Shown here piece by piece: positions 1-59,959 of a DNA stretch of 59,959 bases (positions are counted from its first letter, which is position 1; each line of letters opens with the position of its first letter). Source of the DNA: Kiritimatiellia bacterium (GTDB taxonomy: Bacteria; Verrucomicrobiota; Kiritimatiellia; RFP12; UBA1067). Where the stretch lies: the NCBI GenBank assembly GCA_017542055.1, contig JAFXXW010000001.1:1-59959 (forward strand). The letters run 5' to 3'. The notes beneath the pieces are model-generated. The model did no database searches, was not told where the DNA came from, and saw nothing but the letters and a program-made list of their open reading frames with translations. A program made the position numbers and the translations under genes.

Positions 1-116
1 CCTTTTTCGACGCTCCCCGGCTCTGAAATGGTTCCGCTGGCATACAGCAGGCTTTCTGTCAGTGTCGTCTTGCCCGCATCTACATGGGCAAGAATCCCGA
101 TATTGATAATGTTCAT
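1..116 (-). CDS. tet(W): Tetracycline ribosomal protection protein, Tet(W)-like; 5' part only, runs off the window edge
   Basis: Not in the ORF track. Manual translation from ATG 116 gives [38 protein letters not shown](G), the GTPase G1 region of TetM/O/W proteins, closest to the Tet(W) N-terminus as I recall it. RBS-like GAGGGAG upstream. Exact class cannot be fixed from 38 codons. Confidence 0.8.
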
Positions 117-250
117 GTCTGATCATTCTCCCTCATTTGACAGCTGTTGAAATACCGATTCATGGCAAGTGGAATATACCCTTATCCCATTCTCGGACGA
201 AACGATGTCCTCATCGACAACCTCTATGTTCGTCAACTCCTCAGAGCCAA

Positions 251-336
251 CAGGGTCAGACCTGATTGCCACAGTAAATTGCCACAGTAGGTTTTCCTTG
301 TCATAGAGGCGCGACCCTTTCGATTCGCTGCTTGCC
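251..336. repeat. End-motif repeat CAGGGTCAGAC(C/T)TGATTGCCACAG plus flank, copy 1
   Basis: 251-286 matches the reverse complement of 14353-14388 at 34/36. 251-336 also matches 14941-15012 in direct orientation, apart from an internal duplication of TTGCCACAGTA. Confidence 0.85.
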
Positions 337-470
337 CCCTTCAAACGCGCGGTGTGCCACTCGGCTGATCAGGCGCTGGCACCGATCTGGAAGATTTATC
401 CTGCACCGTCTCATGCCGAACAGTATATCATAAACTCCCACAACCTCCCTAACTCGTTTCATCAGCATAT

Positions 471-499
471 ATTATATCATATTTTGGGACAAAAGACAA
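471..499 (-). promoter_or_regulatory. sigma70 promoter pointing toward the tet gene
   Basis: Minus strand TTGTCT-N17-TATAAT with TG extended -10, same architecture as the other promoters in the window. Confidence 0.65.
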
Positions 500-705
500 G
501 GGTGTTTGCGTATGTTTTGGACAAACTCCAAGGTTGCCAGGCCGTCGATCGCAACAATATCCAAGGTTGTTTCGCGCCGCTCTGTCAACTCCCGCTCCTT
601 TCATTGGTCATTGGAATTGGCACTGGCAACATTTCCACATTGGCAACATTCTCCCCCAACCCGCGCTTGCCCTCATCCGCGTATTCATTGCGACTTCTCC
701 GTGGT

Positions 706-3700
706 TCAATCTTCGGGCGGGGCGGCGACGGCTTTGATGAATATGCGGCGGAAGGGAACGGTCTTGGAGTTGGAGCGCGCGAAGGAGAACTTCTTGACGT
801 TCTGTGCGCCATCGCGCAACTGGCGGGTGTAGGCGAGGCGCCCGTTGTCGTAAACCTTCACATCCCGGCCTCTGAAGACGACTTTGACGACCTTGTTCGT
901 CTCGCCCTTCGGCCACGGGAGAATGGCGAAACGGTTGTCCTTCTCGTCGGTCTTGTTTGCGACGGCGAGCACGCTGAAGCGCTGGTAGAAGTCCTTGGCG
1001 CTCGAGCCAAACTCAAAATGCATCATTCCCTCGCCCTTCGTCTCGGGTCCGTCCACCGTCAACTCGAATTCGACCGTAATTTCCTCCAGCTTCTCGTCTA
1101 TATCCGCCCAGAGATTCTTTGGAAAGATGCCGGCAAGTTCGCAACCGTCCGGCGCCAGCGCCTTGGTGCCGATGCAGCATCCGGCGAGGTATCTCAAGAA
1201 TCCCCACTGCAAATCCGGCGTGTTGTCCTTCGACACCTCGCCGCGATATATGAGCGGCAGGATGAGTTTCTCGAACGGCTCGTAGTTGCGCGTCTCGTGG
1301 GTATGGTCGCGGCACGATTTGCGCATCGGCTCCCACTGTCCGAAAGCGTGGCGCAGCGCGTGCAGCAAGTCCCTACGATCCGTGTCCGGACGCGACCGGA
1401 CCCAGTCGGCGAGCGCGCGCATCCCCGCATTGCGCCATGTGGTCGTGTTTTTCACGGCCTTGATGTAAGTCAGTTTCTCTTCCTTCGCCTTGGCGCCGTC
1501 GTAGTTACGCCACGCATCGAACATCTCCATGTCGCCCATGCTCCAAGCCGCCGCAAGGAACGTATCGGCGACGAATCGGCGCGCCCCGATGGAAACGCCC
1601 TTGCGCTTGAGATAGCCGCCGTTCATGTAGATGTCGCTGAAGTGGCGTATCACTTCGGCGTTGTTCTCCGCCCATTCCTCGAAATTCCGCTCCTTGCCTC
1701 GATACGTCTCTTCCTTGAAGACGTCCCAATACACCTTGTCGATTGCCCAGGCGGGCATGAGCGTATCAGCGAAGTCGTCGGACAGGAACATCCTGAAGAA
1801 CGCCATCATATCGAGCGTCGAGCCACCCCAGCGCGGACGCATTCCCCACACGAACTGGTCGGCGGCGAGCGCATCGTCCTTGAAAAGCGCCGCCGCGCGC
1901 CGGTACCACTTCAGCGCCTCCGCCCTGTTGCCGTAGTTGGCCTTGAGGCCGACGAATGTCGGGGATGCCAGGTCCGGCCGCAGCGCGTAAGCTTTCTCCG
2001 CCCATTCGAGCGCCTTGGCGCGGTGCTCGCCGTAGCCCTTCCAGCCTTCCTCCGTGACGGTGCTGGAGAAACCGCTGCCGCGCGCATCCCATGCGCGGTC
2101 GATGTGCCAGTAAGCCATCGCCACCGCCTCCAGCCACGGATCGAACGCCGCGCCTTCCGCTTTCAGCTCCTCGAAAACCATTTTGTTGTTGCCGCGCTGA
2201 TGCGCAATCGTCCACCACGCGCAGACGATTTCCTCCGGCTTCCATTCGCCGGAGGCGATGAACTTCTTTTTCAGCGCGACGGAAATCTGCGTCAGCTCAT
2301 TTGCGTTTTTGCCGTCATGTTCGCGCCAGTCGGCGATGAATAAGATGCGCGAGGCAAGCGGCCAGCGCGGGTCGTCCTTCCACTTTCCCCAAGTCTCGCG
2401 GCGCACGGCGGCATTCTCCTCCGCGCCGATCTTTTTCGGGTGTTGCGCCGTATGCTCGATCACCACGAACGGCGTGCGAGCGCCGCGTTCCCACGCCGCC
2501 GTCGCGTCCGCCGCATAATCCTTGCGCAGCGACTTGCGGTTTACGTCTTTCGGCGCGCGGGAAATGGCGTATTCCCTGACTACTGCGGCCATATCCATAT
2601 CCGAGAACGCGGCGCCGAGCATCTCCTGCTCTGGCTTGGCAAGCAGCCGCTCCGCGAACGGCATGAACACCTCCTCCGTCCAGTCCAACGCAGCCCCGGC
2701 ACCCGCAAGCGGCAAAGCGAGCGGCGCGGCGGCTTCTTCGTCCTCTTCCTCATCATTATCTTCGGCGTCATCATCTTCGCCATCCGCCGCCGACTCGAGG
2801 ATTTCCTCGACACTCGCCTCGGCAATCTCCACTGAACGTTCCATGCCGTATGCCACACTTTTGAGTAGTTCGTCCTTCTCTTCCGCGAGTTCCTCCGGCA
2901 CCTCAAGCGCCTTGAGCCGAGACTCGACATCGCGCAAATCCTCCGCCCGCTTCGCGAACAGCGCCTTGATGCGTTCGGCCGTCTCGGCGTCCTTTGGTCT
3001 GCCTATCTTTTCAAGTTCGGCGGCAAACGCCATACTGCTTCGCTGCGACTCTTCGAAAAGCTCCTTGAAATATTTTCCCCTGAGCGGCGCAAGCCGCAAT
3101 TCCTTCTTGAAATTCTCCACCCATTTTTCCGCACCGCCGCGTTCGTAGCCGCCTTGGGACTTGATGCTTTCTTCCCACGCCGACACGATCAGCACCAATG
3201 GATAGCCCCTGACCTCGAACTTCTCCTGCAACTCGCGGTTGCGCCTGCGTTCCTTCGCCGACAACATGCTTGCGTCTTTCGGGAAATCAAGTACGACGCA
3301 CTCGAATTCATTTGTGGCATAGTCGAGAAATGCGCTCTTCGAGAGGACTTCCTTCTCAAGCTTCTTGCAATAAGTGCACCAGTCGCTACCGGTGAAAAGC
3401 AAGAACAAATCGCGCCCGTTCGCTTTCGCCCGCTCCCGCGCCGCATCGTAGTCCACCGTAAAACCCGCCGGCAATTTGCGATTGGCATTCGCCTCCGTCT
3501 CCTGCGCCACAGGAATAGCAACGCTGACCGCCGCAAGGCCATATCCCTGGCCATCTGCCGACGCCACCGCCTTCCAGTTGGCGTCGTCGCGGAAATCGTA
3601 ACCGAGCGCGTTTTTCTTGTAGCCGAGCGTGACGAACCCCGTGTAGTCGCAGACCGCCCGCACACCTTCCGGCGAATCCGTGAACACCGCGCGGACGCAT

Positions 3701-4701
3701 TTCACGTATTCCTTGCCGTCGCCCTTGTCGATGCACTGGAACTGCACGCGCAGCTTCTCTCCCGGCTGGTATTCCTTGTTATAGCCCTTCGCCTCAAGCC
3801 CCTCGCCTCCGTTCACCCACGCGCCGCCCATCATCCCGGAGAACTCGCCATCGGCAAGTTCTTCTATCGTCATGCCGGGGAAAACCAGCGTCGCCTCCCC
3901 TTCCCTCGCCGCAACATACCCGGCGTACGATTCTGTGCGAACTTCTGGCGGCGGCTCTGCCGTTTCTTCTTCCGCCTTTTCGTCCGCTTCCTTCTTCTCA
4001 ACTGGCTTCAGACTTTCCGCTCGCGCCACCGCCTCTTTAGAAAGAAACGCCTTGGCGTAGTCCGGCACTTCGCCGCCAAAGAAAGCGCGAACCTCGTCAT
4101 CGGTCGCCGTCCTGACGAATGTCTCCAGTTCCTCCTGGACTTGCTTGTGCTCCTTGGCAATCGACAGCGCCGACCATTGCGCCGCGCGTTGCGTCAAATC
4201 AATTGTCGCCTCCTCCGGAAACGTGAACGACCCTCGCTTGATGATGCGCCTCGGCGCCTCCCTGTCGCCCGTCGCGAAGAAATACCCCCACATGAAATCG
4301 AGATGCCCCGGTCCAAGCGCCTTGGGATCTTCGCCGACAATTTCGGCCAGCGACTTGCCATCAAGACCGAAGTCGATAGCGCCCTTCAGCCAGCGCGCCT
4401 TCGTCGCCTCTTTTGCCGCCACCCATTCGTCCTTGCGCTCCGGCGATATCTTCACCACGCCAAAATAGAATCCTGACATCGGGCTCACCGCGCTTCGCGA
4501 CTTCCTGACCGACTTCTCGACATACGGTATTTTCGCAATCGCCTCCACCGCGTCCGGCTTGAGGTAGTACGCTTGCAGAAACAAGTTGAACGCCTCCTCT
4601 TCGACGCTTGGTTTCCCGCCGCTCTTGCCGACCGCGACCATCGCCATCGCAACAATCGCAGCAAACATGATTTTCTTTTTCATATGTCTGTCTCCTTTCA
4701 T
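706..4701 (-). CDS. Large secreted multidomain protein: thioredoxin-like domain plus DUF4034-like domain
   Basis: 1331 aa ORF with signal peptide MKKKIMFAAIVAMAMVAVG (alternative start 4683 with AAAGGAG RBS), LLFTGSDWCTYC CxxC thioredoxin motif, acidic linker, and AWDARGSGFSSTVTEEGW motif typical of DUF4034. Confidence 0.75.
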   Translation of the reverse strand: MKGDRHMKKKIMFAAIVAMAMVAVGKSGGKPSVEEEAFNLFLQAYYLKPDAVEAIAKIPYVEKSVRKSRSAVSPMSGFYFGVVKISPERKDEWVAAKEATKARWLKGAIDFGLDGKSLAEIVGEDPKALGPGHLDFMWGYFFATGDREAPRRIIKRGSFTFPEEATIDLTQRAAQWSALSIAKEHKQVQEELETFVRTATDDEVRAFFGGEVPDYAKAFLSKEAVARAESLKPVEKKEADEKAEEETAEPPPEVRTESYAGYVAAREGEATLVFPGMTIEELADGEFSGMMGGAWVNGGEGLEAKGYNKEYQPGEKLRVQFQCIDKGDGKEYVKCVRAVFTDSPEGVRAVCDYTGFVTLGYKKNALGYDFRDDANWKAVASADGQGYGLAAVSVAIPVAQETEANANRKLPAGFTVDYDAARERAKANGRDLFLLFTGSDWCTYCKKLEKEVLSKSAFLDYATNEFECVVLDFPKDASMLSAKERRRNRELQEKFEVRGYPLVLIVSAWEESIKSQGGYERGGAEKWVENFKKELRLAPLRGKYFKELFEESQRSSMAFAAELEKIGRPKDAETAERIKALFAKRAEDLRDVESRLKALEVPEELAEEKDELLKSVAYGMERSVEIAEASVEEILESAADGEDDDAEDNDEEEDEEAAAPLALPLAGAGAALDWTEEVFMPFAERLLAKPEQEMLGAAFSDMDMAAVVREYAISRAPKDVNRKSLRKDYAADATAAWERGARTPFVVIEHTAQHPKKIGAEENAAVRRETWGKWKDDPRWPLASRILFIADWREHDGKNANELTQISVALKKKFIASGEWKPEEIVCAWWTIAHQRGNNKMVFEELKAEGAAFDPWLEAVAMAYWHIDRAWDARGSGFSSTVTEEGWKGYGEHRAKALEWAEKAYALRPDLASPTFVGLKANYGNRAEALKWYRRAAALFKDDALAADQFVWGMRPRWGGSTLDMMAFFRMFLSDDFADTLMPAWAIDKVYWDVFKEETYRGKERNFEEWAENNAEVIRHFSDIYMNGGYLKRKGVSIGARRFVADTFLAAAWSMGDMEMFDAWRNYDGAKAKEEKLTYIKAVKNTTTWRNAGMRALADWVRSRPDTDRRDLLHALRHAFGQWEPMRKSCRDHTHETRNYEPFEKLILPLIYRGEVSKDNTPDLQWGFLRYLAGCCIGTKALAPDGCELAGIFPKNLWADIDEKLEEITVEFELTVDGPETKGEGMMHFEFGSSAKDFYQRFSVLAVANKTDEKDNRFAILPWPKGETNKVVKVVFRGRDVKVYDNGRLAYTRQLRDGAQNVKKFSFARSNSKTVPFRRIFIKAVAAPPED

Positions 4702-4788
4702 TGAAAATTGAGTTTGGTTTTAGTCACGTGAAAACGCATCATCATCCGCGTATTCATTTCGATTCCTCCGATATCATGGCTTGCATCT

Positions 4789-5211
4789 TCAATGACAATC
4801 TATTAAGGTTACGATTAAGCGATAGGCGGCATAGACAGCGCCACCAACAGCAACGCCTATGACAAGTAGCGACCGCGCAATCTCCGCGCAAACGGACAGT
4901 TTGGAAATCGCTTTCCATTGATAACGGTCCCTCCAACTGCTGTTGCCTTCAAGATATTCAAGCAACGCATCTTCCGCCTCGCGTCGCGAAACAAGCCTGT
5001 CGCAGCGATATGCCTTGCCGCCTTTCCCTTCTTGATAGCAAAGTCTGAAATTGTCCGGCGGATTCACAAACGACACATGTATAAAAGCATCCGCATCGTG
5101 CGCTTGCCGCAACAACAAGTTTGTGCCTCGCTTCTTGTCGTCAGACATAAATTCGCGCAATAAGCTCGCCGTTGCATCTTGCTCTAGCGTTCTCGATGTT
5201 TTGACTCTCAT
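4789..5211 (-). CDS. Hypothetical protein with C-terminal TM helix; paralog of the N-domain of 6792..7994
   Basis: 140 aa, RBS GGAGCGGGAGC from the repeat; FRLCYQEG..YRC.R.VS..E..W...WK resembles FDLEYRDG..YHC.R.VS..E..W...WE. Confidence 0.7.
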   Translation of the reverse strand: MRVKTSRTLEQDATASLLREFMSDDKKRGTNLLLRQAHDADAFIHVSFVNPPDNFRLCYQEGKGGKAYRCDRLVSRREAEDALLEYLEGNSSWRDRYQWKAISKLSVCAEIARSLLVIGVAVGGAVYAAYRLIVTLIDCH

Positions 5212-5271
5212 GCTCCCGCTCCTTTCGTCTTGTCCGCGACGGCCCGCATAAACATCCGCGTAGTCATTTCG

Positions 5272-5859
5272 TCAGTTCCTTTCATTGCGCAACTCACCTG
5301 TCAACGCTTTTGTAGTCACTTCTTTGACTGCAATTTCACAGAAGTCACGACTGCCGCATCTAGCAAGCGGGCCAGCATCCCAGTACCGGTGCTCGAACCA
5401 GCCGGGAATCGGCAGAAACCCAGTTGGCAACACCGAAACCAATCCATATCCATTAATGTCAACGCCTATTCCCATGTCACCTTCCGGGAAACCAAGTTCA
5501 ATCGTGAAGTGCTGTGATGTCTTCACATACATCGGCAATATCGTCAATGTTGCGAAGCTGGGAATTCTCGACCAAAGCGGACTGTCGCTCGTTTCAGGCT
5601 CTTGCTTTACCGCAACCTTGACTATTGGAAGCGCGTCGTCACCACTAGATTTTGGCAATCGTCTAATGGCATATAGTGCGACCATTTCATAATAGCCACA
5701 ACTGGAAGGTTCAATCAGCCTATAGTACTCACTTTGCGTATTGCCGGAAACCTTTAGCGACGTTACGCTGTAATTGTATCCGGCATTTACGCACCCTGCC
5801 AAGCACCCCGCCATCGCCGCTCCCGCTACGGCCCGCGCAAACATCATCCGCGTATTCAT
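5272..5859 (-). CDS. Lipoprotein whose signal peptide begins with the type A repeat
   Basis: MNTRMMFARAVAGAAMAGCLAGC with LAGC lipobox; RBS AAAGGAACGAACCC. Confidence 0.75.
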   Translation of the reverse strand: MNTRMMFARAVAGAAMAGCLAGCVNAGYNYSVTSLKVSGNTQSEYYRLIEPSSCGYYEMVALYAIRRLPKSSGDDALPIVKVAVKQEPETSDSPLWSRIPSFATLTILPMYVKTSQHFTIELGFPEGDMGIGVDINGYGLVSVLPTGFLPIPGWFEHRYWDAGPLARCGSRDFCEIAVKEVTTKALTGELRNERN

Positions 5860-5877
5860 GGGTTCGTTCCTTTAGTT

Positions 5878-6654
5878 TTACCTCTCCTCTTTCGCGCGAG
5901 GGATACAGCAACCTTCAACAGCGCTGATAGTCAGGACGCGTTCTTCGTTGTCCCACGTCCATCTGCAACCCAAACTGGAGCAGAGCAAATAGATTAGCGA
6001 TTCTAGCCGTATATCGCGCGCCTCAAAAACTGGTGCAGGGGTCTGCGAAATATCGCCGCCTTCCATCGCATTCTTGTATTCGCGTATGATGCGCAATCTT
6101 CCTTTTCCATCGTGTCCCTCCGGACAAGAGCAATTCATGCATTGCTCGAGATAGTCAATTGCATCGTCAAGCGTTGCGGGCGGTCGTATCTTGAATAAGG
6201 GGACAACTATCTCATGCAGTAAATCTTTCTCCTGCGCAAAGCAACGAGAATCATAGCAAGCGACCATTTTCCCCTCAATTGGTGGGCGAAATTTATCTTT
6301 GTCCCGAATCAGCGAGCTCAAATGCATCGCATACATTCGCTGAAGCCTTGCGAACGCTCGCAAATCCTCGTCAAGCAACGAATACTTGTCGTCCAGCTTT
6401 TTGCGCAACCACTTAATCTGCTCATCCATCGGCATAGTCGTGCCACCAGGATAAATAGAATCCTCCAAACAAGCTATTTCTGCCGCATTTGTCAGTACGA
6501 CATGAAACAAAGCCTCTGCCGAGGAAATCCGAAACTTGCCGCATGTGTTATTATAACCCGCAAGGTCGTCTTTAATTAAATCGTTCTCGGGTAACCAGCC
6601 AAACGCCGTCGCGACCATTGCCGCGAGCCCCACCGCCATCATCATTTTCTTCAT
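5878..6654 (-). CDS. Secreted hypothetical protein, possible STN-like C-terminal domain
   Basis: Signal peptide MKKMMMAVGLAAMVATAFG; C-terminal FEARDIRLESLIYLLCSSLGCRW resembles secretin/TonB N-terminal domains. Confidence 0.65.
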   Translation of the reverse strand: MKKMMMAVGLAAMVATAFGWLPENDLIKDDLAGYNNTCGKFRISSAEALFHVVLTNAAEIACLEDSIYPGGTTMPMDEQIKWLRKKLDDKYSLLDEDLRAFARLQRMYAMHLSSLIRDKDKFRPPIEGKMVACYDSRCFAQEKDLLHEIVVPLFKIRPPATLDDAIDYLEQCMNCSCPEGHDGKGRLRIIREYKNAMEGGDISQTPAPVFEARDIRLESLIYLLCSSLGCRWTWDNEERVLTISAVEGCCIPRAKEER

Positions 6655-6791
6655 CGCCGTTTTCCTTTCATTGACAATTGGTTATTGGCATTGGATATTT
6701 GCACATTTTCACATTTCCCTCTCCCCCTACGCAGAGCTGCGGAGGACAAGTTGATTCGTGCAAATGGTTTCATGGGTTGCTCCTTTCGGTT

Positions 6792-7994
6792 TCATTTCAG
6801 TGGGATGCGGTAGGATGATGAGACGACTAGGCCGCTCTTGAACACCACCGTGGCGCGGAAATAGTATCTGAAGGCAGTATGACAGTCTTTTGCGATTCGC
6901 GGCATTTCCAGCGTCACGCTGCCGGACGCGATCTCCAGCGAATGCGTAAACTTCTTTTCATCGTTAATATCTCCCGGTTGAGCGCCAACAATCCCGTGTC
7001 TTGCCTCGCAAGCCGCACATGCCGCCGTCGCAAGTGCAACGCTCTTTACCTCTTCCGCGTCGCCTTTGAAGCGGTATTCAAATGTAGCGCGTTCGCCCTC
7101 TTTCAGCAACCCACCCACAAGCCGCACCTCGTAGCTTGGCCGCAGATGTTTCCATAGAAGGCGGAAGAAATACACTGTCATCGCAACGCCAATGAGCGGG
7201 AAGACCACGCCTATAACAAGAATCGCATCGAATCCCTTTTCGGAATAGGCACGCACGGCATCTACAAACTTCGGAGCAAGGCCATAAAACGCGCCAGCAT
7301 CCCAGCCTATGCACCAAATCGCCATGAAGACAAGGCCATTGGGCAACATACGCCGCAGTCTTATTCCATCCATCGGTATCGACCGCTCATGAGCCTCCCG
7401 CGTCTTGCCGCGTGTCTTGAGCCATTTCACAAGCTGCATCACAGGGCCACCGATAAAGACGCAAGCGAAGAGCGCAAAGAATCCCGCATATATCCAATCG
7501 CCCTTGTCCGCATTCGGACGCAACGCCGTCTTAATCGCATCGTAAAGATTCAAGGAGATGAGTGGCACACCAATAGCGATGGCGATTGCCGCAGCCACAT
7601 AGCACAAAACCTTTTCGGCTGGCGGCATCCCGGCCGTCGGGGAAAATGTCCAACCGCTCGTACCGCCCCGCTCCAACTCCCAATCAAAGCAACTGCGCCA
7701 CTCGCCGCGCCCGGCCAGTTCATCGAGAAAGACGCGCTCCACCTCGTCCGTGCTAACGCGGCGCGAGCAGTGGTAGAGATAGCCGTTCTTGCCATCGCGG
7801 TATTCGAGGTCGAAAAGTCCGTCGCTTTTGCCGCCCACTTCGTCATAGTCGCAGGCGATCTGCACGAAGCGTGAGTCGTCCGCGTCGTCCGACATGATCA
7901 TGAACTCGCCGCGCCGCGCGTCATTCCGCACCAGCTCGCGCACAAGCTCTTCGGTGGCGACCCGCTCGCCCATCTTCTCCGCCTCAATCTTCAT
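6792..7994 (-). CDS. Multi-pass membrane hypothetical protein
   Basis: 400 aa with about 4 hydrophobic segments; repeat-derived RBS. Confidence 0.75.
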   Translation of the reverse strand: MKIEAEKMGERVATEELVRELVRNDARRGEFMIMSDDADDSRFVQIACDYDEVGGKSDGLFDLEYRDGKNGYLYHCSRRVSTDEVERVFLDELAGRGEWRSCFDWELERGGTSGWTFSPTAGMPPAEKVLCYVAAAIAIAIGVPLISLNLYDAIKTALRPNADKGDWIYAGFFALFACVFIGGPVMQLVKWLKTRGKTREAHERSIPMDGIRLRRMLPNGLVFMAIWCIGWDAGAFYGLAPKFVDAVRAYSEKGFDAILVIGVVFPLIGVAMTVYFFRLLWKHLRPSYEVRLVGGLLKEGERATFEYRFKGDAEEVKSVALATAACAACEARHGIVGAQPGDINDEKKFTHSLEIASGSVTLEMPRIAKDCHTAFRYYFRATVVFKSGLVVSSSYRIPLK

Positions 7995-8066
7995 GCTCCC
8001 GCTCTCCTTTCTTAATCCTGTCTAAAAGCTTTCCCGCGACGGCCCGCGCAAACATCCTCCGCGTAT

Positions 8067-9404
8067 TCATACGGATCCCTTTCGCAAGAAGTCTTCATAT
8101 TCGCCAATGAAGTAAAGCGGCAGGATGCGAACGGCATCATCAATTAGACCAAAGTTCTCTTCGGAGGTTCGGATGGCAAGCTTCAGGTTCTTTTCCTCCA
8201 TAAGAATGCGCAGACTCTTCATGGAACCATTGACGCCGGATTTAACCTCGATCGGCAGCACATTGTCGCCGAACTGGACGACATAATCTACCTCGGCATT
8301 GGAATCTTTCGCCTCCCGATGCCAATAAAAGAGGCGGTTTTCGGCGAACGCCGAGCCCGCCTTTTTGAGTTCCAGCCCCGTGAACATCTCCGCCAGCTTG
8401 CCGCGATTGACGAACTTCCCCGGCGGCTCGTTCACCCATTCCGGCACGTTCAAGCCGCTTTCGCGCAGATAAAGCCCCGTATCGAGCAACATGAACTTCT
8501 GGCTTTTGGGATTGAGGTCCCCGCCCAACGGAACGCCACTGGCGTTGCAGCAATCAGTGCGTATTGTCAACTTGGCGCGTTCCAACAAATCGGTGGCGTT
8601 TTTCGACTGGACGTAACTGAGACCCAAAAGCGCGTCCGAATAGACGAACTTTTCGCAAGTCTGGCGCACGACCGATGTGAGCGCGTGCCGTATCACATCC
8701 GGACTCAGCCTCGTCTTGTATTTGCCGAAGTCTTCCTTGAGCGAGACGAGAATATCGTCCTGCTCCCGTTGCGCCGCGAGGAAGCTCCCGGTTTCGACAT
8801 AGCGCTCGACAGCGGCCGGCATGCCGCCGACGATGAGAAACGACTTGAGAATCTCTAGCAGCTTGCCATGCGCAATCCCGGGTAGAGGCTTGTCGAATGC
8901 CGCGCCCCTCGCCCGCTCCAGAGCCATATCCGTCCCAAGTGCCCCGGCGAATTCCGCGTATGAGAGCGGATACACGAACATGTTGCGTATCCGCCCCACC
9001 CCGAAGTCGCTCAAATCGTCGAACACGAACTCCAAGAGCGACCCCGCCGCAATCACATGGAGACTTTGCATATCCTCGTAGAAAAACCGCAAAGCGGAAA
9101 TGGCGCGGGGGCACTCCTGTATCTCGTCAAGGAAAATAAGCGTGCGCCCAGGGACGACAGGCTTGTCAAACTGGTATTCAATGAGCGATACGATGGTCTT
9201 TACGTCCAGATCGCCAGCAAAAGCCTCGCGTATCTTGCGGTTCTTCTCGAAATTGACCTCGATATAATAATCAAAGCCTTCCGCAAGATGCCGCACTGCT
9301 GTCGTTTTGCCAGTCTGCCTGGCACCTCTGAGCAGCAAAGGCTTGTGGCTAGAATCGTTTTTCCAGTCCTCAAGGGCAGAATCTATCTTTCTTTTAATGT
9401 ACAT
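8067..9404 (-). CDS. AAA+ ATPase, AAA_14 + DUF4143 family
   Basis: Walker A GARQTGKT, Walker B LIFLDEIQ, AAGSLL, GGMP, and C-terminal YW.RE...AEVDY...PIEVKSG nuclease-like motif. Confidence 0.92.
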   Translation of the reverse strand: MYIKRKIDSALEDWKNDSSHKPLLLRGARQTGKTTAVRHLAEGFDYYIEVNFEKNRKIREAFAGDLDVKTIVSLIEYQFDKPVVPGRTLIFLDEIQECPRAISALRFFYEDMQSLHVIAAGSLLEFVFDDLSDFGVGRIRNMFVYPLSYAEFAGALGTDMALERARGAAFDKPLPGIAHGKLLEILKSFLIVGGMPAAVERYVETGSFLAAQREQDDILVSLKEDFGKYKTRLSPDVIRHALTSVVRQTCEKFVYSDALLGLSYVQSKNATDLLERAKLTIRTDCCNASGVPLGGDLNPKSQKFMLLDTGLYLRESGLNVPEWVNEPPGKFVNRGKLAEMFTGLELKKAGSAFAENRLFYWHREAKDSNAEVDYVVQFGDNVLPIEVKSGVNGSMKSLRILMEEKNLKLAIRTSEENFGLIDDAVRILPLYFIGEYEDFLRKGSV

Positions 9405-9433
9405 TTTGCGCCTTTCCCATGGTTACAAGGCAT

Positions 9434-9488
9434 ATTATAGCATATTTTGGGGCGCACCGCAATAGCCAAGTGCCGAAAATCGGCACTT
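9434..9488 (-). promoter_or_regulatory. sigma70 promoter of the AAA ATPase with an adjacent palindrome
   Basis: TTGCGG-N17-TATAAT on the minus strand; perfect inverted repeat AAGTGCCGA-aaa-TCGGCACTT at 9468-9488. Confidence 0.6.
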
Positions 9489-9693
9489 ATAACCTCTGTC
9501 AAATAATCATATTCGGCGGACACTCACGCGATAAAGTAGCGAAAAACGGGGGATTAACTCCAATCGCCCTGCACAATGTCTCAATCTATCCTGCCTATTG
9601 ACTCAAGCACCAACCAACCGCCCTATATCGTTTTCCAACCCATTCGACACGCCCGCGACGGCCCGCGCAAACATCTTTCGAGTATTCATTTCG

Positions 9694-10056
9694 TCAGTTC
9701 CTATCCTTTGTTGATTGGTCCAAACGCCGTAGTTTTCGCAGGAAGTAAGAAACCATACAAATAACAACAGCGGCGATAAGGCTATAGAGAAACATACCTA
9801 AAAAGATGACGAATAATCCAAGCAGAATATTCCCTTGCTGTTCGCCCATGACATTAAATATAAATCTCCGTGCGAGCATCAAATACGGTTCGTAAACCAA
9901 TACGAACGCGTTTGCAACCACCTTCTCGACATATCTAGGGAAAAGCGGTGCCGCAGCAAAAACAACAACCTGTATGCACAACAACACAGTGGTAATAGCG
10001 ACGATTTTACTCGCCGCTCCCGCGACGGCCCGCGCAAACATCATCTGCGTATTCAT
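9694..10056 (-). CDS. Small membrane protein starting with the type A repeat (MNTQMMFARAVAG)
   Basis: 120 aa, hydrophobic; its ATG overlaps the TGA of the upstream gene. Confidence 0.65.
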   Translation of the reverse strand: MNTQMMFARAVAGAASKIVAITTVLLCIQVVVFAAAPLFPRYVEKVVANAFVLVYEPYLMLARRFIFNVMGEQQGNILLGLFVIFLGMFLYSLIAAVVICMVSYFLRKLRRLDQSTKDRN

Positions 10057-10532
10057 TTCGATTCCTCCCTTTCACGCGCCACCCGCCATGAACGTTTGTA
10101 CACATAGACAACCAACGACACAATTAATATGGCATAAGGAATTGGAGAAACCGTATCCACCTCTCTTGAAAACTTGCCTTTCCCTGCGATTGCGCTCTTG
10201 CATACTTTCTCGTCACTATGGGCCTCTTTCCACCAATTCGCCCCAATCCTGAACCCCGAATAATGTAATTCGTAGAAGACGCGTCCACTCTTATCTTTCA
10301 ACAAAAGTGGATCCAATTTACTACTCTTTCCCCACTTTGATATGTGTGTTACGCTCCCAATCAAAGATGACTCCATCGACTTCACCTCTCGTTTGTAAAA
10401 CCACCATGTTCGCCGACACAGGCGGACATAGCCGTCCTGCACCGTCAATGTGTCGCTCCGTTCGAAGAGGAACAGGAACGCCAACGCCGCCAACAGCAGC
10501 CATTTCATTTCCTTTTGCCATTTCAGCTTCAT
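10053..10532 (-). CDS. Membrane-anchored hypothetical protein (start MKLKWQKEMKW)
   Basis: Start placed at 10532 after the repeat RBS; ends EESK*; domain resembles the C-terminal half of 12511..13740. Confidence 0.7.
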   Translation of the reverse strand: MKLKWQKEMKWLLLAALAFLFLFERSDTLTVQDGYVRLCRRTWWFYKREVKSMESSLIGSVTHISKWGKSSKLDPLLLKDKSGRVFYELHYSGFRIGANWWKEAHSDEKVCKSAIAGKGKFSREVDTVSPIPYAILIVSLVVYVYKRSWRVAREREESK

Positions 10533-10606
10533 GCTCCCGCTCCTTTCGACTTGTCCGCGACGGCCAGCGCAAACATCATCCGCGTATTCATGAGTTTGCC
10601 CCTTGC

Positions 10607-11017
10607 CTATAAATTCCCATTGCAAGCACGGCTTACAAACACGGCAACGACGACAACGACGACAACGATAATAAATGCCAAATACAAAAGACAGCCAACC
10701 TTGAATGCTTTTGCAAAATGCTTTCCTGCCAATTTCATGTCGCCGCGCTCCAGCGCATTGCGGACTGCTTGCGTGCCAAACAGGGACAACTGATATCCGC
10801 CCCTTGCGAACCCAAAACGTGCAAAAGCACTATTCTGACCATCTACCCCTGTCTCCACTTTCTTCCGCGCCAATTCACGCTCCAGTCTGCGGAACTTTTC
10901 TTCCGCCGTTTCCTCTGCGGCGAATCTTTCGCCCACTACTTCCGCCCCGCAGAAGGGACAGTTGAAGTGGTCTTCGCCGTTATCATACAGCTCTTTCCCG
11001 CAAGTCGGACACTTCAT
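10607..11017 (-). CDS. Zinc-ribbon protein with C-terminal TM helix
   Basis: MKCPTCG...CPFCG; hydrophobic C-terminus. Confidence 0.75.
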   Translation of the reverse strand: MKCPTCGKELYDNGEDHFNCPFCGAEVVGERFAAEETAEEKFRRLERELARKKVETGVDGQNSAFARFGFARGGYQLSLFGTQAVRNALERGDMKLAGKHFAKAFKVGCLLYLAFIIVVVVVVVAVFVSRACNGNL

Positions 11018-11072
11018 GCTCCCGCTCCTTTCGACTTGTCCGCGACGGCACGCACAAATATCATCCGCGTAT

Positions 11073-11618
11073 TCATTTTGTCAGATCCTTTTGGTTTCGA
11101 TTACAGCTACGGCTATTAAACACTTCTTCCGCCGTCATTGCGGCAGGGTAATCGTCATATATAGGTCTCGTATTATACCACTCCAAGTCTATCGTCCGAA
11201 ACAGTTCACCACCAGACAAGACGCGGGCTTGCCCGCTGGAAAAATCCAACCGCCCGCCGTGTCGCCATGGCCACGTTTCCAAATCAACATAGTAAACCAT
11301 CCATTTGCCATCCATGTCGCGAACATACAGCATGACATTATACGCTTTGCCTTTACAGACCTGAAACAGAACGTATTCACGCCCTTCTGGCGTCGTGCCA
11401 TGATCAAGTATCCTCTCATGCCGTCCGCTGTGCTGATCCACATCAAAGGCCACAAGCGCACATGACAAGAAAATCCATATCGTCCCTGCCACTATGAGCC
11501 AACGCCGTTTCCTTTTTATTCCCACCCAAAGAAGCCAGGCGGGAATTACAAAAAGCAAAGACAACGCGGCACTCCGTAGAAGCCAGCACAGCAATACATC
11601 TGCCCACGGCATATTCAT
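11073..11618 (-). CDS. Membrane hypothetical protein
   Basis: 181 aa with two N-terminal TM segments; ATGA overlaps at both ends with linker ORFs. Confidence 0.7.
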   Translation of the reverse strand: MNMPWADVLLCWLLRSAALSLLFVIPAWLLWVGIKRKRRWLIVAGTIWIFLSCALVAFDVDQHSGRHERILDHGTTPEGREYVLFQVCKGKAYNVMLYVRDMDGKWMVYYVDLETWPWRHGGRLDFSSGQARVLSGGELFRTIDLEWYNTRPIYDDYPAAMTAEEVFNSRSCNRNQKDLTK

Positions 11619-11818
11619 TTTATAACTCCTTTTTTGTCAGCTATCGCCGCTCGGCGTGTTCGCGTCCCCATGGGTCGCGAACACGCCAAGCGAAGCGAGT
11701 GCCGAGTCCCCAATTGGTAATTGGATTTGGTATTGGCAACATTTCCACATTGGCAACATTCTCCCCCGGCCCGCGCAAACATCATCCGCGTATTCATGAG
11801 TTCGTTCCTTTCTGTGCT

Positions 11819-12436
11819 TCAGTTTCTTGCGGCAAATCTGCGCACAAGTTTGATGATTTCCATCCCAGCCACACAAAGGCTACCTAATACGATGAGCAGA
11901 TAGAAAAGTCGCAACCAACGTTCCCGCCATATATTCCTTTTGCGCGGCAGCGCTTTCTCGCGCCTCTCGCATGCGACTTTATCAAGGAACATCGCCACTT
12001 CGCCAACGGTTTTGAATGTGCCAATTGAATCTACTTCTTCAGGTGTCAGCTTACCATATCTCTGCTCAGCCGCCATCCAGAATTCGACTCCGCCAAAGTC
12101 GTCCACCGCATCATTTTCCAAGAGAGACACGACAGATGGCCAGGCATCGTCAGCTGCAATATGCAGAAACAATTCGCCGCGCTCCGGCAAACCATAATCT
12201 GCGTATTGTTGCGTGCAGATTGAGGCAACTGAGGACACTCGCCCGTCTTTAGGCATGTTCATCCTTTTACGCAGTTCAAGTTGCTCGATGGCAATCTTGT
12301 TGCGACGCACATACGCCCGATATGCCTTGCCGGGCCACACCCAGAAATGCTTGATTGCGACATCGACAAGCGGCGCGACTTCTCCCGCATTCGTCTTGCG
12401 CTGTAATTCAAGCAAAGACTCAAAATCCTTACTCAT
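11819..12436 (-). CDS. Hypothetical protein with C-terminal TM helix; weak ACP-like segment
   Basis: 205 aa; VEFWMAAEQRYGKLTPEEVDSIGTFKTVGEV resembles ACP helices but lacks the DSL serine. Confidence 0.65.
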   Translation of the reverse strand: MSKDFESLLELQRKTNAGEVAPLVDVAIKHFWVWPGKAYRAYVRRNKIAIEQLELRKRMNMPKDGRVSSVASICTQQYADYGLPERGELFLHIAADDAWPSVVSLLENDAVDDFGGVEFWMAAEQRYGKLTPEEVDSIGTFKTVGEVAMFLDKVACERREKALPRKRNIWRERWLRLFYLLIVLGSLCVAGMEIIKLVRRFAARN

Positions 12437-12510
12437 TCTCCCGCTCCTTTCATTTTATCCACGACGCCCCGCGCAAACATTATCCGCGTATTCATTTCGC
12501 GGCCTCCATG

Positions 12511-13740
12511 CTACGCATCCCAGTAGTCCTTCTTTTGAACTGGCCGTGCGATTTCCAATCCGCTGCACGCAAAGGCCATAGGCATCAGAAGAAATATTCC
12601 CAACATAACAGTAGACAAGTTTGGCAGCCTTTCTCTGTCGAATGTAGCACCGGGACGGCGCCTTATAGCTTCCATAAGCCCTATCTGATATCCACTGACC
12701 TCCCTGCCATAGCCATACAGCCGCTTCAACACTTGCTTGCCCGCCCCTTGTATCTCCAATTCGTGTGAAGCGTGCTTGCCTCTTCCCATCACAAGTTCCA
12801 CGTAAGTTATATCCTTTACCGGAATCTCGGTCCTTTCAACCTTGCGGCCCCACCATCGCGACTCGGTTATGACGAGCTTGCCGCCTGAAACCACGATCCT
12901 CTCACTCTCGGAAAACGCATACGCAAAGCACAAAAGCACAGCCATCAAAAGCACTCCGAACGCAACTGGATGCTTTATCCCCAAGCCCCTCCTGCCGCCA
13001 TCGACCTTATTGAGAGAAAAACCTGCGGCGCGACGAGCAATGCATGCACAGAGATACTCTTGGACAGGCGCAGAAAGATATCGTCCGAATACTGCATTTG
13101 ACCTGTTCTTGGACTCCACGCATATTTCCCGGACAGGCGTACCTTGGTTGATAAGCCCTGTCTCTGGATGTTCATCGACAAATGCATAGGTTTCGGATGT
13201 AAGCGCAAATTCCGTCTCCCGACGAAAACGCCAAAGTCCGACCGTGTAGCATCCGTGCTCTGCAAAAAGACGCAAGACACGCTTTCCGAAAAGTTCGAAC
13301 ACAAGCCCTGCGACTCCCGACAGGAAAAATGGCGCGACAAGGATCGCCCATATCCAGTCACCATGCATCACGCAACTTACCATGCCGCATCCCGAGATCC
13401 CACACAGCCACAGGCAAAGAAGTATCATCGCAAGATTGCGCACAGGACATACAACCAAATCCGACCAAGCCCCTCCGCTTTCGGCGACAGCCGGTCTCAC
13501 CTCAATGCCTGCCGGTGCCTCGCCAAGATCGCGTTTCGCCGAATCGCGCTGGATTTGCCGCTTGAGGGAATACCGCTTACCGCATGACCGACAGCGCATC
13601 ATGTCCGTGCGAATGTCAATGTCTTCAAATGCTATCTCCGCACCACAATCTGGACAGTGATACACCTTTCGCCTTGCAGTAGGCCACCTGACGCCCCGCG
13701 CAAGCATCATCGGCAATTCTATTTTGTTTTTCATCCTCAC
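12511..13740 (-). CDS. Zinc-ribbon membrane protein
   Basis: CPDCG...CRSCG and multiple TM segments; GTG start overlapping the linker TGA; degenerate MMLARGV repeat in the N-terminus. Confidence 0.75.
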   Translation of the reverse strand: MRMKNKIELPMMLARGVRWPTARRKVYHCPDCGAEIAFEDIDIRTDMMRCRSCGKRYSLKRQIQRDSAKRDLGEAPAGIEVRPAVAESGGAWSDLVVCPVRNLAMILLCLWLCGISGCGMVSCVMHGDWIWAILVAPFFLSGVAGLVFELFGKRVLRLFAEHGCYTVGLWRFRRETEFALTSETYAFVDEHPETGLINQGTPVREICVESKNRSNAVFGRYLSAPVQEYLCACIARRAAGFSLNKVDGGRRGLGIKHPVAFGVLLMAVLLCFAYAFSESERIVVSGGKLVITESRWWGRKVERTEIPVKDITYVELVMGRGKHASHELEIQGAGKQVLKRLYGYGREVSGYQIGLMEAIRRRPGATFDRERLPNLSTVMLGIFLLMPMAFACSGLEIARPVQKKDYWDA

Positions 13741-13822
13741 GCCCCTTTCTTAATCCTGTCAATCCTGTTAATCCTGTCTAAAAACCTTCCCGCGACGGCC
13801 CGCGCAAATGTCTTTCGCGTAT

Positions 13823-14158
13823 TCATTTCGTTTCAATCTCCTCCCCGCAATGCGCACAAACAATTGTCTGGCATTTTCGGATTTGCTTCAAGCGCCCATA
13901 GTTCCACCACTTTGACAAGACAGACTTGCCGCAATGAGGACATTTCGCATAATGCATCATAAACAGACCCAGCATAATACCCATTCCTGACATGCACAGA
14001 AACAACGCAAATACAGACAAGTTCAACACATGCAATCCAGCAATATGTTTGGCTACACACATGTGGCCACATGCAATCATCAAACAGACAACACAAATAA
14101 CATTAACCCAGCGCCAACATAGTCGGCACATGGCAAAGTTGGATTTTATAGTCTTCAT
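13823..14158 (-). CDS. Small membrane zinc-ribbon protein; paralog of 19683..20015
   Basis: Two TM segments, then CPHCG...CAHCG; ends IETK*. Confidence 0.75.
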   Translation of the reverse strand: MKTIKSNFAMCRLCWRWVNVICVVCLMIACGHMCVAKHIAGLHVLNLSVFALFLCMSGMGIMLGLFMMHYAKCPHCGKSVLSKWWNYGRLKQIRKCQTIVCAHCGEEIETK

Positions 14159-14352
14159 GCTCCCGCTCCTTTCTTAATCCTGTCAATCTTGTAAATCCTG
14201 TCTAAAAACCTTCCCGCGACGACCTGCGCAAACATCATCCGCATATTCATGGGTTCGTTCCTTTCTGTGCTTCAGTTTCTTGCGGCAAATCTGCGGCGCC
14301 GCCTCGACTCGCACCCGTCTTCATTCTGTTTGTTGTTGCCATGTTTCTTTAG

Positions 14353-14963
14353 TGTGGTAATTTACTGTGGCAATCAAGTCTGACCCTGTAGCCTCGTGTC
14401 ATGCCTCACAGGTCGAAGAATTCTCCCACAATTAAATTGAACTCCTTTCTTTTTCAATCTAACTCTGCGTTTAGCCTCTTTCTTTATCGCCCATGTACAA
14501 AAATACGGAAGCGCATCTGCCCCAATTCCGCATCCATATAATTCACGCAGTTTATACTTCCGGCGAACGACCGTCATGGCAATATCAAGACAGATGAAAT
14601 TATGCCAAAGATATTTCGACCATTTGGGCATGCCTACGGTCGATATTATGAAAATAGGCACGACCACCGACAATGGCCGCAACGTTTCTCGACAGTCTTT
14701 AAGAAGGGCGTATTTCAATTCAACAAAGGCTAAGACGCCCATGATAATCGGCAAAAACACCACGAGTAAGATAATAAAGCGTACAAACAACCAATCGTTT
14801 ACGCACCCAATAATAAACTGAATGCGATCCAAGGGGCTCATGTTCATCCTCTTCGTCCACGTCCTCAATGTCATTATAAATATCTCCTATAACCAAAAGA
14901 ACCTGTTGCACCAACCATAACATTCAGTCGGGGAACCAATAGGGTCAGACTTGATTGCCACAG
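14353..14963. mobile_element. Small element bounded by inverted repeats and carrying an AT-rich ORF (non-autonomous, REPIN/MITE-like)
   Basis: CTGTGGCAATCAAGTCTGACCCT (14365-14387) and AGGGTCAGACTTGATTGCCACAG (14941-14963) are exact 23-bp inverted repeats; the interior is AT-rich. Confidence 0.6.
14374..14874 (-). CDS. AT-rich membrane hypothetical protein
   Basis: 166 aa with AGGAG RBS; the stop codon is supplied by the inverted repeat. Confidence 0.55.
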   Translation of the reverse strand: MTLRTWTKRMNMSPLDRIQFIIGCVNDWLFVRFIILLVVFLPIIMGVLAFVELKYALLKDCRETLRPLSVVVPIFIISTVGMPKWSKYLWHNFICLDIAMTVVRRKYKLRELYGCGIGADALPYFCTWAIKKEAKRRVRLKKKGVQFNCGRILRPVRHDTRLQGQT

Positions 14964-15039
14964 CAGGTTTTCCTTGTCATAGCGGCGTGACCCTTTCGAT
15001 TCGCCGCCTGCCATCCTTCGTCATGGCGCGGTGGGCGCC

Positions 15040-15241
15040 GCGACTTCTTGACCGACTTCTCGAAATACGGAATCTTCGCAATCGCCTCCGCCGCATCCGG
15101 CGCCAGATAGTATCCTTCCAAGAACTTCACGAACACCTCGTCTTCCGCCGGCGCTCCTGTTCCCTTGCCGACCGCGACCATCGCCATCGCAACAATCGCA
15201 GCAAACATGATTTTCTTTTTCATATGTCTGTCTCCTTTCAT
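15040..15241 (-). pseudogene. Truncated paralog of the 5' end of 706..4701
   Basis: MKGDRHMKKKIMFAAIVAMAMVAVGK is identical, then diverged (FLEGYYLAPDAAEAIAKIPYFEKSV vs FLQAYYLKPDAVEAIAKIPYVEKSV); similarity ends near 15040, next to the end-motif flank. Confidence 0.8.
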
Positions 15242-15321
15242 TGAAAATTGAGTTTGGTTTTAGTCACGTGAAAACGCATCATCATCCGCGTATTCATGAG
15301 TTCGTTCCTTTCGGTTCTATT

Positions 15322-16581
15322 TCACTCAACTTTGCTTCCGTCAAGATTGACGACATACTTGCAATTGCGTCCATACGACTGTTTGCCGGGCTGCTTGTCG
15401 CCGTTGAAGGTTCTGTCAGCGCCGACAGTCCACACAATGCCGCGCACCGCGTCATATTTCAGCGCCGCGCCATGGTCGAATGGATCGGTTGGCACAGACG
15501 GCAGAAACTCCGGCACGAGCGCATCAAGCGACTCCGGACGATGCCCAGTCTTGCGCCTGTACAATTCCGCCGCGACAACAACCTTGGTAGCGAATAGCTC
15601 GAATTCTCCGCGAGCGACTTTCAGGGCAAAGCCATCTTTCCAAGCCGGCATGATACTTGATACCATCGTCCGCCCGCCATAATTGGGAGTAAGCTTGCCT
15701 AACGGGCTTGCTGTGGCCGCATTTATCTCTTTTTCGAAATTCTCCCATGCATCCTTGTCGTAATCGTGCAAAAGCAATTCTCTTGCTTTTGCGAACAACC
15801 CGGCGCCTAGCGACCTTGTGCGATCTGACTGGTATGAGTATCGCCGCAAGATTCCGTGCCTCCCGGCGCTATAAACCTCGGCTTCAAAGATTCGAAGCGC
15901 CTTGGTAAACCAATATGTAAATTCATTGTTGACGGCTTGCCGAATGCCCGCGCGTCGCGTCGCTGAATCGCTTGCGGAAAGCAAATCGAGTAACAGCCGC
16001 AATTCGTCGTCTGATGCCTTTCCCGATGCGACAATCTGCGCGGCAAGATGCGTAGCCATGCTACATGCTCCATCGGCGACAAGCCAGCAGACAAGCGATT
16101 CCGCGTCAGACTGTATTGTGCGGTTCAGCGCAAGGAAATCGCGCACACCATCAACCGTCGCGCCGATTTCGCCGCGCGCGATATGCCGCTCGGCCTTTGC
16201 ATTGTAAATCCTTATCATCTTGGCGAAGGCTTCAACTGGGAACAGGCAAAATCCACCTTCGCGCCGCGCCGTCTGATCATACCACTTCGTGCGATGTGTC
16301 GCGTTCTGAAAGATGGCAATCGCTTCGGCATTCTCTGCAACAACCGCATCGATTTCGTCGGGCGAAAGCTTTTTCCAATCCATTGGCTCAACCCATCGCT
16401 TGACGGCGTTCGTCGCCGCGATAAACCCGCACCATGCGTTGTCTTCATCCGCAGGAATCTCCGAAGTTGTCGTGAACGCCGAAACATCCGGTGGATCGGC
16501 GTCTATCGAGCTGCACCCGACACATAACACTCCAATACCCGCCACCACCGCAAGCGCGGCAAATACGATTTTCTTCTTCAT
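15322..16581 (-). CDS. Lipoprotein / secreted hypothetical protein
   Basis: 419 aa, signal ...LCVGC; C-terminal AELYRRKTG..PESLDALVPEFLPSVPTDPF motif seen in pseudopilin (T2SSG)-like C-termini. Confidence 0.75.
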   Translation of the reverse strand: MKKKIVFAALAVVAGIGVLCVGCSSIDADPPDVSAFTTTSEIPADEDNAWCGFIAATNAVKRWVEPMDWKKLSPDEIDAVVAENAEAIAIFQNATHRTKWYDQTARREGGFCLFPVEAFAKMIRIYNAKAERHIARGEIGATVDGVRDFLALNRTIQSDAESLVCWLVADGACSMATHLAAQIVASGKASDDELRLLLDLLSASDSATRRAGIRQAVNNEFTYWFTKALRIFEAEVYSAGRHGILRRYSYQSDRTRSLGAGLFAKARELLLHDYDKDAWENFEKEINAATASPLGKLTPNYGGRTMVSSIMPAWKDGFALKVARGEFELFATKVVVAAELYRRKTGHRPESLDALVPEFLPSVPTDPFDHGAALKYDAVRGIVWTVGADRTFNGDKQPGKQSYGRNCKYVVNLDGSKVE

Positions 16582-16668
16582 GCTCCCGCTCCTTTCGACT
16601 TGTCCGCGACGACCCGCACAAACAGTTTTGTTTTCATGCTACGACATCCTTTCTAGGTTTCCACCGAT

Positions 16669-16710
16669 ATTTTACCATTTCCCGCGCCGGAGGTGGAGTC
16701 CGGCAACGGA
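16669..16710 (-). promoter_or_regulatory. Putative internal array promoter (extended -10 TGGTAAAAT)
   Basis: Minus strand AAATGGTAAAAT followed by an RBS and the mini-ORF MKTKLFVR...; the -35 is unclear. Confidence 0.4.
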
Positions 16711-17149
16711 GTTTGCAGCCGATATGGCCGCAGAAAACGTCCATGCAGATTGCAGAGGCGTTTTTGAAGTCCACCGGCCAAATTCTACATTTTTCCAAGA
16801 TGAAATCACAGCCAATCATACACTTTTCCAAAACCGCCTGCAATAATTTTTGGCGAAAGTCAGCACGAACAACTCCACTCATTTGGCTTTTTTGCCGATG
16901 AACATCATCCTGAACATGGCTCTTTTCCTCACCAACTCTCGCTCCTTTCATTGGAAATTGGTATTGGTAATGGCAACATTCTTGACAGCCTTAGCGCAGA
17001 GCGCGGCGGCGGTTCCACATCTTGACCTCCAACTTGTCCGCCGTAGCCTTGGCGAAGGCGGAAGCCTCGGCGAAGGAGGCTGGCAACATTCTCCCCCGAC
17101 TCGCGCAAACATCATCCGCGTATTCATGAGTTCGTTCCTTTCGATTGGG

Positions 17150-17734
17150 TCATTCCTCGGACGAGCGCAAGAGCATTGCGCAACGCAAAAAGTCAAACAA
17201 CTCTTCCGCGCCCTTCTGCGTTCCGCATTGGCAGATTCGCTCCGACCTGCGGCTTGCCTTGTTTCTCACCGACACCACCCATTCGTCGCACGACGACTCG
17301 CGCGTCCCGCGCGCTCCCATGGGCCTTGGCGCATCGATTGCACCGCTCGTAATGTGGACGAGTTGCGGATTGTCGATTTCTCCAAGATTCCAACGCCACT
17401 TCCTCAATGTCATACCAAAGAGAGTGGACTTGCTGGAAAGGTTCGCGCCGTCGGCAACCCATGTGTCGATGCCGAAGAACGCATAGAGGACAATCACACC
17501 AAAGAGAAGCCCAGCAGGGACAAATGCCACGCACAAATAAAATAGCACACGGTCGTCCCCTGTGAAAAGCAGACGAAGCGACTGTCCCTGCTCGACCAGT
17601 TCGCTGCACAGCATATACATGATCGCACATCCGAAGGAGAAAAGACCAATCGGTATCATCGCAATCGCCACCCTGACAATGCATGGTATTGTCGCCAAAT
17701 TGTCGTACTGCCGTTGAACAAGTTGCATCTTCAT
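17150..17734 (-). CDS. Membrane hypothetical protein (start MKMQLVQ)
   Basis: Start placed after the repeat RBS; two TM segments. Confidence 0.7.
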   Translation of the reverse strand: MKMQLVQRQYDNLATIPCIVRVAIAMIPIGLFSFGCAIMYMLCSELVEQGQSLRLLFTGDDRVLFYLCVAFVPAGLLFGVIVLYAFFGIDTWVADGANLSSKSTLFGMTLRKWRWNLGEIDNPQLVHITSGAIDAPRPMGARGTRESSCDEWVVSVRNKASRRSERICQCGTQKGAEELFDFLRCAMLLRSSEE

Positions 17735-17789
17735 GCTCCCGCTCCTTGCGTTTTGTCCGCGCCGATCCGCGCAAACATCATCAGCGTAT

Positions 17790-18446
17790 TCATTTCGATT
17801 CCTCGCCATCCGTAATCTTGTCCGCCGCCTTGGTTATCTTGTAGCATTCATACTCGCCGGTGTCGAGATCCTTTTGACAGAGGAACACCGAATCGGGGAA
17901 GCGCGGCGAAACAACTGCCCGCCAACGCCTCCCTGGAACATGCTCCATCTCCCATACGCAAGTAAACGACTGGTCGAAGATGTGTATAACCGATTCGTTG
18001 CGATAGGTCGCATTCGGCTTCACCACCAACAGCCGCTCGTTCTCCCCGCGCCCGAATGCCGCCGCGCATTGCAGGATGATGCTATGCCCCGCATCGTGGC
18101 GGCAGAGGATTTGCGAGCGGAATACGGCGTCCGCAATCTGGATAGGCGAGCCCTTGCGCCCCAACTTCGCGACCGCCACGCAAACCATGTTCGTGCCAAA
18201 GCGAATCGGCGTGGACTCGTACCAAACCGCCGCATTCTCCGCCGCGCGATCTCGATCTTTGTTGATGTTCCACACCCTGTCATCCGTGCCGCCACTAACC
18301 TTTGCAAGCCTCGCAATCTCGGCAGTCGTCGCGCCGTCGCACGGCACAAACGCAAACTCCTCAATGTTGGGTCTGCTCGCACAACCTGCCAAGCCGAGCA
18401 TCGCCGCTCCCGCGACGGCCCGCGCAATCATCATCCGCGTATTCAT
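17790..18446 (-). CDS. Lipoprotein whose signal peptide begins with the type A repeat
   Basis: MNTRMMIARAVAGAAMLGLAGC with lipobox; ends EESK*. Confidence 0.75.
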   Translation of the reverse strand: MNTRMMIARAVAGAAMLGLAGCASRPNIEEFAFVPCDGATTAEIARLAKVSGGTDDRVWNINKDRDRAAENAAVWYESTPIRFGTNMVCVAVAKLGRKGSPIQIADAVFRSQILCRHDAGHSIILQCAAAFGRGENERLLVVKPNATYRNESVIHIFDQSFTCVWEMEHVPGRRWRAVVSPRFPDSVFLCQKDLDTGEYECYKITKAADKITDGEESK

Positions 18447-18509
18447 TTCATTAGTTCCTTAAGCTGAGTGGTATGGAGAAATAGAACGAATAGCGCAAAT
18501 TCAACGACA

Positions 18510-19055
18510 TCAATCTTCACGACATTCATGAATTGCAGCACATTTTATTAACGCCTCGTCACGACTCAAAATCTTAGCAGGACCATTCCATTGAATACGC
18601 TTATATTCCCGAACACTACTTATATACAATGGGATAGACATATCTATGGACCATAAAACTTGATCGCCGACTGAGACTCCTTTTATTTGCATCTGAGGCC
18701 GATTAAACGCTAGACTGATTGACGATCCTGGACCAAGACTGCAGCGCTCAGAATAGGGCTCGTACATTATGTCTTCATCATAAAAAACAGTTTCGAGCAA
18801 AATCCCAGTGGTGGCCATCTTATACAAACCATATTGAAACACAATACCAATATAAAAGTCGTCAAAGGCAACCGCCTTGTCGGTACAATTCGTTAATTGA
18901 ACCAAGAATATGCTTCCCTCGTCGTCAGATGCGATTTCAACCTGCGATGGGAGAACAACTGATGCATTTTGCATCTTGCAACCAGCGCAAGAAACCAGGA
19001 ACGCCAACGCCGCCAACAGCAGCCATTTCATTTCCTTTTGCCATTTCAGCTTCAT
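18510..19055 (-). CDS. AT-rich lipoprotein (start MKLKWQKEMKW)
   Basis: First 20 aa identical to 10053..10532, followed by an unrelated low-GC body; CAGC lipobox. Confidence 0.7.
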   Translation of the reverse strand: MKLKWQKEMKWLLLAALAFLVSCAGCKMQNASVVLPSQVEIASDDEGSIFLVQLTNCTDKAVAFDDFYIGIVFQYGLYKMATTGILLETVFYDEDIMYEPYSERCSLGPGSSISLAFNRPQMQIKGVSVGDQVLWSIDMSIPLYISSVREYKRIQWNGPAKILSRDEALIKCAAIHECRED

Positions 19056-19202
19056 GCTCCCGCTCCTTTCATTGGTAATTGGATTTGGACTTGGCAACAT
19101 TTCCATATTGGCAACATTTCCCTCTCCCCCTACGCAGAGCGGCGGAGGACAAGGCGGAGGACAAGTTGATTCGTGCAAAGGGGTTCATGGGTTGCTCCTT
19201 TA

Positions 19203-19553
19203 TTATGTCCACTTGAAGTAACATAGCGCACCCATGCCGAGTAAAAGCCAGAGACAGGCCATTATGGCAAAGATAATCCGTATCGCGCGATTTCGCCATT
19301 TCACCCACAAAACGCCTGCGCCAAACAACACAAGTGGGGAAATGACATCCCAGAGCCATCCAAAATCAGAGGGCACGCAAGGCAGAATATGCCGCGCCCA
19401 AGGCCCTGTCACGGCGGCAAGATAGCACATCATACGGCTTGTTGCCGCCGTCATCCCATTGTGTTCTGGATGCATTGTCGCCGTCCAAAGGGAAAGCACA
19501 AGGCAAAAAGCAACAGGAACATACGACCGATGCAGTCTAACAGGAGTACGCAT
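19203..19553 (-). CDS. Small membrane protein
   Basis: 116 aa, hydrophobic; GGAGGGGG RBS. Confidence 0.6.
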   Translation of the reverse strand: MRTPVRLHRSYVPVAFCLVLSLWTATMHPEHNGMTAATSRMMCYLAAVTGPWARHILPCVPSDFGWLWDVISPLVLFGAGVLWVKWRNRAIRIIFAIMACLWLLLGMGALCYFKWT

Positions 19554-19682
19554 GATTAGATCCCCTCCATTGGTTATTGGATATTGGATATTTGCACATT
19601 TTCACATTTCCCTCTCCCCCTACGCAGAGCGGCGGAGGAAAAGTTGATTCGTGCAAAGTGTTTCATGGGTTGCTCATTTCGG

Positions 19683-20015
19683 CTATTTCGTTTCGATTCG
19701 TGCGCCGCAATGGACGCAAACGACCGGTTCGCTTTTGGCAATGGCGCGATAGCGTGCGCGGTTCTCCTTGTCAAAGGAATCGCGGTGCGGTATTGCAACC
19801 CGCTGTCCGCATTTCGGGCAAAGCAGATTGTCATAGGCCGACCATTCAAAAACTGCCGCCACCGCGCCAACCACGATAAGCAATGTCACGGCAATTGCGG
19901 CACCAAGTGTACCGCCTATAAAAATATTGCAGCAATGAAATGCGACCATGGCAAGCACGATGAAGACAATACCCAATCTGCAATATAGCCTGAACTTCCT
20001 GAAATCCGATTTCAT
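19683..20015 (-). CDS. Small membrane zinc-ribbon protein (start MKSDFRK)
   Basis: AAAGGAG RBS; two TM segments, CPKCG...CVHCG; ends IETK*. Confidence 0.75.
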   Translation of the reverse strand: MKSDFRKFRLYCRLGIVFIVLAMVAFHCCNIFIGGTLGAAIAVTLLIVVGAVAAVFEWSAYDNLLCPKCGQRVAIPHRDSFDKENRARYRAIAKSEPVVCVHCGARIETK

Positions 20016-20028
20016 CAAACTTCTCCTT

Positions 20029-21201
20029 TCACTTCGTCTCCCGCAAGGCCGTGCAACGCAATTTCTTTGAGCGGCGGCCAAGTATCGCGCCGAGGGCGAG
20101 GCATGCCGCAATCGGACCCACACCACAAGAAAGAAAATCAAAGGCTAATGCGTTCAGCATAGGGAACGCGAGCAGAAACAGCCCGACGATGCCTGAATAC
20201 ACACTCATGAGTCCGATTCGATCCCTTATGCGCAAATCCGGCCACGCAAACGAAGTGTACGTAAGAAATCCAATTGCAATGGGAACAATGCCGCACAAAT
20301 ACCCCGTCGCAAGCCCAAGTGTCTCAAAAAACGCTTGCGCAAGGGACGAAACCGCAACAAACGCGAAAAAGAGACCAATGAATCTTGCATGTCCAATGCG
20401 CCGCTCGACAGCGGCAAGCGGAATGAAAAGCAGAAATGCGCAAAACAACGCCATTCTGCCCGATGTCTGCACAAACGGGAAAGTAAGCGCGTTCAGCGGC
20501 GCGGACAGGTCGAAGCCGTATTTCTCGGCCATGCTCGCGCTGATGTACCAGAAGTCGCGATATCTGGAGGGAAACCGTATTGCGTAACTTGCTGCATGCA
20601 AATCATGAAATCGATAGTATATGCAGACCTGCGCAACTGGCAAGGCAAGTGTCATCAGAATCGTGAAAATCGGCGACACTGGTTTAACCGCCCGCCATAG
20701 TGTAGGCACTCCGATAACGAGACGCGCTATGTCGCGCAAGACGTCCCCAATGTCGAAATCGGCAGGCGAGACTTCCTCCGGCAGGGATTCCAGCAGCGCG
20801 TCGGCGTAGCGTTCGCGCGCCTCCGGCGAAGCCTGCGCAACAAGTTCCCGCATGGACCTCTCGCCCGACTTCGGCAGGGGCGGCGCAAGCGTCTCGTATT
20901 CACCCTTGTCGCACCAAACGGAAAGACAGCGCCCGCAAACATCTATCTCCAGCTTGTTCTTCCCGTCGCCGACTTTCAAAAGGCTCATGCTACCTCCGCA
21001 ACCTGGGCATGTGCATCCGGCGTGTTCAGCGGCACGGGCCGAGCGCGTCAACGCGGCTATGCTTCTCGCATCCAGCGATTCGCGGAGCACGGGAAGCGTA
21101 ACGGCGACACCGCCACAGGATGCGCAACGAAAGCAAACCTTGCCGGTCGGTGTCGAGCTGCGCACGAGCTCGCGTCCGCATCTGGGGCAAATCCCCATCA
21201 T
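20029..21201 (-). CDS. zf-TFIIB double zinc-finger plus rhomboid-like membrane protein
   Basis: Start MMGICPRCG overlaps the upstream TGA; CPGCG...LEIDVCGRCLSVWCDKGE; VERRIGHARFIGLF rhomboid-like segment with a degenerate GxSG site. Confidence 0.7.
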   Translation of the reverse strand: MMGICPRCGRELVRSSTPTGKVCFRCASCGGVAVTLPVLRESLDARSIAALTRSARAAEHAGCTCPGCGGSMSLLKVGDGKNKLEIDVCGRCLSVWCDKGEYETLAPPLPKSGERSMRELVAQASPEARERYADALLESLPEEVSPADFDIGDVLRDIARLVIGVPTLWRAVKPVSPIFTILMTLALPVAQVCIYYRFHDLHAASYAIRFPSRYRDFWYISASMAEKYGFDLSAPLNALTFPFVQTSGRMALFCAFLLFIPLAAVERRIGHARFIGLFFAFVAVSSLAQAFFETLGLATGYLCGIVPIAIGFLTYTSFAWPDLRIRDRIGLMSVYSGIVGLFLLAFPMLNALAFDFLSCGVGPIAACLALGAILGRRSKKLRCTALRETK

Positions 21202-21812
21202 TTGGCTGATTTCCTTTCTCTGCACAAGTATAGCCCCGAGGAGCAGATCGCGCCGAGGGTGTCGCAGAGGATGTCCTTCTGCGCGTCCCATACGTCGCCC
21301 TGCGAACCGAGGAACGCCGCCCCCGCCTCTCCTCCGTCGACAACCGCGTACCACCACTCGACGAGCTCCCATATCCCGGCCATTGCGACAGTAGACATGA
21401 CGGCAAAGAACGCAGCAAAGCCGGCGGACTTCGCCCAGCCCTTGCGGAAGAAGAGCTCGGCGAGCGGGAACGCAAACCATCCGACCGCAAAGTGCGCGAT
21501 GCGGTCGTAGGGATTGCGCACGAGCCCAAGCGGCTTCATCAGCCATTCCATCGGGACATGCTCGAACGTGTAGTGCGCGCCGACGAGCTGAAGGACCGTC
21601 CATACGAAGAAGCAGAGGTAGGCTGGCGTGGAGAAGCGGAACTTCCTGCGCGTCAGGAGAAGAATAGCCCACAGCCCGACCGCCCACACCATCTCGACGC
21701 ACCACACCGTCCTGTCGGCGGGGTAGATGCCCAGCACGACCGCCACGCACACAAGCGCGGCGACCATCCACAAATCCCGATAACTGTACAATATTGAATT
21801 GCCCATTTGCAT
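21198..21812 (-). CDS. DUF2238 (YjdF) membrane protein
   Basis: Motifs GAHYTF, RNPYDRIAHF, WELVEW, FLGSQGDVWDAQKD. Confidence 0.9.
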   Translation of the reverse strand: MQMGNSILYSYRDLWMVAALVCVAVVLGIYPADRTVWCVEMVWAVGLWAILLLTRRKFRFSTPAYLCFFVWTVLQLVGAHYTFEHVPMEWLMKPLGLVRNPYDRIAHFAVGWFAFPLAELFFRKGWAKSAGFAAFFAVMSTVAMAGIWELVEWWYAVVDGGEAGAAFLGSQGDVWDAQKDILCDTLGAICSSGLYLCRERKSAK

Positions 21813-21819
21813 TACAAGT

Positions 21820-22332
21820 TCATTTCTGCTCTACCCAAATCAACTTGCCCGTATCGTAGCCACGACGTTTGGCTTCGGATAGAAGTTCGGACTTCGCGGT
21901 TTCAGACAGTCCAGACGTGCGCGAGAGAATCCAGAGATAGTCCGCACTGCCGCTACCGACGAGTGCGCATGTGTAGTCCTTGTCGATCAGCATCACGCGG
22001 TAGTCGGCGTAGAACGGGCCGAAGAACGAGACGCGCAGGAGTCCGGGCGTGTCTGTCGTCTTGCCGTTCCCGATCGCCGTCTTCGGCTTGCTGTCCTTGA
22101 TGCCGGAGTTCACGACCTTGATCGTACCGTCCGCGTTCAGCGTATAGTTGGCCTTCGCCTGCTCCACGCCGCGCTCGAAGCTGTGGTCGAACCGTGCGAT
22201 CTCGTACCACTCGCCGAGATAGCGGTTCAGGTCAAGCGCCGCCACGGGCGTATTGTCAACTTTCAAAGTGCTCGCGCACCCCGCCGCTAGGGCGAGGGAT
22301 GTGACGAGGATCATTCGTGCAAATGGTTTCAT
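21820..22332 (-). CDS. blc: Bacterial lipocalin (Blc-like) lipoprotein
   Basis: LDLNRYLGEWYEIAR, LRVSFFGPFYADY, YLWILSR; signal peptide MKPFARMILVTSLALAAGC begins with the type B repeat. Confidence 0.88.
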   Translation of the reverse strand: MKPFARMILVTSLALAAGCASTLKVDNTPVAALDLNRYLGEWYEIARFDHSFERGVEQAKANYTLNADGTIKVVNSGIKDSKPKTAIGNGKTTDTPGLLRVSFFGPFYADYRVMLIDKDYTCALVGSGSADYLWILSRTSGLSETAKSELLSEAKRRGYDTGKLIWVEQK

Positions 22333-22518
22333 GGGTTGCTCCTTTCTTGTTGAATGTGGAAATGTGCAAATATCCAACAGCCAGCAGCCAATATCCAATT
22401 TGCCCCGCCATCATTGAATAATGGATACTGGATATTGGATACTGGATATTTGCACATTTTCACATTTCCCTCTCCTCTCGCGCGAGGGATGAGACGAGGA
22501 TCATTCGTGCAAATGGTT

Positions 22519-24270
22519 TCATGGATTGTTTCCTTTCTTGATTTCGCTATCCTTTAGCCACGACTTCATCTCGCGCGGGAAGTTGGTTTCGAGGATGGTG
22601 AAGCCGTGTTCGACTAGCCAGCCCCAGCCGTCCTCCGGCGAACCTGTGAGCGACGCGCGGTCGTCGTGTCCGGCCGTGTGGTTGTGCCAAGTTGCCGCCA
22701 CGAATGCACGAGAGCCGCTCTCAAGAATCCTCGGCAGCAACGCGAACGTGCACGTATCGGTAGAGGCGAAGCGGAACTGGAACGCGAAAGGCTTGAAGTT
22801 GGCAAGCCACTCGTCGACATACGTGTCGAGGTTCGCGATCTTGTCCTCGATTACCGGACAGTAAACCACCTTTTCAAGGTCGTCGCCAAACACCGCCCTC
22901 GCCTTTTCGTAGGGCCAATCGAGCACAAACAACGTCTCTTCCAGCGTTCCGCACTTCTTCGCGAGTTCGAGAATCTGCGGGACGAGCGCGCCACCGTCCT
23001 GTCCGGCCTTGTCGAGATAGAGCCGCACCCTGCCCTTGGCGGAGAGCATGTATTCCTCAAGCGTCGGAATCTTCTCCGCCGTCGTCTGGCCGAGCGCATC
23101 GCGCAGATTGAGCCGCTTTATCTCCTCCAGCGTCATGTCGGAGACATACCCCTGTCCGTTAGTCACCCGCGCGACATGCGGATCGTGCAGAATCACCAGC
23201 TGGCCGTCCTTCGTGCGCCGAACGTCCGTCTCGACGATATCGACCCCGTAGCGGATGGCGTTCTCAAGCGCGGCAAGCGAATTTTCCGGCGCAAGCTTCC
23301 AGTCCGCCCGATGGCTAGCCACCAGCACCTTATTTGCTGCCGGGCCAAGCGAGTGGCGACCGTTTCGCGTCAGATACAGTATGAGCTCGGCGCCGCAATC
23401 GGTCTGTATCAGCGTCGCGCCCTCACGGAGGCACCACCCCCAATTGGTGGCAGGGTCGAGCAAGGCGCGGCAATCGGAATGTGCCGCCGAGAGGTCATCC
23501 CACATCGCATTCAACCAAAGCCGGGGCGCATTCGGTGCCTTGCGCAGTTCGCCCAGCACGGACGCCACCCTGTCTGCATCGTCAAAGCATATCTCGTAAA
23601 CGGAAGCCTTGCGCGGTTCCTCTGCAAGCCATTTCGGAAATATCCCGGCGGCATGTGCATGGTGCGACCAGCAAAACTGCACGACCGGCATGAAGATGAG
23701 TTCCCCGCTTTCGGCAAGCGGCCAGTATTCTCCTAGAAGCGCTTTCGCCGCTTCCGGCGACTCGGTTGATTTGATGATCACTTCTTTTGTCGCGCCAGCC
23801 GCCGTTACAACAGCAAGAATCTCCTGCGGATGTTCTGCAAACCTGTCTATGTTGACGAGGATTCTGCCCTTCGTCAATTCGAGCGCGTCCTCAAGCGTAA
23901 GGATGCCTTCGTCTGTCGTCTTGCCGTCCTTCACGAACCGAAGCGACTGCAACTCCTCCAGCGTCATGTCTTCGACCGCGCCATGGCCGTTGGTGACTCG
24001 ATCTACATCCGCATCATGCATCAGCACAAACCGCCCGTCCTTCGTTCGCCGCGCATCAATCTCGACAATGTCCGCGCCGAGCGCGATAGCCGAAAGGATG
24101 GCCGAGCGGCTGTTTTCCGGGAAGTTGCGCCAGTCGCCGCGATGCATCGCCACGAACACATACTCGCGGTCGCCGGACAGGAACTTCGCCCGAAGCGCCT
24201 CCGTTCGCGTCGCACCAAACGACACGGCGGCAAGTGCCGCCGCCATTGCAACAAGTAAAAGTCTTTTCAA
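22519..24270 (-). CDS. Secreted glycerophosphodiester phosphodiesterase with two tandem GDPD domains
   Basis: Two copies of HRGD/HRAD..PENS...GADIVEID/GVDIVETD.RRTKDG...HD; signal peptide. Confidence 0.9.
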   Translation of the reverse strand: MKRLLLVAMAAALAAVSFGATRTEALRAKFLSGDREYVFVAMHRGDWRNFPENSRSAILSAIALGADIVEIDARRTKDGRFVLMHDADVDRVTNGHGAVEDMTLEELQSLRFVKDGKTTDEGILTLEDALELTKGRILVNIDRFAEHPQEILAVVTAAGATKEVIIKSTESPEAAKALLGEYWPLAESGELIFMPVVQFCWSHHAHAAGIFPKWLAEEPRKASVYEICFDDADRVASVLGELRKAPNAPRLWLNAMWDDLSAAHSDCRALLDPATNWGWCLREGATLIQTDCGAELILYLTRNGRHSLGPAANKVLVASHRADWKLAPENSLAALENAIRYGVDIVETDVRRTKDGQLVILHDPHVARVTNGQGYVSDMTLEEIKRLNLRDALGQTTAEKIPTLEEYMLSAKGRVRLYLDKAGQDGGALVPQILELAKKCGTLEETLFVLDWPYEKARAVFGDDLEKVVYCPVIEDKIANLDTYVDEWLANFKPFAFQFRFASTDTCTFALLPRILESGSRAFVAATWHNHTAGHDDRASLTGSPEDGWGWLVEHGFTILETNFPREMKSWLKDSEIKKGNNP

Positions 24271-24297
24271 TGCCGCAATCCTTTCGTTATAGTATAT

Positions 24298-24326
24298 ATT
24301 ATATCATATTTCCACCCGAAAAGCAA
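24298..24326 (-). promoter_or_regulatory. sigma70 promoter at the head of the cassette array
   Basis: TTGCTT-N17-TATAAT with TG extended -10. Confidence 0.75.
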
Positions 24327-24370
24327 GGAGAAAGCGAAAGCAACCCCCCGCCCCTTCTTTACCCTTTCGG

Positions 24371-26611
24371 TCAAGCGATGCCGTCCAACCCGAGGAAGTC
24401 GGCGACGCGGGAGAGGAGCGAGGGGGCGTCGGCGGCGAGGTGCAATGTGGCGGGAATCGAGCGCTTGAAGGCGGCGCCGTAGCTCTTGGTGGCGATCCGG
24501 GGATCGGTGACCACCACCACTCCGCGATCTTTGCGCGTGCGGATGAGTCGACCGAAACCCTGGCGGAACTGGATGACGGCTTCGGGCAGGAGATACTCCC
24601 GGAAGGAACTCCCGCCCGACCGGTCGATGCGCTCGGCCCGCGCCTCCACGATGGGGTCGCCCACCTGGGCGAACGGCAGGCGCGTGAGCACCACGCAGGA
24701 GAGCGCCTCGCCCGCCACGTCCACGCCCTCCCAGAAACTCTTGGCCCCGAACAGCACCACCGGCGAGTCGGCCGTCTTGAGCCGTCGCGTCATGGCTTCG
24801 CGGCTCAACCCCTCGCCCTGCACGAACAGCCGTACGCCGTCTTGCGCCAGATCGTCCCGCACGAGCGAGGCGGCGAGCGCCATCATCTCGTAGCTCGTGA
24901 AGAGCACCAGCATCCGCCCCCGGGAAACCCGGACGAGCGAGCGCAGGAACCGGCACAGTCCGGCCGCGTATTCGCGCGGACGCACGGAGGGGTCGGGCAG
25001 GAAGTCGCCCGCCACCGTCAGACACTGGCGGAAGTAGTCGAAAGGACTTTGCGCGTAGACCATCCGGAAGCGTTCGTCGCAACCGAGCCGGCGCGCCATG
25101 TACTTGAAATCGTTGCCCGTCCGGAGCGTGGCCGAAGCGAGCACCACCGAGTCGCGCGGGCGATAGAGGAGTTCGGCCAGCTGCGGACCCACGTCCAGCG
25201 GCGCGCGCACGAGTCGCACGTAGGCGGGACGCTTTTCCGGGTGCATCTTCTCCACCCAGTAGACGTGGGTGTCGCGGTCGGCCAGAATGGCGGCCCACGC
25301 GCCCGTCATGAATTCCCGGAGACTCCCGGCCACGCCGGCGAGCTGGAGCCCGAGGTCGGTATCGGGTCCGGCGATTTCGCCCAGTTGCGACAGTCTCAGC
25401 TGCAGCTCCGCCCAGGTCTGTTCGAAGCGCCGGTACGCGGCGAGCATTTCCGCTTCGTTCCAGTCGTCGGGGTCGTAGTCCTTGAACACGCCCTTCACCG
25501 AAAAACCGCGCCGGCCCTGGTCCACCCGGTAGCGCAAGATGCCGTCGCCCTTGACGGGCTTGAGGAGTAGGGCGAAAATCTCCGCGAGACCCTCCGCCGC
25601 GTAGACGAGCCGGCCGCAGAAATCCTTGGCCTCGCCGGAGAGCCGGGCCGTCGTTTCGAAGTCCGCCCCGGGCGGCAGCCGGCCCGCGGCGAGCGACTGG
25701 TCCAGCTTGGCCAACGCGCCGCCCGGTCGCGCGTGGCGTCCCTTGCCGGTGCGGACGAGCCGGTTGAGGATGCGGGCGAGTTCCGGCACCGAAAACTCCG
25801 TGCTGAAATATTCGGTGGCCACCTGCTCCAGGTTGTGCGCCTCGTCGAGGACGATCCGGCCGTAGGGCGGGAGCGTGTCCGACATGACGAGCGCGTGGTT
25901 GGCCACCAGGAGATGCGCCTTGGCCGCCCGCTCGCGCGCCCGGTAGACGAAACACTTGCGGTAGTAGGGACAGTGCCGGACGCTGCAGTCCTCGCCGGGA
26001 CAGCTGATGAGCGTGCGGTCGTAGCCTTCGTACTGGTCGAGGTCGCCGTCGGGCGTGGACTTGAGCCACTCGATGAAATGGGGGAGTTCCGCCTGGTCCT
26101 CCTTGGACATCGTCCAGTAGCCGGACGCGAAAAAATCCCCGATGGCGCGCAGACACGCGTAGTTGGCGCGGCCCTTCAAAATGGCCACCTTGAAGTCCGG
26201 CCGGTTCACCGTCTGGAGCGCGCGCGGGATGTCCTCGTTCAACAGCTGGCTCTGGAGATTGCGCGTCACGGTGGAAACCACCACGGTGGTGTCGTTGCGC
26301 GCCGCCCACTGCACCGCCGGAATCAGATACGCCAGACTCTTCCCCACGCCGGTGCCCGCCTCCACCATCAGATGTTCGCGCTCGTTGAAGGCGTTGGCCA
26401 CCGCCTTGAGCATCGCGAGCTGGCCGGGGCGCTCTTCGTAGCCGGGCATGCGGCCCAGCGTGCCGCCTTGCATGAGATGGGTGGCGGAGGCGGCGAGGTC
26501 CAACCGCTCGCAGTCCTCGTGCGCCGGCACGATGTGGCACCGGACGCCCTCCTGGAGGTCGGGCAGGAACTGGAACCAGTCGGGACGGTCGATGAATTCG
26601 GCCGGACTCAC
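24371..26611 (-). CDS. dinG: DinG/YoaA-family ATP-dependent helicase
   Basis: EAGTGVGKS, LKGRANYAC, Fe-S cysteines, DEAH, SATL, FWEGVD, QGFGRLIR; GTG start inferred from overlap with the HIT stop. Confidence 0.9.
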   Translation of the reverse strand: MSPAEFIDRPDWFQFLPDLQEGVRCHIVPAHEDCERLDLAASATHLMQGGTLGRMPGYEERPGQLAMLKAVANAFNEREHLMVEAGTGVGKSLAYLIPAVQWAARNDTTVVVSTVTRNLQSQLLNEDIPRALQTVNRPDFKVAILKGRANYACLRAIGDFFASGYWTMSKEDQAELPHFIEWLKSTPDGDLDQYEGYDRTLISCPGEDCSVRHCPYYRKCFVYRARERAAKAHLLVANHALVMSDTLPPYGRIVLDEAHNLEQVATEYFSTEFSVPELARILNRLVRTGKGRHARPGGALAKLDQSLAAGRLPPGADFETTARLSGEAKDFCGRLVYAAEGLAEIFALLLKPVKGDGILRYRVDQGRRGFSVKGVFKDYDPDDWNEAEMLAAYRRFEQTWAELQLRLSQLGEIAGPDTDLGLQLAGVAGSLREFMTGAWAAILADRDTHVYWVEKMHPEKRPAYVRLVRAPLDVGPQLAELLYRPRDSVVLASATLRTGNDFKYMARRLGCDERFRMVYAQSPFDYFRQCLTVAGDFLPDPSVRPREYAAGLCRFLRSLVRVSRGRMLVLFTSYEMMALAASLVRDDLAQDGVRLFVQGEGLSREAMTRRLKTADSPVVLFGAKSFWEGVDVAGEALSCVVLTRLPFAQVGDPIVEARAERIDRSGGSSFREYLLPEAVIQFRQGFGRLIRTRKDRGVVVVTDPRIATKSYGAAFKRSIPATLHLAADAPSLLSRVADFLGLDGIA

Positions 26612-27009
26612 TGGAATCTCAGCCGATCCGCCAGCGCCGCCAGTTCCGCCATGTCGCCCGGATGCGGCACGAAGTCGAGCGCGCCCCCTTGGTACCGGGG
26701 AATGATGTGGAAATGGAGATGCTTCACGGTTTGGCCGGCGGCCTCGCCGTTGTTCTGGAGAATGTTGAAGCCGTCGCAGGGGAGCGCGGTCTTGAGGTGC
26801 GCGGCCACTTTCCGGACGGCCGCCATCACTGTCGCGAGCGTATCCGCGCCCGTGTCGAGGAGACACGAAGAATGGACCTTGGGGATGACGAGCGTGTGGC
26901 CCGGCGAGAACGGATTGATGTCCAGATACGCGAGAACCTTGTCGTCCTCGTAGACCTTGAAGGAAGGAATTTCGCCGGCGGCGATTTTGCAGAAGATGCA
27001 GTCGTTCAT
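26608..27009 (-). CDS. HIT family protein
   Basis: DCIFCKI...GHTLVIPK...HLHFHIIP. Confidence 0.95.
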   Translation of the reverse strand: MNDCIFCKIAAGEIPSFKVYEDDKVLAYLDINPFSPGHTLVIPKVHSSCLLDTGADTLATVMAAVRKVAAHLKTALPCDGFNILQNNGEAAGQTVKHLHFHIIPRYQGGALDFVPHPGDMAELAALADRLRFQ

Positions 27010-27929
27010 TATTTGCCCATCCCGAAGAGTTTGAGGGTTTTCCGGAAATCGGCCGGCAAGGGCGAATGCACCTTGACCGGATTTTTGGGGTCTAGCGGAT
27101 TGGGGAGCTGCAGCGTGGAGGCGTGCAGCATCTGGCGCGGCACCTCCATGAGCCGCAGATCGCGCGCGTTCTTGAGTCCGAACACCCGGTCCCCCACGAT
27201 CGGGAAGCGGACCGACGCCAGGTGCCGGCGGATCTGGTTGGTGCGTCCGGTATCGATGCGCACGCGCAGGAAACTGGCGCCCTGCCCCACGCTCTCGCGC
27301 GCCACATGGCTAGAGGCCGGCTGGTTGTCGAGCGGGCTGTCGATTTCGAGGTGGGCGAACTTGAACTCGCCCGCCACGATCGCGTGGTACGTCTTCTGCA
27401 CCTTGCGCGACTTGAAAACTTCGATGGCGGCAGTGAGCGCGGCGTGGTTTTTGGCGAACATGAGGCAGCCGGTGGTGTCGCGGTCGAGTCGATGCACCGC
27501 CTCCAGGGTGGGAACGTTTTCCTGTTCCCGCAAGAGCGTCTCCACCGACTTCACGTCGTCGCACGAGACGAGTCCGGCGGGCTTGTCGCACACGAGATAG
27601 GCCTCGTCCTGCCAGAGTACGCGAACGTGGCGCTTCTGCGGGGCGGGGGCCGCCTCGCCGCCCTTGCCCGTCCGCGCGCTCTGGGCCTTGGCGCCCTTGA
27701 CCGTCTGCACCGGCACGGCCACCGTGTCGCCGGTGGCGAGGGCGTACCGCGCCATCCACACGCACTTGCGGTTGACCCACACGTTGCGACCGTCGATCAT
27801 CGCCTTGGCGGTGCGGCGCGAAAGACCGAACCGCGCGGCGAGAAAATCCTGCAGCAGTTTGGGATCGTTTTTGCCGACGGCGAGTTCCGTGATGCCGGCG
27901 GCGTGCTGGGGAGCTTTGCGCACGGCCAT
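27009..27929 (-). CDS. RluA-family pseudouridine synthase
   Basis: DKPAGL, HRLDRDTTG, TGRTNQIR, PIVGD, LHA. Confidence 0.92.
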   Translation of the reverse strand: MAVRKAPQHAAGITELAVGKNDPKLLQDFLAARFGLSRRTAKAMIDGRNVWVNRKCVWMARYALATGDTVAVPVQTVKGAKAQSARTGKGGEAAPAPQKRHVRVLWQDEAYLVCDKPAGLVSCDDVKSVETLLREQENVPTLEAVHRLDRDTTGCLMFAKNHAALTAAIEVFKSRKVQKTYHAIVAGEFKFAHLEIDSPLDNQPASSHVARESVGQGASFLRVRIDTGRTNQIRRHLASVRFPIVGDRVFGLKNARDLRLMEVPRQMLHASTLQLPNPLDPKNPVKVHSPLPADFRKTLKLFGMGK

Positions 27930-27930
27930 C

Positions 27931-28647
27931 CTACTTGACCTTCTGGACCGACCCCACCACGCCCTTGATCTTGCGGCCTTGCCGGTTGGGCGCCAGGATG
28001 ACTTCGATCTCCGAGGTTACGCCCGACTCGTCCTCCGCCACCACTCCGGTGACGCTCTTCTCTCCCTCGCGGGCCTTGACGAACTGCTGGGGCAGCGGCT
28101 CGTCGTCGAGATATTCGCCGATGTTGTGCTTGCGCGCCTCTTCCTCGCTCGCGACGTCCATCATCTCCAGGAACGCCTGGTTGCATTCGGTGATCTTGCC
28201 GTCCATGTCGCAGGCGAAAAGCGCGACGGGGCAGATGGAAAACGCCGACTCCTTGGCGCGGAGCATGTCGTTGACCTGGCGGCGACGCTCCACGTTGCGG
28301 ATGGTGAAAACGAGGTCGTCCGGGTCCATGAGGTCGATATCGGAAATCGTCACTTCGCTCTGGAACTTGTTGCCCAGCTTGGACTTGCAGTTGGCGTCGA
28401 TCACGATGTGGCGCTGCTCGGCGAGACCCTGGCGGATGCGCTGCACCAGCTCCGCGCTGAGGCCGGGAATGAGATTGCCGATGGGCTTGTCGATGACTTC
28501 GTCGATGATGTAGCCGAAGTATTCCTCCGCGCGCGGATTGATCTCCAGGATGTAGCCGTTGGGATCGGTGATGACTACGGCATCGTACATGCCCGTCAGG
28601 AACTGGCGGAACAGCGACTTGCGGTCTTTAGGGATGAATAGTGCCAT
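27931..28647 (-). CDS. Stand-alone tandem PAS domain protein
   Basis: YDAVVITDPNGYILEINPRAEEYFGY and ALFACDMDGKITECNQAF; no kinase domain. Confidence 0.8.
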   Translation of the reverse strand: MALFIPKDRKSLFRQFLTGMYDAVVITDPNGYILEINPRAEEYFGYIIDEVIDKPIGNLIPGLSAELVQRIRQGLAEQRHIVIDANCKSKLGNKFQSEVTISDIDLMDPDDLVFTIRNVERRRQVNDMLRAKESAFSICPVALFACDMDGKITECNQAFLEMMDVASEEEARKHNIGEYLDDEPLPQQFVKAREGEKSVTGVVAEDESGVTSEIEVILAPNRQGRKIKGVVGSVQKVK

Positions 28648-28658
28648 ACTTGCCGTAT

Positions 28659-28688
28659 ATTATATCATTTTTTGGCCCGGTTTGGCAA
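28659..28688 (-). promoter_or_regulatory. sigma70 promoter for the PAS gene
   Basis: TTGCCA-N18-TATAAT with TG. Confidence 0.65.
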
Positions 28689-29382
28689 GCGATTTTTTCA
28701 AATCCGACAAAACAAGCTCGGCCAACTTGAGCCCGAAAGCGGCGGTTACCGTCATCACCGACCCCCGGCCGGCCTGCTCGCCGACGAGCGGGGCTTCGGC
28801 GGAATATACGCAAACGAACGGCTTTTCCGGCATTCCGCCCGTTTGGCGGAAGCGATTCCGGAGCGCCTTGGCGAGTCCGTCCCCCGCCACCTGGCGGAAT
28901 TCGGCCGACCGGACCGAAGCGGGATCGAGCCGGAGCGCCGCCCCCATGGAGGAAAAAAGCGTCACGCCCGGGCAGGCCGTAGCGCCCGCGATGAGCGCCG
29001 CCTTGTCCGCCACGCTGTCGATGGCGTCGATGACGTAGTCGAACCGGTCCAGCCCGAATTCCGGCAGGCTCGCCGCATCCACCCGGCGCGCCAGCGCGTC
29101 GATTTCCGCATCGGGGCCGAAGGACAGGAGGCGACGCTTCATGGCCTCCACCTTGAGTTCGCCCAGCGTGCCGGTTTCCGCCATCGCCTGGCGGTTGAAA
29201 TTGGAGGGGGCCACCCGGTCGAAATCGACGAGCGTCAGATGTTTGAGTCCGGTCCGGACGAGCGCCTCGGCGCACCAGCTGCCCACGCCGCCCGTGCCGA
29301 ACACGATCACCCGCGTTCGCGCGAGCGCGTCGATTGTCGCCTGGCCCAGCACCAAAGCCGAGCGCGAAAGCCTTTCGTCCAT
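28660..29382 (-). CDS. tcdA: tRNA threonylcarbamoyladenosine dehydratase (ThiF family)
   Basis: GTGGVGSW, DFD...SN.NRQ, DYVIDAID, SSMGA, VYSAE. Confidence 0.85.
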   Translation of the reverse strand: MDERLSRSALVLGQATIDALARTRVIVFGTGGVGSWCAEALVRTGLKHLTLVDFDRVAPSNFNRQAMAETGTLGELKVEAMKRRLLSFGPDAEIDALARRVDAASLPEFGLDRFDYVIDAIDSVADKAALIAGATACPGVTLFSSMGAALRLDPASVRSAEFRQVAGDGLAKALRNRFRQTGGMPEKPFVCVYSAEAPLVGEQAGRGSVMTVTAAFGLKLAELVLSDLKKSLAKPGQKMI

Positions 29383-29410
29383 GTGGTATCGTCCTTATTG
29401 GTTTCGGCGC

Positions 29411-29778
29411 GGAAATGCGGAGACGGAGTAAGCCGGATTCTGTTCTAACCGGTCATTCATCTGCGCAATCAACCCGGGGTCTCAAGCCGTTCCTTGCGGT
29501 CCGGCGCCGGACGGGCAGCCCGTCGACCCCCTATTTGATCTTGCTCCGAGGAGGGTTTGCCTGTTGCGGGCCTCCCTCGCGGGCGACCCCGGTGGGCTCT
29601 TGCCCCACCCCTTTCACCTATCGCCGGATCTCGCGAACCGGCTGTCTGATCTCTGCGGCACTTTCCGTCAACCGGGTTTGCCCCGGTTCCCGAGGCCATT
29701 ACAGCCTCGCCCTCCGCCCTGTGGAGTCCGGACTTTCCTCAGCCTTGCGGCCGCGATCGGTCCCGCCCCCGCATTTCC
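29411..29778 (-). ncRNA. rnpB: RNase P RNA, class A
   Basis: Minus strand GAGGAAAGTCCGGACTC, AGTGCCGCAGAGA, GAGCAAG and AACAGAATCCGGCTTA; P1 pairing GGAAATGCGG / CCGCATTTCC. Confidence 0.95.
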
Positions 29779-29793
29779 GCGTCAAAAACTGCT

Positions 29794-30504
29794 TCAGTCG
29801 CGATACAGAATGCGGCCGCACATCGTGCACGCCACCATGTCGGTATTGCGATCGACCATCTGCGCCACGTGGGGCGGCTGCACCAGATGGCACCCGCCGC
29901 ACACGCCCTCGCCGGTGAGCGGCACCACCACCGGCCACCGCTTGGTCTTGATGCGCTCGTAGTAGAGGCGCATCTTGGAAAATTCCGGACCCTGCAGCTC
30001 GCGCACCTTCTCCGCGCGCTCCGCCTGGGCCTCCTTGAGCATGCCCTCCACCAGCGCGATGCGATCGGTTATCACCTGGCACGAGGCGTCCACGCCCGTC
30101 TTTTCCGCATCGTACTTTTCCTGCGCCACCTTGATGTTGTTGTCGGCGGTGGGGATGTCGTCCATCACCGCCAGCTGACGGTTTTCCGTGGCCTCCAGAT
30201 CGTGCGAAACGAGATCGATCTGCATGGAGTACTGCGCATATTCCTTGTTGGACTTGAGCCCCGCCTGGGTGGTCCGGAGCCCCGAAATCTTCTCCTTGAG
30301 CGCGGCCGCCTCCGCTTCCAGATTGGCGATTTGGTTCTGCACGTATTCGCGCGATGCCTTGGCTGCCTTGAGATCCGCCTCGAGTCCTTTCAGCCGCGCC
30401 TCTTCCAGGGCCTTGCGCCGGGGAAGATCCTTGAGCTCCAACTCGAGCTCGCGAATCCGTCCATCGATTTCCTGCAACTCTATCAGCGGCTGTACTTTAG
30501 TCAC
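29794..30504 (-). CDS. Coiled-coil plus C4 zinc-ribbon protein (CT398 / zf-RING_7 family)
   Basis: LIELQEID, long coiled coil, CGGC...CTMCGRIL; usual position upstream of rnpB. Confidence 0.88.
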   Translation of the reverse strand: MTKVQPLIELQEIDGRIRELELELKDLPRRKALEEARLKGLEADLKAAKASREYVQNQIANLEAEAAALKEKISGLRTTQAGLKSNKEYAQYSMQIDLVSHDLEATENRQLAVMDDIPTADNNIKVAQEKYDAEKTGVDASCQVITDRIALVEGMLKEAQAERAEKVRELQGPEFSKMRLYYERIKTKRWPVVVPLTGEGVCGGCHLVQPPHVAQMVDRNTDMVACTMCGRILYRD

Positions 30505-30534
30505 GTTTCAACTCCTTTTCAAATGCACCGAACT

Positions 30535-30612
30535 TGGGGCAGGAGACGGGACTCGAACCCGCAACCCACAGAATCACAATCTGTTGATCTAACCAATTGA
30601 TCTACTCCCGCC
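30535..30612 (-). tRNA. tRNA-His(GTG)
   Basis: Cloverleaf with G-1, anticodon loop TTGTGAT, TTCGA, CCA end. Confidence 0.93.
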
Positions 30613-30615
30613 ATC

Positions 30616-30691
30616 TGGAGCCAGGTAAGGGACTCGAACCCCCGACCTGCTCATTACGAATGAGCCGCACTACCAACTGTGCTAACCTGGC
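30616..30691 (-). tRNA. tRNA-Thr(CGT)
   Basis: Anticodon arm GCTCA-TTCGTAA-TGAGC; CCA end. Confidence 0.93.
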
Positions 30692-30709
30692 CTGTGTGAT
30701 TGAGTATAT

Positions 30710-30739
30710 ATTATATCATATTTACGCCCTAAAAGTCAA
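30710..30739 (-). promoter_or_regulatory. sigma70 promoter for the tRNA-Thr/His operon
   Basis: TTGACT-N18-TATAAT with TG. Confidence 0.75.
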
Positions 30740-30761
30740 GGGGGTAAATGAAAATTCTTTC

Positions 30762-31835
30762 TCAGGCCGGGCGCGGCAAGGCCACGCGATTGCCGGGCAG
30801 GAAGCGCAAACGGCCCTTGAGCCGGAGCGCCATGCAGAGCGACGCCACCTTGGACGCGTCCAGATGCGCCAACGCCGCCAGCCGGTCCATCGCGATGCCC
30901 TCCAGGTCCACCTGCCGCATGATCAGCGACTCTTCCAGCGAGAACGCGGGCGCGGCGTTTTCCGGCTTGGCCGCCGTCTCCGCCGGAGCCGCCTCAATCC
31001 CCAGTTCCGCGCAGACGTCGTCCGCGTTCCGGATCATCCGGGCTCCATCGGCGATGAGATTTAGACATCCTTGGCTGGTGCGTGAATCCACCCGGCCGGG
31101 CAAGGCCATCACAGAACGCCCCAGATCGAGCGCGTCCCGGCAGGTCAGGAGCGTACCGGACCTGACCGGCGCCTCCACCGCCACCACTCCCAGCGACAGT
31201 CCCGCCACCACTTGGTTGCGGATGGGAAAGGTGGTGGTGTCGCATTCGCGGCCGAACGGGAACTGGCTGACCACCGCCCCGCCCCGCTTGATGATGTCGC
31301 GGGCGAGCGGACGGTTCTGTTCGGGATAGAATCGATCCAATGCCGACCCGATCACGCCGATCGTCACGCCCTCGCCCGCCAGCGCCCCCTGATGCGAGGC
31401 CGCATCGATGCCGAGCGCCAGCCCCGACACCACCGCCACGCCGCGCGCTGCGAGTCCCTTGGCGATGAGAAACGCCTGATCGGCGCCGTAGGCGGTGGCC
31501 TTGCGCGTGCCCACCATCGCCACGCAGGGGAGGGAAAGCGCCGCCACCGAGCCTTTGACGTAGAGGCAGAGGGGATGGCTGGGGCACTTGGCGAGGAGCG
31601 GAGGATATTCGGGATCGAGCGGGGTCAAGAGTCTCACGCCGTAGCGCTTGGCCAACGCTTCCTCCTCCGCCACGTCGATCGGCCGGCCGCTGCGCGAAAC
31701 GCGCTTTTCCTCCGGCATGTTCTCCCAGGCCGCCGCCGCCGAACCGAATTCCGTTTCGAGCCGGGCCAGCGTGGCGCTGCCGATCTTGTCGGTCAGGTTG
31801 AAGGCGATGCAGGCTTGGCGTTCGGTCATGCTCAT
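30762..31835 (-). CDS. dprA: DNA-processing protein DprA
   Basis: AMVGTRKAT.YG, VSGLALGID, FPIRNQVVAGLS, SGTL; start MSMTERQ. Confidence 0.95.
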   Translation of the reverse strand: MSMTERQACIAFNLTDKIGSATLARLETEFGSAAAAWENMPEEKRVSRSGRPIDVAEEEALAKRYGVRLLTPLDPEYPPLLAKCPSHPLCLYVKGSVAALSLPCVAMVGTRKATAYGADQAFLIAKGLAARGVAVVSGLALGIDAASHQGALAGEGVTIGVIGSALDRFYPEQNRPLARDIIKRGGAVVSQFPFGRECDTTTFPIRNQVVAGLSLGVVAVEAPVRSGTLLTCRDALDLGRSVMALPGRVDSRTSQGCLNLIADGARMIRNADDVCAELGIEAAPAETAAKPENAAPAFSLEESLIMRQVDLEGIAMDRLAALAHLDASKVASLCMALRLKGRLRFLPGNRVALPRPA

Positions 31836-33079
31836 TGTTTGCGCGGGAGGCTGTAGGCGGCGAACAGCGTCAGGAGCAGCGGCAGGAGCATGGCGTCCAA
31901 GGCGACGAACTTGATCGCTTCGCGCCACTCGACGCATTCCTTTTCCGCCAGTTTTTCGACGGGATTGACGGCGCTCGCGGGATGCGTGGCCTCCATCGCG
32001 AGGCGAGACAGGAAAAGTCCGACGGCGTCGATGCGGTCGCGCTCCAGCTCGTCGGGGTATTGCTCGATGACGCTGGGGCTCATCTCCGCCAGCACCAAAG
32101 CCACTACCGCCACGAAAACCGCCACCGGCCGGCCCAAAAACGCCGAAAGCGTCACCGAAAACGCCGCCAGCAGCATCAACAACGCCGCCAGCTCCACCCA
32201 GGCGCGCAGCAGATTGGCCCCGAAGCCGCCGGCCGGCACCAGCAGTTCGATATCCTTGCGGGGCCGGAGCAGCACCGACTCCTTGCCGGTATTGGCGAAA
32301 GCCAGAGTGTCGCCTCCGGGGTTGCCCGCGAGATCGAACACGCACACGGCCTGGGTGATGTTGTCCACCGGAGCCGCCGCCTGGCCCAGCGTCAACCGTC
32401 CGGCGATGCGCCGGCGCTGGTCGTAGAGATTGGCGAACCTAAGACGCACCGCCACCGACTCCGGATCCGCCGGCAGCTTGAAGCGCCACGATTCCGTCTC
32501 GCCGGCCGCCACCACCTGGTAGCGATCGATCGCGCGCTGCGCCAGGAGTCGCAAAATCACCGCTTTGGGCGCGCGACGGATTTCCGGCGGGGTTTCCGGT
32601 TCGTTGATGAAGGCGTCGTAGACGGCGGCAGCCTCTTCGCGGGGACTGGGCATCGCGGGTCTCAGCACGTGCGAGCACCCCCCGGCCGCCAGCGTGGCGT
32701 GCGGCACCGCGACCAGATAGACCAGAAACGCCACCGCCAGCACGAACGAAAACACCGCGCCCAAGGCCAGAATGCGACCCGCCACCACCGTGAACGACCC
32801 CACCGGACGCACGAGCGTCAACTGCAGGCGATGCGTTTCGCGTTCGCGGGCGAGGGACCCGGCGCCGGTTATCAGCATGGTCAGCGAGAGAATGGCCGCC
32901 GCGCCGCCCAGGGCGTATTTGAGCATCAGTGCCTCGGCGCCCTCCGTAGTGCCGTCGCCCCGCACCAGCTGCGGCGCCAGCAGCACCCAGGCGTTGACCG
33001 CCAGCATCAGCAAGGCGAACGTCTTGCCGCGCAGCAGTCCCAGCACCTCAAGCGAGAAAATCCGCCAGCCTGAACTCAT
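31832..33079 (-). CDS. ABC-2 type permease-like membrane protein
   Basis: LARERETHRLQLTLVRPV motif, TM helices; adjacent to an ABC ATPase. Confidence 0.7.
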   Translation of the reverse strand: MSSGWRIFSLEVLGLLRGKTFALLMLAVNAWVLLAPQLVRGDGTTEGAEALMLKYALGGAAAILSLTMLITGAGSLARERETHRLQLTLVRPVGSFTVVAGRILALGAVFSFVLAVAFLVYLVAVPHATLAAGGCSHVLRPAMPSPREEAAAVYDAFINEPETPPEIRRAPKAVILRLLAQRAIDRYQVVAAGETESWRFKLPADPESVAVRLRFANLYDQRRRIAGRLTLGQAAAPVDNITQAVCVFDLAGNPGGDTLAFANTGKESVLLRPRKDIELLVPAGGFGANLLRAWVELAALLMLLAAFSVTLSAFLGRPVAVFVAVVALVLAEMSPSVIEQYPDELERDRIDAVGLFLSRLAMEATHPASAVNPVEKLAEKECVEWREAIKFVALDAMLLPLLLTLFAAYSLPRKQ

Positions 33080-33800
33080 CCGCGTCTCCCACCTTGGCCA
33101 GGAAAAATTCTTCCAGACTCGACCCCAATTCGCTCACTTTGCCTTCCGCCACCGCCTTGCCCCGGTCGAGAATCATCACCCGGTCGCAAATGTCCTCGGC
33201 GTCCGACAGCAGATGCGAAGTGGTAAGGACGGTCATGCCGTTTTTCGCCAGCGCCTTGACGAGCGTCTTCACCTCCTTGGTCGACACGGGGTCGAGCCCC
33301 GACGTTGGCTCGTCCAGCACCAGCAGTTCCGGCTTGCCGATGAGCGCGGAGGCCAGCGCCACGCGTCGGGCCATGCCTTTGGAAAATCCGCCCACCGGCC
33401 GGTTGGACACCTCTTCCAGCTTGACCATTGCGAGGAGTTCCCGGGCGCGCGCGGCGGCCTCGCGGCGATCGAGTCCGCACAGTCCCGCATAATACTTGAG
33501 CGTTTCCGTGGGCGTGAGGAACGGATGGAGATAGCTCAATTCCGGCAGATATCCCAGCTTGCGCCGGGCCTCGACGGAACGCGGGGAGAGTCCGAACAGG
33601 CTCACCTTGCCGGCGGTGGGCTTGAGCAGCCCCAAAATCATTTTTATGGTGGTGGACTTGCCGGATCCGTTGGGTCCCAACAGTCCGAACACCTCGCCCT
33701 TCTCCACCTCGAGGTCGAGTCCCGCCACCGCCTCCACCGTAGGCCGCAGCCAGAAGTCGCGGAACGTCTTGCGCACCGATTCAAGCGATATCACATTCAT
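33048..33800 (-). CDS. ABC transporter ATP-binding protein
   Basis: GPNGSGKST, FSKGM, LDEPTSGLDP, SH. Confidence 0.95.
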   Translation of the reverse strand: MNVISLESVRKTFRDFWLRPTVEAVAGLDLEVEKGEVFGLLGPNGSGKSTTIKMILGLLKPTAGKVSLFGLSPRSVEARRKLGYLPELSYLHPFLTPTETLKYYAGLCGLDRREAAARARELLAMVKLEEVSNRPVGGFSKGMARRVALASALIGKPELLVLDEPTSGLDPVSTKEVKTLVKALAKNGMTVLTTSHLLSDAEDICDRVMILDRGKAVAEGKVSELGSSLEEFFLAKVGDADEFRLADFLA

Positions 33801-34617
33801 CGAAAAAGACCACTCCGAGATATACGAACAACAACACGGCAGGCAACACCGCCCACAGTTTGAGAAAAGGAAACTGCACCAGCACCACCAGCGCCGCCAG
33901 CGATCCGGCCACGTTGGTCCGGAAACGCGCGGCGAAGGCGCAAGCGGCCGACAGATACGCCAAGGCCGGCAGCGCAGCGGCCAACATATCCCCGGCGTGG
34001 TCGAGATAGAGCGGAAAGTCCGGCCGGTAGCCGAGTCCGGCGATCGAAATCGCCAGCGCCAGCAGATTGGCGGTGAGCACGAACCGGAAGCGGAAAAACC
34101 GGTTGAGCACCGCCCCGGCCACGAGCGGAATCACCGTTCCCGCCAGCCCCAAGGCAACCGAGGGGCCCCAAATCCGCATAAGCGCCCCCGTACCCTCCAC
34201 GATGCGACCGCCGATGGCCGCGCCGTTGACCATGACGAGCGAAACCGACGAAACCGTCAAGGCGAACACGCCGTACGCCAACGCCACCCCGGCCGTCTTG
34301 GCCGCGAAAAACGCCGCCCGGCCGACGCCATGGCTAAGACAGACCGTCGCCGTGCCCGATTCGATCTCGCGGCGAAAGGTTTTGACGGCTGCGAACACGG
34401 CCAGAATCGCCCCGAGCGCCATCAACGCGGAGATGCCGGCGTCGCGCGCCATGCGCGTGGGCTCGCCGAACTGGTGATAGTGGAAAGTGGGCGCCAACAC
34501 GGCCAGCAGCTGCGCCACCAAGGTCATCAATAAAGCAAGCGGCTCTGAAAGAACTTCCAGAGCCGTCACTTTGATTATGGCAAGCTTGTCAGAACCAAAT
34601 GCGCTGGCAAGCTTCAT
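33781..34617 (-). CDS. ABC transporter permease
   Basis: REIESGT motif; 6 or more TM helices. Confidence 0.7.
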   Translation of the reverse strand: MKLASAFGSDKLAIIKVTALEVLSEPLALLMTLVAQLLAVLAPTFHYHQFGEPTRMARDAGISALMALGAILAVFAAVKTFRREIESGTATVCLSHGVGRAAFFAAKTAGVALAYGVFALTVSSVSLVMVNGAAIGGRIVEGTGALMRIWGPSVALGLAGTVIPLVAGAVLNRFFRFRFVLTANLLALAISIAGLGYRPDFPLYLDHAGDMLAAALPALAYLSAACAFAARFRTNVAGSLAALVVLVQFPFLKLWAVLPAVLLFVYLGVVFFDECDIA

Positions 34618-35797
34618 AAAGCAGATACCCGAGCGCGCCCATCGCCACGCAAGCGGCCGCCTGGACGACCGTGCTCACGGTAACCAGCGCCGAAGACACG
34701 TCCGCAGCAGCAGCCGGAGCCGCCGGCAAAGGCGGAATGTCCGGAATGTCGGCGATGTCCGGAATGTCGGCCACCGCGCCACCCGCCGGTGCCGCCACCG
34801 GAGTCGGACGCTTGAGCGTGGTGGCGTTGTCGGACGCACCGGGCTTCTTGATGGCGAACTTGGTGTTGGCCGGGCGGGCTCCGCCGGGAGCCGGCCGGGT
34901 GATTTTCAAAGTCTTGCGCTGGGTGAGCGTGGGGTCTTCCGCGACCGCGGGAGCAGCCGGGGCAGCGGCCGGAGCGGCAGGCGCGGGAGCCGGCGCGGGG
35001 GCGGCGGAGGCCGCCGGCGACGGCGCCAGATTGACCGGCCGCTTGATGCGGATGGTCTTCATGGGCGTCGGTTCCTTGACCGGCGCCACACCCATCGCGT
35101 CCGAAAGCGAAATGCGCGCCGTCTTGGACTTGGCGGCCTGCTTCTGGGCGTTGGTGGGCTCGGCGGCGGAACCGTCGGCCGCGATGATACCCGTCTTGTG
35201 CAAAATAGCTTGCTGGGGAACCTGCTGGGTGATTCCCTTCAGCTTCTGCGTAACGCTCTTCAAAGCCTCCATCGGCTTGGGCGCGTCGGCCACGCTTTCG
35301 CGGGCGGGTGCCGCCGCAGCAGCCGGCGCCGGAGTAGGCGCGGGAGCGGGTGTTGCCGCAGGGGCCGGAGCGACAGGTGCGGGCGCGGGAGCCGGCGCCG
35401 GAGCGGCGGCCACCGGCGCGGCAGGAGCCACCGGCGAAGAAGGCCTCACCACCGGAGTGGCGGGAATCGCACCCGGCTTGCGGATGACCGGCTTGGCCGG
35501 GATGTTGGGACGCAACGCCGCGCCCACCGCCGGACCTCTGACCGTGTTGATGGGACGAGGCGCGGCCTGAGTGGCAGCGGCCGCAGGTGCGGCAGGCGCA
35601 CCCGGCTTGGGCGGGAGCTTGATTCCAGCCGCCAATCCCGGCTTGGGCGGGAGTTTCAGCCCCGCGGCCAGCCCCGGCTTGGGCGGGAGCTTGAGCCCCG
35701 CGGCCAATCCCGGCTTGGGAGGAAGTTTGAGTCCCGGCTTAATGAGCGGGCTTACTTTAGGCGGCACATTAGCCGCAGCAGGAGTTTCATCGGCCAT
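34589..35797 (-). CDS. Pro/Ala/Lys-rich low-complexity protein with C-terminal TM anchor
   Basis: Start MADET with GGAGG RBS; KLPPKPGLAAG repeats, KSKTARISL, KTIRIKRP and KTLKITRP motifs. Confidence 0.75.
   Translation of the reverse strand: MADETPAAANVPPKVSPLIKPGLKLPPKPGLAAGLKLPPKPGLAAGLKLPPKPGLAAGIKLPPKPGAPAAPAAAATQAAPRPINTVRGPAVGAALRPNIPAKPVIRKPGAIPATPVVRPSSPVAPAAPVAAAPAPAPAPAPVAPAPAATPAPAPTPAPAAAAAPARESVADAPKPMEALKSVTQKLKGITQQVPQQAILHKTGIIAADGSAAEPTNAQKQAAKSKTARISLSDAMGVAPVKEPTPMKTIRIKRPVNLAPSPAASAAPAPAPAPAAPAAAPAAPAVAEDPTLTQRKTLKITRPAPGGARPANTKFAIKKPGASDNATTLKRPTPVAAPAGGAVADIPDIADIPDIPPLPAAPAAAADVSSALVTVSTVVQAAACVAMGALGYLLYEACQRIWF
35601..35740. repeat. 36-bp coding tandem repeat (3 units plus a partial)
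   Basis: CCCGGCTTGGGCGGGAG... recurs at 35601, 35637, 35673 and 35709. Confidence 0.85.
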
Positions 35798-35798
35798 A

Positions 35799-36362
35799 TC
35801 AAACCTCCATAACTTCCTTTTCCTTGGATTTGAGTTCGGCATCGATTTTGGCGATGCCCTCGTCCGTAGCTTTCTGGATGCGATCCAGTCCCTGTTTCAT
35901 GTCGTCCTCGGAAATCTTCTTGTCCTTCTCCAGCTTCTTGACCGCTTCGTTGGCGTCGCGCCGCACGTTACGCATGGCCACCTTCTGGGCCTCGGCCTGG
36001 GTCTTGGCCACCTTGACGATCTCTTTGCGGCGCTGCTCGTTGAGTTCCGGCACCGTGATGCGCAACACCTTGCCGTCGGTCTGGGGCGTCACCCCGATGT
36101 TGGCCGCGAGGATGGCCTTGTTCATGGCGTCGAGCACGGTGGGGTCGAACGGCGTGATCTTGATTTGGCGGGCTTCCGGCGTGGAGATCGTGCCCAGGTT
36201 CTTGATGGGTGTGGGCATGCCGTAGTAGTCGACCTTGATGCTGTCGACCATTGCGGGCGAGGCCTTGCCGGTTCTGAGGCCGGAAAACTGGTTCTTGAGC
36301 GCCTCGAAACTCTTCTGGATCTTGACGTTGGTGTCGTTCAGTACTTCTGCTACGGTTTCCAT
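35799..36362 (-). CDS. frr: Ribosome recycling factor
   Basis: LRTGKASP, VDYYG, PELNEQRR, RNVRRDAN. Confidence 0.97.
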   Translation of the reverse strand: METVAEVLNDTNVKIQKSFEALKNQFSGLRTGKASPAMVDSIKVDYYGMPTPIKNLGTISTPEARQIKITPFDPTVLDAMNKAILAANIGVTPQTDGKVLRITVPELNEQRRKEIVKVAKTQAEAQKVAMRNVRRDANEAVKKLEKDKKISEDDMKQGLDRIQKATDEGIAKIDAELKSKEKEVMEV

Positions 36363-36368
36363 GGTGGT

Positions 36369-37104
36369 TTACTCTCCGGTTACAAGCGTGCCGACGGTTT
36401 CGCCTTTGACCACGCGTTCAAGCGCGTCGCCGTCGAAGAAATCGAAAACGATGATGGGGATGTCGTTGTCCATGCACAGCGCGAACGCCGCGCTGTCCAT
36501 CACCTTGAGCCGCTTTTCGAGCGCGGTCTCGTACTTGAGCGTGGCGTACTTCTTGGCCTTGGGATCCTTCTTGGGGTCGGCCGTGTAGATGCCGTCCACC
36601 TTGGTCGCCTTGAGGAGCGCGTCCGCGCCGATTTCGCTGGCCCTGAGCGCCGCGGCGGAATCGGTGGAGAAATACGGGTTGCCGGTGCCGCCCGCGAAGA
36701 TGCACACCACGCCCTTCTCGAGGTGCGAGATGGCCTTGCGATGGATGAACGGCTCGGCCAGCTTGTCGATGGAGATGGACGTCATCACCCGCGTGGGCAC
36801 GCCGATGGACTCCAGCGCGTTCATCATGGCGAGACCGTTGATGACCGTGGCCAGCATGCCCATCGAATCGCCGGTGACGCGATTGACGCCCTTGTTGGCG
36901 CCTTGCAGACCGCGAAAGATGTTGCCGCCTCCGAGGACGATCCCCACCTGCACGCCGAGCTTGTGGATTTTCTTCACGCGCTCGGCCATGAACGCAAGAT
37001 TGTCGGGGTCGATGCACTCCCCGGTTTCCTTGTTGCCCAGCACCTCTCCCGAAAGTTTCAGGAGGATGCGCTTGTACTTCAAACGGGTACTTTTAGATTT
37101 CACG
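36369..37104 (-). CDS. pyrH: UMP kinase
   Basis: KRILLKLSGE, GGGNIFRG, GTGNPYFSTD; GTG start near 37104 inferred, just after the promoter. Confidence 0.96.
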
Positions 37105-37110
37105 GTATAT

Positions 37111-37139
37111 ATTATACTAAATTTTGGCGAGTTTGGCAA
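37111..37139 (-). promoter_or_regulatory. sigma70 promoter for pyrH-frr
   Basis: TTGCCA-N17-TATAAT. Confidence 0.7.
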
Positions 37140-38088
37140 GAGTAAAATGTTGCCGGAGCGCGGAAATTATTTCGTCGAGTTCCCCGTCGATGATGCGATC
37201 CAACGCATATAAAGTAAGGTTTATCCGGTGGTCCGTAAGCCGGTTCTGCGGGAAATTGTAGGTGCGGATCTTCTCGCTGCGATCACCCGATCCCACCATC
37301 TCCAGACGGTCCGCGCCCAATCTGGCCGCCTCCTCCCGGCGCTGCTTGTCGAGTATGCGCGCCTTGAGCGTGGCGAAGCATTTCTCGCGGTTGCGCTGTT
37401 GCGAGCGCTCGTCCTGGCATACGGCCACGAGGCCCGTCGGGATATGCGTCATGCGAACCGCGCTCTCCGTCTTGTTCACATGCTGCCCGCCGGCCCCGCC
37501 GGCGCAAAAGAGATCGATGCGCACGTCCTTTTCGGGGATCTCCAGCGTGTCGTCCTCGTCAGCCTCCGGGAAAACCACCACGGTGGCGGCGCTGGTGTGG
37601 ATGCGTCCCTGCGCCTCGGTTTCGGGCACGCGCTGCACCCGGTGGGTGCCGCCCTCGAACCGCAGCTCGCCGTACGCGCCTTCGCCCAGCACGGTGAAGA
37701 AGCCTTCGCTCATCCGGCTCACCCGCCAGCCGCGACGCTCGGCGTAGCGCAGATACATGCGCTCCAGATCCGCCGCGAAGAGTCCCGCCTCCTCGCCGCC
37801 GGTGCCCGCGCGGATCTCCACCACCGCGTTGCGCAGATCCAGCGGATCCGGCGGCACGAGCGCTTCCATGAGCTCGCGCTCGCTTTGGGCGACGAGCGCC
37901 TCGTCGGTTCCGTCCTCCCGCGCCAGCTCGTACATCACGTAGGCCGACTCCAGTTTCTTGAGGAAGGCGTATTCCCGCGCCAGCTCCCGGTAGCGCTTGC
38001 GGTCGCCCAAAACGACCGGGTCGCTCAGGTCCGCTTCCACGGAACCCAAACGACCCAGGATTTGCTTGATTTGTTGCTCGGAGATCAA
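37117..38088 (-). CDS. prfA: Peptide chain release factor 1
   Basis: EIRAGTGGEEA, RVPETE (PxT), GAGGQHVN, IRTYNFPQ; follows rpmE. Confidence 0.93.
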   Translation of the reverse strand: MISEQQIKQILGRLGSVEADLSDPVVLGDRKRYRELAREYAFLKKLESAYVMYELAREDGTDEALVAQSERELMEALVPPDPLDLRNAVVEIRAGTGGEEAGLFAADLERMYLRYAERRGWRVSRMSEGFFTVLGEGAYGELRFEGGTHRVQRVPETEAQGRIHTSAATVVVFPEADEDDTLEIPEKDVRIDLFCAGGAGGQHVNKTESAVRMTHIPTGLVAVCQDERSQQRNREKCFATLKARILDKQRREEAARLGADRLEMVGSGDRSEKIRTYNFPQNRLTDHRINLTLYALDRIIDGELDEIISALRQHFTLAKLAKI

Positions 38089-38091
38089 GGC

Positions 38092-38298
38092 TTACTTCGC
38101 GAACTTCGCGTAGCGCTTCTTGAACGAGTCAACGCGACCTTCGGTGTCCACCATGGTCTTCTGACCCGTGAAGTACGGGTGGCACGCGCTGCAGGTGTTG
38201 ACCGTCATTTCCTTCTTGGTGGAACGGGTCTTGATCACGTTGCCGCACGCGCAGGTGATGGTGGCCTCGCCGTAGGCCGGATGGATGTTGCTCTTCAT
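38092..38298 (-). CDS. rpmE: 50S ribosomal protein L31 (Zn-binding type)
   Basis: MKSNIHP.Y, CACG, CSACHPYFTG. Confidence 0.97.
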   Translation of the reverse strand: MKSNIHPAYGEATITCACGNVIKTRSTKKEMTVNTCSACHPYFTGQKTMVDTEGRVDSFKKRYAKFAK

Positions 38299-38332
38299 TG
38301 GTTGTTTGCCTTTCTTGCCAAATTGAGGTGGT

Positions 38333-38362
38333 ATTATATCATAAATCGCGGGGAAAAGTCAA
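38333..38362 (-). promoter_or_regulatory. sigma70 promoter for rpmE-prfA
   Basis: TTGACT-N18-TATAAT with TG. Confidence 0.7.
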
Positions 38363-38368
38363 TAGGTT

Positions 38369-39202
38369 TTAGTAGATTTTGATGTAGGCCTCGCTCCGCA
38401 GGCGCTTGATCCATTCGCCGTAGAGCCGCTCGGCCGTGGCCATCTTGACCGCCGCTTCCACTTCCTCGAACGCCTCCTCGAACGTCTTCTGCCGGGCAAT
38501 CTCCTCGCCGTCCTTGCGCACCCGGAACCAGTGGCCCTTCACCTCCAGCCAGTCCGAAATTCCGCCGGTTTCCAGGGTTTCCAGCACTTCGCACACTTCC
38601 GGCAGGAACACCTCCTCCGGGCGCACATTCTCGTACACGTCGGCGTCCTCCTCGAAGCTGGCGGTGGCCATTTCGTTCTCCTCTTCGGGCGCGAGCAGAA
38701 TGATGGAAACCGTGACCCGTCCGCTCTTCTCGGCGTAGCGCTCGGGGTGGCCGGCGAATTCCTCGCGCAAGGCCTTGGGGGTGGCCACGACGTTTTTCTC
38801 GATCATCTGGTAGCGCATGGCCGACACGATCAGATCCTCGCGGATGCGGGCGTACCACTCCGGATACGACACCCGGTCGCGCGCCAGCTGGTCCATCAAC
38901 CGGTTGCGGTCGCCGCCGAAGGAGCGCTTGATGATTTCGCGCACTCGGTTTTCCACCACCCAATCCTGCATGGTCATCTTCTGGTCGCGCGAAGCCTTGA
39001 GGATGAGCTTGCGGTTGATGAGCTCGTTGACCACCAGCTCCGCCGCCTGCCGGTCGCTCCGGCCCAGCCGCGCCATCTCGCCCACGACTTCGCTCATCAG
39101 GATGCTCTCGTTGTTAACGGTGGCCACGATGCCGTCCACCTCCACCGCCTCGAGCGCCAGCGTCGACGCCAATATCGCCAATACGGTTGCCATCTTCTTC
39201 AT
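38369..39202 (-). CDS. SurA N-terminal domain chaperone / PpiC-like protein
   Basis: VDGIVATVNNESILMSE, LINRKLIL, WIKRLRSEAYIKI. Confidence 0.8.
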   Translation of the reverse strand: MKKMATVLAILASTLALEAVEVDGIVATVNNESILMSEVVGEMARLGRSDRQAAELVVNELINRKLILKASRDQKMTMQDWVVENRVREIIKRSFGGDRNRLMDQLARDRVSYPEWYARIREDLIVSAMRYQMIEKNVVATPKALREEFAGHPERYAEKSGRVTVSIILLAPEEENEMATASFEEDADVYENVRPEEVFLPEVCEVLETLETGGISDWLEVKGHWFRVRKDGEEIARQKTFEEAFEEVEAAVKMATAERLYGEWIKRLRSEAYIKIY

Positions 39203-39227
39203 GATGTCTCTCCTTGTTGCCGGTAAA

Positions 39228-40451
39228 TCAAATCATCGCGGCGATGGCCGCCCCGATCATCGGCGCGTCCTCCACCTTGGGTACTATTTCGTAATGCACG
39301 TTGCGCCGCCGCACGAGAATTTCGTCCAGTTCGCGCTTGACCGCCTTGGGGAAATCGATCGCCTGCGTCTTGTAGTAGGTGGAGCCGTCGATGCAGATCG
39401 CCACCGGCTCGTCCTCCTGGATGCCCTCGCCGGACTGGATCACGAACGCCGCCAGCTCCACCGCCGCCAGAATGGCCGCGCGCTCGAACACCGGTAGCGT
39501 AAACCGCCGCGCCGTCTTGGCGTCGGCCGGCGGCAGATTGAGGTCGCGCTGGCCGGCGCAGAACTCGCTCAGGTCCTTGGTGGAGATGCCGCCCATCCCC
39601 AAAAGGATTCCGGCCGACCGGGGCGAAAAATAGCCCGCCTTGGCCGCCGCCTTGAGGATTTCGCAGCCGATCGCCCCCAGATAGGCGCCCGCGATCATCT
39701 TCTCCAGCTTCTGCTTGCCGGGATTGTTGCTCTTCTGGTCCACCGCCACGTCGAACGCGGACTGCGGCACCTTGTCGAACGCGCCGCTTTCGGCGTTGAC
39801 GATCATCTGCAATTCCGGATCCACGTAAGCCGTGTTGGTGCCGGTGCCGAGGATGAACCCGATATAGGACGAATACGTCTTGTCGCCCTCCATCGCCTTG
39901 GCGGCAAGGAGCGTGGCCACCGTGTCGTTGACCACCGCGATCGCTTCCGCCCCCGAGCGCCGCTTCAGTTCCGACCCCACGTACTGCCCCACGATGGCCG
40001 GCGCCTTGATGTTCTTGGTCCACATCAAAAGCCGCGCGTCCAGATCCGGCGTGGCCTCGGCGGGATAGCTGAAGCACCAGCCCACTTTGGCCACGTTGGC
40101 GTAAGGCATGAGCCGGCGCACCTCGCCCGCGAAAGTCTCGTAGAACTCCTCCTCGCCCACTTCGCGCGACACGCCCGGCATCGGACGATTCTCCTTACGT
40201 TCGATGGCCGGCGGCACCGACACCACCGCCCCGCGGAAATTGGTTCCGCCCGCGTCCAGCACCACCGCCTTCCGGCCCGCCAGGTTGGCGCGCGTGGGCG
40301 CGACGTAAGCCTTGAGCATCGCGAGCGACGACGGCCGTCCCTCAAGCCCTGCCTTCATCTCGGCGGCGAACAGCGCGATCAACTTGCTGCGGTCGATGTC
40401 GTCCGCCAGCGCAAACCCGTTTTCCGTCAAAAAAGCTTCCGGCGATTTCAT
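39228..40451 (-). CDS. Hexokinase (Hexokinase_1/2 family)
   Basis: SSLAML, LDAGGTNFR, FSYP, WTK, VNDTVATL, ILGTGTN, N.ESG.F, EKM..G.YLG, DGS. Confidence 0.88.
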   Translation of the reverse strand: MKSPEAFLTENGFALADDIDRSKLIALFAAEMKAGLEGRPSSLAMLKAYVAPTRANLAGRKAVVLDAGGTNFRGAVVSVPPAIERKENRPMPGVSREVGEEEFYETFAGEVRRLMPYANVAKVGWCFSYPAEATPDLDARLLMWTKNIKAPAIVGQYVGSELKRRSGAEAIAVVNDTVATLLAAKAMEGDKTYSSYIGFILGTGTNTAYVDPELQMIVNAESGAFDKVPQSAFDVAVDQKSNNPGKQKLEKMIAGAYLGAIGCEILKAAAKAGYFSPRSAGILLGMGGISTKDLSEFCAGQRDLNLPPADAKTARRFTLPVFERAAILAAVELAAFVIQSGEGIQEDEPVAICIDGSTYYKTQAIDFPKAVKRELDEILVRRRNVHYEIVPKVEDAPMIGAAIAAMI

Positions 40452-41227
40452 TGTCCCGACAGTCCTTTCGCTAGCGCAACCCACTCCTCGTTGGAGAGTT
40501 CCTCCGCCCTCAGAGCGGACTGGATGTAGTCCTTGAAAATGCTCCCGAGCTGCTTGCGCCGGTGCTCGAACGCCTGTTTGGTGATGCGATGGAACAGCTT
40601 GCGCGCCGCCTCGTCCATATCCCAGTTGCGGTCGTGCCGCTTGAGCGTGACTACGCTCGACCCCACCTCCGGCCGCGGCCAGAAACAGCTGGCCGCCACT
40701 TTCCGGACGATTTTCACGTCATAGTCGAGCTGCGCCCACACCCCGGCGAGACCCCGCGTCTTGCCGCCCTCCTTGGCCGCCAGCCGCTCCGCCACCTCCG
40801 TCTGCACCAGCACCGTCATGTGCCGGATGTCGCGCCGCAGCACCAGCTCCAGCAAAATCCGCGTGCCGGCCTGGTACGGCAGATTGGACACCATCGCATC
40901 CGCCGGCGGCAACTCCGCCTCCAGCGCGTCGCCCTTGATAACGACAAGGTTTTCCGGATCGCCCAGCGCCGGCTTCAGGCGATCGGCCAGCACCGGATCC
41001 TTCTCGACCGCCGTCACGCTCGCGCCGCGCTTCAGCATCTCCTCCGTCAGCACCCCCAGCCCCGGACCGATCTCCAGCACCGAGGCAGGATTTTCCTCCA
41101 GCCCCGCGTCCACGATGGCCTCCAGCGCGTTGCGGTCGATGAGAAAATTCTGCCCCAGCACCTTGTTGGGATGGAACTCGTGCTCGATGCACCACGCCTT
41201 GACCTGGCTCGGACTCGTAAGATTCAT
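40448..41227 (-). CDS. rsmA: 16S rRNA dimethyladenosine transferase
   Basis: Start MNLTSP; LGQNFL, LEIGPGLG, NLPY, QxEVAERL. Confidence 0.95.
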   Translation of the reverse strand: MNLTSPSQVKAWCIEHEFHPNKVLGQNFLIDRNALEAIVDAGLEENPASVLEIGPGLGVLTEEMLKRGASVTAVEKDPVLADRLKPALGDPENLVVIKGDALEAELPPADAMVSNLPYQAGTRILLELVLRRDIRHMTVLVQTEVAERLAAKEGGKTRGLAGVWAQLDYDVKIVRKVAASCFWPRPEVGSSVVTLKRHDRNWDMDEAARKLFHRITKQAFEHRRKQLGSIFKDYIQSALRAEELSNEEWVALAKGLSGQ

Positions 41228-43128
41228 CACAGCCCCACCTTGTCCAGTATTCCCTGATAGTCCCACTCCGCGTCGTCGATGGGACCTCGCACCTTGAACT
41301 CCAGCAGCAGCTTGGCGAACGGCAGCAGGATCGGCCGCACCACGTAACGCCCCAGCATCGAATCCTTGCGCGTGAACTCCATGCGCACCAGGAAGTCCAG
41401 ATCGTCCTCCGGAATGTTGTACGTGCCCGCCGCGGAAATGGAAAAGAGCCCGCCCTCGATGAGGATGTCGTCCGTCTTGAATACGCCGTTCTCCAGCGTG
41501 AACGTGCAAGAGCCGGTATTCTGGTTGACGATCGTCGCCACGCCCGGCACATACTCGGCCAGCGCCGCGGTCATCCCGGCGAAGAGTTTCATCTGCGCCA
41601 GATGCCCATCCTCGATCCGCACCCGACCGAAGCCGTCCATCTCGTTCACCATATTGGTGGTCAGCGGCCCCGAAAAATGGAACGTACCCTCCAGCTTGCC
41701 CTTCTTGTCGCCGAGGTCGAAATCGAAATAGTCGGCCACTTCCTCCACCGACCCCCGCGTGTAGGCGATATCGACATCCGCCGTGGCGCTTTCGGGCTCG
41801 CCCGCCGGGACCTTCAGCGCCGCCCACATCTTGATGTCGCCGCCGCGCATGCCCCGCGCCGTTACGTTGGTGAAGGTCACGGTGTCGCCCACGTACGCGT
41901 AGTCGGCCTTGGCGTCGATCATGGGAATGTCGAACAGCGTGCAGCGGGCTGTCTCTACCGTCCCGTGCAGATCGTTCTCGCCCTGGCGCTCGGGCTCCGC
42001 CGCCAAAAGCCCTTTGACCGTGATCCGGGGCGGCGCGTCGCACTTGAAATCGTCCAGCGTGCCGTCGTTGAGGCAGTCGATGATCGACAGCACGTCCTTG
42101 AACGGCAAATCGCTCTTGGCGTCGAAATCGAGCGTTATCGCGTCTTCCGCGTTGCGCCGGTGCACCACGAAGCCGCCTTCCAATTGCCGGCCTTCGGCGT
42201 CGTAGGCGGTGACGGGGCCGATCGTCACGTCCGATTCCATAAAACCGTCGCGATACCATACCTCTATCTTGATCTTGCCGTCCGCACGCTTCATCGGCAC
42301 CCGGTTGTACTCGCCCAGCACCGGATGCACGCCCACCTCCAGCACCGTATGGCCCGTGTCCAGATTGACGTCCCACGAAAAATACGCCGGAATCGGACCC
42401 TTGACGCCGGTGAAACCGTCCATGTACGGCAAGCTCACGGGAATGTCCAGAATCACCAGATGCGGCCGGATGAACGGCTGCGTGGCCAACCCGGCGCACT
42501 CGCCCTTGAGCCTCTTGTCCGAGATGTCGAAAAATATGTAGCCCGCCACCACCATCGGCAACGCGGCTTGGCGCGGCCACTCCACCTTGATGTTGTTGAT
42601 CTCCGCGCGCAGGGGACGCACTTTCACCTCGCCCTCCACCGACTGCGGCCGCAAGCCCAGGATACAAGGACGCTCCGCGATCAGTTTGAACGTGGGCAGT
42701 TTGGGCAGGCGGAAATCCCACGGCGGCGGCGGAACCGCCATTTGCGACCGCGGACCGTAGGCGTAGCCACCCGGTTCGTAATAGCTGTCGGGCAGTTTGT
42801 CGTAGAACGCGCCCACCGCCCTGACCTTGCGCGCGATGAAGTCGATATAAAGCTCTTCCGCCGCCACCAAGGGCGTCGTCGCGTCCTTGCGCGCAAGATC
42901 GAACAACTTGAGATCGCCCAGATACAGACCTTGCTTGAACCCGAAGGACGCTTCGCCCAAAGTGAACCGGAGCGTGTCCGGCAACCGCTCCTGCACGCAA
43001 CGCTCCACCCACTCGGCGGGCAGACTCTGCTGGCGGAAGAAGAGCGAACCGGCAAAAATGCAAAAAGCGATGAAGACCAGCTTCATCGCCTTGACCGTCC
43101 AACGCAAGCCCTTGCCGAACCTTTTCAT
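41227..43128 (-). CDS. AsmA-like C-terminal domain protein
   Basis: N-terminal TM anchor, beta-rich body, C-terminal FKVRGPIDDAEW (GxxxxP motif). Confidence 0.65.
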   Translation of the reverse strand: MKRFGKGLRWTVKAMKLVFIAFCIFAGSLFFRQQSLPAEWVERCVQERLPDTLRFTLGEASFGFKQGLYLGDLKLFDLARKDATTPLVAAEELYIDFIARKVRAVGAFYDKLPDSYYEPGGYAYGPRSQMAVPPPPWDFRLPKLPTFKLIAERPCILGLRPQSVEGEVKVRPLRAEINNIKVEWPRQAALPMVVAGYIFFDISDKRLKGECAGLATQPFIRPHLVILDIPVSLPYMDGFTGVKGPIPAYFSWDVNLDTGHTVLEVGVHPVLGEYNRVPMKRADGKIKIEVWYRDGFMESDVTIGPVTAYDAEGRQLEGGFVVHRRNAEDAITLDFDAKSDLPFKDVLSIIDCLNDGTLDDFKCDAPPRITVKGLLAAEPERQGENDLHGTVETARCTLFDIPMIDAKADYAYVGDTVTFTNVTARGMRGGDIKMWAALKVPAGEPESATADVDIAYTRGSVEEVADYFDFDLGDKKGKLEGTFHFSGPLTTNMVNEMDGFGRVRIEDGHLAQMKLFAGMTAALAEYVPGVATIVNQNTGSCTFTLENGVFKTDDILIEGGLFSISAAGTYNIPEDDLDFLVRMEFTRKDSMLGRYVVRPILLPFAKLLLEFKVRGPIDDAEWDYQGILDKVGL

Positions 43129-43132
43129 CGAT

Positions 43133-43207
43133 TGGCAGCCCCTAGGAGAGTCGAACTCCTCTTACCTGGATGAGAACCAGATGTCCTAGCCGATAGACGA
43201 AGGGGCC
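43133..43207 (-). tRNA. tRNA-Glu(CTC)
   Basis: GGCCCCTTCGTCTA..., anticodon loop TTCTCAT, CCA end. Confidence 0.92.
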
Positions 43208-43210
43208 AAG

Positions 43211-43295
43211 TGGTGCACCCGGTGGGATTTGAACCCACACACCTTGCGGCACTAGAACCTGAATCTAGCGTGTATGCCAATTTCACCACGGGTGC
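43211..43295 (-). tRNA. tRNA-Leu(CAG)
   Basis: Anticodon arm CTAGA-TTCAGGT-TCTAG, long variable arm, CCA end. Confidence 0.93.
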
Positions 43296-43316
43296 TTTTC
43301 CTTGCTAGTGCTGTAT

Positions 43317-43346
43317 ATTATATCATATTTCCCCCCTGCTTGGCAA
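43317..43346 (-). promoter_or_regulatory. sigma70 promoter for tRNA-Leu/Glu
   Basis: TTGCCA-N18-TATAAT with TG. Confidence 0.7.
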
Positions 43347-43370
43347 GGGGGAAAATGAACTTTTTTACTT

Positions 43371-45476
43371 TCAGCCATGAGCGTCGAGTTCCGCCATCGC
43401 AGCCTTGCGCGACAGCTTGATGCGTCCGCGATCGTCGACATCGAGGCATTTCACCTTGATCTTGTCGCCCACCTTGCAGACGCCTTCCATCGACTTCAGG
43501 AACTTGTCGGAGAACTCGCTGATGTGGCAGAGGCCGTCCATGCCGGGCAGAATCTGCACGAAAGCGCCGAAATCCTTGATTCCGGTGACGACGCCATCGT
43601 ATATCTTGCCGGGTTCGGCCACGGCGCTCACCGCGCCCACCGCGTTCTTCGCCGCTTCCATCGACTCCTTGCTGGTCGCGAAAATCGAAACCTTGCCGTC
43701 GTCGTCGATGTCGATCTGCGCACCCGTCGTCTCCACGATCGAACGGATGTTCGAACCGCCGGGGCCGATCAGCGCGCCGATCTTGTCCACGGGGATCTGC
43801 ATCTCTTCGATCCGCGGCGCGTACTTGTTGAGTTCCGCGCGAGGAGCGGGGATGACCGTCTCCATGAAGTCGATGATCTTGAGCCGCGCATCGTGCGCCG
43901 CCTTGACCGCGCCCTCCACGAGATCCCAGGTAAGGCCGCGCAGTTTCAGGTCAACCTGGAAGCCGGTGATGCCCTTGCGGGTGCCGCCCACCTTGAAGTC
44001 CATGTCGCCGCAGTGGTCTTCGGCGCCCAGTATATCGGTCACGAGCACCTTCTGGCTCTGGTCGGCGTTGGTAAAGAGGCCGATCGAGATTCCGGCCACC
44101 GTCCGCTTGAGCGGCACGCCGGCGTCCATGAGCGCGAGGCAGCCGTTGCAGATGGAAGCCATCGACGAAGACCCGTTGGAGCCCATGATTTCGCTGACCA
44201 CGCGGATCGAATAGGGGAAATCGTCCGGCAGCACCTCGGCGATCGAACGTTCGGCCAACGCGCCGTGTCCGATCTCGCGGCGGCCGGTGGAACCGAGCCT
44301 GCCCACTTCGCCCGTGCAGTAGGGCGGAAAGTTGTAGTGGAGCATGAAGCGCTTGGAAGGATCGCCGCCGGTGACGGAATCGAGTTCCTGCGCGTCCTTC
44401 TTGGTGCCCAGCGTCACCGTAGCGAAGCTCTGCGTCTCGCCGCGGCTGAAGATGGCGCTGCCGTGCAGACGCGGCAATACGCCCACCTGCGCCGCCAAAG
44501 GACGGATTTCGTGCTGCGCGCGGCCGTCGATGCGAAGGCCCTTCTCCAGCACGTTCTTGCGCACGGTTTCGATTTCGAGCGCGTCGAAGAGGTGCACGAA
44601 GCCGACCGCGTCAACTTCCGGCCACTTCTCGCTGACCTTCTTGAGGAGGTCTTCCTTGATGGCCGAAACCTTGCCCTGGCGCTCCAGCTTGCCCTTGATC
44701 AGAAGCGCCGAAGCCAACGCTTCGCCGCCCTCGGCGCGCATGAAGTCCATCTTGTCGGCGGGCTGCGGCACGTCCACGATCACCTTGTCGGGCTTGCCCA
44801 GCGCGCGGCGCATTTCGATCTGGAGATCGATGATCTTCTCCACTTCCTCGTGGGCGCGCTTGAGCGCCGCGATGAAGTCCTCGTCGCTGATTTCGGAGGC
44901 CGAACCTTCCATCATCAGGAACTTGCCCCTAAGACCCGCGTACAGGAGGTCGATGTCGCTCTTGGCCTTCTGCTCGTGCGTGGGGTTGATCACCCACTGG
45001 CCGTCGACCCGGCCGATGCGCACGCAACCGATGGGCCCCATAAAGGGAATCTCGCTGATGTGCAGCGCCGCGGACGCCGCGTTGACGGCCAGGAAGTCGG
45101 CCTCGCGCGTACCGTCGCACTGGATGAGCGTGCCGTTAACCTGCACGTCGTTGTAGTAGCCGTCGGGGAACAAGGGACGGATGGGACGGTCGCACATGCG
45201 AGCCGTCAGGATCTCCTTGCTCGTGGGACGCGCCTCGCGCTTGAAAAACCCGCCCGGGAACTTGCCGGCCGCGTAGAACTTCTCGCGATACTCGCACTGC
45301 AGAGGGAAAAAGTCGATGCCTTCCCGGGGAGTATCGGTATTGGTGACCGCGGTGAACACGGTCGTGTCGCCGTACGAAACGGTGACCGCCCCCGCCGCCT
45401 GCTGCGCCAGGAGCCCGGTTTCGATCACGAGGTCCGTCCCCGCGATGTCGACCCTGAATTGTTTTGCGTTTTCCAT
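43371..45476 (-). CDS. pnp: Polyribonucleotide nucleotidyltransferase
   Basis: FFPL, GGFFKRE, RGETQ, SNGSSSMA, GDMDFKV, KH and S1 domains. Confidence 0.98.
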   Translation of the reverse strand: MENAKQFRVDIAGTDLVIETGLLAQQAAGAVTVSYGDTTVFTAVTNTDTPREGIDFFPLQCEYREKFYAAGKFPGGFFKREARPTSKEILTARMCDRPIRPLFPDGYYNDVQVNGTLIQCDGTREADFLAVNAASAALHISEIPFMGPIGCVRIGRVDGQWVINPTHEQKAKSDIDLLYAGLRGKFLMMEGSASEISDEDFIAALKRAHEEVEKIIDLQIEMRRALGKPDKVIVDVPQPADKMDFMRAEGGEALASALLIKGKLERQGKVSAIKEDLLKKVSEKWPEVDAVGFVHLFDALEIETVRKNVLEKGLRIDGRAQHEIRPLAAQVGVLPRLHGSAIFSRGETQSFATVTLGTKKDAQELDSVTGGDPSKRFMLHYNFPPYCTGEVGRLGSTGRREIGHGALAERSIAEVLPDDFPYSIRVVSEIMGSNGSSSMASICNGCLALMDAGVPLKRTVAGISIGLFTNADQSQKVLVTDILGAEDHCGDMDFKVGGTRKGITGFQVDLKLRGLTWDLVEGAVKAAHDARLKIIDFMETVIPAPRAELNKYAPRIEEMQIPVDKIGALIGPGGSNIRSIVETTGAQIDIDDDGKVSIFATSKESMEAAKNAVGAVSAVAEPGKIYDGVVTGIKDFGAFVQILPGMDGLCHISEFSDKFLKSMEGVCKVGDKIKVKCLDVDDRGRIKLSRKAAMAELDAHG

Positions 45477-45492
45477 TGTTTCGTTTCTTTGC

Positions 45493-45753
45493 TTAGCGGC
45501 GGATGCCCAGCTTCTTGATGAGTTCGCGGTATCCGGCCTCGTTCTCGCGCTTCAGATAATCCAGCAGGTTGCGACGGTTCTGGACCTTGCGGAGCAGCCC
45601 GTAACGCGAGCTGTGGTCCTTGTGGTTCGCCTTGAGGTGGGCGGTGAGCGCCTCGATTTCCTTGGTGAGGATGGCTATCTGCACCTCGCTCGATCCCGTG
45701 TCGTTCGCATGACGCTGGAATTCGGCCTTGATGGCCGCTTTATCGATCTTCAT
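45493..45753 (-). CDS. rpsO: 30S ribosomal protein S15
   Basis: [22 protein letters not shown]; start MKIDK. Confidence 0.97.
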
Positions 45754-45759
45754 AGCACT

Positions 45760-45858
45760 GTTCTTTCTTGAATGACCACAAACCGGGAAGTTGAGCCCAA
45801 CCTCCAGAAACGGAATGTAGATTATGTATATTATATCATATTCCCGGCGCGATTTCAA
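45760..45858 (-). promoter_or_regulatory. rpsO promoter and structured 5' leader (possible S15 autoregulatory leader)
   Basis: TTGAAA-N17-TATAAT; hairpin GGAGGTTG-ggct-CAACTTCC in the leader. Confidence 0.5.
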
Positions 45859-45912
45859 TAGGAAAATGCAACTTTTTTACATTTCCCGCCGGGCGCCGGC
45901 CGACCGCTCCGG

Positions 45913-46770
45913 TCAGTTGATCCAGGTCCAGAGCGGCGTGTGGCCGTTGACGGTGCCGCCTCCGGTCTTGAGGAAAAACGTGCCCTCGCCCCGACGTCCG
46001 GCGTCGATGTTGGTGGAGGGGGTGTCGTCGGCGGTAAAGACCGCCTGCGTCACCTTGGTCCACTCCGCGCTGCCGGCGGGCTTGACCGCCACGTCGTAAA
46101 ACTCCGCCTCGCGCGACACCTTGGCCGACTGGTAGTCGCGCCGGAAATCCTCCACGAAGGAGGCGATGAATCCCAGCCCCTTCACCTTGGCGTCGCGAAT
46201 GGTGGAAATGGTGGCGATCTTCGTCCACTCCTCGCTGCCTTCCAACTTGGCGGAACAGGTGAAGGCGATGCGGTCTTTGCCGTCGGGCTCGCATTCGATC
46301 CTGGCGGTGACGCCCTCGCCCTCCTTCCAGGCGAGCCCGGTCAAGGTCTTGGCGCCGCTGCCCTCGCCGCCGAAGCGCGAAACCGACACCATGGGGTCGT
46401 GATACAGCACCTTGGCGCGCAGTTCCTCCTTCATGTCCTCGGCCTTGATTTCGTAGTCGTGGGGGTCGGTGGGATCCCAGACCGAAAAGATGAACACGCG
46501 TTCGCCCCCCCAATCCTGGATGCCGCAATAGCCCTGATGCCAGCCAAGAATGGAAAAGTAGGTCTTCGGCTGGGTCTCCACCACTTTCACGGTGGCCTGC
46601 GCGCCGGTGAACTCGCCGCCGATGCCATAAAGCAGATGCACCGAACGGGCCTGGCGCTTGACGAGATCGGCCTGCCGGGCGTCCTCGGGCTTGGCCGTCT
46701 GGGCCGGTTTGTCGGCGACGCAAGCGAGCACGGAAAAGCAAATCGAGGCGGCGAGTAGCAGTTTTTTCAT
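45913..46770 (-). CDS. Secreted DUF3472-like protein
   Basis: Signal peptide; RSVHL, GYCGIQ, IFSVWD, RFGGEGSG, SFVEDF. Confidence 0.75.
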   Translation of the reverse strand: MKKLLLAASICFSVLACVADKPAQTAKPEDARQADLVKRQARSVHLLYGIGGEFTGAQATVKVVETQPKTYFSILGWHQGYCGIQDWGGERVFIFSVWDPTDPHDYEIKAEDMKEELRAKVLYHDPMVSVSRFGGEGSGAKTLTGLAWKEGEGVTARIECEPDGKDRIAFTCSAKLEGSEEWTKIATISTIRDAKVKGLGFIASFVEDFRRDYQSAKVSREAEFYDVAVKPAGSAEWTKVTQAVFTADDTPSTNIDAGRRGEGTFFLKTGGGTVNGHTPLWTWIN

Positions 46771-47384
46771 AAGTCGTCAATCCTTTCGATCATGCGGTCT
46801 GCGGCACGAAGTTCGTCGGGGGTGCCATACCCCCACGCGACTCCGACGGAAGAAACTTGGTTGGCGCGGGCGGCCGTAAAATCGTTGAGCGTGTCGCCCA
46901 CCATCACGCAAGACTCCGGCTGAAGCCCCTGCTCCCGGAGGACGATGGCGATCAGTTCCGGCTTTTTCACCCCGTACATGTCGCCCGTGTAGAGCTTTTC
47001 GAACACTTTGTCCCAGCCGAACTTGCGCCCCATGATGGCCGCGCCGGCATGACGCTTGTTGGTGACGATGAACACGCGATCGCCCGCCGCCTTAAGCCGG
47101 CGCACCCTGTCGAGCACGCCCGGATACTCGCGGGTGTTGGGGAAGCCGTCGTGGTCGTAGTGACGCCCGAACGCTTCGCGCATCTTGGCCACCAGCTCCG
47201 GGGTGTATTCGGCCGGGAAGAGATTCTGGAGCATCACGTCGATGGGCGGTCCGGCCACGAACACCGCGTCGAAATCGTCCCGCTTTAGACCCAAATCGGA
47301 CATGGCCGCCTTCCACGCCTCGCGAATATCGCGGTCGGTATCGGCCAAAGTGCCGTCCAAGTCGAAAAACCAAGCCTTGCTCAC
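46767..47384 (-). CDS. HAD hydrolase (phosphoglycolate phosphatase-like)
   Basis: FDLDGTLADT, TNK, KP, MVGDT..D, VAWGYG. Confidence 0.9.
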   Translation of the reverse strand: MSKAWFFDLDGTLADTDRDIREAWKAAMSDLGLKRDDFDAVFVAGPPIDVMLQNLFPAEYTPELVAKMREAFGRHYDHDGFPNTREYPGVLDRVRRLKAAGDRVFIVTNKRHAGAAIMGRKFGWDKVFEKLYTGDMYGVKKPELIAIVLREQGLQPESCVMVGDTLNDFTAARANQVSSVGVAWGYGTPDELRAADRMIERIDDL

Positions 47385-48097
47385 AGTCTCAAAAGTCCTT
47401 CCTCGGCGGCGTAGATCACGCTCATGGTGTCTTCGGGGGTGGTCACGTTGTCCAGAATCTGCAGGAACTCGGTGGCGTGCGCCATCACCGACAGCCGCGC
47501 GAGCATGTGCAGATGGATTTCGTGGTCGGTGGCGGCCACCAGGAAAAAGTGGCGGGTGGGCTCGCCGTTCTGCGACCCGAAAAACACGGGACGCAACGCC
47601 CGGCCGTACACGATGAACGGCTCCTCGAAAAGATACGGATCGTGATAGCGCGGGTGCAGAAAGGCCGCCCCTTCGCCTACGGCGGTCGAGGCCGACTCCT
47701 CGCGCGCCATCAGCTCTTTAAACAGGATTTCGGGGTCGTAGACGAGACCGGTCGAAATGGCGAGGTCCGCCATATCGCGCACGATCCCGGCTTTGGTTTT
47801 GCCGGGCAGGGACAAGTTGATGCCGGAAATGGGGAACTGGTCCTTGAGCCGCCAGTCGCTCTTATGCTCGCGCCGGCGCTTGAGCCGCATCGAATCGTGT
47901 TGCCGCCTCTGCTCCTTGTGGCCGGACGACAACAGGTAGCGCTGCGCCCATTCGTCCAGTTGCGCATGATCGAAATACCACTCCTCTCCCCGCTCGATGG
48001 CGGAGATTTCGCCGCGTTGCGCAACGTGCTTGAGCTCGTTGGGCGCAATGCAGATATGCTCGGCCGCTTGGGCCAGCGATAGTATTTCGTGGGACAT
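47381..48097 (-). CDS. HTH plus PTS EIIA (PtsN-like) protein
   Basis: N-terminal excisionase-like HTH; REESASTAVGEGAAFLHPR, HLHMLARLS. Confidence 0.85.
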   Translation of the reverse strand: MSHEILSLAQAAEHICIAPNELKHVAQRGEISAIERGEEWYFDHAQLDEWAQRYLLSSGHKEQRRQHDSMRLKRRREHKSDWRLKDQFPISGINLSLPGKTKAGIVRDMADLAISTGLVYDPEILFKELMAREESASTAVGEGAAFLHPRYHDPYLFEEPFIVYGRALRPVFFGSQNGEPTRHFFLVAATDHEIHLHMLARLSVMAHATEFLQILDNVTTPEDTMSVIYAAEEGLLRL

Positions 48098-48106
48098 TTG
48101 TTATAT

Positions 48107-48135
48107 ATTATAGCATATTTCGGCGGAAATTTCAA
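48107..48135 (-). promoter_or_regulatory. sigma70 promoter, near-leaderless, for the EIIA gene
   Basis: TTGAAA-N17-TATAAT with TG; ATG 9 nt downstream. Confidence 0.7.
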
Positions 48136-48728
48136 GCCCTAAGCGAGAATATAATTCCGTCGAGCTGATCGATGGATTCCGACAGCTCCGCATTGCCGGT
48201 AATGACGATGCGCAGCGCCGCCGCCTCGAATTGGGAGTAAAGTACGGTCGTAAGGCGGTCGGGGTCGACATCCGGACGGTACTCGCCGTTGCGGATGGCC
48301 TCGATGATAAGCGAATGGATTATGCGCCTAAGCCCGAAAGTATGGCGAATTATGTGCGTCTGGGGAACCGGCGTACCCTGCCGGCGCAACTCGGCCAGAT
48401 AGTCGCTGATAACGCAGACGAAGTCGCGGTTGTCGAAGAGCATCGCGAACACCGTGATGCAGATCTGGCGCAGTTTGGCGTCGGCGCTGTGCCGGGAGTG
48501 GATGACCTCGTGATACTTGGCCGCCACGCGACGGGTGACCCCGGCGATGGCCTCGTTGAAGATGGCGCGTTTGTCTTTGAAATACGTGTAAAGGAGCGTG
48601 CGTGAGATCTTGCAGGCCTCGGCGATCATGCCGTAGCTGACCCCGCTATAACCATGGACGGCGAACAATTTGATGCTCGCCGCCACGATTTCGCTTTTGC
48701 GCGTCTTGTGATCGATCTTCCGCGCCAT
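48132..48728 (-). CDS. TetR/AcrR family regulator
   Basis: LFAVHGY..VS...IAEAC.ISRTLLYTYFKDK. Confidence 0.9.
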   Translation of the reverse strand: MARKIDHKTRKSEIVAASIKLFAVHGYSGVSYGMIAEACKISRTLLYTYFKDKRAIFNEAIAGVTRRVAAKYHEVIHSRHSADAKLRQICITVFAMLFDNRDFVCVISDYLAELRRQGTPVPQTHIIRHTFGLRRIIHSLIIEAIRNGEYRPDVDPDRLTTVLYSQFEAAALRIVITGNAELSESIDQLDGIIFSLRA

Positions 48729-49969
48729 CAGAAGTCGTAGCTGATGCCCGCCGACACGAGATACGAGAACGAGTTGCGGCAGCGCCAGGTGCTGGTCGGC
48801 GCAAAGGCGGGGGGGATGCTAGGCTTGTGGTTGGCTATCGTACGCTCCGACCGCTCCATGCAGATGAAGCTGAGACCCACGTCGAACTTGAGGTGTTCGG
48901 TCAACTTGAACCCAAGGCCCGAAGTGATGATATGGCGATCGCCCGCCGGTAGCATGGTGGTGCCGCGGTTTTCGTGGCTGGGGTCCAAATCGTACACGTA
49001 GCCCAGACGCCCCTGCAACCAATCGGTAAAATCGTATTCCGTACCCATGCCGTACCGGAAAGCGTTCCGGAAATCGAGCCGCTGACGATAGCTGTTGCCG
49101 CCCGGCAAAATAAAGTCGATATTGTCGACCGTGCTCCACTCCGTCCAGATGATGGTAGCGCCCACGCGCCAATCGTCGGTGACATCCCAGTTGACACCGG
49201 TGGTGATGGATGAAGGCAGCGTCAACTTGGCCGAGGCATCGCCGCTCACAGCCCCGCTGACCGCGGTTGCCGGCATGTTGAAATCGCCCTCGATATTGTG
49301 CTTGATGCGCGAACGGTAGACGATACCGGCATGAACGGTGTCGGTAATCTTGAACTTGGTGCCGATGGAATATCCGAGGCCCCAGTCGTCGCCCTTCAAA
49401 TGGCTCTTGGCCGCCAGCGTCGGACCAAAAAACGGCATGCCGCCAACTAGCGGCTGGGCATAGTTCTCGAATATGAGATAGCTGACCCTGAGACCAGCCG
49501 AAACCGACCACCAGTCGGTGATCTTGTAGGCGATGTTGGGGTTCAAGGTATACTGCTCGATCGTCGTTTCGGTGGTGTCCCACGCGAGCGCCCAACCATC
49601 CTCATACTTGGTGCCGAGACCATACTCCGCGTAGTTGCCCCAGCCGAGCACCCAGTCGTCGGAAACCGGCACCGAGAGATAGAAAGTGGGCGCCACGAAC
49701 CAGCCCGAATTCATCTTGTTCTGCTGGATGGAGTTGACCCGGTGGTCGCAGAACGGATTGATGAGCGTCATGCCGGCGTAAACTGACACATTGGTCGTAT
49801 CTGTCAACCCGGCCGGGTTGAAGTAGTTGGCGGTAGCGTCGCCCGTCTTGCCGATGAGCGCTCCACCCATCGCGTTTCCGCGCGAAGAAGCCTCGTAAAG
49901 CCCGAATCCGGCGCCGAAAGACGTCAGGACGGATACGACCGCGAACGAGAGGACCAATAGCTTTTTCAT
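48728..49969 (-). CDS. OmpP1/FadL long-chain fatty acid outer-membrane transporter
   Basis: AGFGLYE...AMGGA, DATANYFNPAG, YGLGTKY, LNPNIAYK; terminal F. Confidence 0.9.
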   Translation of the reverse strand: MKKLLVLSFAVVSVLTSFGAGFGLYEASSRGNAMGGALIGKTGDATANYFNPAGLTDTTNVSVYAGMTLINPFCDHRVNSIQQNKMNSGWFVAPTFYLSVPVSDDWVLGWGNYAEYGLGTKYEDGWALAWDTTETTIEQYTLNPNIAYKITDWWSVSAGLRVSYLIFENYAQPLVGGMPFFGPTLAAKSHLKGDDWGLGYSIGTKFKITDTVHAGIVYRSRIKHNIEGDFNMPATAVSGAVSGDASAKLTLPSSITTGVNWDVTDDWRVGATIIWTEWSTVDNIDFILPGGNSYRQRLDFRNAFRYGMGTEYDFTDWLQGRLGYVYDLDPSHENRGTTMLPAGDRHIITSGLGFKLTEHLKFDVGLSFICMERSERTIANHKPSIPPAFAPTSTWRCRNSFSYLVSAGISYDF

Positions 49970-50007
49970 GTTGACAGAATCCTTGTTTTTGTCAAGTGTT
50001 AGCGGAT

Positions 50008-50037
50008 ATTATATCATATTTCCCGCCCGCTTGTCAA
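50008..50037 (-). promoter_or_regulatory. sigma70 promoter for fadL-tetR
   Basis: TTGACA-N18-TATAAT with TG (consensus hexamers). Confidence 0.8.
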
Positions 50038-50055
50038 GGGGGTATTTGACAATTT

Positions 50056-50658
50056 TTAAGTTTCTGTCAAAGCGCGGTCGATTCGCTCGGGGATCGTCAG
50101 CGGCAATGTATGCTCCGCGCCCGGCACCATTTCCACGCGCGCCCAGGGACAAACGTCCCGGATAACTTGCGCATTGTTGGATCTGGCGATAATATCCCCT
50201 TCGGAATGGAACACGGTTATCGGCAGATCGGGCGACAGCCGGGCGAGACAAGGCCGCACGTCGCTATCGTGCAGATAATCGATGCCGACCATCAACTCGT
50301 CGTGGCTGAAGTTGCCGTAAGGATCGACCGGGTATTCGTGTCCGCCCAGTCCCGCGCCGCCGAACATTTCGAACGCGGCAAGAAACGCATTGAGCCGCCC
50401 TTCGCCCATGCCCTGCCAGCCCTCGTCCTTCATCATCCGCACCACGGGGCTGACCAAGACGAGCGCCTTCACTTGAGTAGGATGCTCGGCCGCCAACCGG
50501 ATGGCCCGGTTGCCGCCAAGCGACCAGCCTACTAGTACGACGGGACCGTCGAGCACGGGATCCGGCTCCAGATAGGACACTATCCGGTCGCGCCGGAACC
50601 GGCAAAGGTCCCATGCGTGCGGCGAGGCCGCCCATCCGTTCATGACTATCGTCTGCAT
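50056..50658 (-). CDS. Alpha/beta hydrolase (BioH-like)
   Basis: Start MQTIVMNGWA; GWSLGG nucleophile elbow, EGD, GAEH. Confidence 0.8.
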   Translation of the reverse strand: MQTIVMNGWAASPHAWDLCRFRRDRIVSYLEPDPVLDGPVVLVGWSLGGNRAIRLAAEHPTQVKALVLVSPVVRMMKDEGWQGMGEGRLNAFLAAFEMFGGAGLGGHEYPVDPYGNFSHDELMVGIDYLHDSDVRPCLARLSPDLPITVFHSEGDIIARSNNAQVIRDVCPWARVEMVPGAEHTLPLTIPERIDRALTET

Positions 50659-50675
50659 CGCCCGGCCATGCACGT

Positions 50676-51266
50676 TCAGCGAAAACCCAAAACCTTGTGG
50701 AGCTGCACCGACAGCGACCAGCCGTCCAGCAACGCCAGCGTTTCTTTGACGGTGGCGAAATCGATGGTGCCATCGCGATCGCACGGACTCACATAATAGT
50801 CGGTGGCGGCGATCTTGCCGGCCACCTCGAGGCAAAAGGCTGCCGTCTCCGCCGCGCTGCGACTGGCCACCACGCGCACTTCGTCGGCCTGCGCGAGCTT
50901 GAGGCGGTCCGGAAACTCCTGCTTGGGCGAACAGGCCACATAGTCCGCAAACTGGAGCCACGCCGGGTCGTTGGTGCCGTTGGTCTCCACCCCGATCCAA
51001 TATCCCGACGCTTTAAGCGCGGCCATCAACGTTTCCATTCCCTCCACCAAGGTGGGTTCGCCGCCGGTCAAAATCACCGACTTCACCTTGGAGCGCCCGA
51101 TTTCTTCCATCAGCTCGGTCTGATCCAACTGAAAACGCATCTTGACGTTGGTGTCGCACCAGGGACAGGACAGATTGCACCCGGCAAAGCGCACGAACAC
51201 GCAGGGTCGACCCGTGTTGCGACCCTCCCCCTGGAGGCTTTCGAAAATCTCAACCAGCTTGAACAT
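50676..51266 (-). CDS. queE: 7-carboxy-7-deazaguanine synthase (radical SAM)
   Basis: EIFESLQGEG, CNLSCPWCDT, TGGEP, ETNG, SVQLHK. Confidence 0.93.
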   Translation of the reverse strand: MFKLVEIFESLQGEGRNTGRPCVFVRFAGCNLSCPWCDTNVKMRFQLDQTELMEEIGRSKVKSVILTGGEPTLVEGMETLMAALKASGYWIGVETNGTNDPAWLQFADYVACSPKQEFPDRLKLAQADEVRVVASRSAAETAAFCLEVAGKIAATDYYVSPCDRDGTIDFATVKETLALLDGWSLSVQLHKVLGFR

Positions 51267-51969
51267 CCGCCACTCCTTTGATCACGCTCAAGGCGAAGAT
51301 TGCCGCCGTTTCCGCCCGGAGCACGTTGGCGCCGAAACTTACCGGCACCGCCAAATCGTAGAGCTGCTCCAGTTCGCGCGGGGAGAAATCCCCTTCCGGC
51401 CCCACATAGACGGCCAGCGGCCGCTCGCCACGGGCCAGTTCCGCCGCCACTTGGCCGATCATCCGCGTCTTTTCGGTAAGCGCCCCCACCATACAGGCGG
51501 TGGCGCGAACTTTCTCCAGCGAGACGGGAAAATCGACGGCCTCGTGGACCAAAGGAATGAATTTGGTGTCGCATTGGCGGGCGGCGTCTTTGGTTATCCG
51601 CTCCCAGCGCTCGCGCTTCACCGCCCGCTCGGTCTTGGGGATCCGCACGATGGTGCGGTCGGAAACGACCGGCACTATTTCGGTGGCCCCGAGCTCCGTG
51701 GCTTTTTCGAGCGTCCAATCCCAGCGCGACCCCTTGGTGATGCAGGCAAAGAGGATAAGCGGCCGCGGTGCGGGTGCGATCGCCACGTCCCCCGCCGCCT
51801 GAAGCCGCGACCCGTCATAGACGTACTTGCGGTAACGCCCCGCCCCGTCGAAGAGCTCGAACTCCTCGTCCGTTTCCGGGCGCAACACCTTGAGATGGTT
51901 GAGATTCTCCCGCGAAAGCACGGGACTATCCATTTCCAAATCGCCGGATGCTACCAACAGCCGATTCAT
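51250..51969 (-). CDS. rsmE: 16S rRNA m3U1498 methyltransferase
   Basis: HLKVLR, EKATELG, AARQC, VGPEGDF, VLRAETA; start MNRLL. Confidence 0.93.
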   Translation of the reverse strand: MNRLLVASGDLEMDSPVLSRENLNHLKVLRPETDEEFELFDGAGRYRKYVYDGSRLQAAGDVAIAPAPRPLILFACITKGSRWDWTLEKATELGATEIVPVVSDRTIVRIPKTERAVKRERWERITKDAARQCDTKFIPLVHEAVDFPVSLEKVRATACMVGALTEKTRMIGQVAAELARGERPLAVYVGPEGDFSPRELEQLYDLAVPVSFGANVLRAETAAIFALSVIKGVADVQAG

Positions 51970-53501
51970 TTGCCCTCTTTCTCGAGTGCTTCGATCGCCA
52001 ATTCCGCAAAGGGAATCTTGTTGCGCGGATGGACATCGTTCTCCTCGCCGAGACCCGCCGCGAACGTATCCACGAAAATACAACCAGTTTCCCTTGCCAC
52101 TTTGGCCTGCGCAGCGCGATATGGCGCCCAAGGACGGTTCATTTTGGGCAACCCCATCATGATGAAAGGAATCTGGCGCTCTCCGCGCAGCTCCTCCACC
52201 ACCGCCCGCAACGTCTCCTCCATATAAACGGAATCGAGCGGCTCGTCGGGACTGCCCACGCACAAGGTGGCATTCGATTCGCCCTGGTACCACAGGATTC
52301 CGTCCAACTTGAGATCCTTGACCTTGCTTATTCCCTCGTCGTACATGAGCGACACGGGCCACCAGTGACCCTCCTCCATGTTGCCGGACCTGCGCGGATA
52401 CTCCCGAGCCACCCACTTGCAGGGGAAGTCGGCGTTGGCGTCCAGACGATGGCGGTTGGTGGCGATCGCCATCAAATGCGGATACACCGCGCTGCCGCCC
52501 CGGTCCACCCGGCACATGGTCGATTCGCTCAGAAAACTTTCCGTCGGCGCACCGCCCGCCGCCACGTAGATCATATTGACCGGTTCCCCCGTCGCCAACG
52601 CGCGGCGAATGGCGAAGCTGACGCCGAAAGCCGACTTGCGCCCCCCGTTCTGCGGCGTAAGCCGCTCCCACTTGCCGGTGTTGAAATCCCAGAAGTTCAC
52701 CCGGACCTTGGCAAGTTGCGCCAATTCCCGGTCGTGACGCTCATGCTCTTCGCCGGGGCGATCGTACTCGTCCCAGCCCTGCTGCATGTTGCTCTGCCCG
52801 GCGCATAGCCAAACTTCGCCCTCTCCGTGCGGCGCGCAATTCGGCTTGGGGCTCCGGCCCAGCAAGGCTTGGGCGGTAGCTTCGGCGATGATCCGGGCGC
52901 CCTTGGCGTTGGGGTGGATCTTGTCCTTCGCCAGAATTTCGTCCATCTCCGACCGTAGCGGCTCCTGCATATCGATTCCTGTCGCCCCCATCTTAGCCGC
53001 CACCGCCTCCAGATCGCGCTGCATCAGGAACGGCTCGGGCGACCGGTAGAACTTCTGCCCGGGCGCGAGCGGCGCCAATTTAGTCCAGATATATAACTTG
53101 ACCTCGGGGTTGGCCTGCCGGTAATCCGCCAAAAGCCTCGCGTAATCGGCCGCCCAGCTGCCGCGCTCGCGTCCGCCGGCATACTCCTTCAGGTACTCGC
53201 CGTTGTCGTTGATCCCGAGATTGCAGACGACCACGTCCGGTTTCCAGTCGAGCGCCGCTCGGTGCTCCTTCATCCACCGGAACCCGCGCTTCTCGTCGCC
53301 GCGCATGGAATCGAGGTAGATGCCGCGACCGGAGTTGCCGAAGTTCCTGACCTCGTATTCGCCCGGGGCCGCATCGTCCAGGATGAGCTGGAGCTGGGCG
53401 GGGTAGCTGGTGCGGTCGCGATTCTCGAGCCCCAACCCGTAAGTGATGGAGTCGCCCACGCAGGCCACCTTGAGGGCGGCGGCAAGAATAAGACCCGTCA
53501 T
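51966..53501 (-). CDS. GDSL/SGNH esterase fused to sialate O-acetylesterase domain
   Basis: VGDSIT, LGIND, DKIHP; CAGQSNM, WYQGESN, DVHP; start MTGLIL. Confidence 0.88.
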   Translation of the reverse strand: MTGLILAAALKVACVGDSITYGLGLENRDRTSYPAQLQLILDDAAPGEYEVRNFGNSGRGIYLDSMRGDEKRGFRWMKEHRAALDWKPDVVVCNLGINDNGEYLKEYAGGRERGSWAADYARLLADYRQANPEVKLYIWTKLAPLAPGQKFYRSPEPFLMQRDLEAVAAKMGATGIDMQEPLRSEMDEILAKDKIHPNAKGARIIAEATAQALLGRSPKPNCAPHGEGEVWLCAGQSNMQQGWDEYDRPGEEHERHDRELAQLAKVRVNFWDFNTGKWERLTPQNGGRKSAFGVSFAIRRALATGEPVNMIYVAAGGAPTESFLSESTMCRVDRGGSAVYPHLMAIATNRHRLDANADFPCKWVAREYPRRSGNMEEGHWWPVSLMYDEGISKVKDLKLDGILWYQGESNATLCVGSPDEPLDSVYMEETLRAVVEELRGERQIPFIMMGLPKMNRPWAPYRAAQAKVARETGCIFVDTFAAGLGEENDVHPRNKIPFAELAIEALEKEGK

Positions 53502-54610
53502 AGTTTCTTCAGCACGTTGCGGATCGAGCGTTCGCGCGCCTCGATGGATTCGCACAAACGGAACTGCACGCGGGCGCGGTTGAGATTCTGCTCCGGCTTG
53601 CTCGTCTTGAAGTAGACGTTGCCGGCCAAGTAGTCCTGGAAGAACCTAAGCCCCAACTCGAACGGCAACAGCCGGATCGAGTCGAAGAGATATTCGCGGT
53701 CGGCGTCGGTCAGGAAGCTTCCCGCCTCCCGCATGTAGCCCTTGCAGAAGGCCATCGCCAGATCCTCGTCGAACACCACCTTGGCAAGGTTGGTTTCCTC
53801 TTCGCCGGCGGGGTTGCAGATGGACCGGAGCGCGTCGCCGAAATCGATATGGACGAGACCGGGACTGACCGTGTCGAGGTCGATCATAGCCGTGCCCTTG
53901 CCGGTCACGTCGTCGATCATGATGTTGTTTACCTTGGGGTCGCCGTGGAACATGCGCTTCTTGAGCTCCCCGCGCTTCTCCGCCTTTTCCAGGCAAAGCG
54001 CGAGACCTCGCCGTTCCTCCACGAACTTCAAGAGCCGCTTGGCCTCCATGCTGGCCCCGATAAGCGCCTTGGCGCCCTTCGTCTTGAGCGTCTTGTCGTA
54101 GGCCTTGAGGTAGCCGCTGGTGATGTGGAAGCCGGGCAGCGGATCCTTGACGAGCTTGGGATCCATGTCGGAAATGAGATAATGGAAGTGACCCAGGGCC
54201 GCGCCGCATTCGAGCGCGTGCTCGGGCCCCTGCGCCAGCTCGAAGGCGTGCGCCGACATGATGCGGGTGATGACGCGCCACACCTCGCCCTGGTCGTCCG
54301 TCACGTAATCCTTGGAGTCCTTGGCCTTGATGATGCGCGGCATCTGCCACACGCGATCGTCCCGGCCGTGGATGGCGTCGTCTTCCAGCTTGTCGTGGCA
54401 GTGGCGCGTAACCTCGTGCATGTTCTCCATGATCACTTCCGGCTCGGGGAAGACCTTCTTGTTCACCTTCTGCAGCACCACCTGGGTTTCGGTGAAAGTG
54501 TTGCGGTAGATGGCCAGGAACGTATCGTTGATGTTGCCGTTGCCGAAAGGTTGCAACGCCACCAGCCGTCCCTTGATGTTGAACTTGTTGATCAGCAGCG
54601 ACAGTTCCAT
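53498..54610 (-). CDS. APH-like phosphotransferase (N-acetylhexosamine 1-kinase-like)
   Basis: Start MELSLL; GNGNINDT, LQKVN..VF, HGDPKVNN, IDLDT, DFGD, RFFQDYL.G..YF. Confidence 0.85.
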   Translation of the reverse strand: MELSLLINKFNIKGRLVALQPFGNGNINDTFLAIYRNTFTETQVVLQKVNKKVFPEPEVIMENMHEVTRHCHDKLEDDAIHGRDDRVWQMPRIIKAKDSKDYVTDDQGEVWRVITRIMSAHAFELAQGPEHALECGAALGHFHYLISDMDPKLVKDPLPGFHITSGYLKAYDKTLKTKGAKALIGASMEAKRLLKFVEERRGLALCLEKAEKRGELKKRMFHGDPKVNNIMIDDVTGKGTAMIDLDTVSPGLVHIDFGDALRSICNPAGEEETNLAKVVFDEDLAMAFCKGYMREAGSFLTDADREYLFDSIRLLPFELGLRFFQDYLAGNVYFKTSKPEQNLNRARVQFRLCESIEARERSIRNVLKKL

Positions 54611-54612
54611 CT

Positions 54613-56025
54613 TTAGCGTCTCCTCCGTTTGCCCTTGCCGGGCCTGAAATCGTTTTCCCTGACCGGGACGAAATCGATCTTGCGTTCGGTCCGGTTGACC
54701 CCGGCCACCGTGACCTTGAGCTTGTCTCCCGCTTTCCAGCCGCCCAGCGTCTGGTCGTACTGGTTGAAGCGCAGAAAACGATGGCTCAGCGACCGCACGT
54801 GCACGAGCCCGCTCACCGCCAGCTCCGGGATCTGCACGAAACAACCGAACGGCATGCACTTTTCCACCACCGCCTCGTATTCGATAAGACAGCGCGACGC
54901 CAGTTCGCGCTCCAGGAGCTCGTACTTCTTGTCGTCCACCGACTCGCGCTCGGCTTCCGCCGCCTCCTGTTCCTTCTCGCTCAGATGTTTGGCCCAGCGC
55001 TTCAAGGTAGGCGCGGGGATGCGCGCGTTGCCGCCCTCCAGATAGGCCGCCAGCTGGCGATGGAGCGTCAAATCCGGGTAGCGGCGGATGGGCGAGGTGA
55101 AGTGCGCGTAGTAACGCTTGGCAAGTCCGAAGTGCCCCATCCTTTCGCCGTCGTACACCGCCTTCTTCATGGACCGGAGCACCATCGTCGCGATGGTGGA
55201 GTAGAGCGGATGGCGCTTGATGGTCTGGAGGAACTGCGTAAACACCTTGGGGTGTTCGAGATTGCCGGGCCGCACCCCCAGTCCCCGCAGTTCCGCCCGC
55301 AGCATTTCCAGTTTTTCCGGATCCGGGCTTTCGTGGTAGCGCGCCAATATCTTGACGCCGTGCGTCCACAATTCCTTGGCCACCGCCTCGTTGGCCGCCA
55401 CCATGCACTCTTCGATCATCTGGTGGCTTTCGTCGTAAGGCGTCACTTTGAGCCCCGCCATGTTGCCGGCCTCGTCCAGTTCCACCTGCACGTCAGGCAC
55501 TTCCAGGTCCAGCGCGCCGGCGGCGAAGCGTTTGGCCCGCAACTGCTGCGCCAGCTCGCTGATGGCGCGGATGGTTTTCTGTTCGCGCCGGCCCAGCTTG
55601 AGCGAGCTGTCGCTCCCGCCCTTGATCACCTTCATCACCTGTTCATAGGTGAACCGGGCCTGCGAATGGATGACCGACTTGGCGAACTCGCGTTTGGTCA
55701 TTTCGCCGTTGCGGTCGAACGTCATGAACACGCTGAACGCGAGCCGGTCCTGCCCCGGCAAAAGCGAACACTCGCCGTTGCAAAGCTTTTCCGGCAACAT
55801 AGGGATCACCCGGTCGCACAGGTACACGCTGGTGCCGCGCTTGTAGGCTTCGCGGTCGATGGCGCTGCCGGGCTTGACGAAATGGCTCACGTCGGCGATA
55901 TGCACGCCCAATATCCGGTTGCCCCGGCGATCCCTCTCCAGACTGAGCGCGTCGTCGTAATCCCGCGCCGACACCGGATCGCAAGTGAAAATAAACTTCT
56001 TCCTTAAGTCCAGCCGCGCTTTCAT
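54613..56025 (-). CDS. rnr: RNase R / RNB-domain exoribonuclease, short form
   Basis: TCDP..ARDYDDA, HIADV, RGTSVY, HFTSPIRRYPD, S1 domain, basic tail. Confidence 0.85.
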   Translation of the reverse strand: MKARLDLRKKFIFTCDPVSARDYDDALSLERDRRGNRILGVHIADVSHFVKPGSAIDREAYKRGTSVYLCDRVIPMLPEKLCNGECSLLPGQDRLAFSVFMTFDRNGEMTKREFAKSVIHSQARFTYEQVMKVIKGGSDSSLKLGRREQKTIRAISELAQQLRAKRFAAGALDLEVPDVQVELDEAGNMAGLKVTPYDESHQMIEECMVAANEAVAKELWTHGVKILARYHESPDPEKLEMLRAELRGLGVRPGNLEHPKVFTQFLQTIKRHPLYSTIATMVLRSMKKAVYDGERMGHFGLAKRYYAHFTSPIRRYPDLTLHRQLAAYLEGGNARIPAPTLKRWAKHLSEKEQEAAEAERESVDDKKYELLERELASRCLIEYEAVVEKCMPFGCFVQIPELAVSGLVHVRSLSHRFLRFNQYDQTLGGWKAGDKLKVTVAGVNRTERKIDFVPVRENDFRPGKGKRRRR

Positions 56026-56031
56026 TCCGCC

Positions 56032-57729
56032 TTACTGCTTGATTTTCCCGCCCACCAGCGTTTCCACGATATTCATGTAGTAGGACCGCACCCGCTCGTA
56101 GGCGTTGATGATGTCCAACTCGCCCAGCACCCGCAAGGGGCTTTCCGGATCGTCCACGCTCACGCGCGAAAGCTGCAGACTGCGCTTCGTCCGGATGAAC
56201 TCGTGGATCTCGCTCGACTCCTTGGCGGCCCAGACCGGGTCGATGAACGCCAGGGGACGCGGCGAACGGATCCAGGGGCTGATCTTTTCGGCAAAGGCGA
56301 ACACCCGCTCGTGCACGGCCAGCAGCGTGCCGGCCGAAACCTCGGAAATCTGCTGCTTCTGCTTGCGGAGGCGACGGATGACGCGCACGATGGCGGCCGC
56401 CTCGTCGCTGACCGACTCCAGCTCGTCCGTCAACCGCAACAGCCGGCGCGCGCGCTCCGACACGTCGAACGCGAGCCGCTTGGTCATCACGCTGCCGAGG
56501 AACTCCGTCACTTCGCGCTGGACGTTGTCCAAAATCGCCTCGCGGTGGAGAATGTGGTTCTCCACGCTCTCGTCCTCGGCCTCGCCCGCGATCACCTTCC
56601 GGACGGACTCCAACACGTCCAAACCGCTGTCGCGCATGAACGAAACTTCCTGCAACGCCTGGTCGCAGGCGATGACCGGCGAAAGCCGCGCGCCGAACTT
56701 GAGCGCCGAAAGATGCGGCTTTTCGTTCTCCGGCTGGGGAATGATCCACTCGATCAGCCGCACGAAGGGCTTGACCACCGGGAACGTCAGCACGCCGCGC
56801 AAAACCGAGAAGATGGTGTCGGTTACCGCGATCGGCGCCATGATGCCGTACAGCACCGGACCCTTGGCCGTTTCGGTCGCCACGTTCCAGTTGGGGAAGA
56901 GCGCCTTCCCCAACGGAACCAGCACCGGCAAGGCCAGCGGCATGAGCACGAGCGATCCCACCACGTTGCTCATCGTATGCGCCAGCGCCGTGCGCTTGGC
57001 GTCGGCCGTGCCGCCCACCGCGGCCATCCAGGCCGTAATGGTGGTGCCGATGTTGGCGCCGAACAGCGTGGCGATGGCCGTCTCGTAGGTGATGAGCCCC
57101 TGCGAGGCGAGCGTCATGGCGATGGCGATGGTGGCGGCCGAATGCACCATCGCCGAAAGCACCATCGCCGCCGCCGCCACCAGCGCCACGTCCAAGAGCG
57201 AGTTGACGTCGATCTTCTGGAAGGCCACGCGGATGGCGTCGTTGTTGCGGATGGGCAACACGCCCTTGTGCATGAAATAGAGTCCCAACAGCGCCAGCCC
57301 GATGCCCAACACCGCCAGTCCCGTGTTGTGCAGTTTTTCCTTGCGGATGAAGAAGTAGAGGATGCCGCCGATCGCGAGCCCGATCATGCCCAGCATTTCC
57401 GGCGACGGCGCAAACGCCACCAGCCACACCGTGCCCGTGGTGCCGATGTTGGCGCCGATAATCACGTTGATCGCCTGCGAAAGCGTCATCATGCCGGACG
57501 ACACGAAGCCCACCAGCATGGCCGTGATGATGGCCGACGACTGCGCGATCAGCGTGGAAACGATGCCCGTGCCCACGCCCGCCACCTTGTTGGTGGTGGC
57601 CAGCCCCATGAATTTGCGGAGCCCGTCGCCCCCTACCGCCTGCAGGCCTTCGGACAGATGCTTCATCCCCAAGAGGAAGAGCCCGAGACCTCCTCCAACC
57701 GTGAAGAGCACCAATACCATGTCTTTCAT
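56032..57729 (-). CDS. Na/Pi cotransporter family protein with PhoU-like domains
   Basis: GLGLFLLGM, QSSA, GANIGTT twice; start MKDMV. Confidence 0.92.
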   Translation of the reverse strand: MKDMVLVLFTVGGGLGLFLLGMKHLSEGLQAVGGDGLRKFMGLATTNKVAGVGTGIVSTLIAQSSAIITAMLVGFVSSGMMTLSQAINVIIGANIGTTGTVWLVAFAPSPEMLGMIGLAIGGILYFFIRKEKLHNTGLAVLGIGLALLGLYFMHKGVLPIRNNDAIRVAFQKIDVNSLLDVALVAAAAMVLSAMVHSAATIAIAMTLASQGLITYETAIATLFGANIGTTITAWMAAVGGTADAKRTALAHTMSNVVGSLVLMPLALPVLVPLGKALFPNWNVATETAKGPVLYGIMAPIAVTDTIFSVLRGVLTFPVVKPFVRLIEWIIPQPENEKPHLSALKFGARLSPVIACDQALQEVSFMRDSGLDVLESVRKVIAGEAEDESVENHILHREAILDNVQREVTEFLGSVMTKRLAFDVSERARRLLRLTDELESVSDEAAAIVRVIRRLRKQKQQISEVSAGTLLAVHERVFAFAEKISPWIRSPRPLAFIDPVWAAKESSEIHEFIRTKRSLQLSRVSVDDPESPLRVLGELDIINAYERVRSYYMNIVETLVGGKIKQ

Positions 57730-58283
57730 ATCGCGATTCCCGCCGTCAATACGGCCGCGCCCCAAGCCATCAAAACCCAACCCAGCGCCTGGCGGAGCTT
57801 AGGGCGGGCCGCCACCAGATCGTATGCCTTTTCGTAGCGCCAGGGATAGAACATGCCGTACATGCCGATCACCGCCGCCACATATCCCGTAACCACCAGG
57901 ATATGCACCATCGCAAAACCGGAATCGGGCGTCAAGAGCCGCGTCGTCCGGAACAGCGAGGCCGGGAAAAGCATCAAAATCGCCGTCAGGGCCCGGACGC
58001 TCAAGTGGTCCGGCATCCAGATGACGGTAAGATACGATAGACCCGCCGCCATCAGCCACAACTGTCCGGGGAAGATTTTGAGCAGCATGTCGAAAACGTC
58101 GATGCCGATGGTGTGGCACTCGTAGGCCGTCCAGAACCAGGCGACCACGGTGAGCACGCCGGCCACCCGGCGCGAAACTTCGAACTTGCGGATGATGCGA
58201 TCGGTCGCCTTCCCGGCAAACACAATTCCGCCGCCCGTTACGAGGAGCGGCAACGCCAATATTAATCCCCAAAATACAGTCAT
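57726..58283 (-). CDS. Membrane hypothetical protein
   Basis: 185 aa with about 6 TM helices; ATGA coupling to the next gene. Confidence 0.7.
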   Translation of the reverse strand: MTVFWGLILALPLLVTGGGIVFAGKATDRIIRKFEVSRRVAGVLTVVAWFWTAYECHTIGIDVFDMLLKIFPGQLWLMAAGLSYLTVIWMPDHLSVRALTAILMLFPASLFRTTRLLTPDSGFAMVHILVVTGYVAAVIGMYGMFYPWRYEKAYDLVAARPKLRQALGWVLMAWGAAVLTAGIAI

Positions 58284-58292
58284 ATGCGAAAA

Positions 58293-58366
58293 TGGAGGTG
58301 GGAAGCGGAGTTGAACCGCTGTAAGCGGATTTGCAGTCCGCGACCTAACCGCTCGGCCATCCCACC
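58293..58366 (-). tRNA. tRNA-Cys(GCA)
   Basis: Anticodon arm GCGGA-CTGCAAA-TCCGC; CCA end. Confidence 0.93.
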
Positions 58367-58381
58367 GGTCAAGATATGTGT

Positions 58382-58411
58382 ATTATACCATATTTGACGG
58401 CCAAAAGTCAA
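58382..58411 (-). promoter_or_regulatory. sigma70 promoter for tRNA-Cys
   Basis: TTGACT-N18-TATAAT with TG. Confidence 0.7.
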
Positions 58412-58438
58412 TAGGTTAAATGAAAAAAGTAAAACGCG

Positions 58439-59948
58439 CAGTTCGTTATAATAGAAGACACCATTGGCGAAAACTGGCAAGGGGGGAGCAAGTTTGTTCG
58501 TCAAATGAATGGACACCAACGAGAAAAAAGAGTATAATGGAGGAATGAACATGTCATTCGGAGCAACCAAGGAGTATCTTGGTCTTATGCGCAAGTCATA
58601 CGACCAGGCAAAACGAAAGCGACACAAGTCGATAATCGACGAGTTCTGTCGCGTAACGGGGTACGAGCGCAAATACGCCATCAAGCTCTTGTCCGGCAAC
58701 CGCAAGCACAAGAAGCGCAAGGGACGCAAAGCCTCCTATGGCGCCGAGGTGCGCTCGGCATTGATCGCCGTTTGGCGCGAGACTGGATGCATGTGCAGCA
58801 CGTATCTGGCAGCAGACATGCCTTACTGGGTGGAGGACTACGAAAAGCATGTAGCGCTGATAACGAGCGATAAAGTGCGTTCGCAACTCCTGTCCATGAG
58901 CCCTTCCACTATGGACAGGTTGCTCAGGGGCGTCGAGCGGATCAAAACGGGATCGCTGCCGCGAAAGCGCAGAAACAGCGCGGAATACCTGCTCAAGCAG
59001 GCTATTCCATGCAAGTCGGGAGAGGAGACAATGGCCGCTTTGGTTCGCCCGGGCGACATCCAGACCGATACATTCGCGCTTGGCGGGGGCGATGCGTCCG
59101 GCAACTTCTTCTGGATACTGGACGGCACCGATCGCAAGACCCAATGGACTTGGCTGTCTCCTACCTGGAACAATGGCGAGGTCGCCACCGTAAAGGCTCT
59201 AAGGCACATACTCAAAAACCTCCCGTTCGTCATCTACTCCATGCACCACGACAATGGCAGCGAGATCATCAATTACCACTTGGCGAAAAACTTTCCGCAT
59301 CTTTGTCCACATGCGGTCTTGTCGCGCTCAAGGCCGCGAAAATGCAACGACAATGCACATGTCGAACAGAAGAACCGGTCGGTCGGCAGAGAACTCTTCG
59401 GCGAGCGAAGGATCGACTGCCGGGATTTGGAGGAGGATTTGAAACGACTATGCGACGAGTGGTCGTTTTTCTGCAATTTCTTCCGTCCGTCCAAAATGCT
59501 CGTGAGCAAGGAAAAGCGGCCGGACGGCAAAGGATTCACCCGGAAGTACGATCGGCCAAGTACGCCATTTAAGCGCATTTTGAACGAGTCCTGCATCCCC
59601 CAAAAGCAGAAACAGAAACTCATCGAGGCAAAAGCGAAAGTGAGCGGAATCGACCTGCGCTACAGGATCGTCAAACGGCTGAAACGGATCCTCCGAAAGC
59701 AAGAGGAGTACAATAGCGCGCAAGCCCGGAAAGCCAGCATTATCCGAGGTGTCGACGCTTCCGGCTCGTCGCTTTGCGACGCCCCTTCGGGGACGCCTTC
59801 AGCTTTCGACACCTCGATTCTGCAAGGTGCCATAACCCTCGGCCCCAAACCCATATCCAAAAAGAAATCCAACCTCGAAAGTGTCCGAATTCTGACGAAC
59901 AACAATCAGCGCAACTCAAACAAAAGTGTCTTTTCTACTTGACGAACT
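58439..59948 (+). mobile_element. Insertion sequence with DDE (rve) transposase, ISNCY/IS481-like
   Basis: Ends CAGTTCGT / ACGAACTG, with two GTTCGT..N..GACAC units at each end in inverted orientation. Confidence 0.75.
58545..59942 (+). CDS. DDE-type integrase/transposase
   Basis: IIDEFC.VTGY.RKYAI.LL, PGDIQTD, HHDNGSE, SRSRPRKCNDNAHVEQKN, RKYD.P.TP; GGAGG RBS near 58539 (ORF open from 58509). Confidence 0.88.
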   Translation: MNMSFGATKEYLGLMRKSYDQAKRKRHKSIIDEFCRVTGYERKYAIKLLSGNRKHKKRKGRKASYGAEVRSALIAVWRETGCMCSTYLAADMPYWVEDYEKHVALITSDKVRSQLLSMSPSTMDRLLRGVERIKTGSLPRKRRNSAEYLLKQAIPCKSGEETMAALVRPGDIQTDTFALGGGDASGNFFWILDGTDRKTQWTWLSPTWNNGEVATVKALRHILKNLPFVIYSMHHDNGSEIINYHLAKNFPHLCPHAVLSRSRPRKCNDNAHVEQKNRSVGRELFGERRIDCRDLEEDLKRLCDEWSFFCNFFRPSKMLVSKEKRPDGKGFTRKYDRPSTPFKRILNESCIPQKQKQKLIEAKAKVSGIDLRYRIVKRLKRILRKQEEYNSAQARKASIIRGVDASGSSLCDAPSGTPSAFDTSILQGAITLGPKPISKKKSNLESVRILTNNNQRNSNKSVFST

Positions 59949-59959
59949 GGGATTTCCCC

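Follow-up and report, generated by a model that had tools for sequence, protein, structure and literature searches.

A tet(W) gene at a contig start in an uncultured ruminant-gut Kiritimatiellae genus, next to a truncated copy of an undescribed inverted-repeat unit

Background

Tet(W) is a ribosomal protection GTPase which releases tetracycline from the ribosome. The sequences to be considered next to such a gene here are of two further kinds. MITEs, ERIC sequences and the Correia elements of Neisseria are short intergenic inverted-repeat elements, and integrons are characterized by the core sites R'' and R' with the consensus sequences RYYYAAC and GTTRRRY, respectively.

The closest described vehicle of the gene itself is IME_Rho_tet, which is reported to carry 71% of the gut tet(W) genes in Bacillota (Sidibe et al. 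2026, PMC12904643). As set out in the part of that paper that deals with the element, it has 21-bp terminal repeats and a conserved 5' region of ~656 bp, which is present in 80% of the tet(W) elements and lies between the terminal repeat and the ribosomal protection protein (RPP) gene, while a relaxase, MobC and a serine recombinase are encoded downstream in the same orientation (PMC12904643). According to the same part of the paper, the screen covered Bacillota and Actinomycetota only, and it is there that the known tet(W) vehicles are described (PMC12904643). In a literature search, in which co-mentions were judged mostly from titles and the starts of abstracts, tet(W) or ribosomal protection was not found connected with Kiritimatiellae genomes in any paper; nine papers name both tetW and Kiritimatiellae, and in one of these the two terms were seen not to be linked.

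The window described here is the initial 59,959 bases of C27, one of the 31 contigs of a metagenome-assembled genome (MAG) of 1.35 Mb (G000); base 1 of the window is base 1 of the contig. An initial annotation had placed the N-terminus of an RPP gene at this contig start and had regarded the gene as possible cargo of a small element bounded by inverted copies of a short motif, CAGGGTCAGAC.

Results

The minus strand of the window contains at 116->3 a stop-free stretch of 38 residues, which by translation are the first 38 codons of an RPP gene that runs off the contig start (feature 3..116). All 38 residues are identical to Tet(W) of OY725880.1, a Bacillota record (Subdoligranulum/S. variabile) in which the gene is annotated as tet(W) with 100% identity, and on the DNA level window 1-124 is 99.2% identical to this record, the match being confined to 1-124 in a search of a plasmid collection. 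The top NCBIfam model for the fragment is NF033148 (TetM/W/O/S) with 64.5 bits, the score of a fragment too short for the full-length cutoff, and the fragment comprises the N-terminal translational-GTPase G1 region in near-identical form. The only complete copy of the gene in the genus is found on a 54.5-kb contig of G573. Its product is identical to the Subdoligranulum Tet(W) (OY725880.1) in 639 of 639 residues, scores 1267.7 bits with NF033148 as compared to a cutoff of 1100, and contains the domains GTP_EFTU, EFG_III, EFG_IV and EFG_C. The gene at the contig start is thus an RPP gene and specifically tet(W), and as initially annotated it lies on the minus strand, which is also the strand of the array genes. 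Judged by these identities the contig opens inside a genuine tet(W), which is present in this uncultured ruminant-gut Kiritimatiellae genus, and from what is known of the protein family its predicted role is tetracycline resistance. The remainder of tet(W) was not found on the other G000 contigs by tblastn, all other matches being EF-G-type GTPases of 24-28% identity.

The start codon is preceded by a segment of 127 nt (117..243, minus strand) that accompanies tet(W) in Kiritimatiellae. It is 100% identical in G573, where identity extends to 245, and in a further genome, G631, and it differs from the upstream region of the Bacillota record. No match to 117-243 was found elsewhere in G000, and a distant search of the plasmid collection with window 100-260 found none there, the sole match in this collection being that of 1-124 in one tet(W) record. 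In addition, a 29-nt probe from the 127-nt leader had no matches in JGI metagenome scans, and when window 1-243 was compared with 400 further genomes sampled from the class, only weak GTPase-motif matches resulted, none of them near-identical.

Within the order, tet(W) DNA matches 8 of 319 genomes, G000 included. Five of these match at 99-100% (G000, G573, G591, G631 and G345) and three at 89-93% (G387, G330 and G540), the latter with 3' pieces only, of which the one in G387 is a remnant of roughly the final 89 codons. Identity of G573 to the window is 100% over 1-245 and is lost after 245, G591 shares the window only up to base 135, and G631, the genome of locus L024, shares window 39-439 with three mismatches at 290, 307 and 329, all of which lie within the repeat unit described below. 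Three upstream junctions of tet(W) are thus seen, at 135/136 in G591, at 245/246 in G573 and at 243/244, where the unit begins, in G000 and G631. The junction between tet(W), the 127-nt leader and the unit, for which an assembly chimera had initially been considered, recurs without change in G631, an independent MAG, and is thus reproducible. The DNA shared between G573 and the Bacillota record comprises ~246 nt downstream of the stop codon, the gene and 4 nt upstream of it, and in the window similarity to the S. variabile record stops at 120-124, which is 4-8 nt upstream of the ATG.

In G573 the gene is located inside an insert of 3,374 nt (~3.4 kb), which is flanked by perfect 35-nt direct repeats. 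Both repeats belong to a BspA-type LRR gene that is split by the insert, and both are read in one and the same codon phase of it; the LRR pattern resumes directly after the repeat in the downstream half-gene. The insert lies within an 8.86-kb island with a GC content of 0.48 versus 0.61 outside, the island being flanked by 45-nt direct repeats. Relaxase, transposase and recombinase families had no match among the 12 ORFs scanned over 20 kb around this tet(W). Following the gene leftward beyond the contig start by way of its relatives, as had been suggested, thus yielded the full tet(W) in G573 but no copy of the motif, 35-nt direct repeats being found in its place. G573 contains 0 motif copies genome-wide with two mismatches allowed, the genome being 87% complete, and the motif is also absent from G345, in which the 3' end of tet(W) and the DNA downstream of it are visible. 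Moreover, none of 108 loci that contain the motif carries the Tet(W) C-terminal piece. The proposal that tet(W) is cargo of a small element bounded by the motif is therefore not supported by these relatives.

What, then, is the motif that is found next to tet(W) in the window? Copies of CAGGGTCAGAC are located at 251-261 (+), at 14388-14378 (-) and, with one mismatch, at 14940-14950 (+); these three matches compare with 0.58 expected, and 1 of 100 shuffles reached three. In the whole 1.35-Mb MAG the 24-nt motif occurs three times, each time within the window. The longer repeats of the window are far beyond chance. They comprise 46-nt inverted arms (244-289 versus 14350-14395, 89%), perfect 23-nt inverted arms (14365-14387 and 14941-14963) and a 59-nt direct repeat (278-336 versus 14954-15012, 92%). 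The last of these is the shared 'outer flank' of the initial annotation, whose observation that the motif at 251 lies between promoter and tet with the same orientation and outer flank as that at 14941 is hereby confirmed.

A motif-anchored alignment of copies from other genomes shows that the side corresponding to tet(W) differs in nearly every copy and that the opposite side is conserved. Window 244-439 is 81-97% identical to copies from other Kiritimatiellae MAGs among the top matches listed, L024 apart, and most of these copies continue, beyond the position equivalent to 439, into a second arm in inverted orientation. Since the conserved body lies on the side away from tet and is closed by this second inverted arm, the motif is the tip of a unit of ~245 nt, consisting of a ~46-nt arm, a ~150-nt core and the inverted arm. 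Among 29 complete copies, from which a consensus was built, the distance between the repeat tips is mostly 228-233 nt, and the unit is predicted to fold as one long hairpin. The copy next to tet(W) is truncated (244..439, no strand assigned): it consists of the left arm at 244-289 and the ~150-nt core, the second arm being absent, and because this arm is lost the truncated unit should be unable to form the long hairpin. This anatomy disagrees with tet(W) as cargo of a small element bounded by the motif repeat, as the body of the arm is on the side away from tet and G573 uses direct repeats.

In a scan of one genome per species the 23-nt motif was found in 108 stretches. The titles of the best 80 of these 108 are for the most part those of Kiritimatiellae, Verrucomicrobia or Lentisphaerae MAGs from ruminant guts, and they also include many rumen MAGs and two short contigs binned as Clostridia or Oscillospiraceae; in viral contigs the motif had 0 matches. 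Copy numbers vary from genome to genome, with 39 arms across many contigs in G401, 18 in G540 and three in G000. Neither the unit nor window 1-1000 matched any Rfam family, and no sigma-70-like site was found inside a complete unit. Coding of a protein by the unit was considered and rejected, as the two window copies differ in their frames and stops and as indels shift the frame between copies; by eye, the conservation profile of the consensus has no period of three. As to mobility, no direct repeat indicative of a target-site duplication was seen by eye outside the arms of the 29 copies, and no properly oriented pair of arms 0.8-3 kb apart, as a larger element with the same arms would have, was found in G401, G402 and G540. 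A likeness to Tn3-type terminal repeats was dropped, as it amounts to a short similarity only and comes with no 5-bp duplication. By alignment, a non-coding, multi-copy unit of this lineage, similar in kind to MITEs and ERIC sequences, has the motif at 251 as its terminal inverted repeat. Since neither target-site duplications nor a larger element with matching arms were seen in the copies and genomes just named, the label MITE is used by resemblance only. A literature search found no description of this unit, which thus appears to be undescribed.

The other copies in the window are incomplete as well. A solitary inverted-repeat arm at 14350..14395 (minus strand), which is the left arm of the 'IR-bounded element' of the initial annotation, continues into the leader of the array gene that follows, and such an arm-plus-leader junction ('class B') is also found in L010, L025, L034, L037, L041, L075 and L092. 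A partial second unit at 14933..15036 (no strand assigned) consists of an arm and the first part of the core and is 84% identical over unit positions 35-114. Between the two outward-facing arms lies a 551-nt stretch of low GC content (0.43) with an ORF of 166 amino acids (14374..14874, minus strand), to which no family could be assigned: it had no match in Pfam, in the motif loci or elsewhere in G000. An empty site of this stretch (14389-14939) was sought in five relatives, in which only unit copies and leader repeats matched. Relative to the 166-aa ORF, the partial unit has the upstream position and the orientation that the truncated unit has relative to tet(W), and the contexts of the two genes are thus alike because both are downstream of a unit and not because they are inside one.

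Among 42 non-redundant unit ends of the tet type, 31 have an ORF of at least 120 aa which starts within 200 nt and reads away from the unit, and 19 have one that reads toward it; where only one kind of ORF is present, 15 ends have it reading away versus three toward. On the opposite side of complete units, the ORFs of 17 copies showed no clear bias. The unit would therewith usually be placed just upstream of a gene, its tet-type arm being next to that gene. This arrangement invites the explanation that the unit is a recombination or boundary site at which blocks of 'unit plus downstream gene' are swapped between Kiritimatiellae species, tet(W) with its 127-nt leader being one such gene and a further arm lying beyond the tet stop codon in this strain. 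Several observations fit this explanation. Adjacent units have the same orientation in 5/5 pairs, the spacers between them are of lower GC content and contain one ORF each, which starts 26-44 nt after the unit, and one block of unit and 356-aa ORF, which two species (G540 and G401) have in common with 97.7% identity, extends up to the next unit. Furthermore, the inner sequences found next to this arm are of at least five kinds, the window diverges from G573 exactly at the outer tip of the unit (+/- 2 nt), and G000 and G631 have the identical tet-127 nt-unit junction but different DNA beyond the unit, the G631 unit also being the closest copy to that of the window (three mismatches in 196 positions versus five for the next best among the top matches listed).

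Then again, G573 carries the identical tet(W) and leader with 0 arms in its genome and with 35-nt direct repeats around the gene, G345 is without an arm too, and the 108 motif loci include no Tet(W) C-terminus at all. No recombinase adjoining tet(W) was seen among the ORFs scanned in G573, G631 and G591, units are mostly dispersed singly over contigs with arrays of two to three units only, and the unit tips agree with the integron core-site consensus in just 6/7 and 4/7 positions, the unit being longer than known attC sites. A comparison of flanks across genomes was without informative pairs, as no pair among 14 usable copies shared a flank, and no pair of genomes with the unit present and absent at an orthologous site was found. 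On balance, we regard an exchange of this kind as unlikely for tet(W). The weaker version, which takes units as no more than the limits of exchangeable blocks of unit and gene and tet(W) as the gene of one such block, is rather unlikely too. We also find it improbable that the unit serves, as boundary or recombination site, an undescribed system of ruminant-gut Kiritimatiellae that moves such blocks between species and that drew tet(W) from the pool in Bacillota and set it downstream of a promoter of the host. Even so, the co-oriented adjacent units and the block shared by G540 and G401 look more cassette-like than random insertion of a MITE would, and the unit may mark an exchangeable block, given that G000 and G631 share the junction but differ beyond the unit and that units are usually found just upstream of genes.

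The truncated unit is followed to the right by a module that reads toward the unit and tet(W) (440..595, minus strand) and that contains promoter hexamers at 499->471 and an RBS-like AGGGAGG at ~446-452. The sigma-70-like site on the minus strand is TTGTCT-17-TATAAT with TG. As the number of such sites is close to expectation, with one versus 0.6 expected in 1-1000 and 18 versus 13.8 +/- 3.8 in 1-20000, the promoter count alone is not significant. However, positions 454-595 are 87% conserved in another member of the genus (G590:C70), where they are located directly before the RBS and ATG of an AAA-ATPase-like gene, which identifies the sequence as a host promoter/RBS module. Of the host-type promoter annotated at 471-499, the site itself and the host-type nature of its module thus stand, whereas its occurrence is not above chance by count. 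The 439/440 junction falls between the RBS of the module and the position that would be expected for the start codon.

Beyond the module lies a copy of the repeated leader/start module of the array (596..705, minus strand; repeat families D3 and D11), within which the nearest strain, G610, diverges at 660/661. This strain (G610:C41) is 98.65% identical to the window over 661-3382 and has a housekeeping-type gene in place of window 1-660, and G544 is 98.68% identical over 673-3388, with other array-type DNA beyond. To judge from these two alignments, window 1-660 is strain-variable.

Because the contig ends in tet(W) and the link of the gene to the chromosome runs through a 196-nt repeat, a chimera of assembly or binning has to be considered, in which the piece made up of tet(W), the 127-nt leader and the unit comes from other Kiritimatiellae of the same sample, of the G631 kind, and was joined via the shared 196-nt unit. 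The unit lends itself to such an event, as it is multi-copy and common to species at an identity of up to 97-98%. In addition, the remainder of tet(W) is missing from the bin, and the two nearest genomes, G610 and G544, are without window 1-660 at this site. We placed Logan contigs of four runs (X1, X3, X4 and X6) on window 1-1200, whereby stretches without cover (121-240 in X3 and X4, 441-600 in X6) were not counted as absence. A 186-nt contig of X1 covers 91-276 with no differences. The X1 contig at the tet junction has a depth of 24.7 as compared to 14.4 and 13.1 for the contigs over 410-651 and 628-1200, respectively, and two X1 contigs exit the unit at 439 into a complete second arm, both of which would also be compatible with a chimera. 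Then again, the sole X1 contig over 343-378 has a depth of 14.8, nearly that of the contig leading from the unit into 440-651 (14.4), and therefore most of the window-type unit continues into this chromosome. Contigs of X3 (392-720) and X4 (315-634) bridge 439/440 likewise and connect the unit core to 440 onward; a probe across this junction had 0 matches in JGI metagenome scans. Moreover, the unit of the window differs from that of G631 at 290, 307 and 329, so it is not simply the G631 copy, and G631 continues beyond 439 with a degenerate second arm and then with DNA unrelated to the window. The junctions of tet(W) with the leader and of the leader with the unit also occur in MAGs that were assembled independently (G573, G591 and G631), and a 953-nt contig of X6 covers 1-245 and is then unlike the window, matching the G573 type. 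We thus hold a chimera to be rather unlikely and the linkage of tet(W) to this chromosome to be probable. Even if the contig were chimeric, the unit adjoins tet(W) in G631, which is a member of the Kiritimatiellae itself, and the tet(W) of G573 lies within a Kiritimatiellae contig of 54.5 kb.

Discussion

Our preferred explanation, to which we assign a probability of roughly 0.6, is that tet(W) was acquired laterally and that the motif next to it is the tip of a lineage repeat, with no element bounded by CAGGGTCAGAC being involved. The gene would have been gained by a genus of uncultured ruminant-gut Kiritimatiellae, which would have kept only a short core from Bacillota, namely ~246 nt downstream, the gene itself and 4-8 nt upstream of it. 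We infer that this core was re-inserted at several junctions, presumably by short-homology or illegitimate events. In the window, the order along the direction of transcription would be the promoter/RBS module (595->440), the truncated unit (439->244), the 127-nt leader and tet(W), and the gene is predicted to be transcribed from the host promoter near 499-471 through the truncated unit. Several observations count against this explanation. The contig ends within tet(W), so a second arm could lie downstream of the gene in this strain, and the tet-127 nt-unit junction is exactly the same in G000 and G631, whose sequences part beyond the unit, as they would with a unit-bounded block as well. Further points against it, given above, are the co-orientation of adjacent units, the lack of target-site duplications in the 29 copies, the link through the 196-nt repeat and the promoter count.

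If the preferred explanation of a laterally acquired tet(W) core next to a lineage repeat is correct, the two parts of the locus matter for different reasons. The identical tet(W) allele is found in a commensal genus of the PVC group without its usual upstream region and mobility genes and at several junctions, which shows that tet(W) becomes separated from its vehicle and is established in distant lineages along other routes. The main importance of the repeat unit lies in assembly, as it is a point at which contigs break and may be wrongly joined; in addition, it is a possible marker of exchangeable gene blocks.

How does the locus compare with the systems described to date? With IME_Rho_tet it shares the gene: 38 residues in the window and 639 residues in G573 are identical to the Subdoligranulum Tet(W), and ~246 nt of downstream DNA are shared with the Bacillota record. 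The locus differs from this element, as characterized in the part of PMC12904643 that deals with it, in that the conserved 5' region is not found next to the gene, the similarity to OY725880.1, a Bacillota tet(W) record that may itself be without the element, ending 4-8 nt upstream of the ATG. It also differs in that no relaxase, MobC or serine recombinase is visible in the window or among the 12 ORFs around the G573 tet(W), and in that the host is a member of the Kiritimatiellae and thus outside the Bacillota and Actinomycetota which, by the account given there, were screened.

An inverted-repeat-bounded or composite resistance transposon is called to mind by a resistance gene whose start codon lies 135 nt away from an inverted-repeat arm. 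Unlike in such a transposon, however, the element body belonging to this arm faces away from the gene, and the complete relative in G573 has direct repeats. The unit as such resembles MITEs, ERIC sequences and Correia elements, in that it is ~245 nt long and non-coding, has long terminal inverted repeats and occurs in many dispersed intergenic copies, often upstream of genes. It differs from them in that its 29 complete copies are without target-site duplication, that no autonomous partner with the same arms was found in G401, G402 and G540 and that neighbouring units are co-oriented. With integron attC arrays, finally, it has in common that an imperfect palindromic unit lies between co-oriented spacers of lower GC content, each with a single gene whose ORF follows the unit after a few tens of nucleotides, but at ~245 nt it is longer than attC, its two tips match the core-site consensus to unequal extents, and most units are solitary. 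Taken together, this comparison characterizes the start of the contig as an ordinary resistance gene in a new host lineage, accompanied by an undescribed family of repeats.

Genomic context of tet(W) and of the left end of the contig

A complete copy of the tet(W) gene whose first codons lie at the left end of the window is carried by G573, a genome of the same genus, as an insert in a low-GC island of 8.86 kb (positions 8612-17467 of stretch L131, G573:C1:12000-31999), which is flanked on both sides by 45-nt direct repeats and has a sigma-54 activator gene and carB as its neighbours on either side. Besides the tet(W) insert the island contains BspA-LRR genes and genes for a DUF2971 protein and an ORF6N/PLD protein; one of its LRR genes is split by the insert, which is itself flanked by direct repeats of 35 nt. 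Elsewhere in the order, 3' pieces of a ribosomal protection protein (RPP) gene with 89-93% nucleotide identity to tet(W) occur in three more genomes (L134, L135, L136). In L134 (G387:C114, 7041-7309) a remnant inside the contig preserves roughly the final 89 codons, and the first 6.2 kb of the L134 stretch are 81% identical to contig C17 of G000, the genome of the window.

In the nearest genomes, G610 (contig C41, L138) and G544 (L139), window positions 1-660 are replaced by other DNA, and from about 661-673 onward both are approximately 98.7% identical to the window. The replacing DNA in G610 is a housekeeping-type gene, with 7 nt between its end and the shared DNA. The breakpoint between these genomes and the window lies within the repeated start module of the gene array described below. 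The promoter/RBS module at 454-595 is 87% conserved in the genus member G590 (contig C70, L140), where its counterpart is predicted to drive an AAA-ATPase-like gene.

Repeated modules and inverted-repeat units

The start module, 33-65 nt in length, occurs in 11-13 copies at window 5206-14250 and also at 673-701 and 15280-15318, and covers the translation start and initial codons (reading MNTRMMFA...) of genes co-oriented on the minus strand. These genes constitute what the initial annotation had called the array, and most of them have no Pfam family. A perfect direct repeat of 134 nt (4624-4757 and 15164-15297), beside which a further 107 nt are 79% identical, is common to the start regions of a 1331-aa thioredoxin-domain gene (706-4701) and a 98-aa ORF (14945-15241). 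Window 14389-14939 is a 551-nt stretch with a GC content of 0.43 as compared to 0.60 for the genome; its 166-aa ORF has hydrophobic stretches, no Pfam family and no match among the other loci and contigs compared.

The inverted-repeat units of about 245 nt (window 244-439, 14350-14395 and 14933-15036; loci L001-L108) form a family in Kiritimatiellae from ruminant guts, where a single genome has as many as 39 unit arms. Units often sit a short way upstream of a gene, adjacent units share orientation, and one and the same arm is joined to no fewer than five types of inner sequence. Two blocks that are 97-98% identical across species differ in relative order between L156 (G540:C10) and L157 (G401:C18), block B preceding the unit-ORF block in one and following it in the other, which looks like circular permutation or rearrangement at the units. 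This unit family appears to be undescribed so far.

Follow-up and report, generated by a model that had tools for sequence, protein, structure and literature searches.

The described systems closest to the locus analysed here are integrons and the rAID arrays of gut Bacteroidales, and the locus is a member of neither. Integrons, especially sedentary chromosomal ones, hold long co-oriented arrays of mostly promoterless cassettes behind a promoter, with a repeat at the cassette borders, heterogeneous GC content, cargo rich in toxin-antitoxin genes and small unknown proteins, and content and order that vary between relatives. In class 1 integrons, a short ORF (ORF-11) helps translate downstream cassettes. 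CALINs, reportedly named by Cury et al. in 2016, are said to be clusters of attC sites lacking an integrase. Conserved 5' regions joined to divergent mature parts are known from the vlp/vsa genes of Mycoplasma and the vsp/vlp genes of Borrelia, families of paralogous surface antigens that are expressed from individual promoters or from one expression site, and some of which invert via a dedicated recombinase. The rAID arrays, as outlined in their description, consist of co-oriented short genes with conserved intergenic motifs, a lower GC content and a tyrosine recombinase (PMC12247911).

We analysed a stretch of 59,959 nucleotides (the window) from a rumen Kiritimatiellae genome (G000), in which positions 585-24333 on the minus strand form an array of 26 co-oriented, unrelated accessory genes. 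The array shares the integron traits listed above, down to a lipocalin in its cargo. Unlike integrons, it lacks IntI and attC sites, the four array contigs examined carry no tyrosine or serine recombinase, and its repeat lies at the 5' end of genes and is itself coding (ribosome site, ATG and signal-peptide stub). It resembles CALINs as a cassette array with no integrase nearby, but these are defined by attC sites. With the Mycoplasma and Borrelia families it shares a conserved ribosome site and signal-peptide 5' end, divergent mature parts and recombination within the 5' end; in contrast, its cargo is unrelated, mostly not lipoprotein, gathered in one operon-like array and exchanged between species. 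Similarities to rAID arrays include co-oriented short genes, conserved intergenic motifs, a GC content below that of the genome, and the presence of identical arrays or cassettes in different species living in the same gut ecosystem, as far as these are set out in PMC12247911. However, an adjacent tyrosine recombinase and orphan T6SS immunity genes are what define rAID arrays, and we found neither; our phylum is Kiritimatiellae, and the junction here is the start of a gene, not a non-coding motif. Since a repeat module separates the genes and their order is altered in related species, the locus behaves like an integron without the integron's known parts. Judging from sequence comparisons, it is probably a real, horizontally exchanged cassette array, whose junction would both couple translation and provide portable homology for recombination.

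Layout of the array

Gene calling placed all 26 genes on the minus strand, from 24270 to 706, with an A or B junction repeat at 21 of the 26 gene boundaries (coordinates below are minus-strand unless marked +). The mean GC content of the array is 0.54, versus 0.62 in the rest of the window, and that of single cassettes ranges from 0.43 to 0.61. An earlier note on this DNA had described about 25 unrelated genes on one strand, a varying composition with AT-rich genes at 14374 and 18510, and non-adjacent paralogues. The gene calls agreed well with this description: the two genes have GC contents of 0.44 and 0.43, respectively, and paralogues are scattered within the array. The promoter that it proposed at the array head was also recovered (24293-24333, of the organism's usual type, with ATATGATATAATA at 24297), but it is not the only one, as further motifs occur at 9433 (9427-9464, before an ATPase gene) and at 470. 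The latter lies outside the array (1-501) and precedes the start of a tet(W)-type gene (ATG at about 103) that runs off the contig end. Motifs of the ATATGATATAATA type number 205 in the genome, with similar stretches on at least 10 other contigs.

The array opens with a two-module glycerophosphodiester phosphodiesterase (22519-24270; GDPD and DUF4996, twice); a single-module gene in the related genome G014 matches the second module and its B junction at 88% DNA identity. A type B junction in stub form (MKPFARMILVSSLAREEREM*) with a generic M2 module (22482-22522) leads to a Blc-type lipocalin lipoprotein (21820-22332), whose first 20 nt are a type B unit serving as a real signal peptide (MKPFARMILVTSLALAAGC). 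The DUF2238 membrane protein that follows (21198-21812; 94% DNA identity to G014 L013 19402-19971) has no A or B junction on either side; after it come a zinc-ribbon membrane protein (20029-21201; 96% DNA identity to another related genome, G010, L015) and a small zinc-ribbon membrane protein cassette (19683-20015). Type B stubs then precede a membrane protein cassette of no family (stub with M2 module, 19647-19666; gene, 19203-19553) and a lipoprotein cassette with a GC content of 0.43 (stub with M and RBS2 modules, 19050-19188; gene, 18510-19055). The first 75 nt of this lipoprotein gene are identical to those of gene 10053-10532. At 18410-18460, a type A junction provides a real lipoprotein signal peptide, and the 218-aa lipoprotein cassette at 17790-18446 is 98.3% identical in DNA to G014 L013 12415-13118. 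A type A stub with RBS2 (17729-17793; a 20-aa mini-ORF), overlapped by the upstream stop and the downstream start (ATGA), separates it from a membrane protein cassette of no family (17150-17734). Further along are a type A stub with an M-like module (16948-17142; a 59-aa ORF, 96.5% identical to G014 L013 14701-14985), a 105-aa ORF of doubtful coding status (16634-16951), a truncated type A unit (second half only) with RBS2 (16576-16622), a 419-aa lipoprotein cassette of no family (15322-16581), a type A stub whose first 18 nt are followed by a different adaptor (15238-15312; 134 nt identical to 4624-4757), and a 98-aa N-terminal fragment (14945-15241) paralogous to the 1331-aa protein near the array end.

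The AT-rich gene at 14374-14874 is a membrane protein cassette. It is followed by a type A stub with the left arm of a palindrome, T, and RBS2 (14153-14265), in which the stop of a 31-aa mini-ORF overlaps the next ATG, and by a small zinc-ribbon membrane protein (13823-14158; GC 0.43). A type A stub with a T left arm and an RBS2-like module (13729-13826) precedes a 409-aa zinc-ribbon membrane protein (12511-13740), and one with RBS2 (12431-12517) precedes a 205-aa cassette (11819-12436; 96.7% DNA identity to G014 L013 16344-17094). The next cassettes are a 181-aa membrane protein (11073-11618), preceded by a type A stub (to +28) with an M module (11615-11812), and a 136-aa zinc-ribbon protein (10607-11017), preceded by a type A stub with RBS2 (11012-11076) that has an ATGA overlap at each end. 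Another type A stub with RBS2 (10527-10606) leads to a 159-aa cassette (10053-10532), which has its first 25 codons in common with gene 18510-19055, and to a 120-aa membrane protein with a type A unit at its start (9694-10056). The type A stub at 9603-9693 (a 28-aa mini-ORF) marks the start of a block common to G014. An AAA_14/DUF4143 ATPase follows (8067-9404; 98.6% DNA identity to G014 L013 13078-14729), which matches the candidate phage-defence family PDC-S01 (E 2e-124).

Beyond the ATPase, a type A stub with one T unit and RBS2 (7984-8070) precedes a 400-aa membrane protein (6792-7994; 89% DNA identity to G010 L015 9383-8144), and a type B stub with an M2 module (6651-6790) precedes a 258-aa secreted protein cassette (5878-6654). 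A type A unit then supplies the real signal peptide of a 195-aa lipoprotein (5272-5874). After a type A stub with RBS2 (5206-5267) comes a 140-aa cassette (4789-5211), whose N-terminal domain has 30% identity with the homologue of the 6792-7994 protein in G010 (L015). A type A stub (first 18 nt) with an adaptor (4698-4775) leads to the 1331-aa secreted protein, which has a thioredoxin-like (DsbH-like) domain (706-4701). The last junction, a type A stub with an M module and an RBS2-like module (585-705), has no cassette gene behind it.

The junction repeat and what it encodes

The junction core is the 5' end of a lipoprotein gene, with a Shine-Dalgarno site, an ATG and about 12 codons (MNTRMMFARAVAG); the type B unit is a second 5' end of the lipoprotein type (MKPFAR...). 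The junction core spans about -15 to +37 around the ATG; in 178 unique copies, taken from the window as well as from MAGs and metagenomes, conservation extends from -14 to +37. The type A core, ATGAATACGCGGATGATG, gave 21 matches in the window at up to 4 mismatches, of which 18 lie at 671-18446 on the minus strand; the remaining three (737+, 6074+ and 28493+), each with 4 mismatches, lie elsewhere in the window. An extra truncated copy (16604-16622) lacks the ATG part. Type B, ATGAAACCATTTGCACGAAT, matched the window five times, always on the minus strand, the ATGs being at 6773, 19188, 19666, 22332 and 22522. The 18 type A and 5 type B copies counted in the earlier note were therefore reproduced, except for one doubtful type A copy within a gene (12193-12210, 4 mismatches).

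The same note had confined the repeat to this region. In whole-genome scans, all 14 type A matches (up to 2 mismatches), all 12 matches of its second half and all 8 of the RBS2 module fell on the window's contig, as did the five type B matches in the array (up to 3 mismatches), with two weaker ones on contig C3; none of these units is scattered between housekeeping genes. Confinement does not extend to two sub-modules of the junction, the 'AATGTTGCCAAT...CCAAT' module and the promoter, which are found throughout the genome rather than in the array alone; part of the junction is a generic intergenic repeat.

As the earlier note had read from the window, the repeat supplies a ribosome-binding site and a start codon, often the upstream gene's stop (5 of the 18 type A copies, via the TGA within ATGAAT), and sometimes a real signal-peptide start (3 type A copies and 1 type B copy). 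A junction has one of two fates: it serves as a genuine signal peptide, or it closes as a mini-ORF with a stop that overlaps the following start (ATGA). Of 198 unique junctions, 43 run on for at least 80 aa, nearly all with an h-region and a lipobox-like continuation (e.g., ...AGAAMLCLAGC), 112 stop within 35 aa, 30 extend for 36-79 aa and 13 run off the contig. The mini-ORF stop is TGA in 104 of 136 mini-ORF junctions, and in 71 of the 136 the following long ORF begins 4 nt upstream of where that stop ends (ATGA). Changed codons were mostly non-synonymous, both in stubs (156 versus 42 synonymous) and in real signal peptides (118 versus 35). The junction is conserved as DNA rather than as peptide.

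Probable exchange between species and alternative explanations

Individual cassettes are common to three other species of the genus at 88-99% nucleotide identity, whereas coding pieces of core DNA (window 27000-46999) are 65-85% identical in the same genomes, and the DinG helicase adjoining the array has 66-72% protein identity. The gene order is not conserved: the blocks shared with G014 (98.3, 98.6, 96.7, 96.5 and 94.0% identical) and with G010 (92.3, 96.2 and 88.9%) are arranged differently from the window, and their ends lie inside junction repeats, starting at -4 to -22 of one type A ATG and ending at +29 to +37 of the next. These results support the earlier proposal that genes are captured, shuffled or deleted by recombination at the repeats, the act of recombination itself being an inference; of the three outcomes that the note had named as refuting it (conserved gene order, scatter between housekeeping genes and attC-like junctions), none was observed. 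All the evidence is comparative and was drawn from MAGs and metagenome contigs assembled from short reads, where repeats of 50-130 nt are able to produce chimeric joins. Logan contigs contained 89 joints between non-adjacent junctions (15 of the 89 listed), which is weak evidence because these contigs are built from short words.

The array's distribution is patchy. The 28-mer of the type A core (up to 2 mismatches) was found in 24 of 301 genomes of the order and 6 of 53 genera, often with 0 mismatches, and also in 26 GTDB-genome stretches and 71 metagenome contigs. In all, 376 cargo ORFs formed 186 clusters, with Pfam matches including ATPases, HipA, Fic, AbiE and DNA-repair enzymes. The cargo is integron-like, comprising toxin-antitoxin genes, candidate phage-defence genes, lipoproteins and many unknowns.

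This diversity bears on whether we are looking at an ordinary paralogous family of secreted lipoproteins, its 5' ends kept alike by gene conversion and its genes immobile. Such a family, comparable to the variable surface lipoproteins of Mycoplasma and Borrelia with their conserved 5' regions, would fit the finding that 43 of 185 closed junctions are true starts of lipoprotein signal peptides, and that gene pairs inside the array have identical 5' stretches of 75 and 134 nt. Yet the cargo is unrelated and mostly not lipoprotein, 112 of the 185 closed junctions are dead-end stubs before cytoplasmic or membrane proteins, and cassettes are reordered and far more alike between species than core genes. 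Block sharing, Pfam cargo and the core-DNA comparison largely refute this explanation, which we regard as very improbable. Scarcely any weight falls on an assembly or binning artefact, in which the contig would be a chimera of several strains' fragments joined at a short repeat. Repeats do break short-read assemblies, Logan contigs cover single cassettes and end at junctions, many metagenome matches are on 1-3-kb contigs, and some fall in bins named Eggerthellaceae or Thermoguttaceae. Chimerism could change cassette order but not create repeats or cassettes, however, and several MAG projects, covering several hosts, independently recovered arrays of this architecture (G003, G014, G010, G183 and G188), that of G003 being complete (37 kb in a 108-kb contig, with both flanks). 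Moreover, 15 runs hold at least half the words of a 10-kb stretch tested, 20 runs from 11 studies hold part of it, and the window's contig continues beyond the array for 35 kb of ordinary core DNA.

A dedicated site-specific recombinase, encoded elsewhere, unassembled or unrecognised and acting on the A/B core or the T palindrome, is a tentative alternative that we consider rather unlikely; in that case, the array would represent a genuine platform of the integron or rAID kind, using a novel type of site. The extreme conservation of the type A core across six genera is not explained by its peptide; a 28-mer identical in all six is stricter than homology-driven exchange needs and would be compatible with a protein-binding site. 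The repeats are all direct and located at cassette borders, and rAID arrays pair a similar layout with a tyrosine recombinase (per the outline in PMC12247911). In relatives, T, an imperfect palindrome of about 90 nt, often follows the A core, and its arms flank a GxxExxY nuclease-family gene in two loci. The MAGs are also incomplete: G000 is small (1.35 Mb in 31 contigs, marker completeness 88.7%), so a trans-acting recombinase could be unassembled. Against this, none of the five array-bearing genomes exceeded the cut-off of the integron integrase model TIGR02249, the array contigs of G000, G014 and G010 gave no tyrosine, serine or Y1 recombinase, and whole G000 gave no Y1 or serine recombinase. 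The 108-kb G003 contig likewise gave no tyrosine or serine recombinase, and the single Y1 (HUH) match on it is about 11 kb away from the array. Nor do the junctions resemble attC sites: core pairs of the attC type were at chance level (2 versus a mean of 3.96 in shuffles), folding z-scores of -1.5 to +1.5 revealed no hairpin, and an Rfam search of the junctions gave no match. The absence of attC and IntI, anticipated in the earlier note, was thereby confirmed. The A and B cores lack dyad symmetry and a stable fold, the window holds only half T sites, and the 3' edge of the type A unit is not fixed, falling at +18, +28 or +37 by junction class.

A proposed portable start module

For the horizontally exchanged cassette array that we favour, recombination may be of the RecA type rather than site-specific. 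ComEC and DprA are present in G000, which is weak support because control genomes mostly have both. The array would be built around a portable start module. Fused in frame, the unit would give a cassette protein its Sec/lipoprotein signal peptide; combined with an adaptor (DKSKGAGA*, a T arm or an M module), it would form a mini-ORF of 19-60 codons, with its stop at, or shortly ahead of, the ribosome site and start of the following gene (ATGA). Given this placement of the stop, ribosomes would be handed on from cassette to cassette along a transcript with few promoters, and the geometry thus suggests translational coupling. The same module would separate each cassette from its neighbour by about 50-130 nt of nearly identical sequence, at which ordinary homologous recombination would delete, duplicate or reorder cassettes, and could integrate a foreign cassette with the same flanking modules from a co-resident species. 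Modules themselves are swapped: the same lipocalin starts with a B unit in the window but with an A unit in L085, and the two versions are homologous from the lipobox onwards. Exchange also occurs without A or B units: in G010 the DUF2238 gene is replaced, one breakpoint falling within the coding sequence of the lipocalin and the other at the ribosome site of the following gene.

Layout of the array and its junctions

The source genome of this Kiritimatiellia bacterium (G000) comprises 1.35 Mb in 31 contigs with a GC content of ~0.61, and one contig, C27, makes up the whole window. ORF analysis of the window yielded 26 credible genes between 24270 and 706, every one on the minus strand, in good agreement with the roughly 25 co-oriented genes described in the earlier note. 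The array, at 585-24333, has a GC content of 0.54 overall and 0.43-0.61 per gene, vs 0.62 in the remaining window, so the uneven cargo composition reported there was recovered as well. Direct-repeat analysis of the window identified families of 14-17 copies, spaced one gene apart.

The array opens with a promoter element (24293-24333) of G000's usual type, whose extended -10 motif, ATATGATATAATA, is very uniform and occurs 205 times in the 1.35-Mb genome when up to one mismatch is allowed. The window contig carries 11 copies (24297, 9433, 470 and eight more), all on the minus strand. The promoter proposed at the array head was thus found, at 24297, but it is not the sole one: a second motif of the organism's type lies inside the array, at 9433 only, and a third, at 470, at its edge. 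By these positions, 20 genes follow the first promoter and 6 the second. Generic sigma-70 and terminator scans of the array gave chance-level results and overlooked the promoter type used by this organism.

On the coding strand, the type A junction repeat reads GAAAGGAACGAACYC-ATGAATACGCGGATGATGTTTGCGCGGGCCGTCGCGG and consists of a Shine-Dalgarno site, an ATG and 12 codons (MNTRMMFARAVAG), confirming that the repeat supplies a ribosome-binding site and start codon. At 5859 and 18446, the A frame leads through a classical lipobox, AAM(A/L)G..AGC, to real lipoproteins (195 and 218 aa), and at 10056 into a 120-aa membrane protein. At the remaining A copies in the window, the frame is 19-60 codons long, and the real gene opens with another ribosome site and ATG. 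Type B (ATGAAACCATTTGCACGAAT, MKPFAR...) behaves in the same manner: a Blc-type lipocalin at 22332 takes its true signal peptide from it, and four other borders hold it as a stub, that is, a frame that stops early. The repeat therefore does sometimes give a signal-peptide start, and it can hold the upstream stop codon too, as five window genes upstream of A units end on the TGA inside ATGAAT.

Searching for an 18-mer of type A with up to four mismatches gave 21 matches in the window, 18 of them on the minus strand between 671 and 18446, including a doubtful copy within a gene (12193-12210); the other three have four mismatches each and lie elsewhere in the window. A truncated copy at 16604-16622 retains the second half only. 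Type B has five matches in the window, and an A or B unit is present at 21 of the 26 gene boundaries. Genome-wide, all 14 A copies (up to two mismatches), all 12 copies of the A second half and all eight copies of the RBS2 sub-module fall in the array, supporting the proposed confinement of the repeat for these elements. Confinement did not extend to type B, with five of seven copies in the array and two weaker ones on contig C3, or to the promoter and the M sub-module (AATGTTGCCAAT...CCAAT), which also occupies ordinary intergenic regions of at least six other contigs.

A units differ in their 3' edge (+18, +28, +37), and the A core is followed by one of four classes of adaptor: ACAAGTCGAAAGGAGCGGGAGCATGAAG, which reads DKSKGAGA* with its TGA within ATGA; a run of ACAGGATTN units and then the same RBS2; a generic M module that ends in TGA-AAGGAG; and a sequence common to the junctions at 4757 and 15297. 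The intergenic repeat formed by AATGTG/AATGTTGCCAAT and CCAAT, which is found genome-wide (on C3, C12, C13, C19, C24 and C28) and is frequent at contig ends, has been recruited into some junctions, at 595-672, 6677-6730, 11710-11776, 19063-19129 and 22420-22475. The start of C13 and the end of C28 carry identical sequence beyond an M-type repeat and probably join there.

Pooling the window with related MAGs and metagenome contigs gave 198 unique A junctions. The frame ends within 35 codons in 112 of these, at 36-79 codons in 30, runs for at least 80 aa in 43, and leaves the contig in 13; nearly all of the 43 long frames have signal-peptide or lipobox continuations. Of 136 mini-ORF junctions, 71 have the start of the following long ORF 4 nt upstream of the end of the mini-ORF stop (ATGA), and in 104 the stop is TGA. 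This succession of gene, mini-ORF and next gene is the geometry of translational coupling, and the arrangement suggests that coupling may indeed take place. Within the 12-codon core, non-synonymous codon changes outnumber synonymous ones in stubs (156 vs 42) as well as in real signal peptides (118 vs 35); the conservation of the junction is therefore not accounted for by the encoded peptide. The connector is itself a gene fragment comprising ribosome site, start codon and signal-peptide stub. If it acts as proposed, it would explain how foreign genes are translated in a promoter-poor array and how cassettes are swapped through plain homologous recombination. CsrA-type regulation via the many GGA motifs was set aside with low confidence, as no CsrA gene was found in G000, an incomplete genome.

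Cassettes shared and reordered between species

Arrays of like build were found in three other species of the same genus: G014, G010 and G003 (here at about 23-60 kb on a contig of 108 kb). Four blocks of the window recur in G014: 18460-17757 (G014 12415-13118, 98.3% identity), 9693-8042 (13078-14729, 98.6%), 17127-16843 (14701-14985, 96.5%) and 12517-11767 (16344-17094, 96.7%). Of these, the first three adjoin one another in G014, but the window has them separated by 8 kb and in another order. G010 shares blocks with the window at 92.3, 96.2 and 88.9% identity, again in a different arrangement, so cassette order and content vary between relatives, as the earlier note had anticipated. The shared blocks start 4-22 nt before one A ATG and end 29-37 nt past the next; with both edges lying within A units, the switch of neighbors occurs inside the repeat.

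Coding pieces of core DNA (27000-46999) are only 65-85% identical to the same genomes. The exception is a set of ~75-165-nt pieces within 43125-43297, at 81-97% identity (93-97% for the 165-nt pieces); the adjoining DinG-type helicase has 66-72% protein identity to relatives. The cassettes are thus much closer between these genomes than core DNA is, which indicates their recent movement between species. The start modules themselves are also swapped between cassettes: the same lipocalin starts with B in the window and with A on a metagenome contig (L085), with homology beginning at the lipobox. In addition, two unrelated window genes have an identical 75-nt start, and two others have 134 nt in common. 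Exchange can also proceed without A or B, as in G010, where other DNA takes the place of the DUF2238 gene, with breakpoints within the lipocalin gene and at the next ribosome site.

Part of a tested 10-kb stretch of the array is contained in 20 public runs from 11 studies; parts left uncovered in some runs are not evidence of absence. Contigs from four runs span single cassettes, break at junctions and show joints between non-adjacent junctions. As these contigs were assembled from short words, the joints are only a hint.

The source organism belongs to the Kiritimatiellae of rumen or gut. The A pattern was detected in 26 stretches of GTDB genomes, nearly all ruminant MAGs named Kiritimatiellae/Kiritimatiellia or 'Verrucomicrobia', and on 71 further metagenome contigs. 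A few A-pattern contigs sit in bins named Victivallales, Thermoguttaceae, Eggerthellaceae or Ca. Spyradenecus; the A core on a 55-kb contig binned as Thermoguttaceae (L021) and on a 3-kb contig binned as Eggerthellaceae (L030) could reflect mis-binning or wider transfer. A 28-mer, with up to two mismatches and in many cases none, is present in 24 of 301 genomes of the order, G000 included. By rank, it occurs in 17 of 109 genomes of the genus, 5 of the family's 93 other scored genomes, 1 of 33 from another family and none of the remaining families in the 301-genome set, all of these counts being lower bounds because the MAGs are incomplete. A 37-mer can serve as a sequence tag for locating such arrays in rumen metagenomes, where assemblies usually lose them. 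Phage carriage was rejected, with 0 viral contigs bearing the A pattern, and so was plasmid carriage, as window 9600-12600 gave no plasmid match.

The flanks of the G003 and G014 arrays match G000 contigs C17, C13, C21, C14 and C2, not C27. The arrays thus occupy more than one chromosomal site, and a search for an empty site with these flanks defined no clean one in G000.

Candidate routes of cassette movement and known systems

No integron identity could be assigned to the array. Core pairs of the attC type (RYYYAAC...GTTRRRY) number 2 in 24.4 kb vs a mean of 3.96 in 50 shuffles, no stable fold was found in 14 junctions (z-scores -1.5 to +1.5), Rfam gave 0 matches on the junctions at E up to 1, and the integron integrase model TIGR02249 exceeded its cut-off in none of five array-bearing genomes. 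On the core pairs, folds, Rfam and TIGR02249 results, an attC/integron identity was rejected, and the absence of attC and integrase claimed from the sequence was upheld. A linked tyrosine, serine or HUH recombinase, which the earlier note proposed to look for beyond the left edge, did not emerge. The array contigs of G000, G014 and G010 carry no tyrosine, serine or Y1 recombinase, and all PF00589 matches in these genomes and in G003 are on contigs other than the array contigs. On the 108-kb G003 array contig, the sole recombinase-type match is a Y1-like gene ~11 kb from the array. Both tyrosine recombinases of G000 lie off the array contig; one looks like an Xer-type gene (C21), the other like a phage-type integrase (C25). 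Serine and Y1 recombinases were not found in G000.

In the relatives, many A cores are followed by the T sub-module, an imperfect palindrome of ~90 nt with three ACAGGATTN units per arm. A set of 127 T arms includes 18 complete copies, 8 wide pairs and 75 lone arms, and the palindrome with its flanks folds at about -47 to -67 kcal/mol. Copies lie on related contigs at L035 1148-1227, 2183-2263 and 6807-6881, L029 1511-1585, L039 1124-1198, L111 1522-1596 and L015 (G010) 4778-5221. At two loci, L015 and L035, T arms flank a gene of the GxxExxY nuclease family (TIGR04256), resembling ORF-in-hairpin intervening sequences. The window holds left arms only (13761 and 14185) and, at the 8070 junction, a single unit.

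We favor homologous recombination as the mechanism, given that no recombinase or IntI is linked to the array, that the 3' edge of the A unit varies, and that the A and B units are direct, non-palindromic repeats, all on one strand. Recombination between junction modules of 50-130 nt would delete, duplicate and reorder cassettes, and the same process would bring in foreign cassettes that have these same modules on either side. A DprA gene 7 kb from the array (31029-31649, minus strand) and ComEC on contig C14 lend this route, with uptake of cassettes, slight support. The alternative is a site-specific enzyme acting in trans: the MAGs are incomplete and the enzyme could be missing from them; the A core is also conserved more strictly than homology alone needs, and the T palindromes behind many A cores, with arms around the nuclease-family gene at two loci, point in the same direction. 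Even so, we hold such an enzyme to be rather unlikely.

Similarly doubtful is the broader proposal of a new cassette platform, in which a dedicated enzyme would act on a ~52-nt coding gene start rather than an attC hairpin, moving cassettes between species and genera and coupling their translation. The enzyme would be encoded in trans, or tied to the T palindrome and its GxxExxY nuclease-family passenger. Defense, toxin-antitoxin and secreted-protein cassettes would then cross species and genera of rumen Kiritimatiellae, and the site, with its ribosome site, ATG and signal-peptide stub, would double as a built-in translational coupler.

Integrons are the textbook route by which bacteria stockpile and shuffle promoterless genes, and with rAID arrays, gut bacteria have at least one further such platform. 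The array resembles integrons in its co-oriented promoterless cassettes under a common promoter (26 minus-strand genes) and in content and order that vary between relatives, but differs in that IntI is not next to it and attC is not at the cassette 3' ends. With the rAID arrays of Bacteroidales (PMC12247911), it shares co-oriented short genes, conserved intergenic motifs and lower GC. In contrast to these, the array has no adjacent XerD-like tyrosine recombinase, including on the 108-kb G003 contig. It thus works like an integron or rAID yet fails their defining tests, with no IntI, attC or adjacent recombinase.

Modules of the pdif/Xer kind are bounded by 28-bp XerC/XerD sites in alternating orientation, whereas the A and B units are all direct. 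The variable lipoproteins of Mycoplasma and Borrelia have conserved 5' ends, paralogous mature proteins, and their own promoters or a single expression site. The array is like them in its repeated signal-peptide start, but its cargo is unrelated, its layout is that of an operon and its cassettes transfer between species; the 376 cargo ORFs of all arrays fall into 186 clusters, and most genes have no promoter between them. Any likeness to REP, BIME or MITE-like repeats is limited to the scattered M sub-module and promoter, unlike the array-only A, A second half and RBS2. A literature search, including Kiritimatiellae gene cassettes and integrons, found no title or abstract on such an array. We read it as a variant form of the gene-cassette array, with a real possibility of a new class should a dedicated enzyme or site be found. 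Either way, it represents a one-strand, shuffled, cross-species store of accessory genes in another phylum, without attC, IntI or a linked recombinase.

Cargo

The window cassettes encode a two-module GDPD phosphodiesterase, the lipocalin, a DUF2238 protein, several zinc-ribbon membrane proteins, family-less lipoproteins and a 1331-aa secreted protein with a DsbH-like thioredoxin domain, whose start has a truncated copy in a 98-aa ORF (14945-15241). An AAA_14/DUF4143 ATPase has its own promoter and matches the candidate defense family PDC-S01 (E 2e-124). The N-terminal domain of a 400-aa cassette protein matched unnamed clusters only in the ESM Atlas (best score 0.88), which was uninformative. 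A 134-nt repeat with 100% identity occupies 4624-4757 and 15164-15297.

Two GDPD+DUF4996 modules are fused in the first gene (22519-24270). One, the first, is core-like, with 66-69% DNA identity to relatives; the second has 88% identity to a gene of G014 that comprises a single module, bears a signal peptide and likewise precedes a B junction. Through this fusion gene the array may have entered the chromosome.

A Pfam scan of 150 cargo representatives across the arrays recovered 55 families, the majority of representatives having none. These include AAA_14 (6), DUF4143 (5), HipA_C (4), Fic (3), AbiEi (2) and AbiEii (1), as well as PDDEXK_3, a 23S-rRNA-IVS protein, reverse transcriptase, Sel1, SOD and MGMT, and PADLOC added PDC-S04, AbiEi and SoFic. 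By family content, the cargo resembles that of chromosomal integrons and defense islands; orphan T6SS immunity genes make up the cargo of rAID arrays, and no immunity families were among the 25 commonest of the 55 Pfam families in these largely family-less representatives. The array of another MAG contains a group II intron-type reverse transcriptase (RVT_1, YADD motif; L024 107-1531, minus strand).

At the window's left end (1-501, minus strand), the promoter motif at 470 precedes a tet(W)-type ribosomal-protection gene (ATG at about 103) that runs off the contig, and positions 1-124 share 99.2% identity with the tet(W) of a Subdoligranulum plasmid record. With this gene directly behind the last junction, the locus bears on how accessory genes travel in livestock gut communities.
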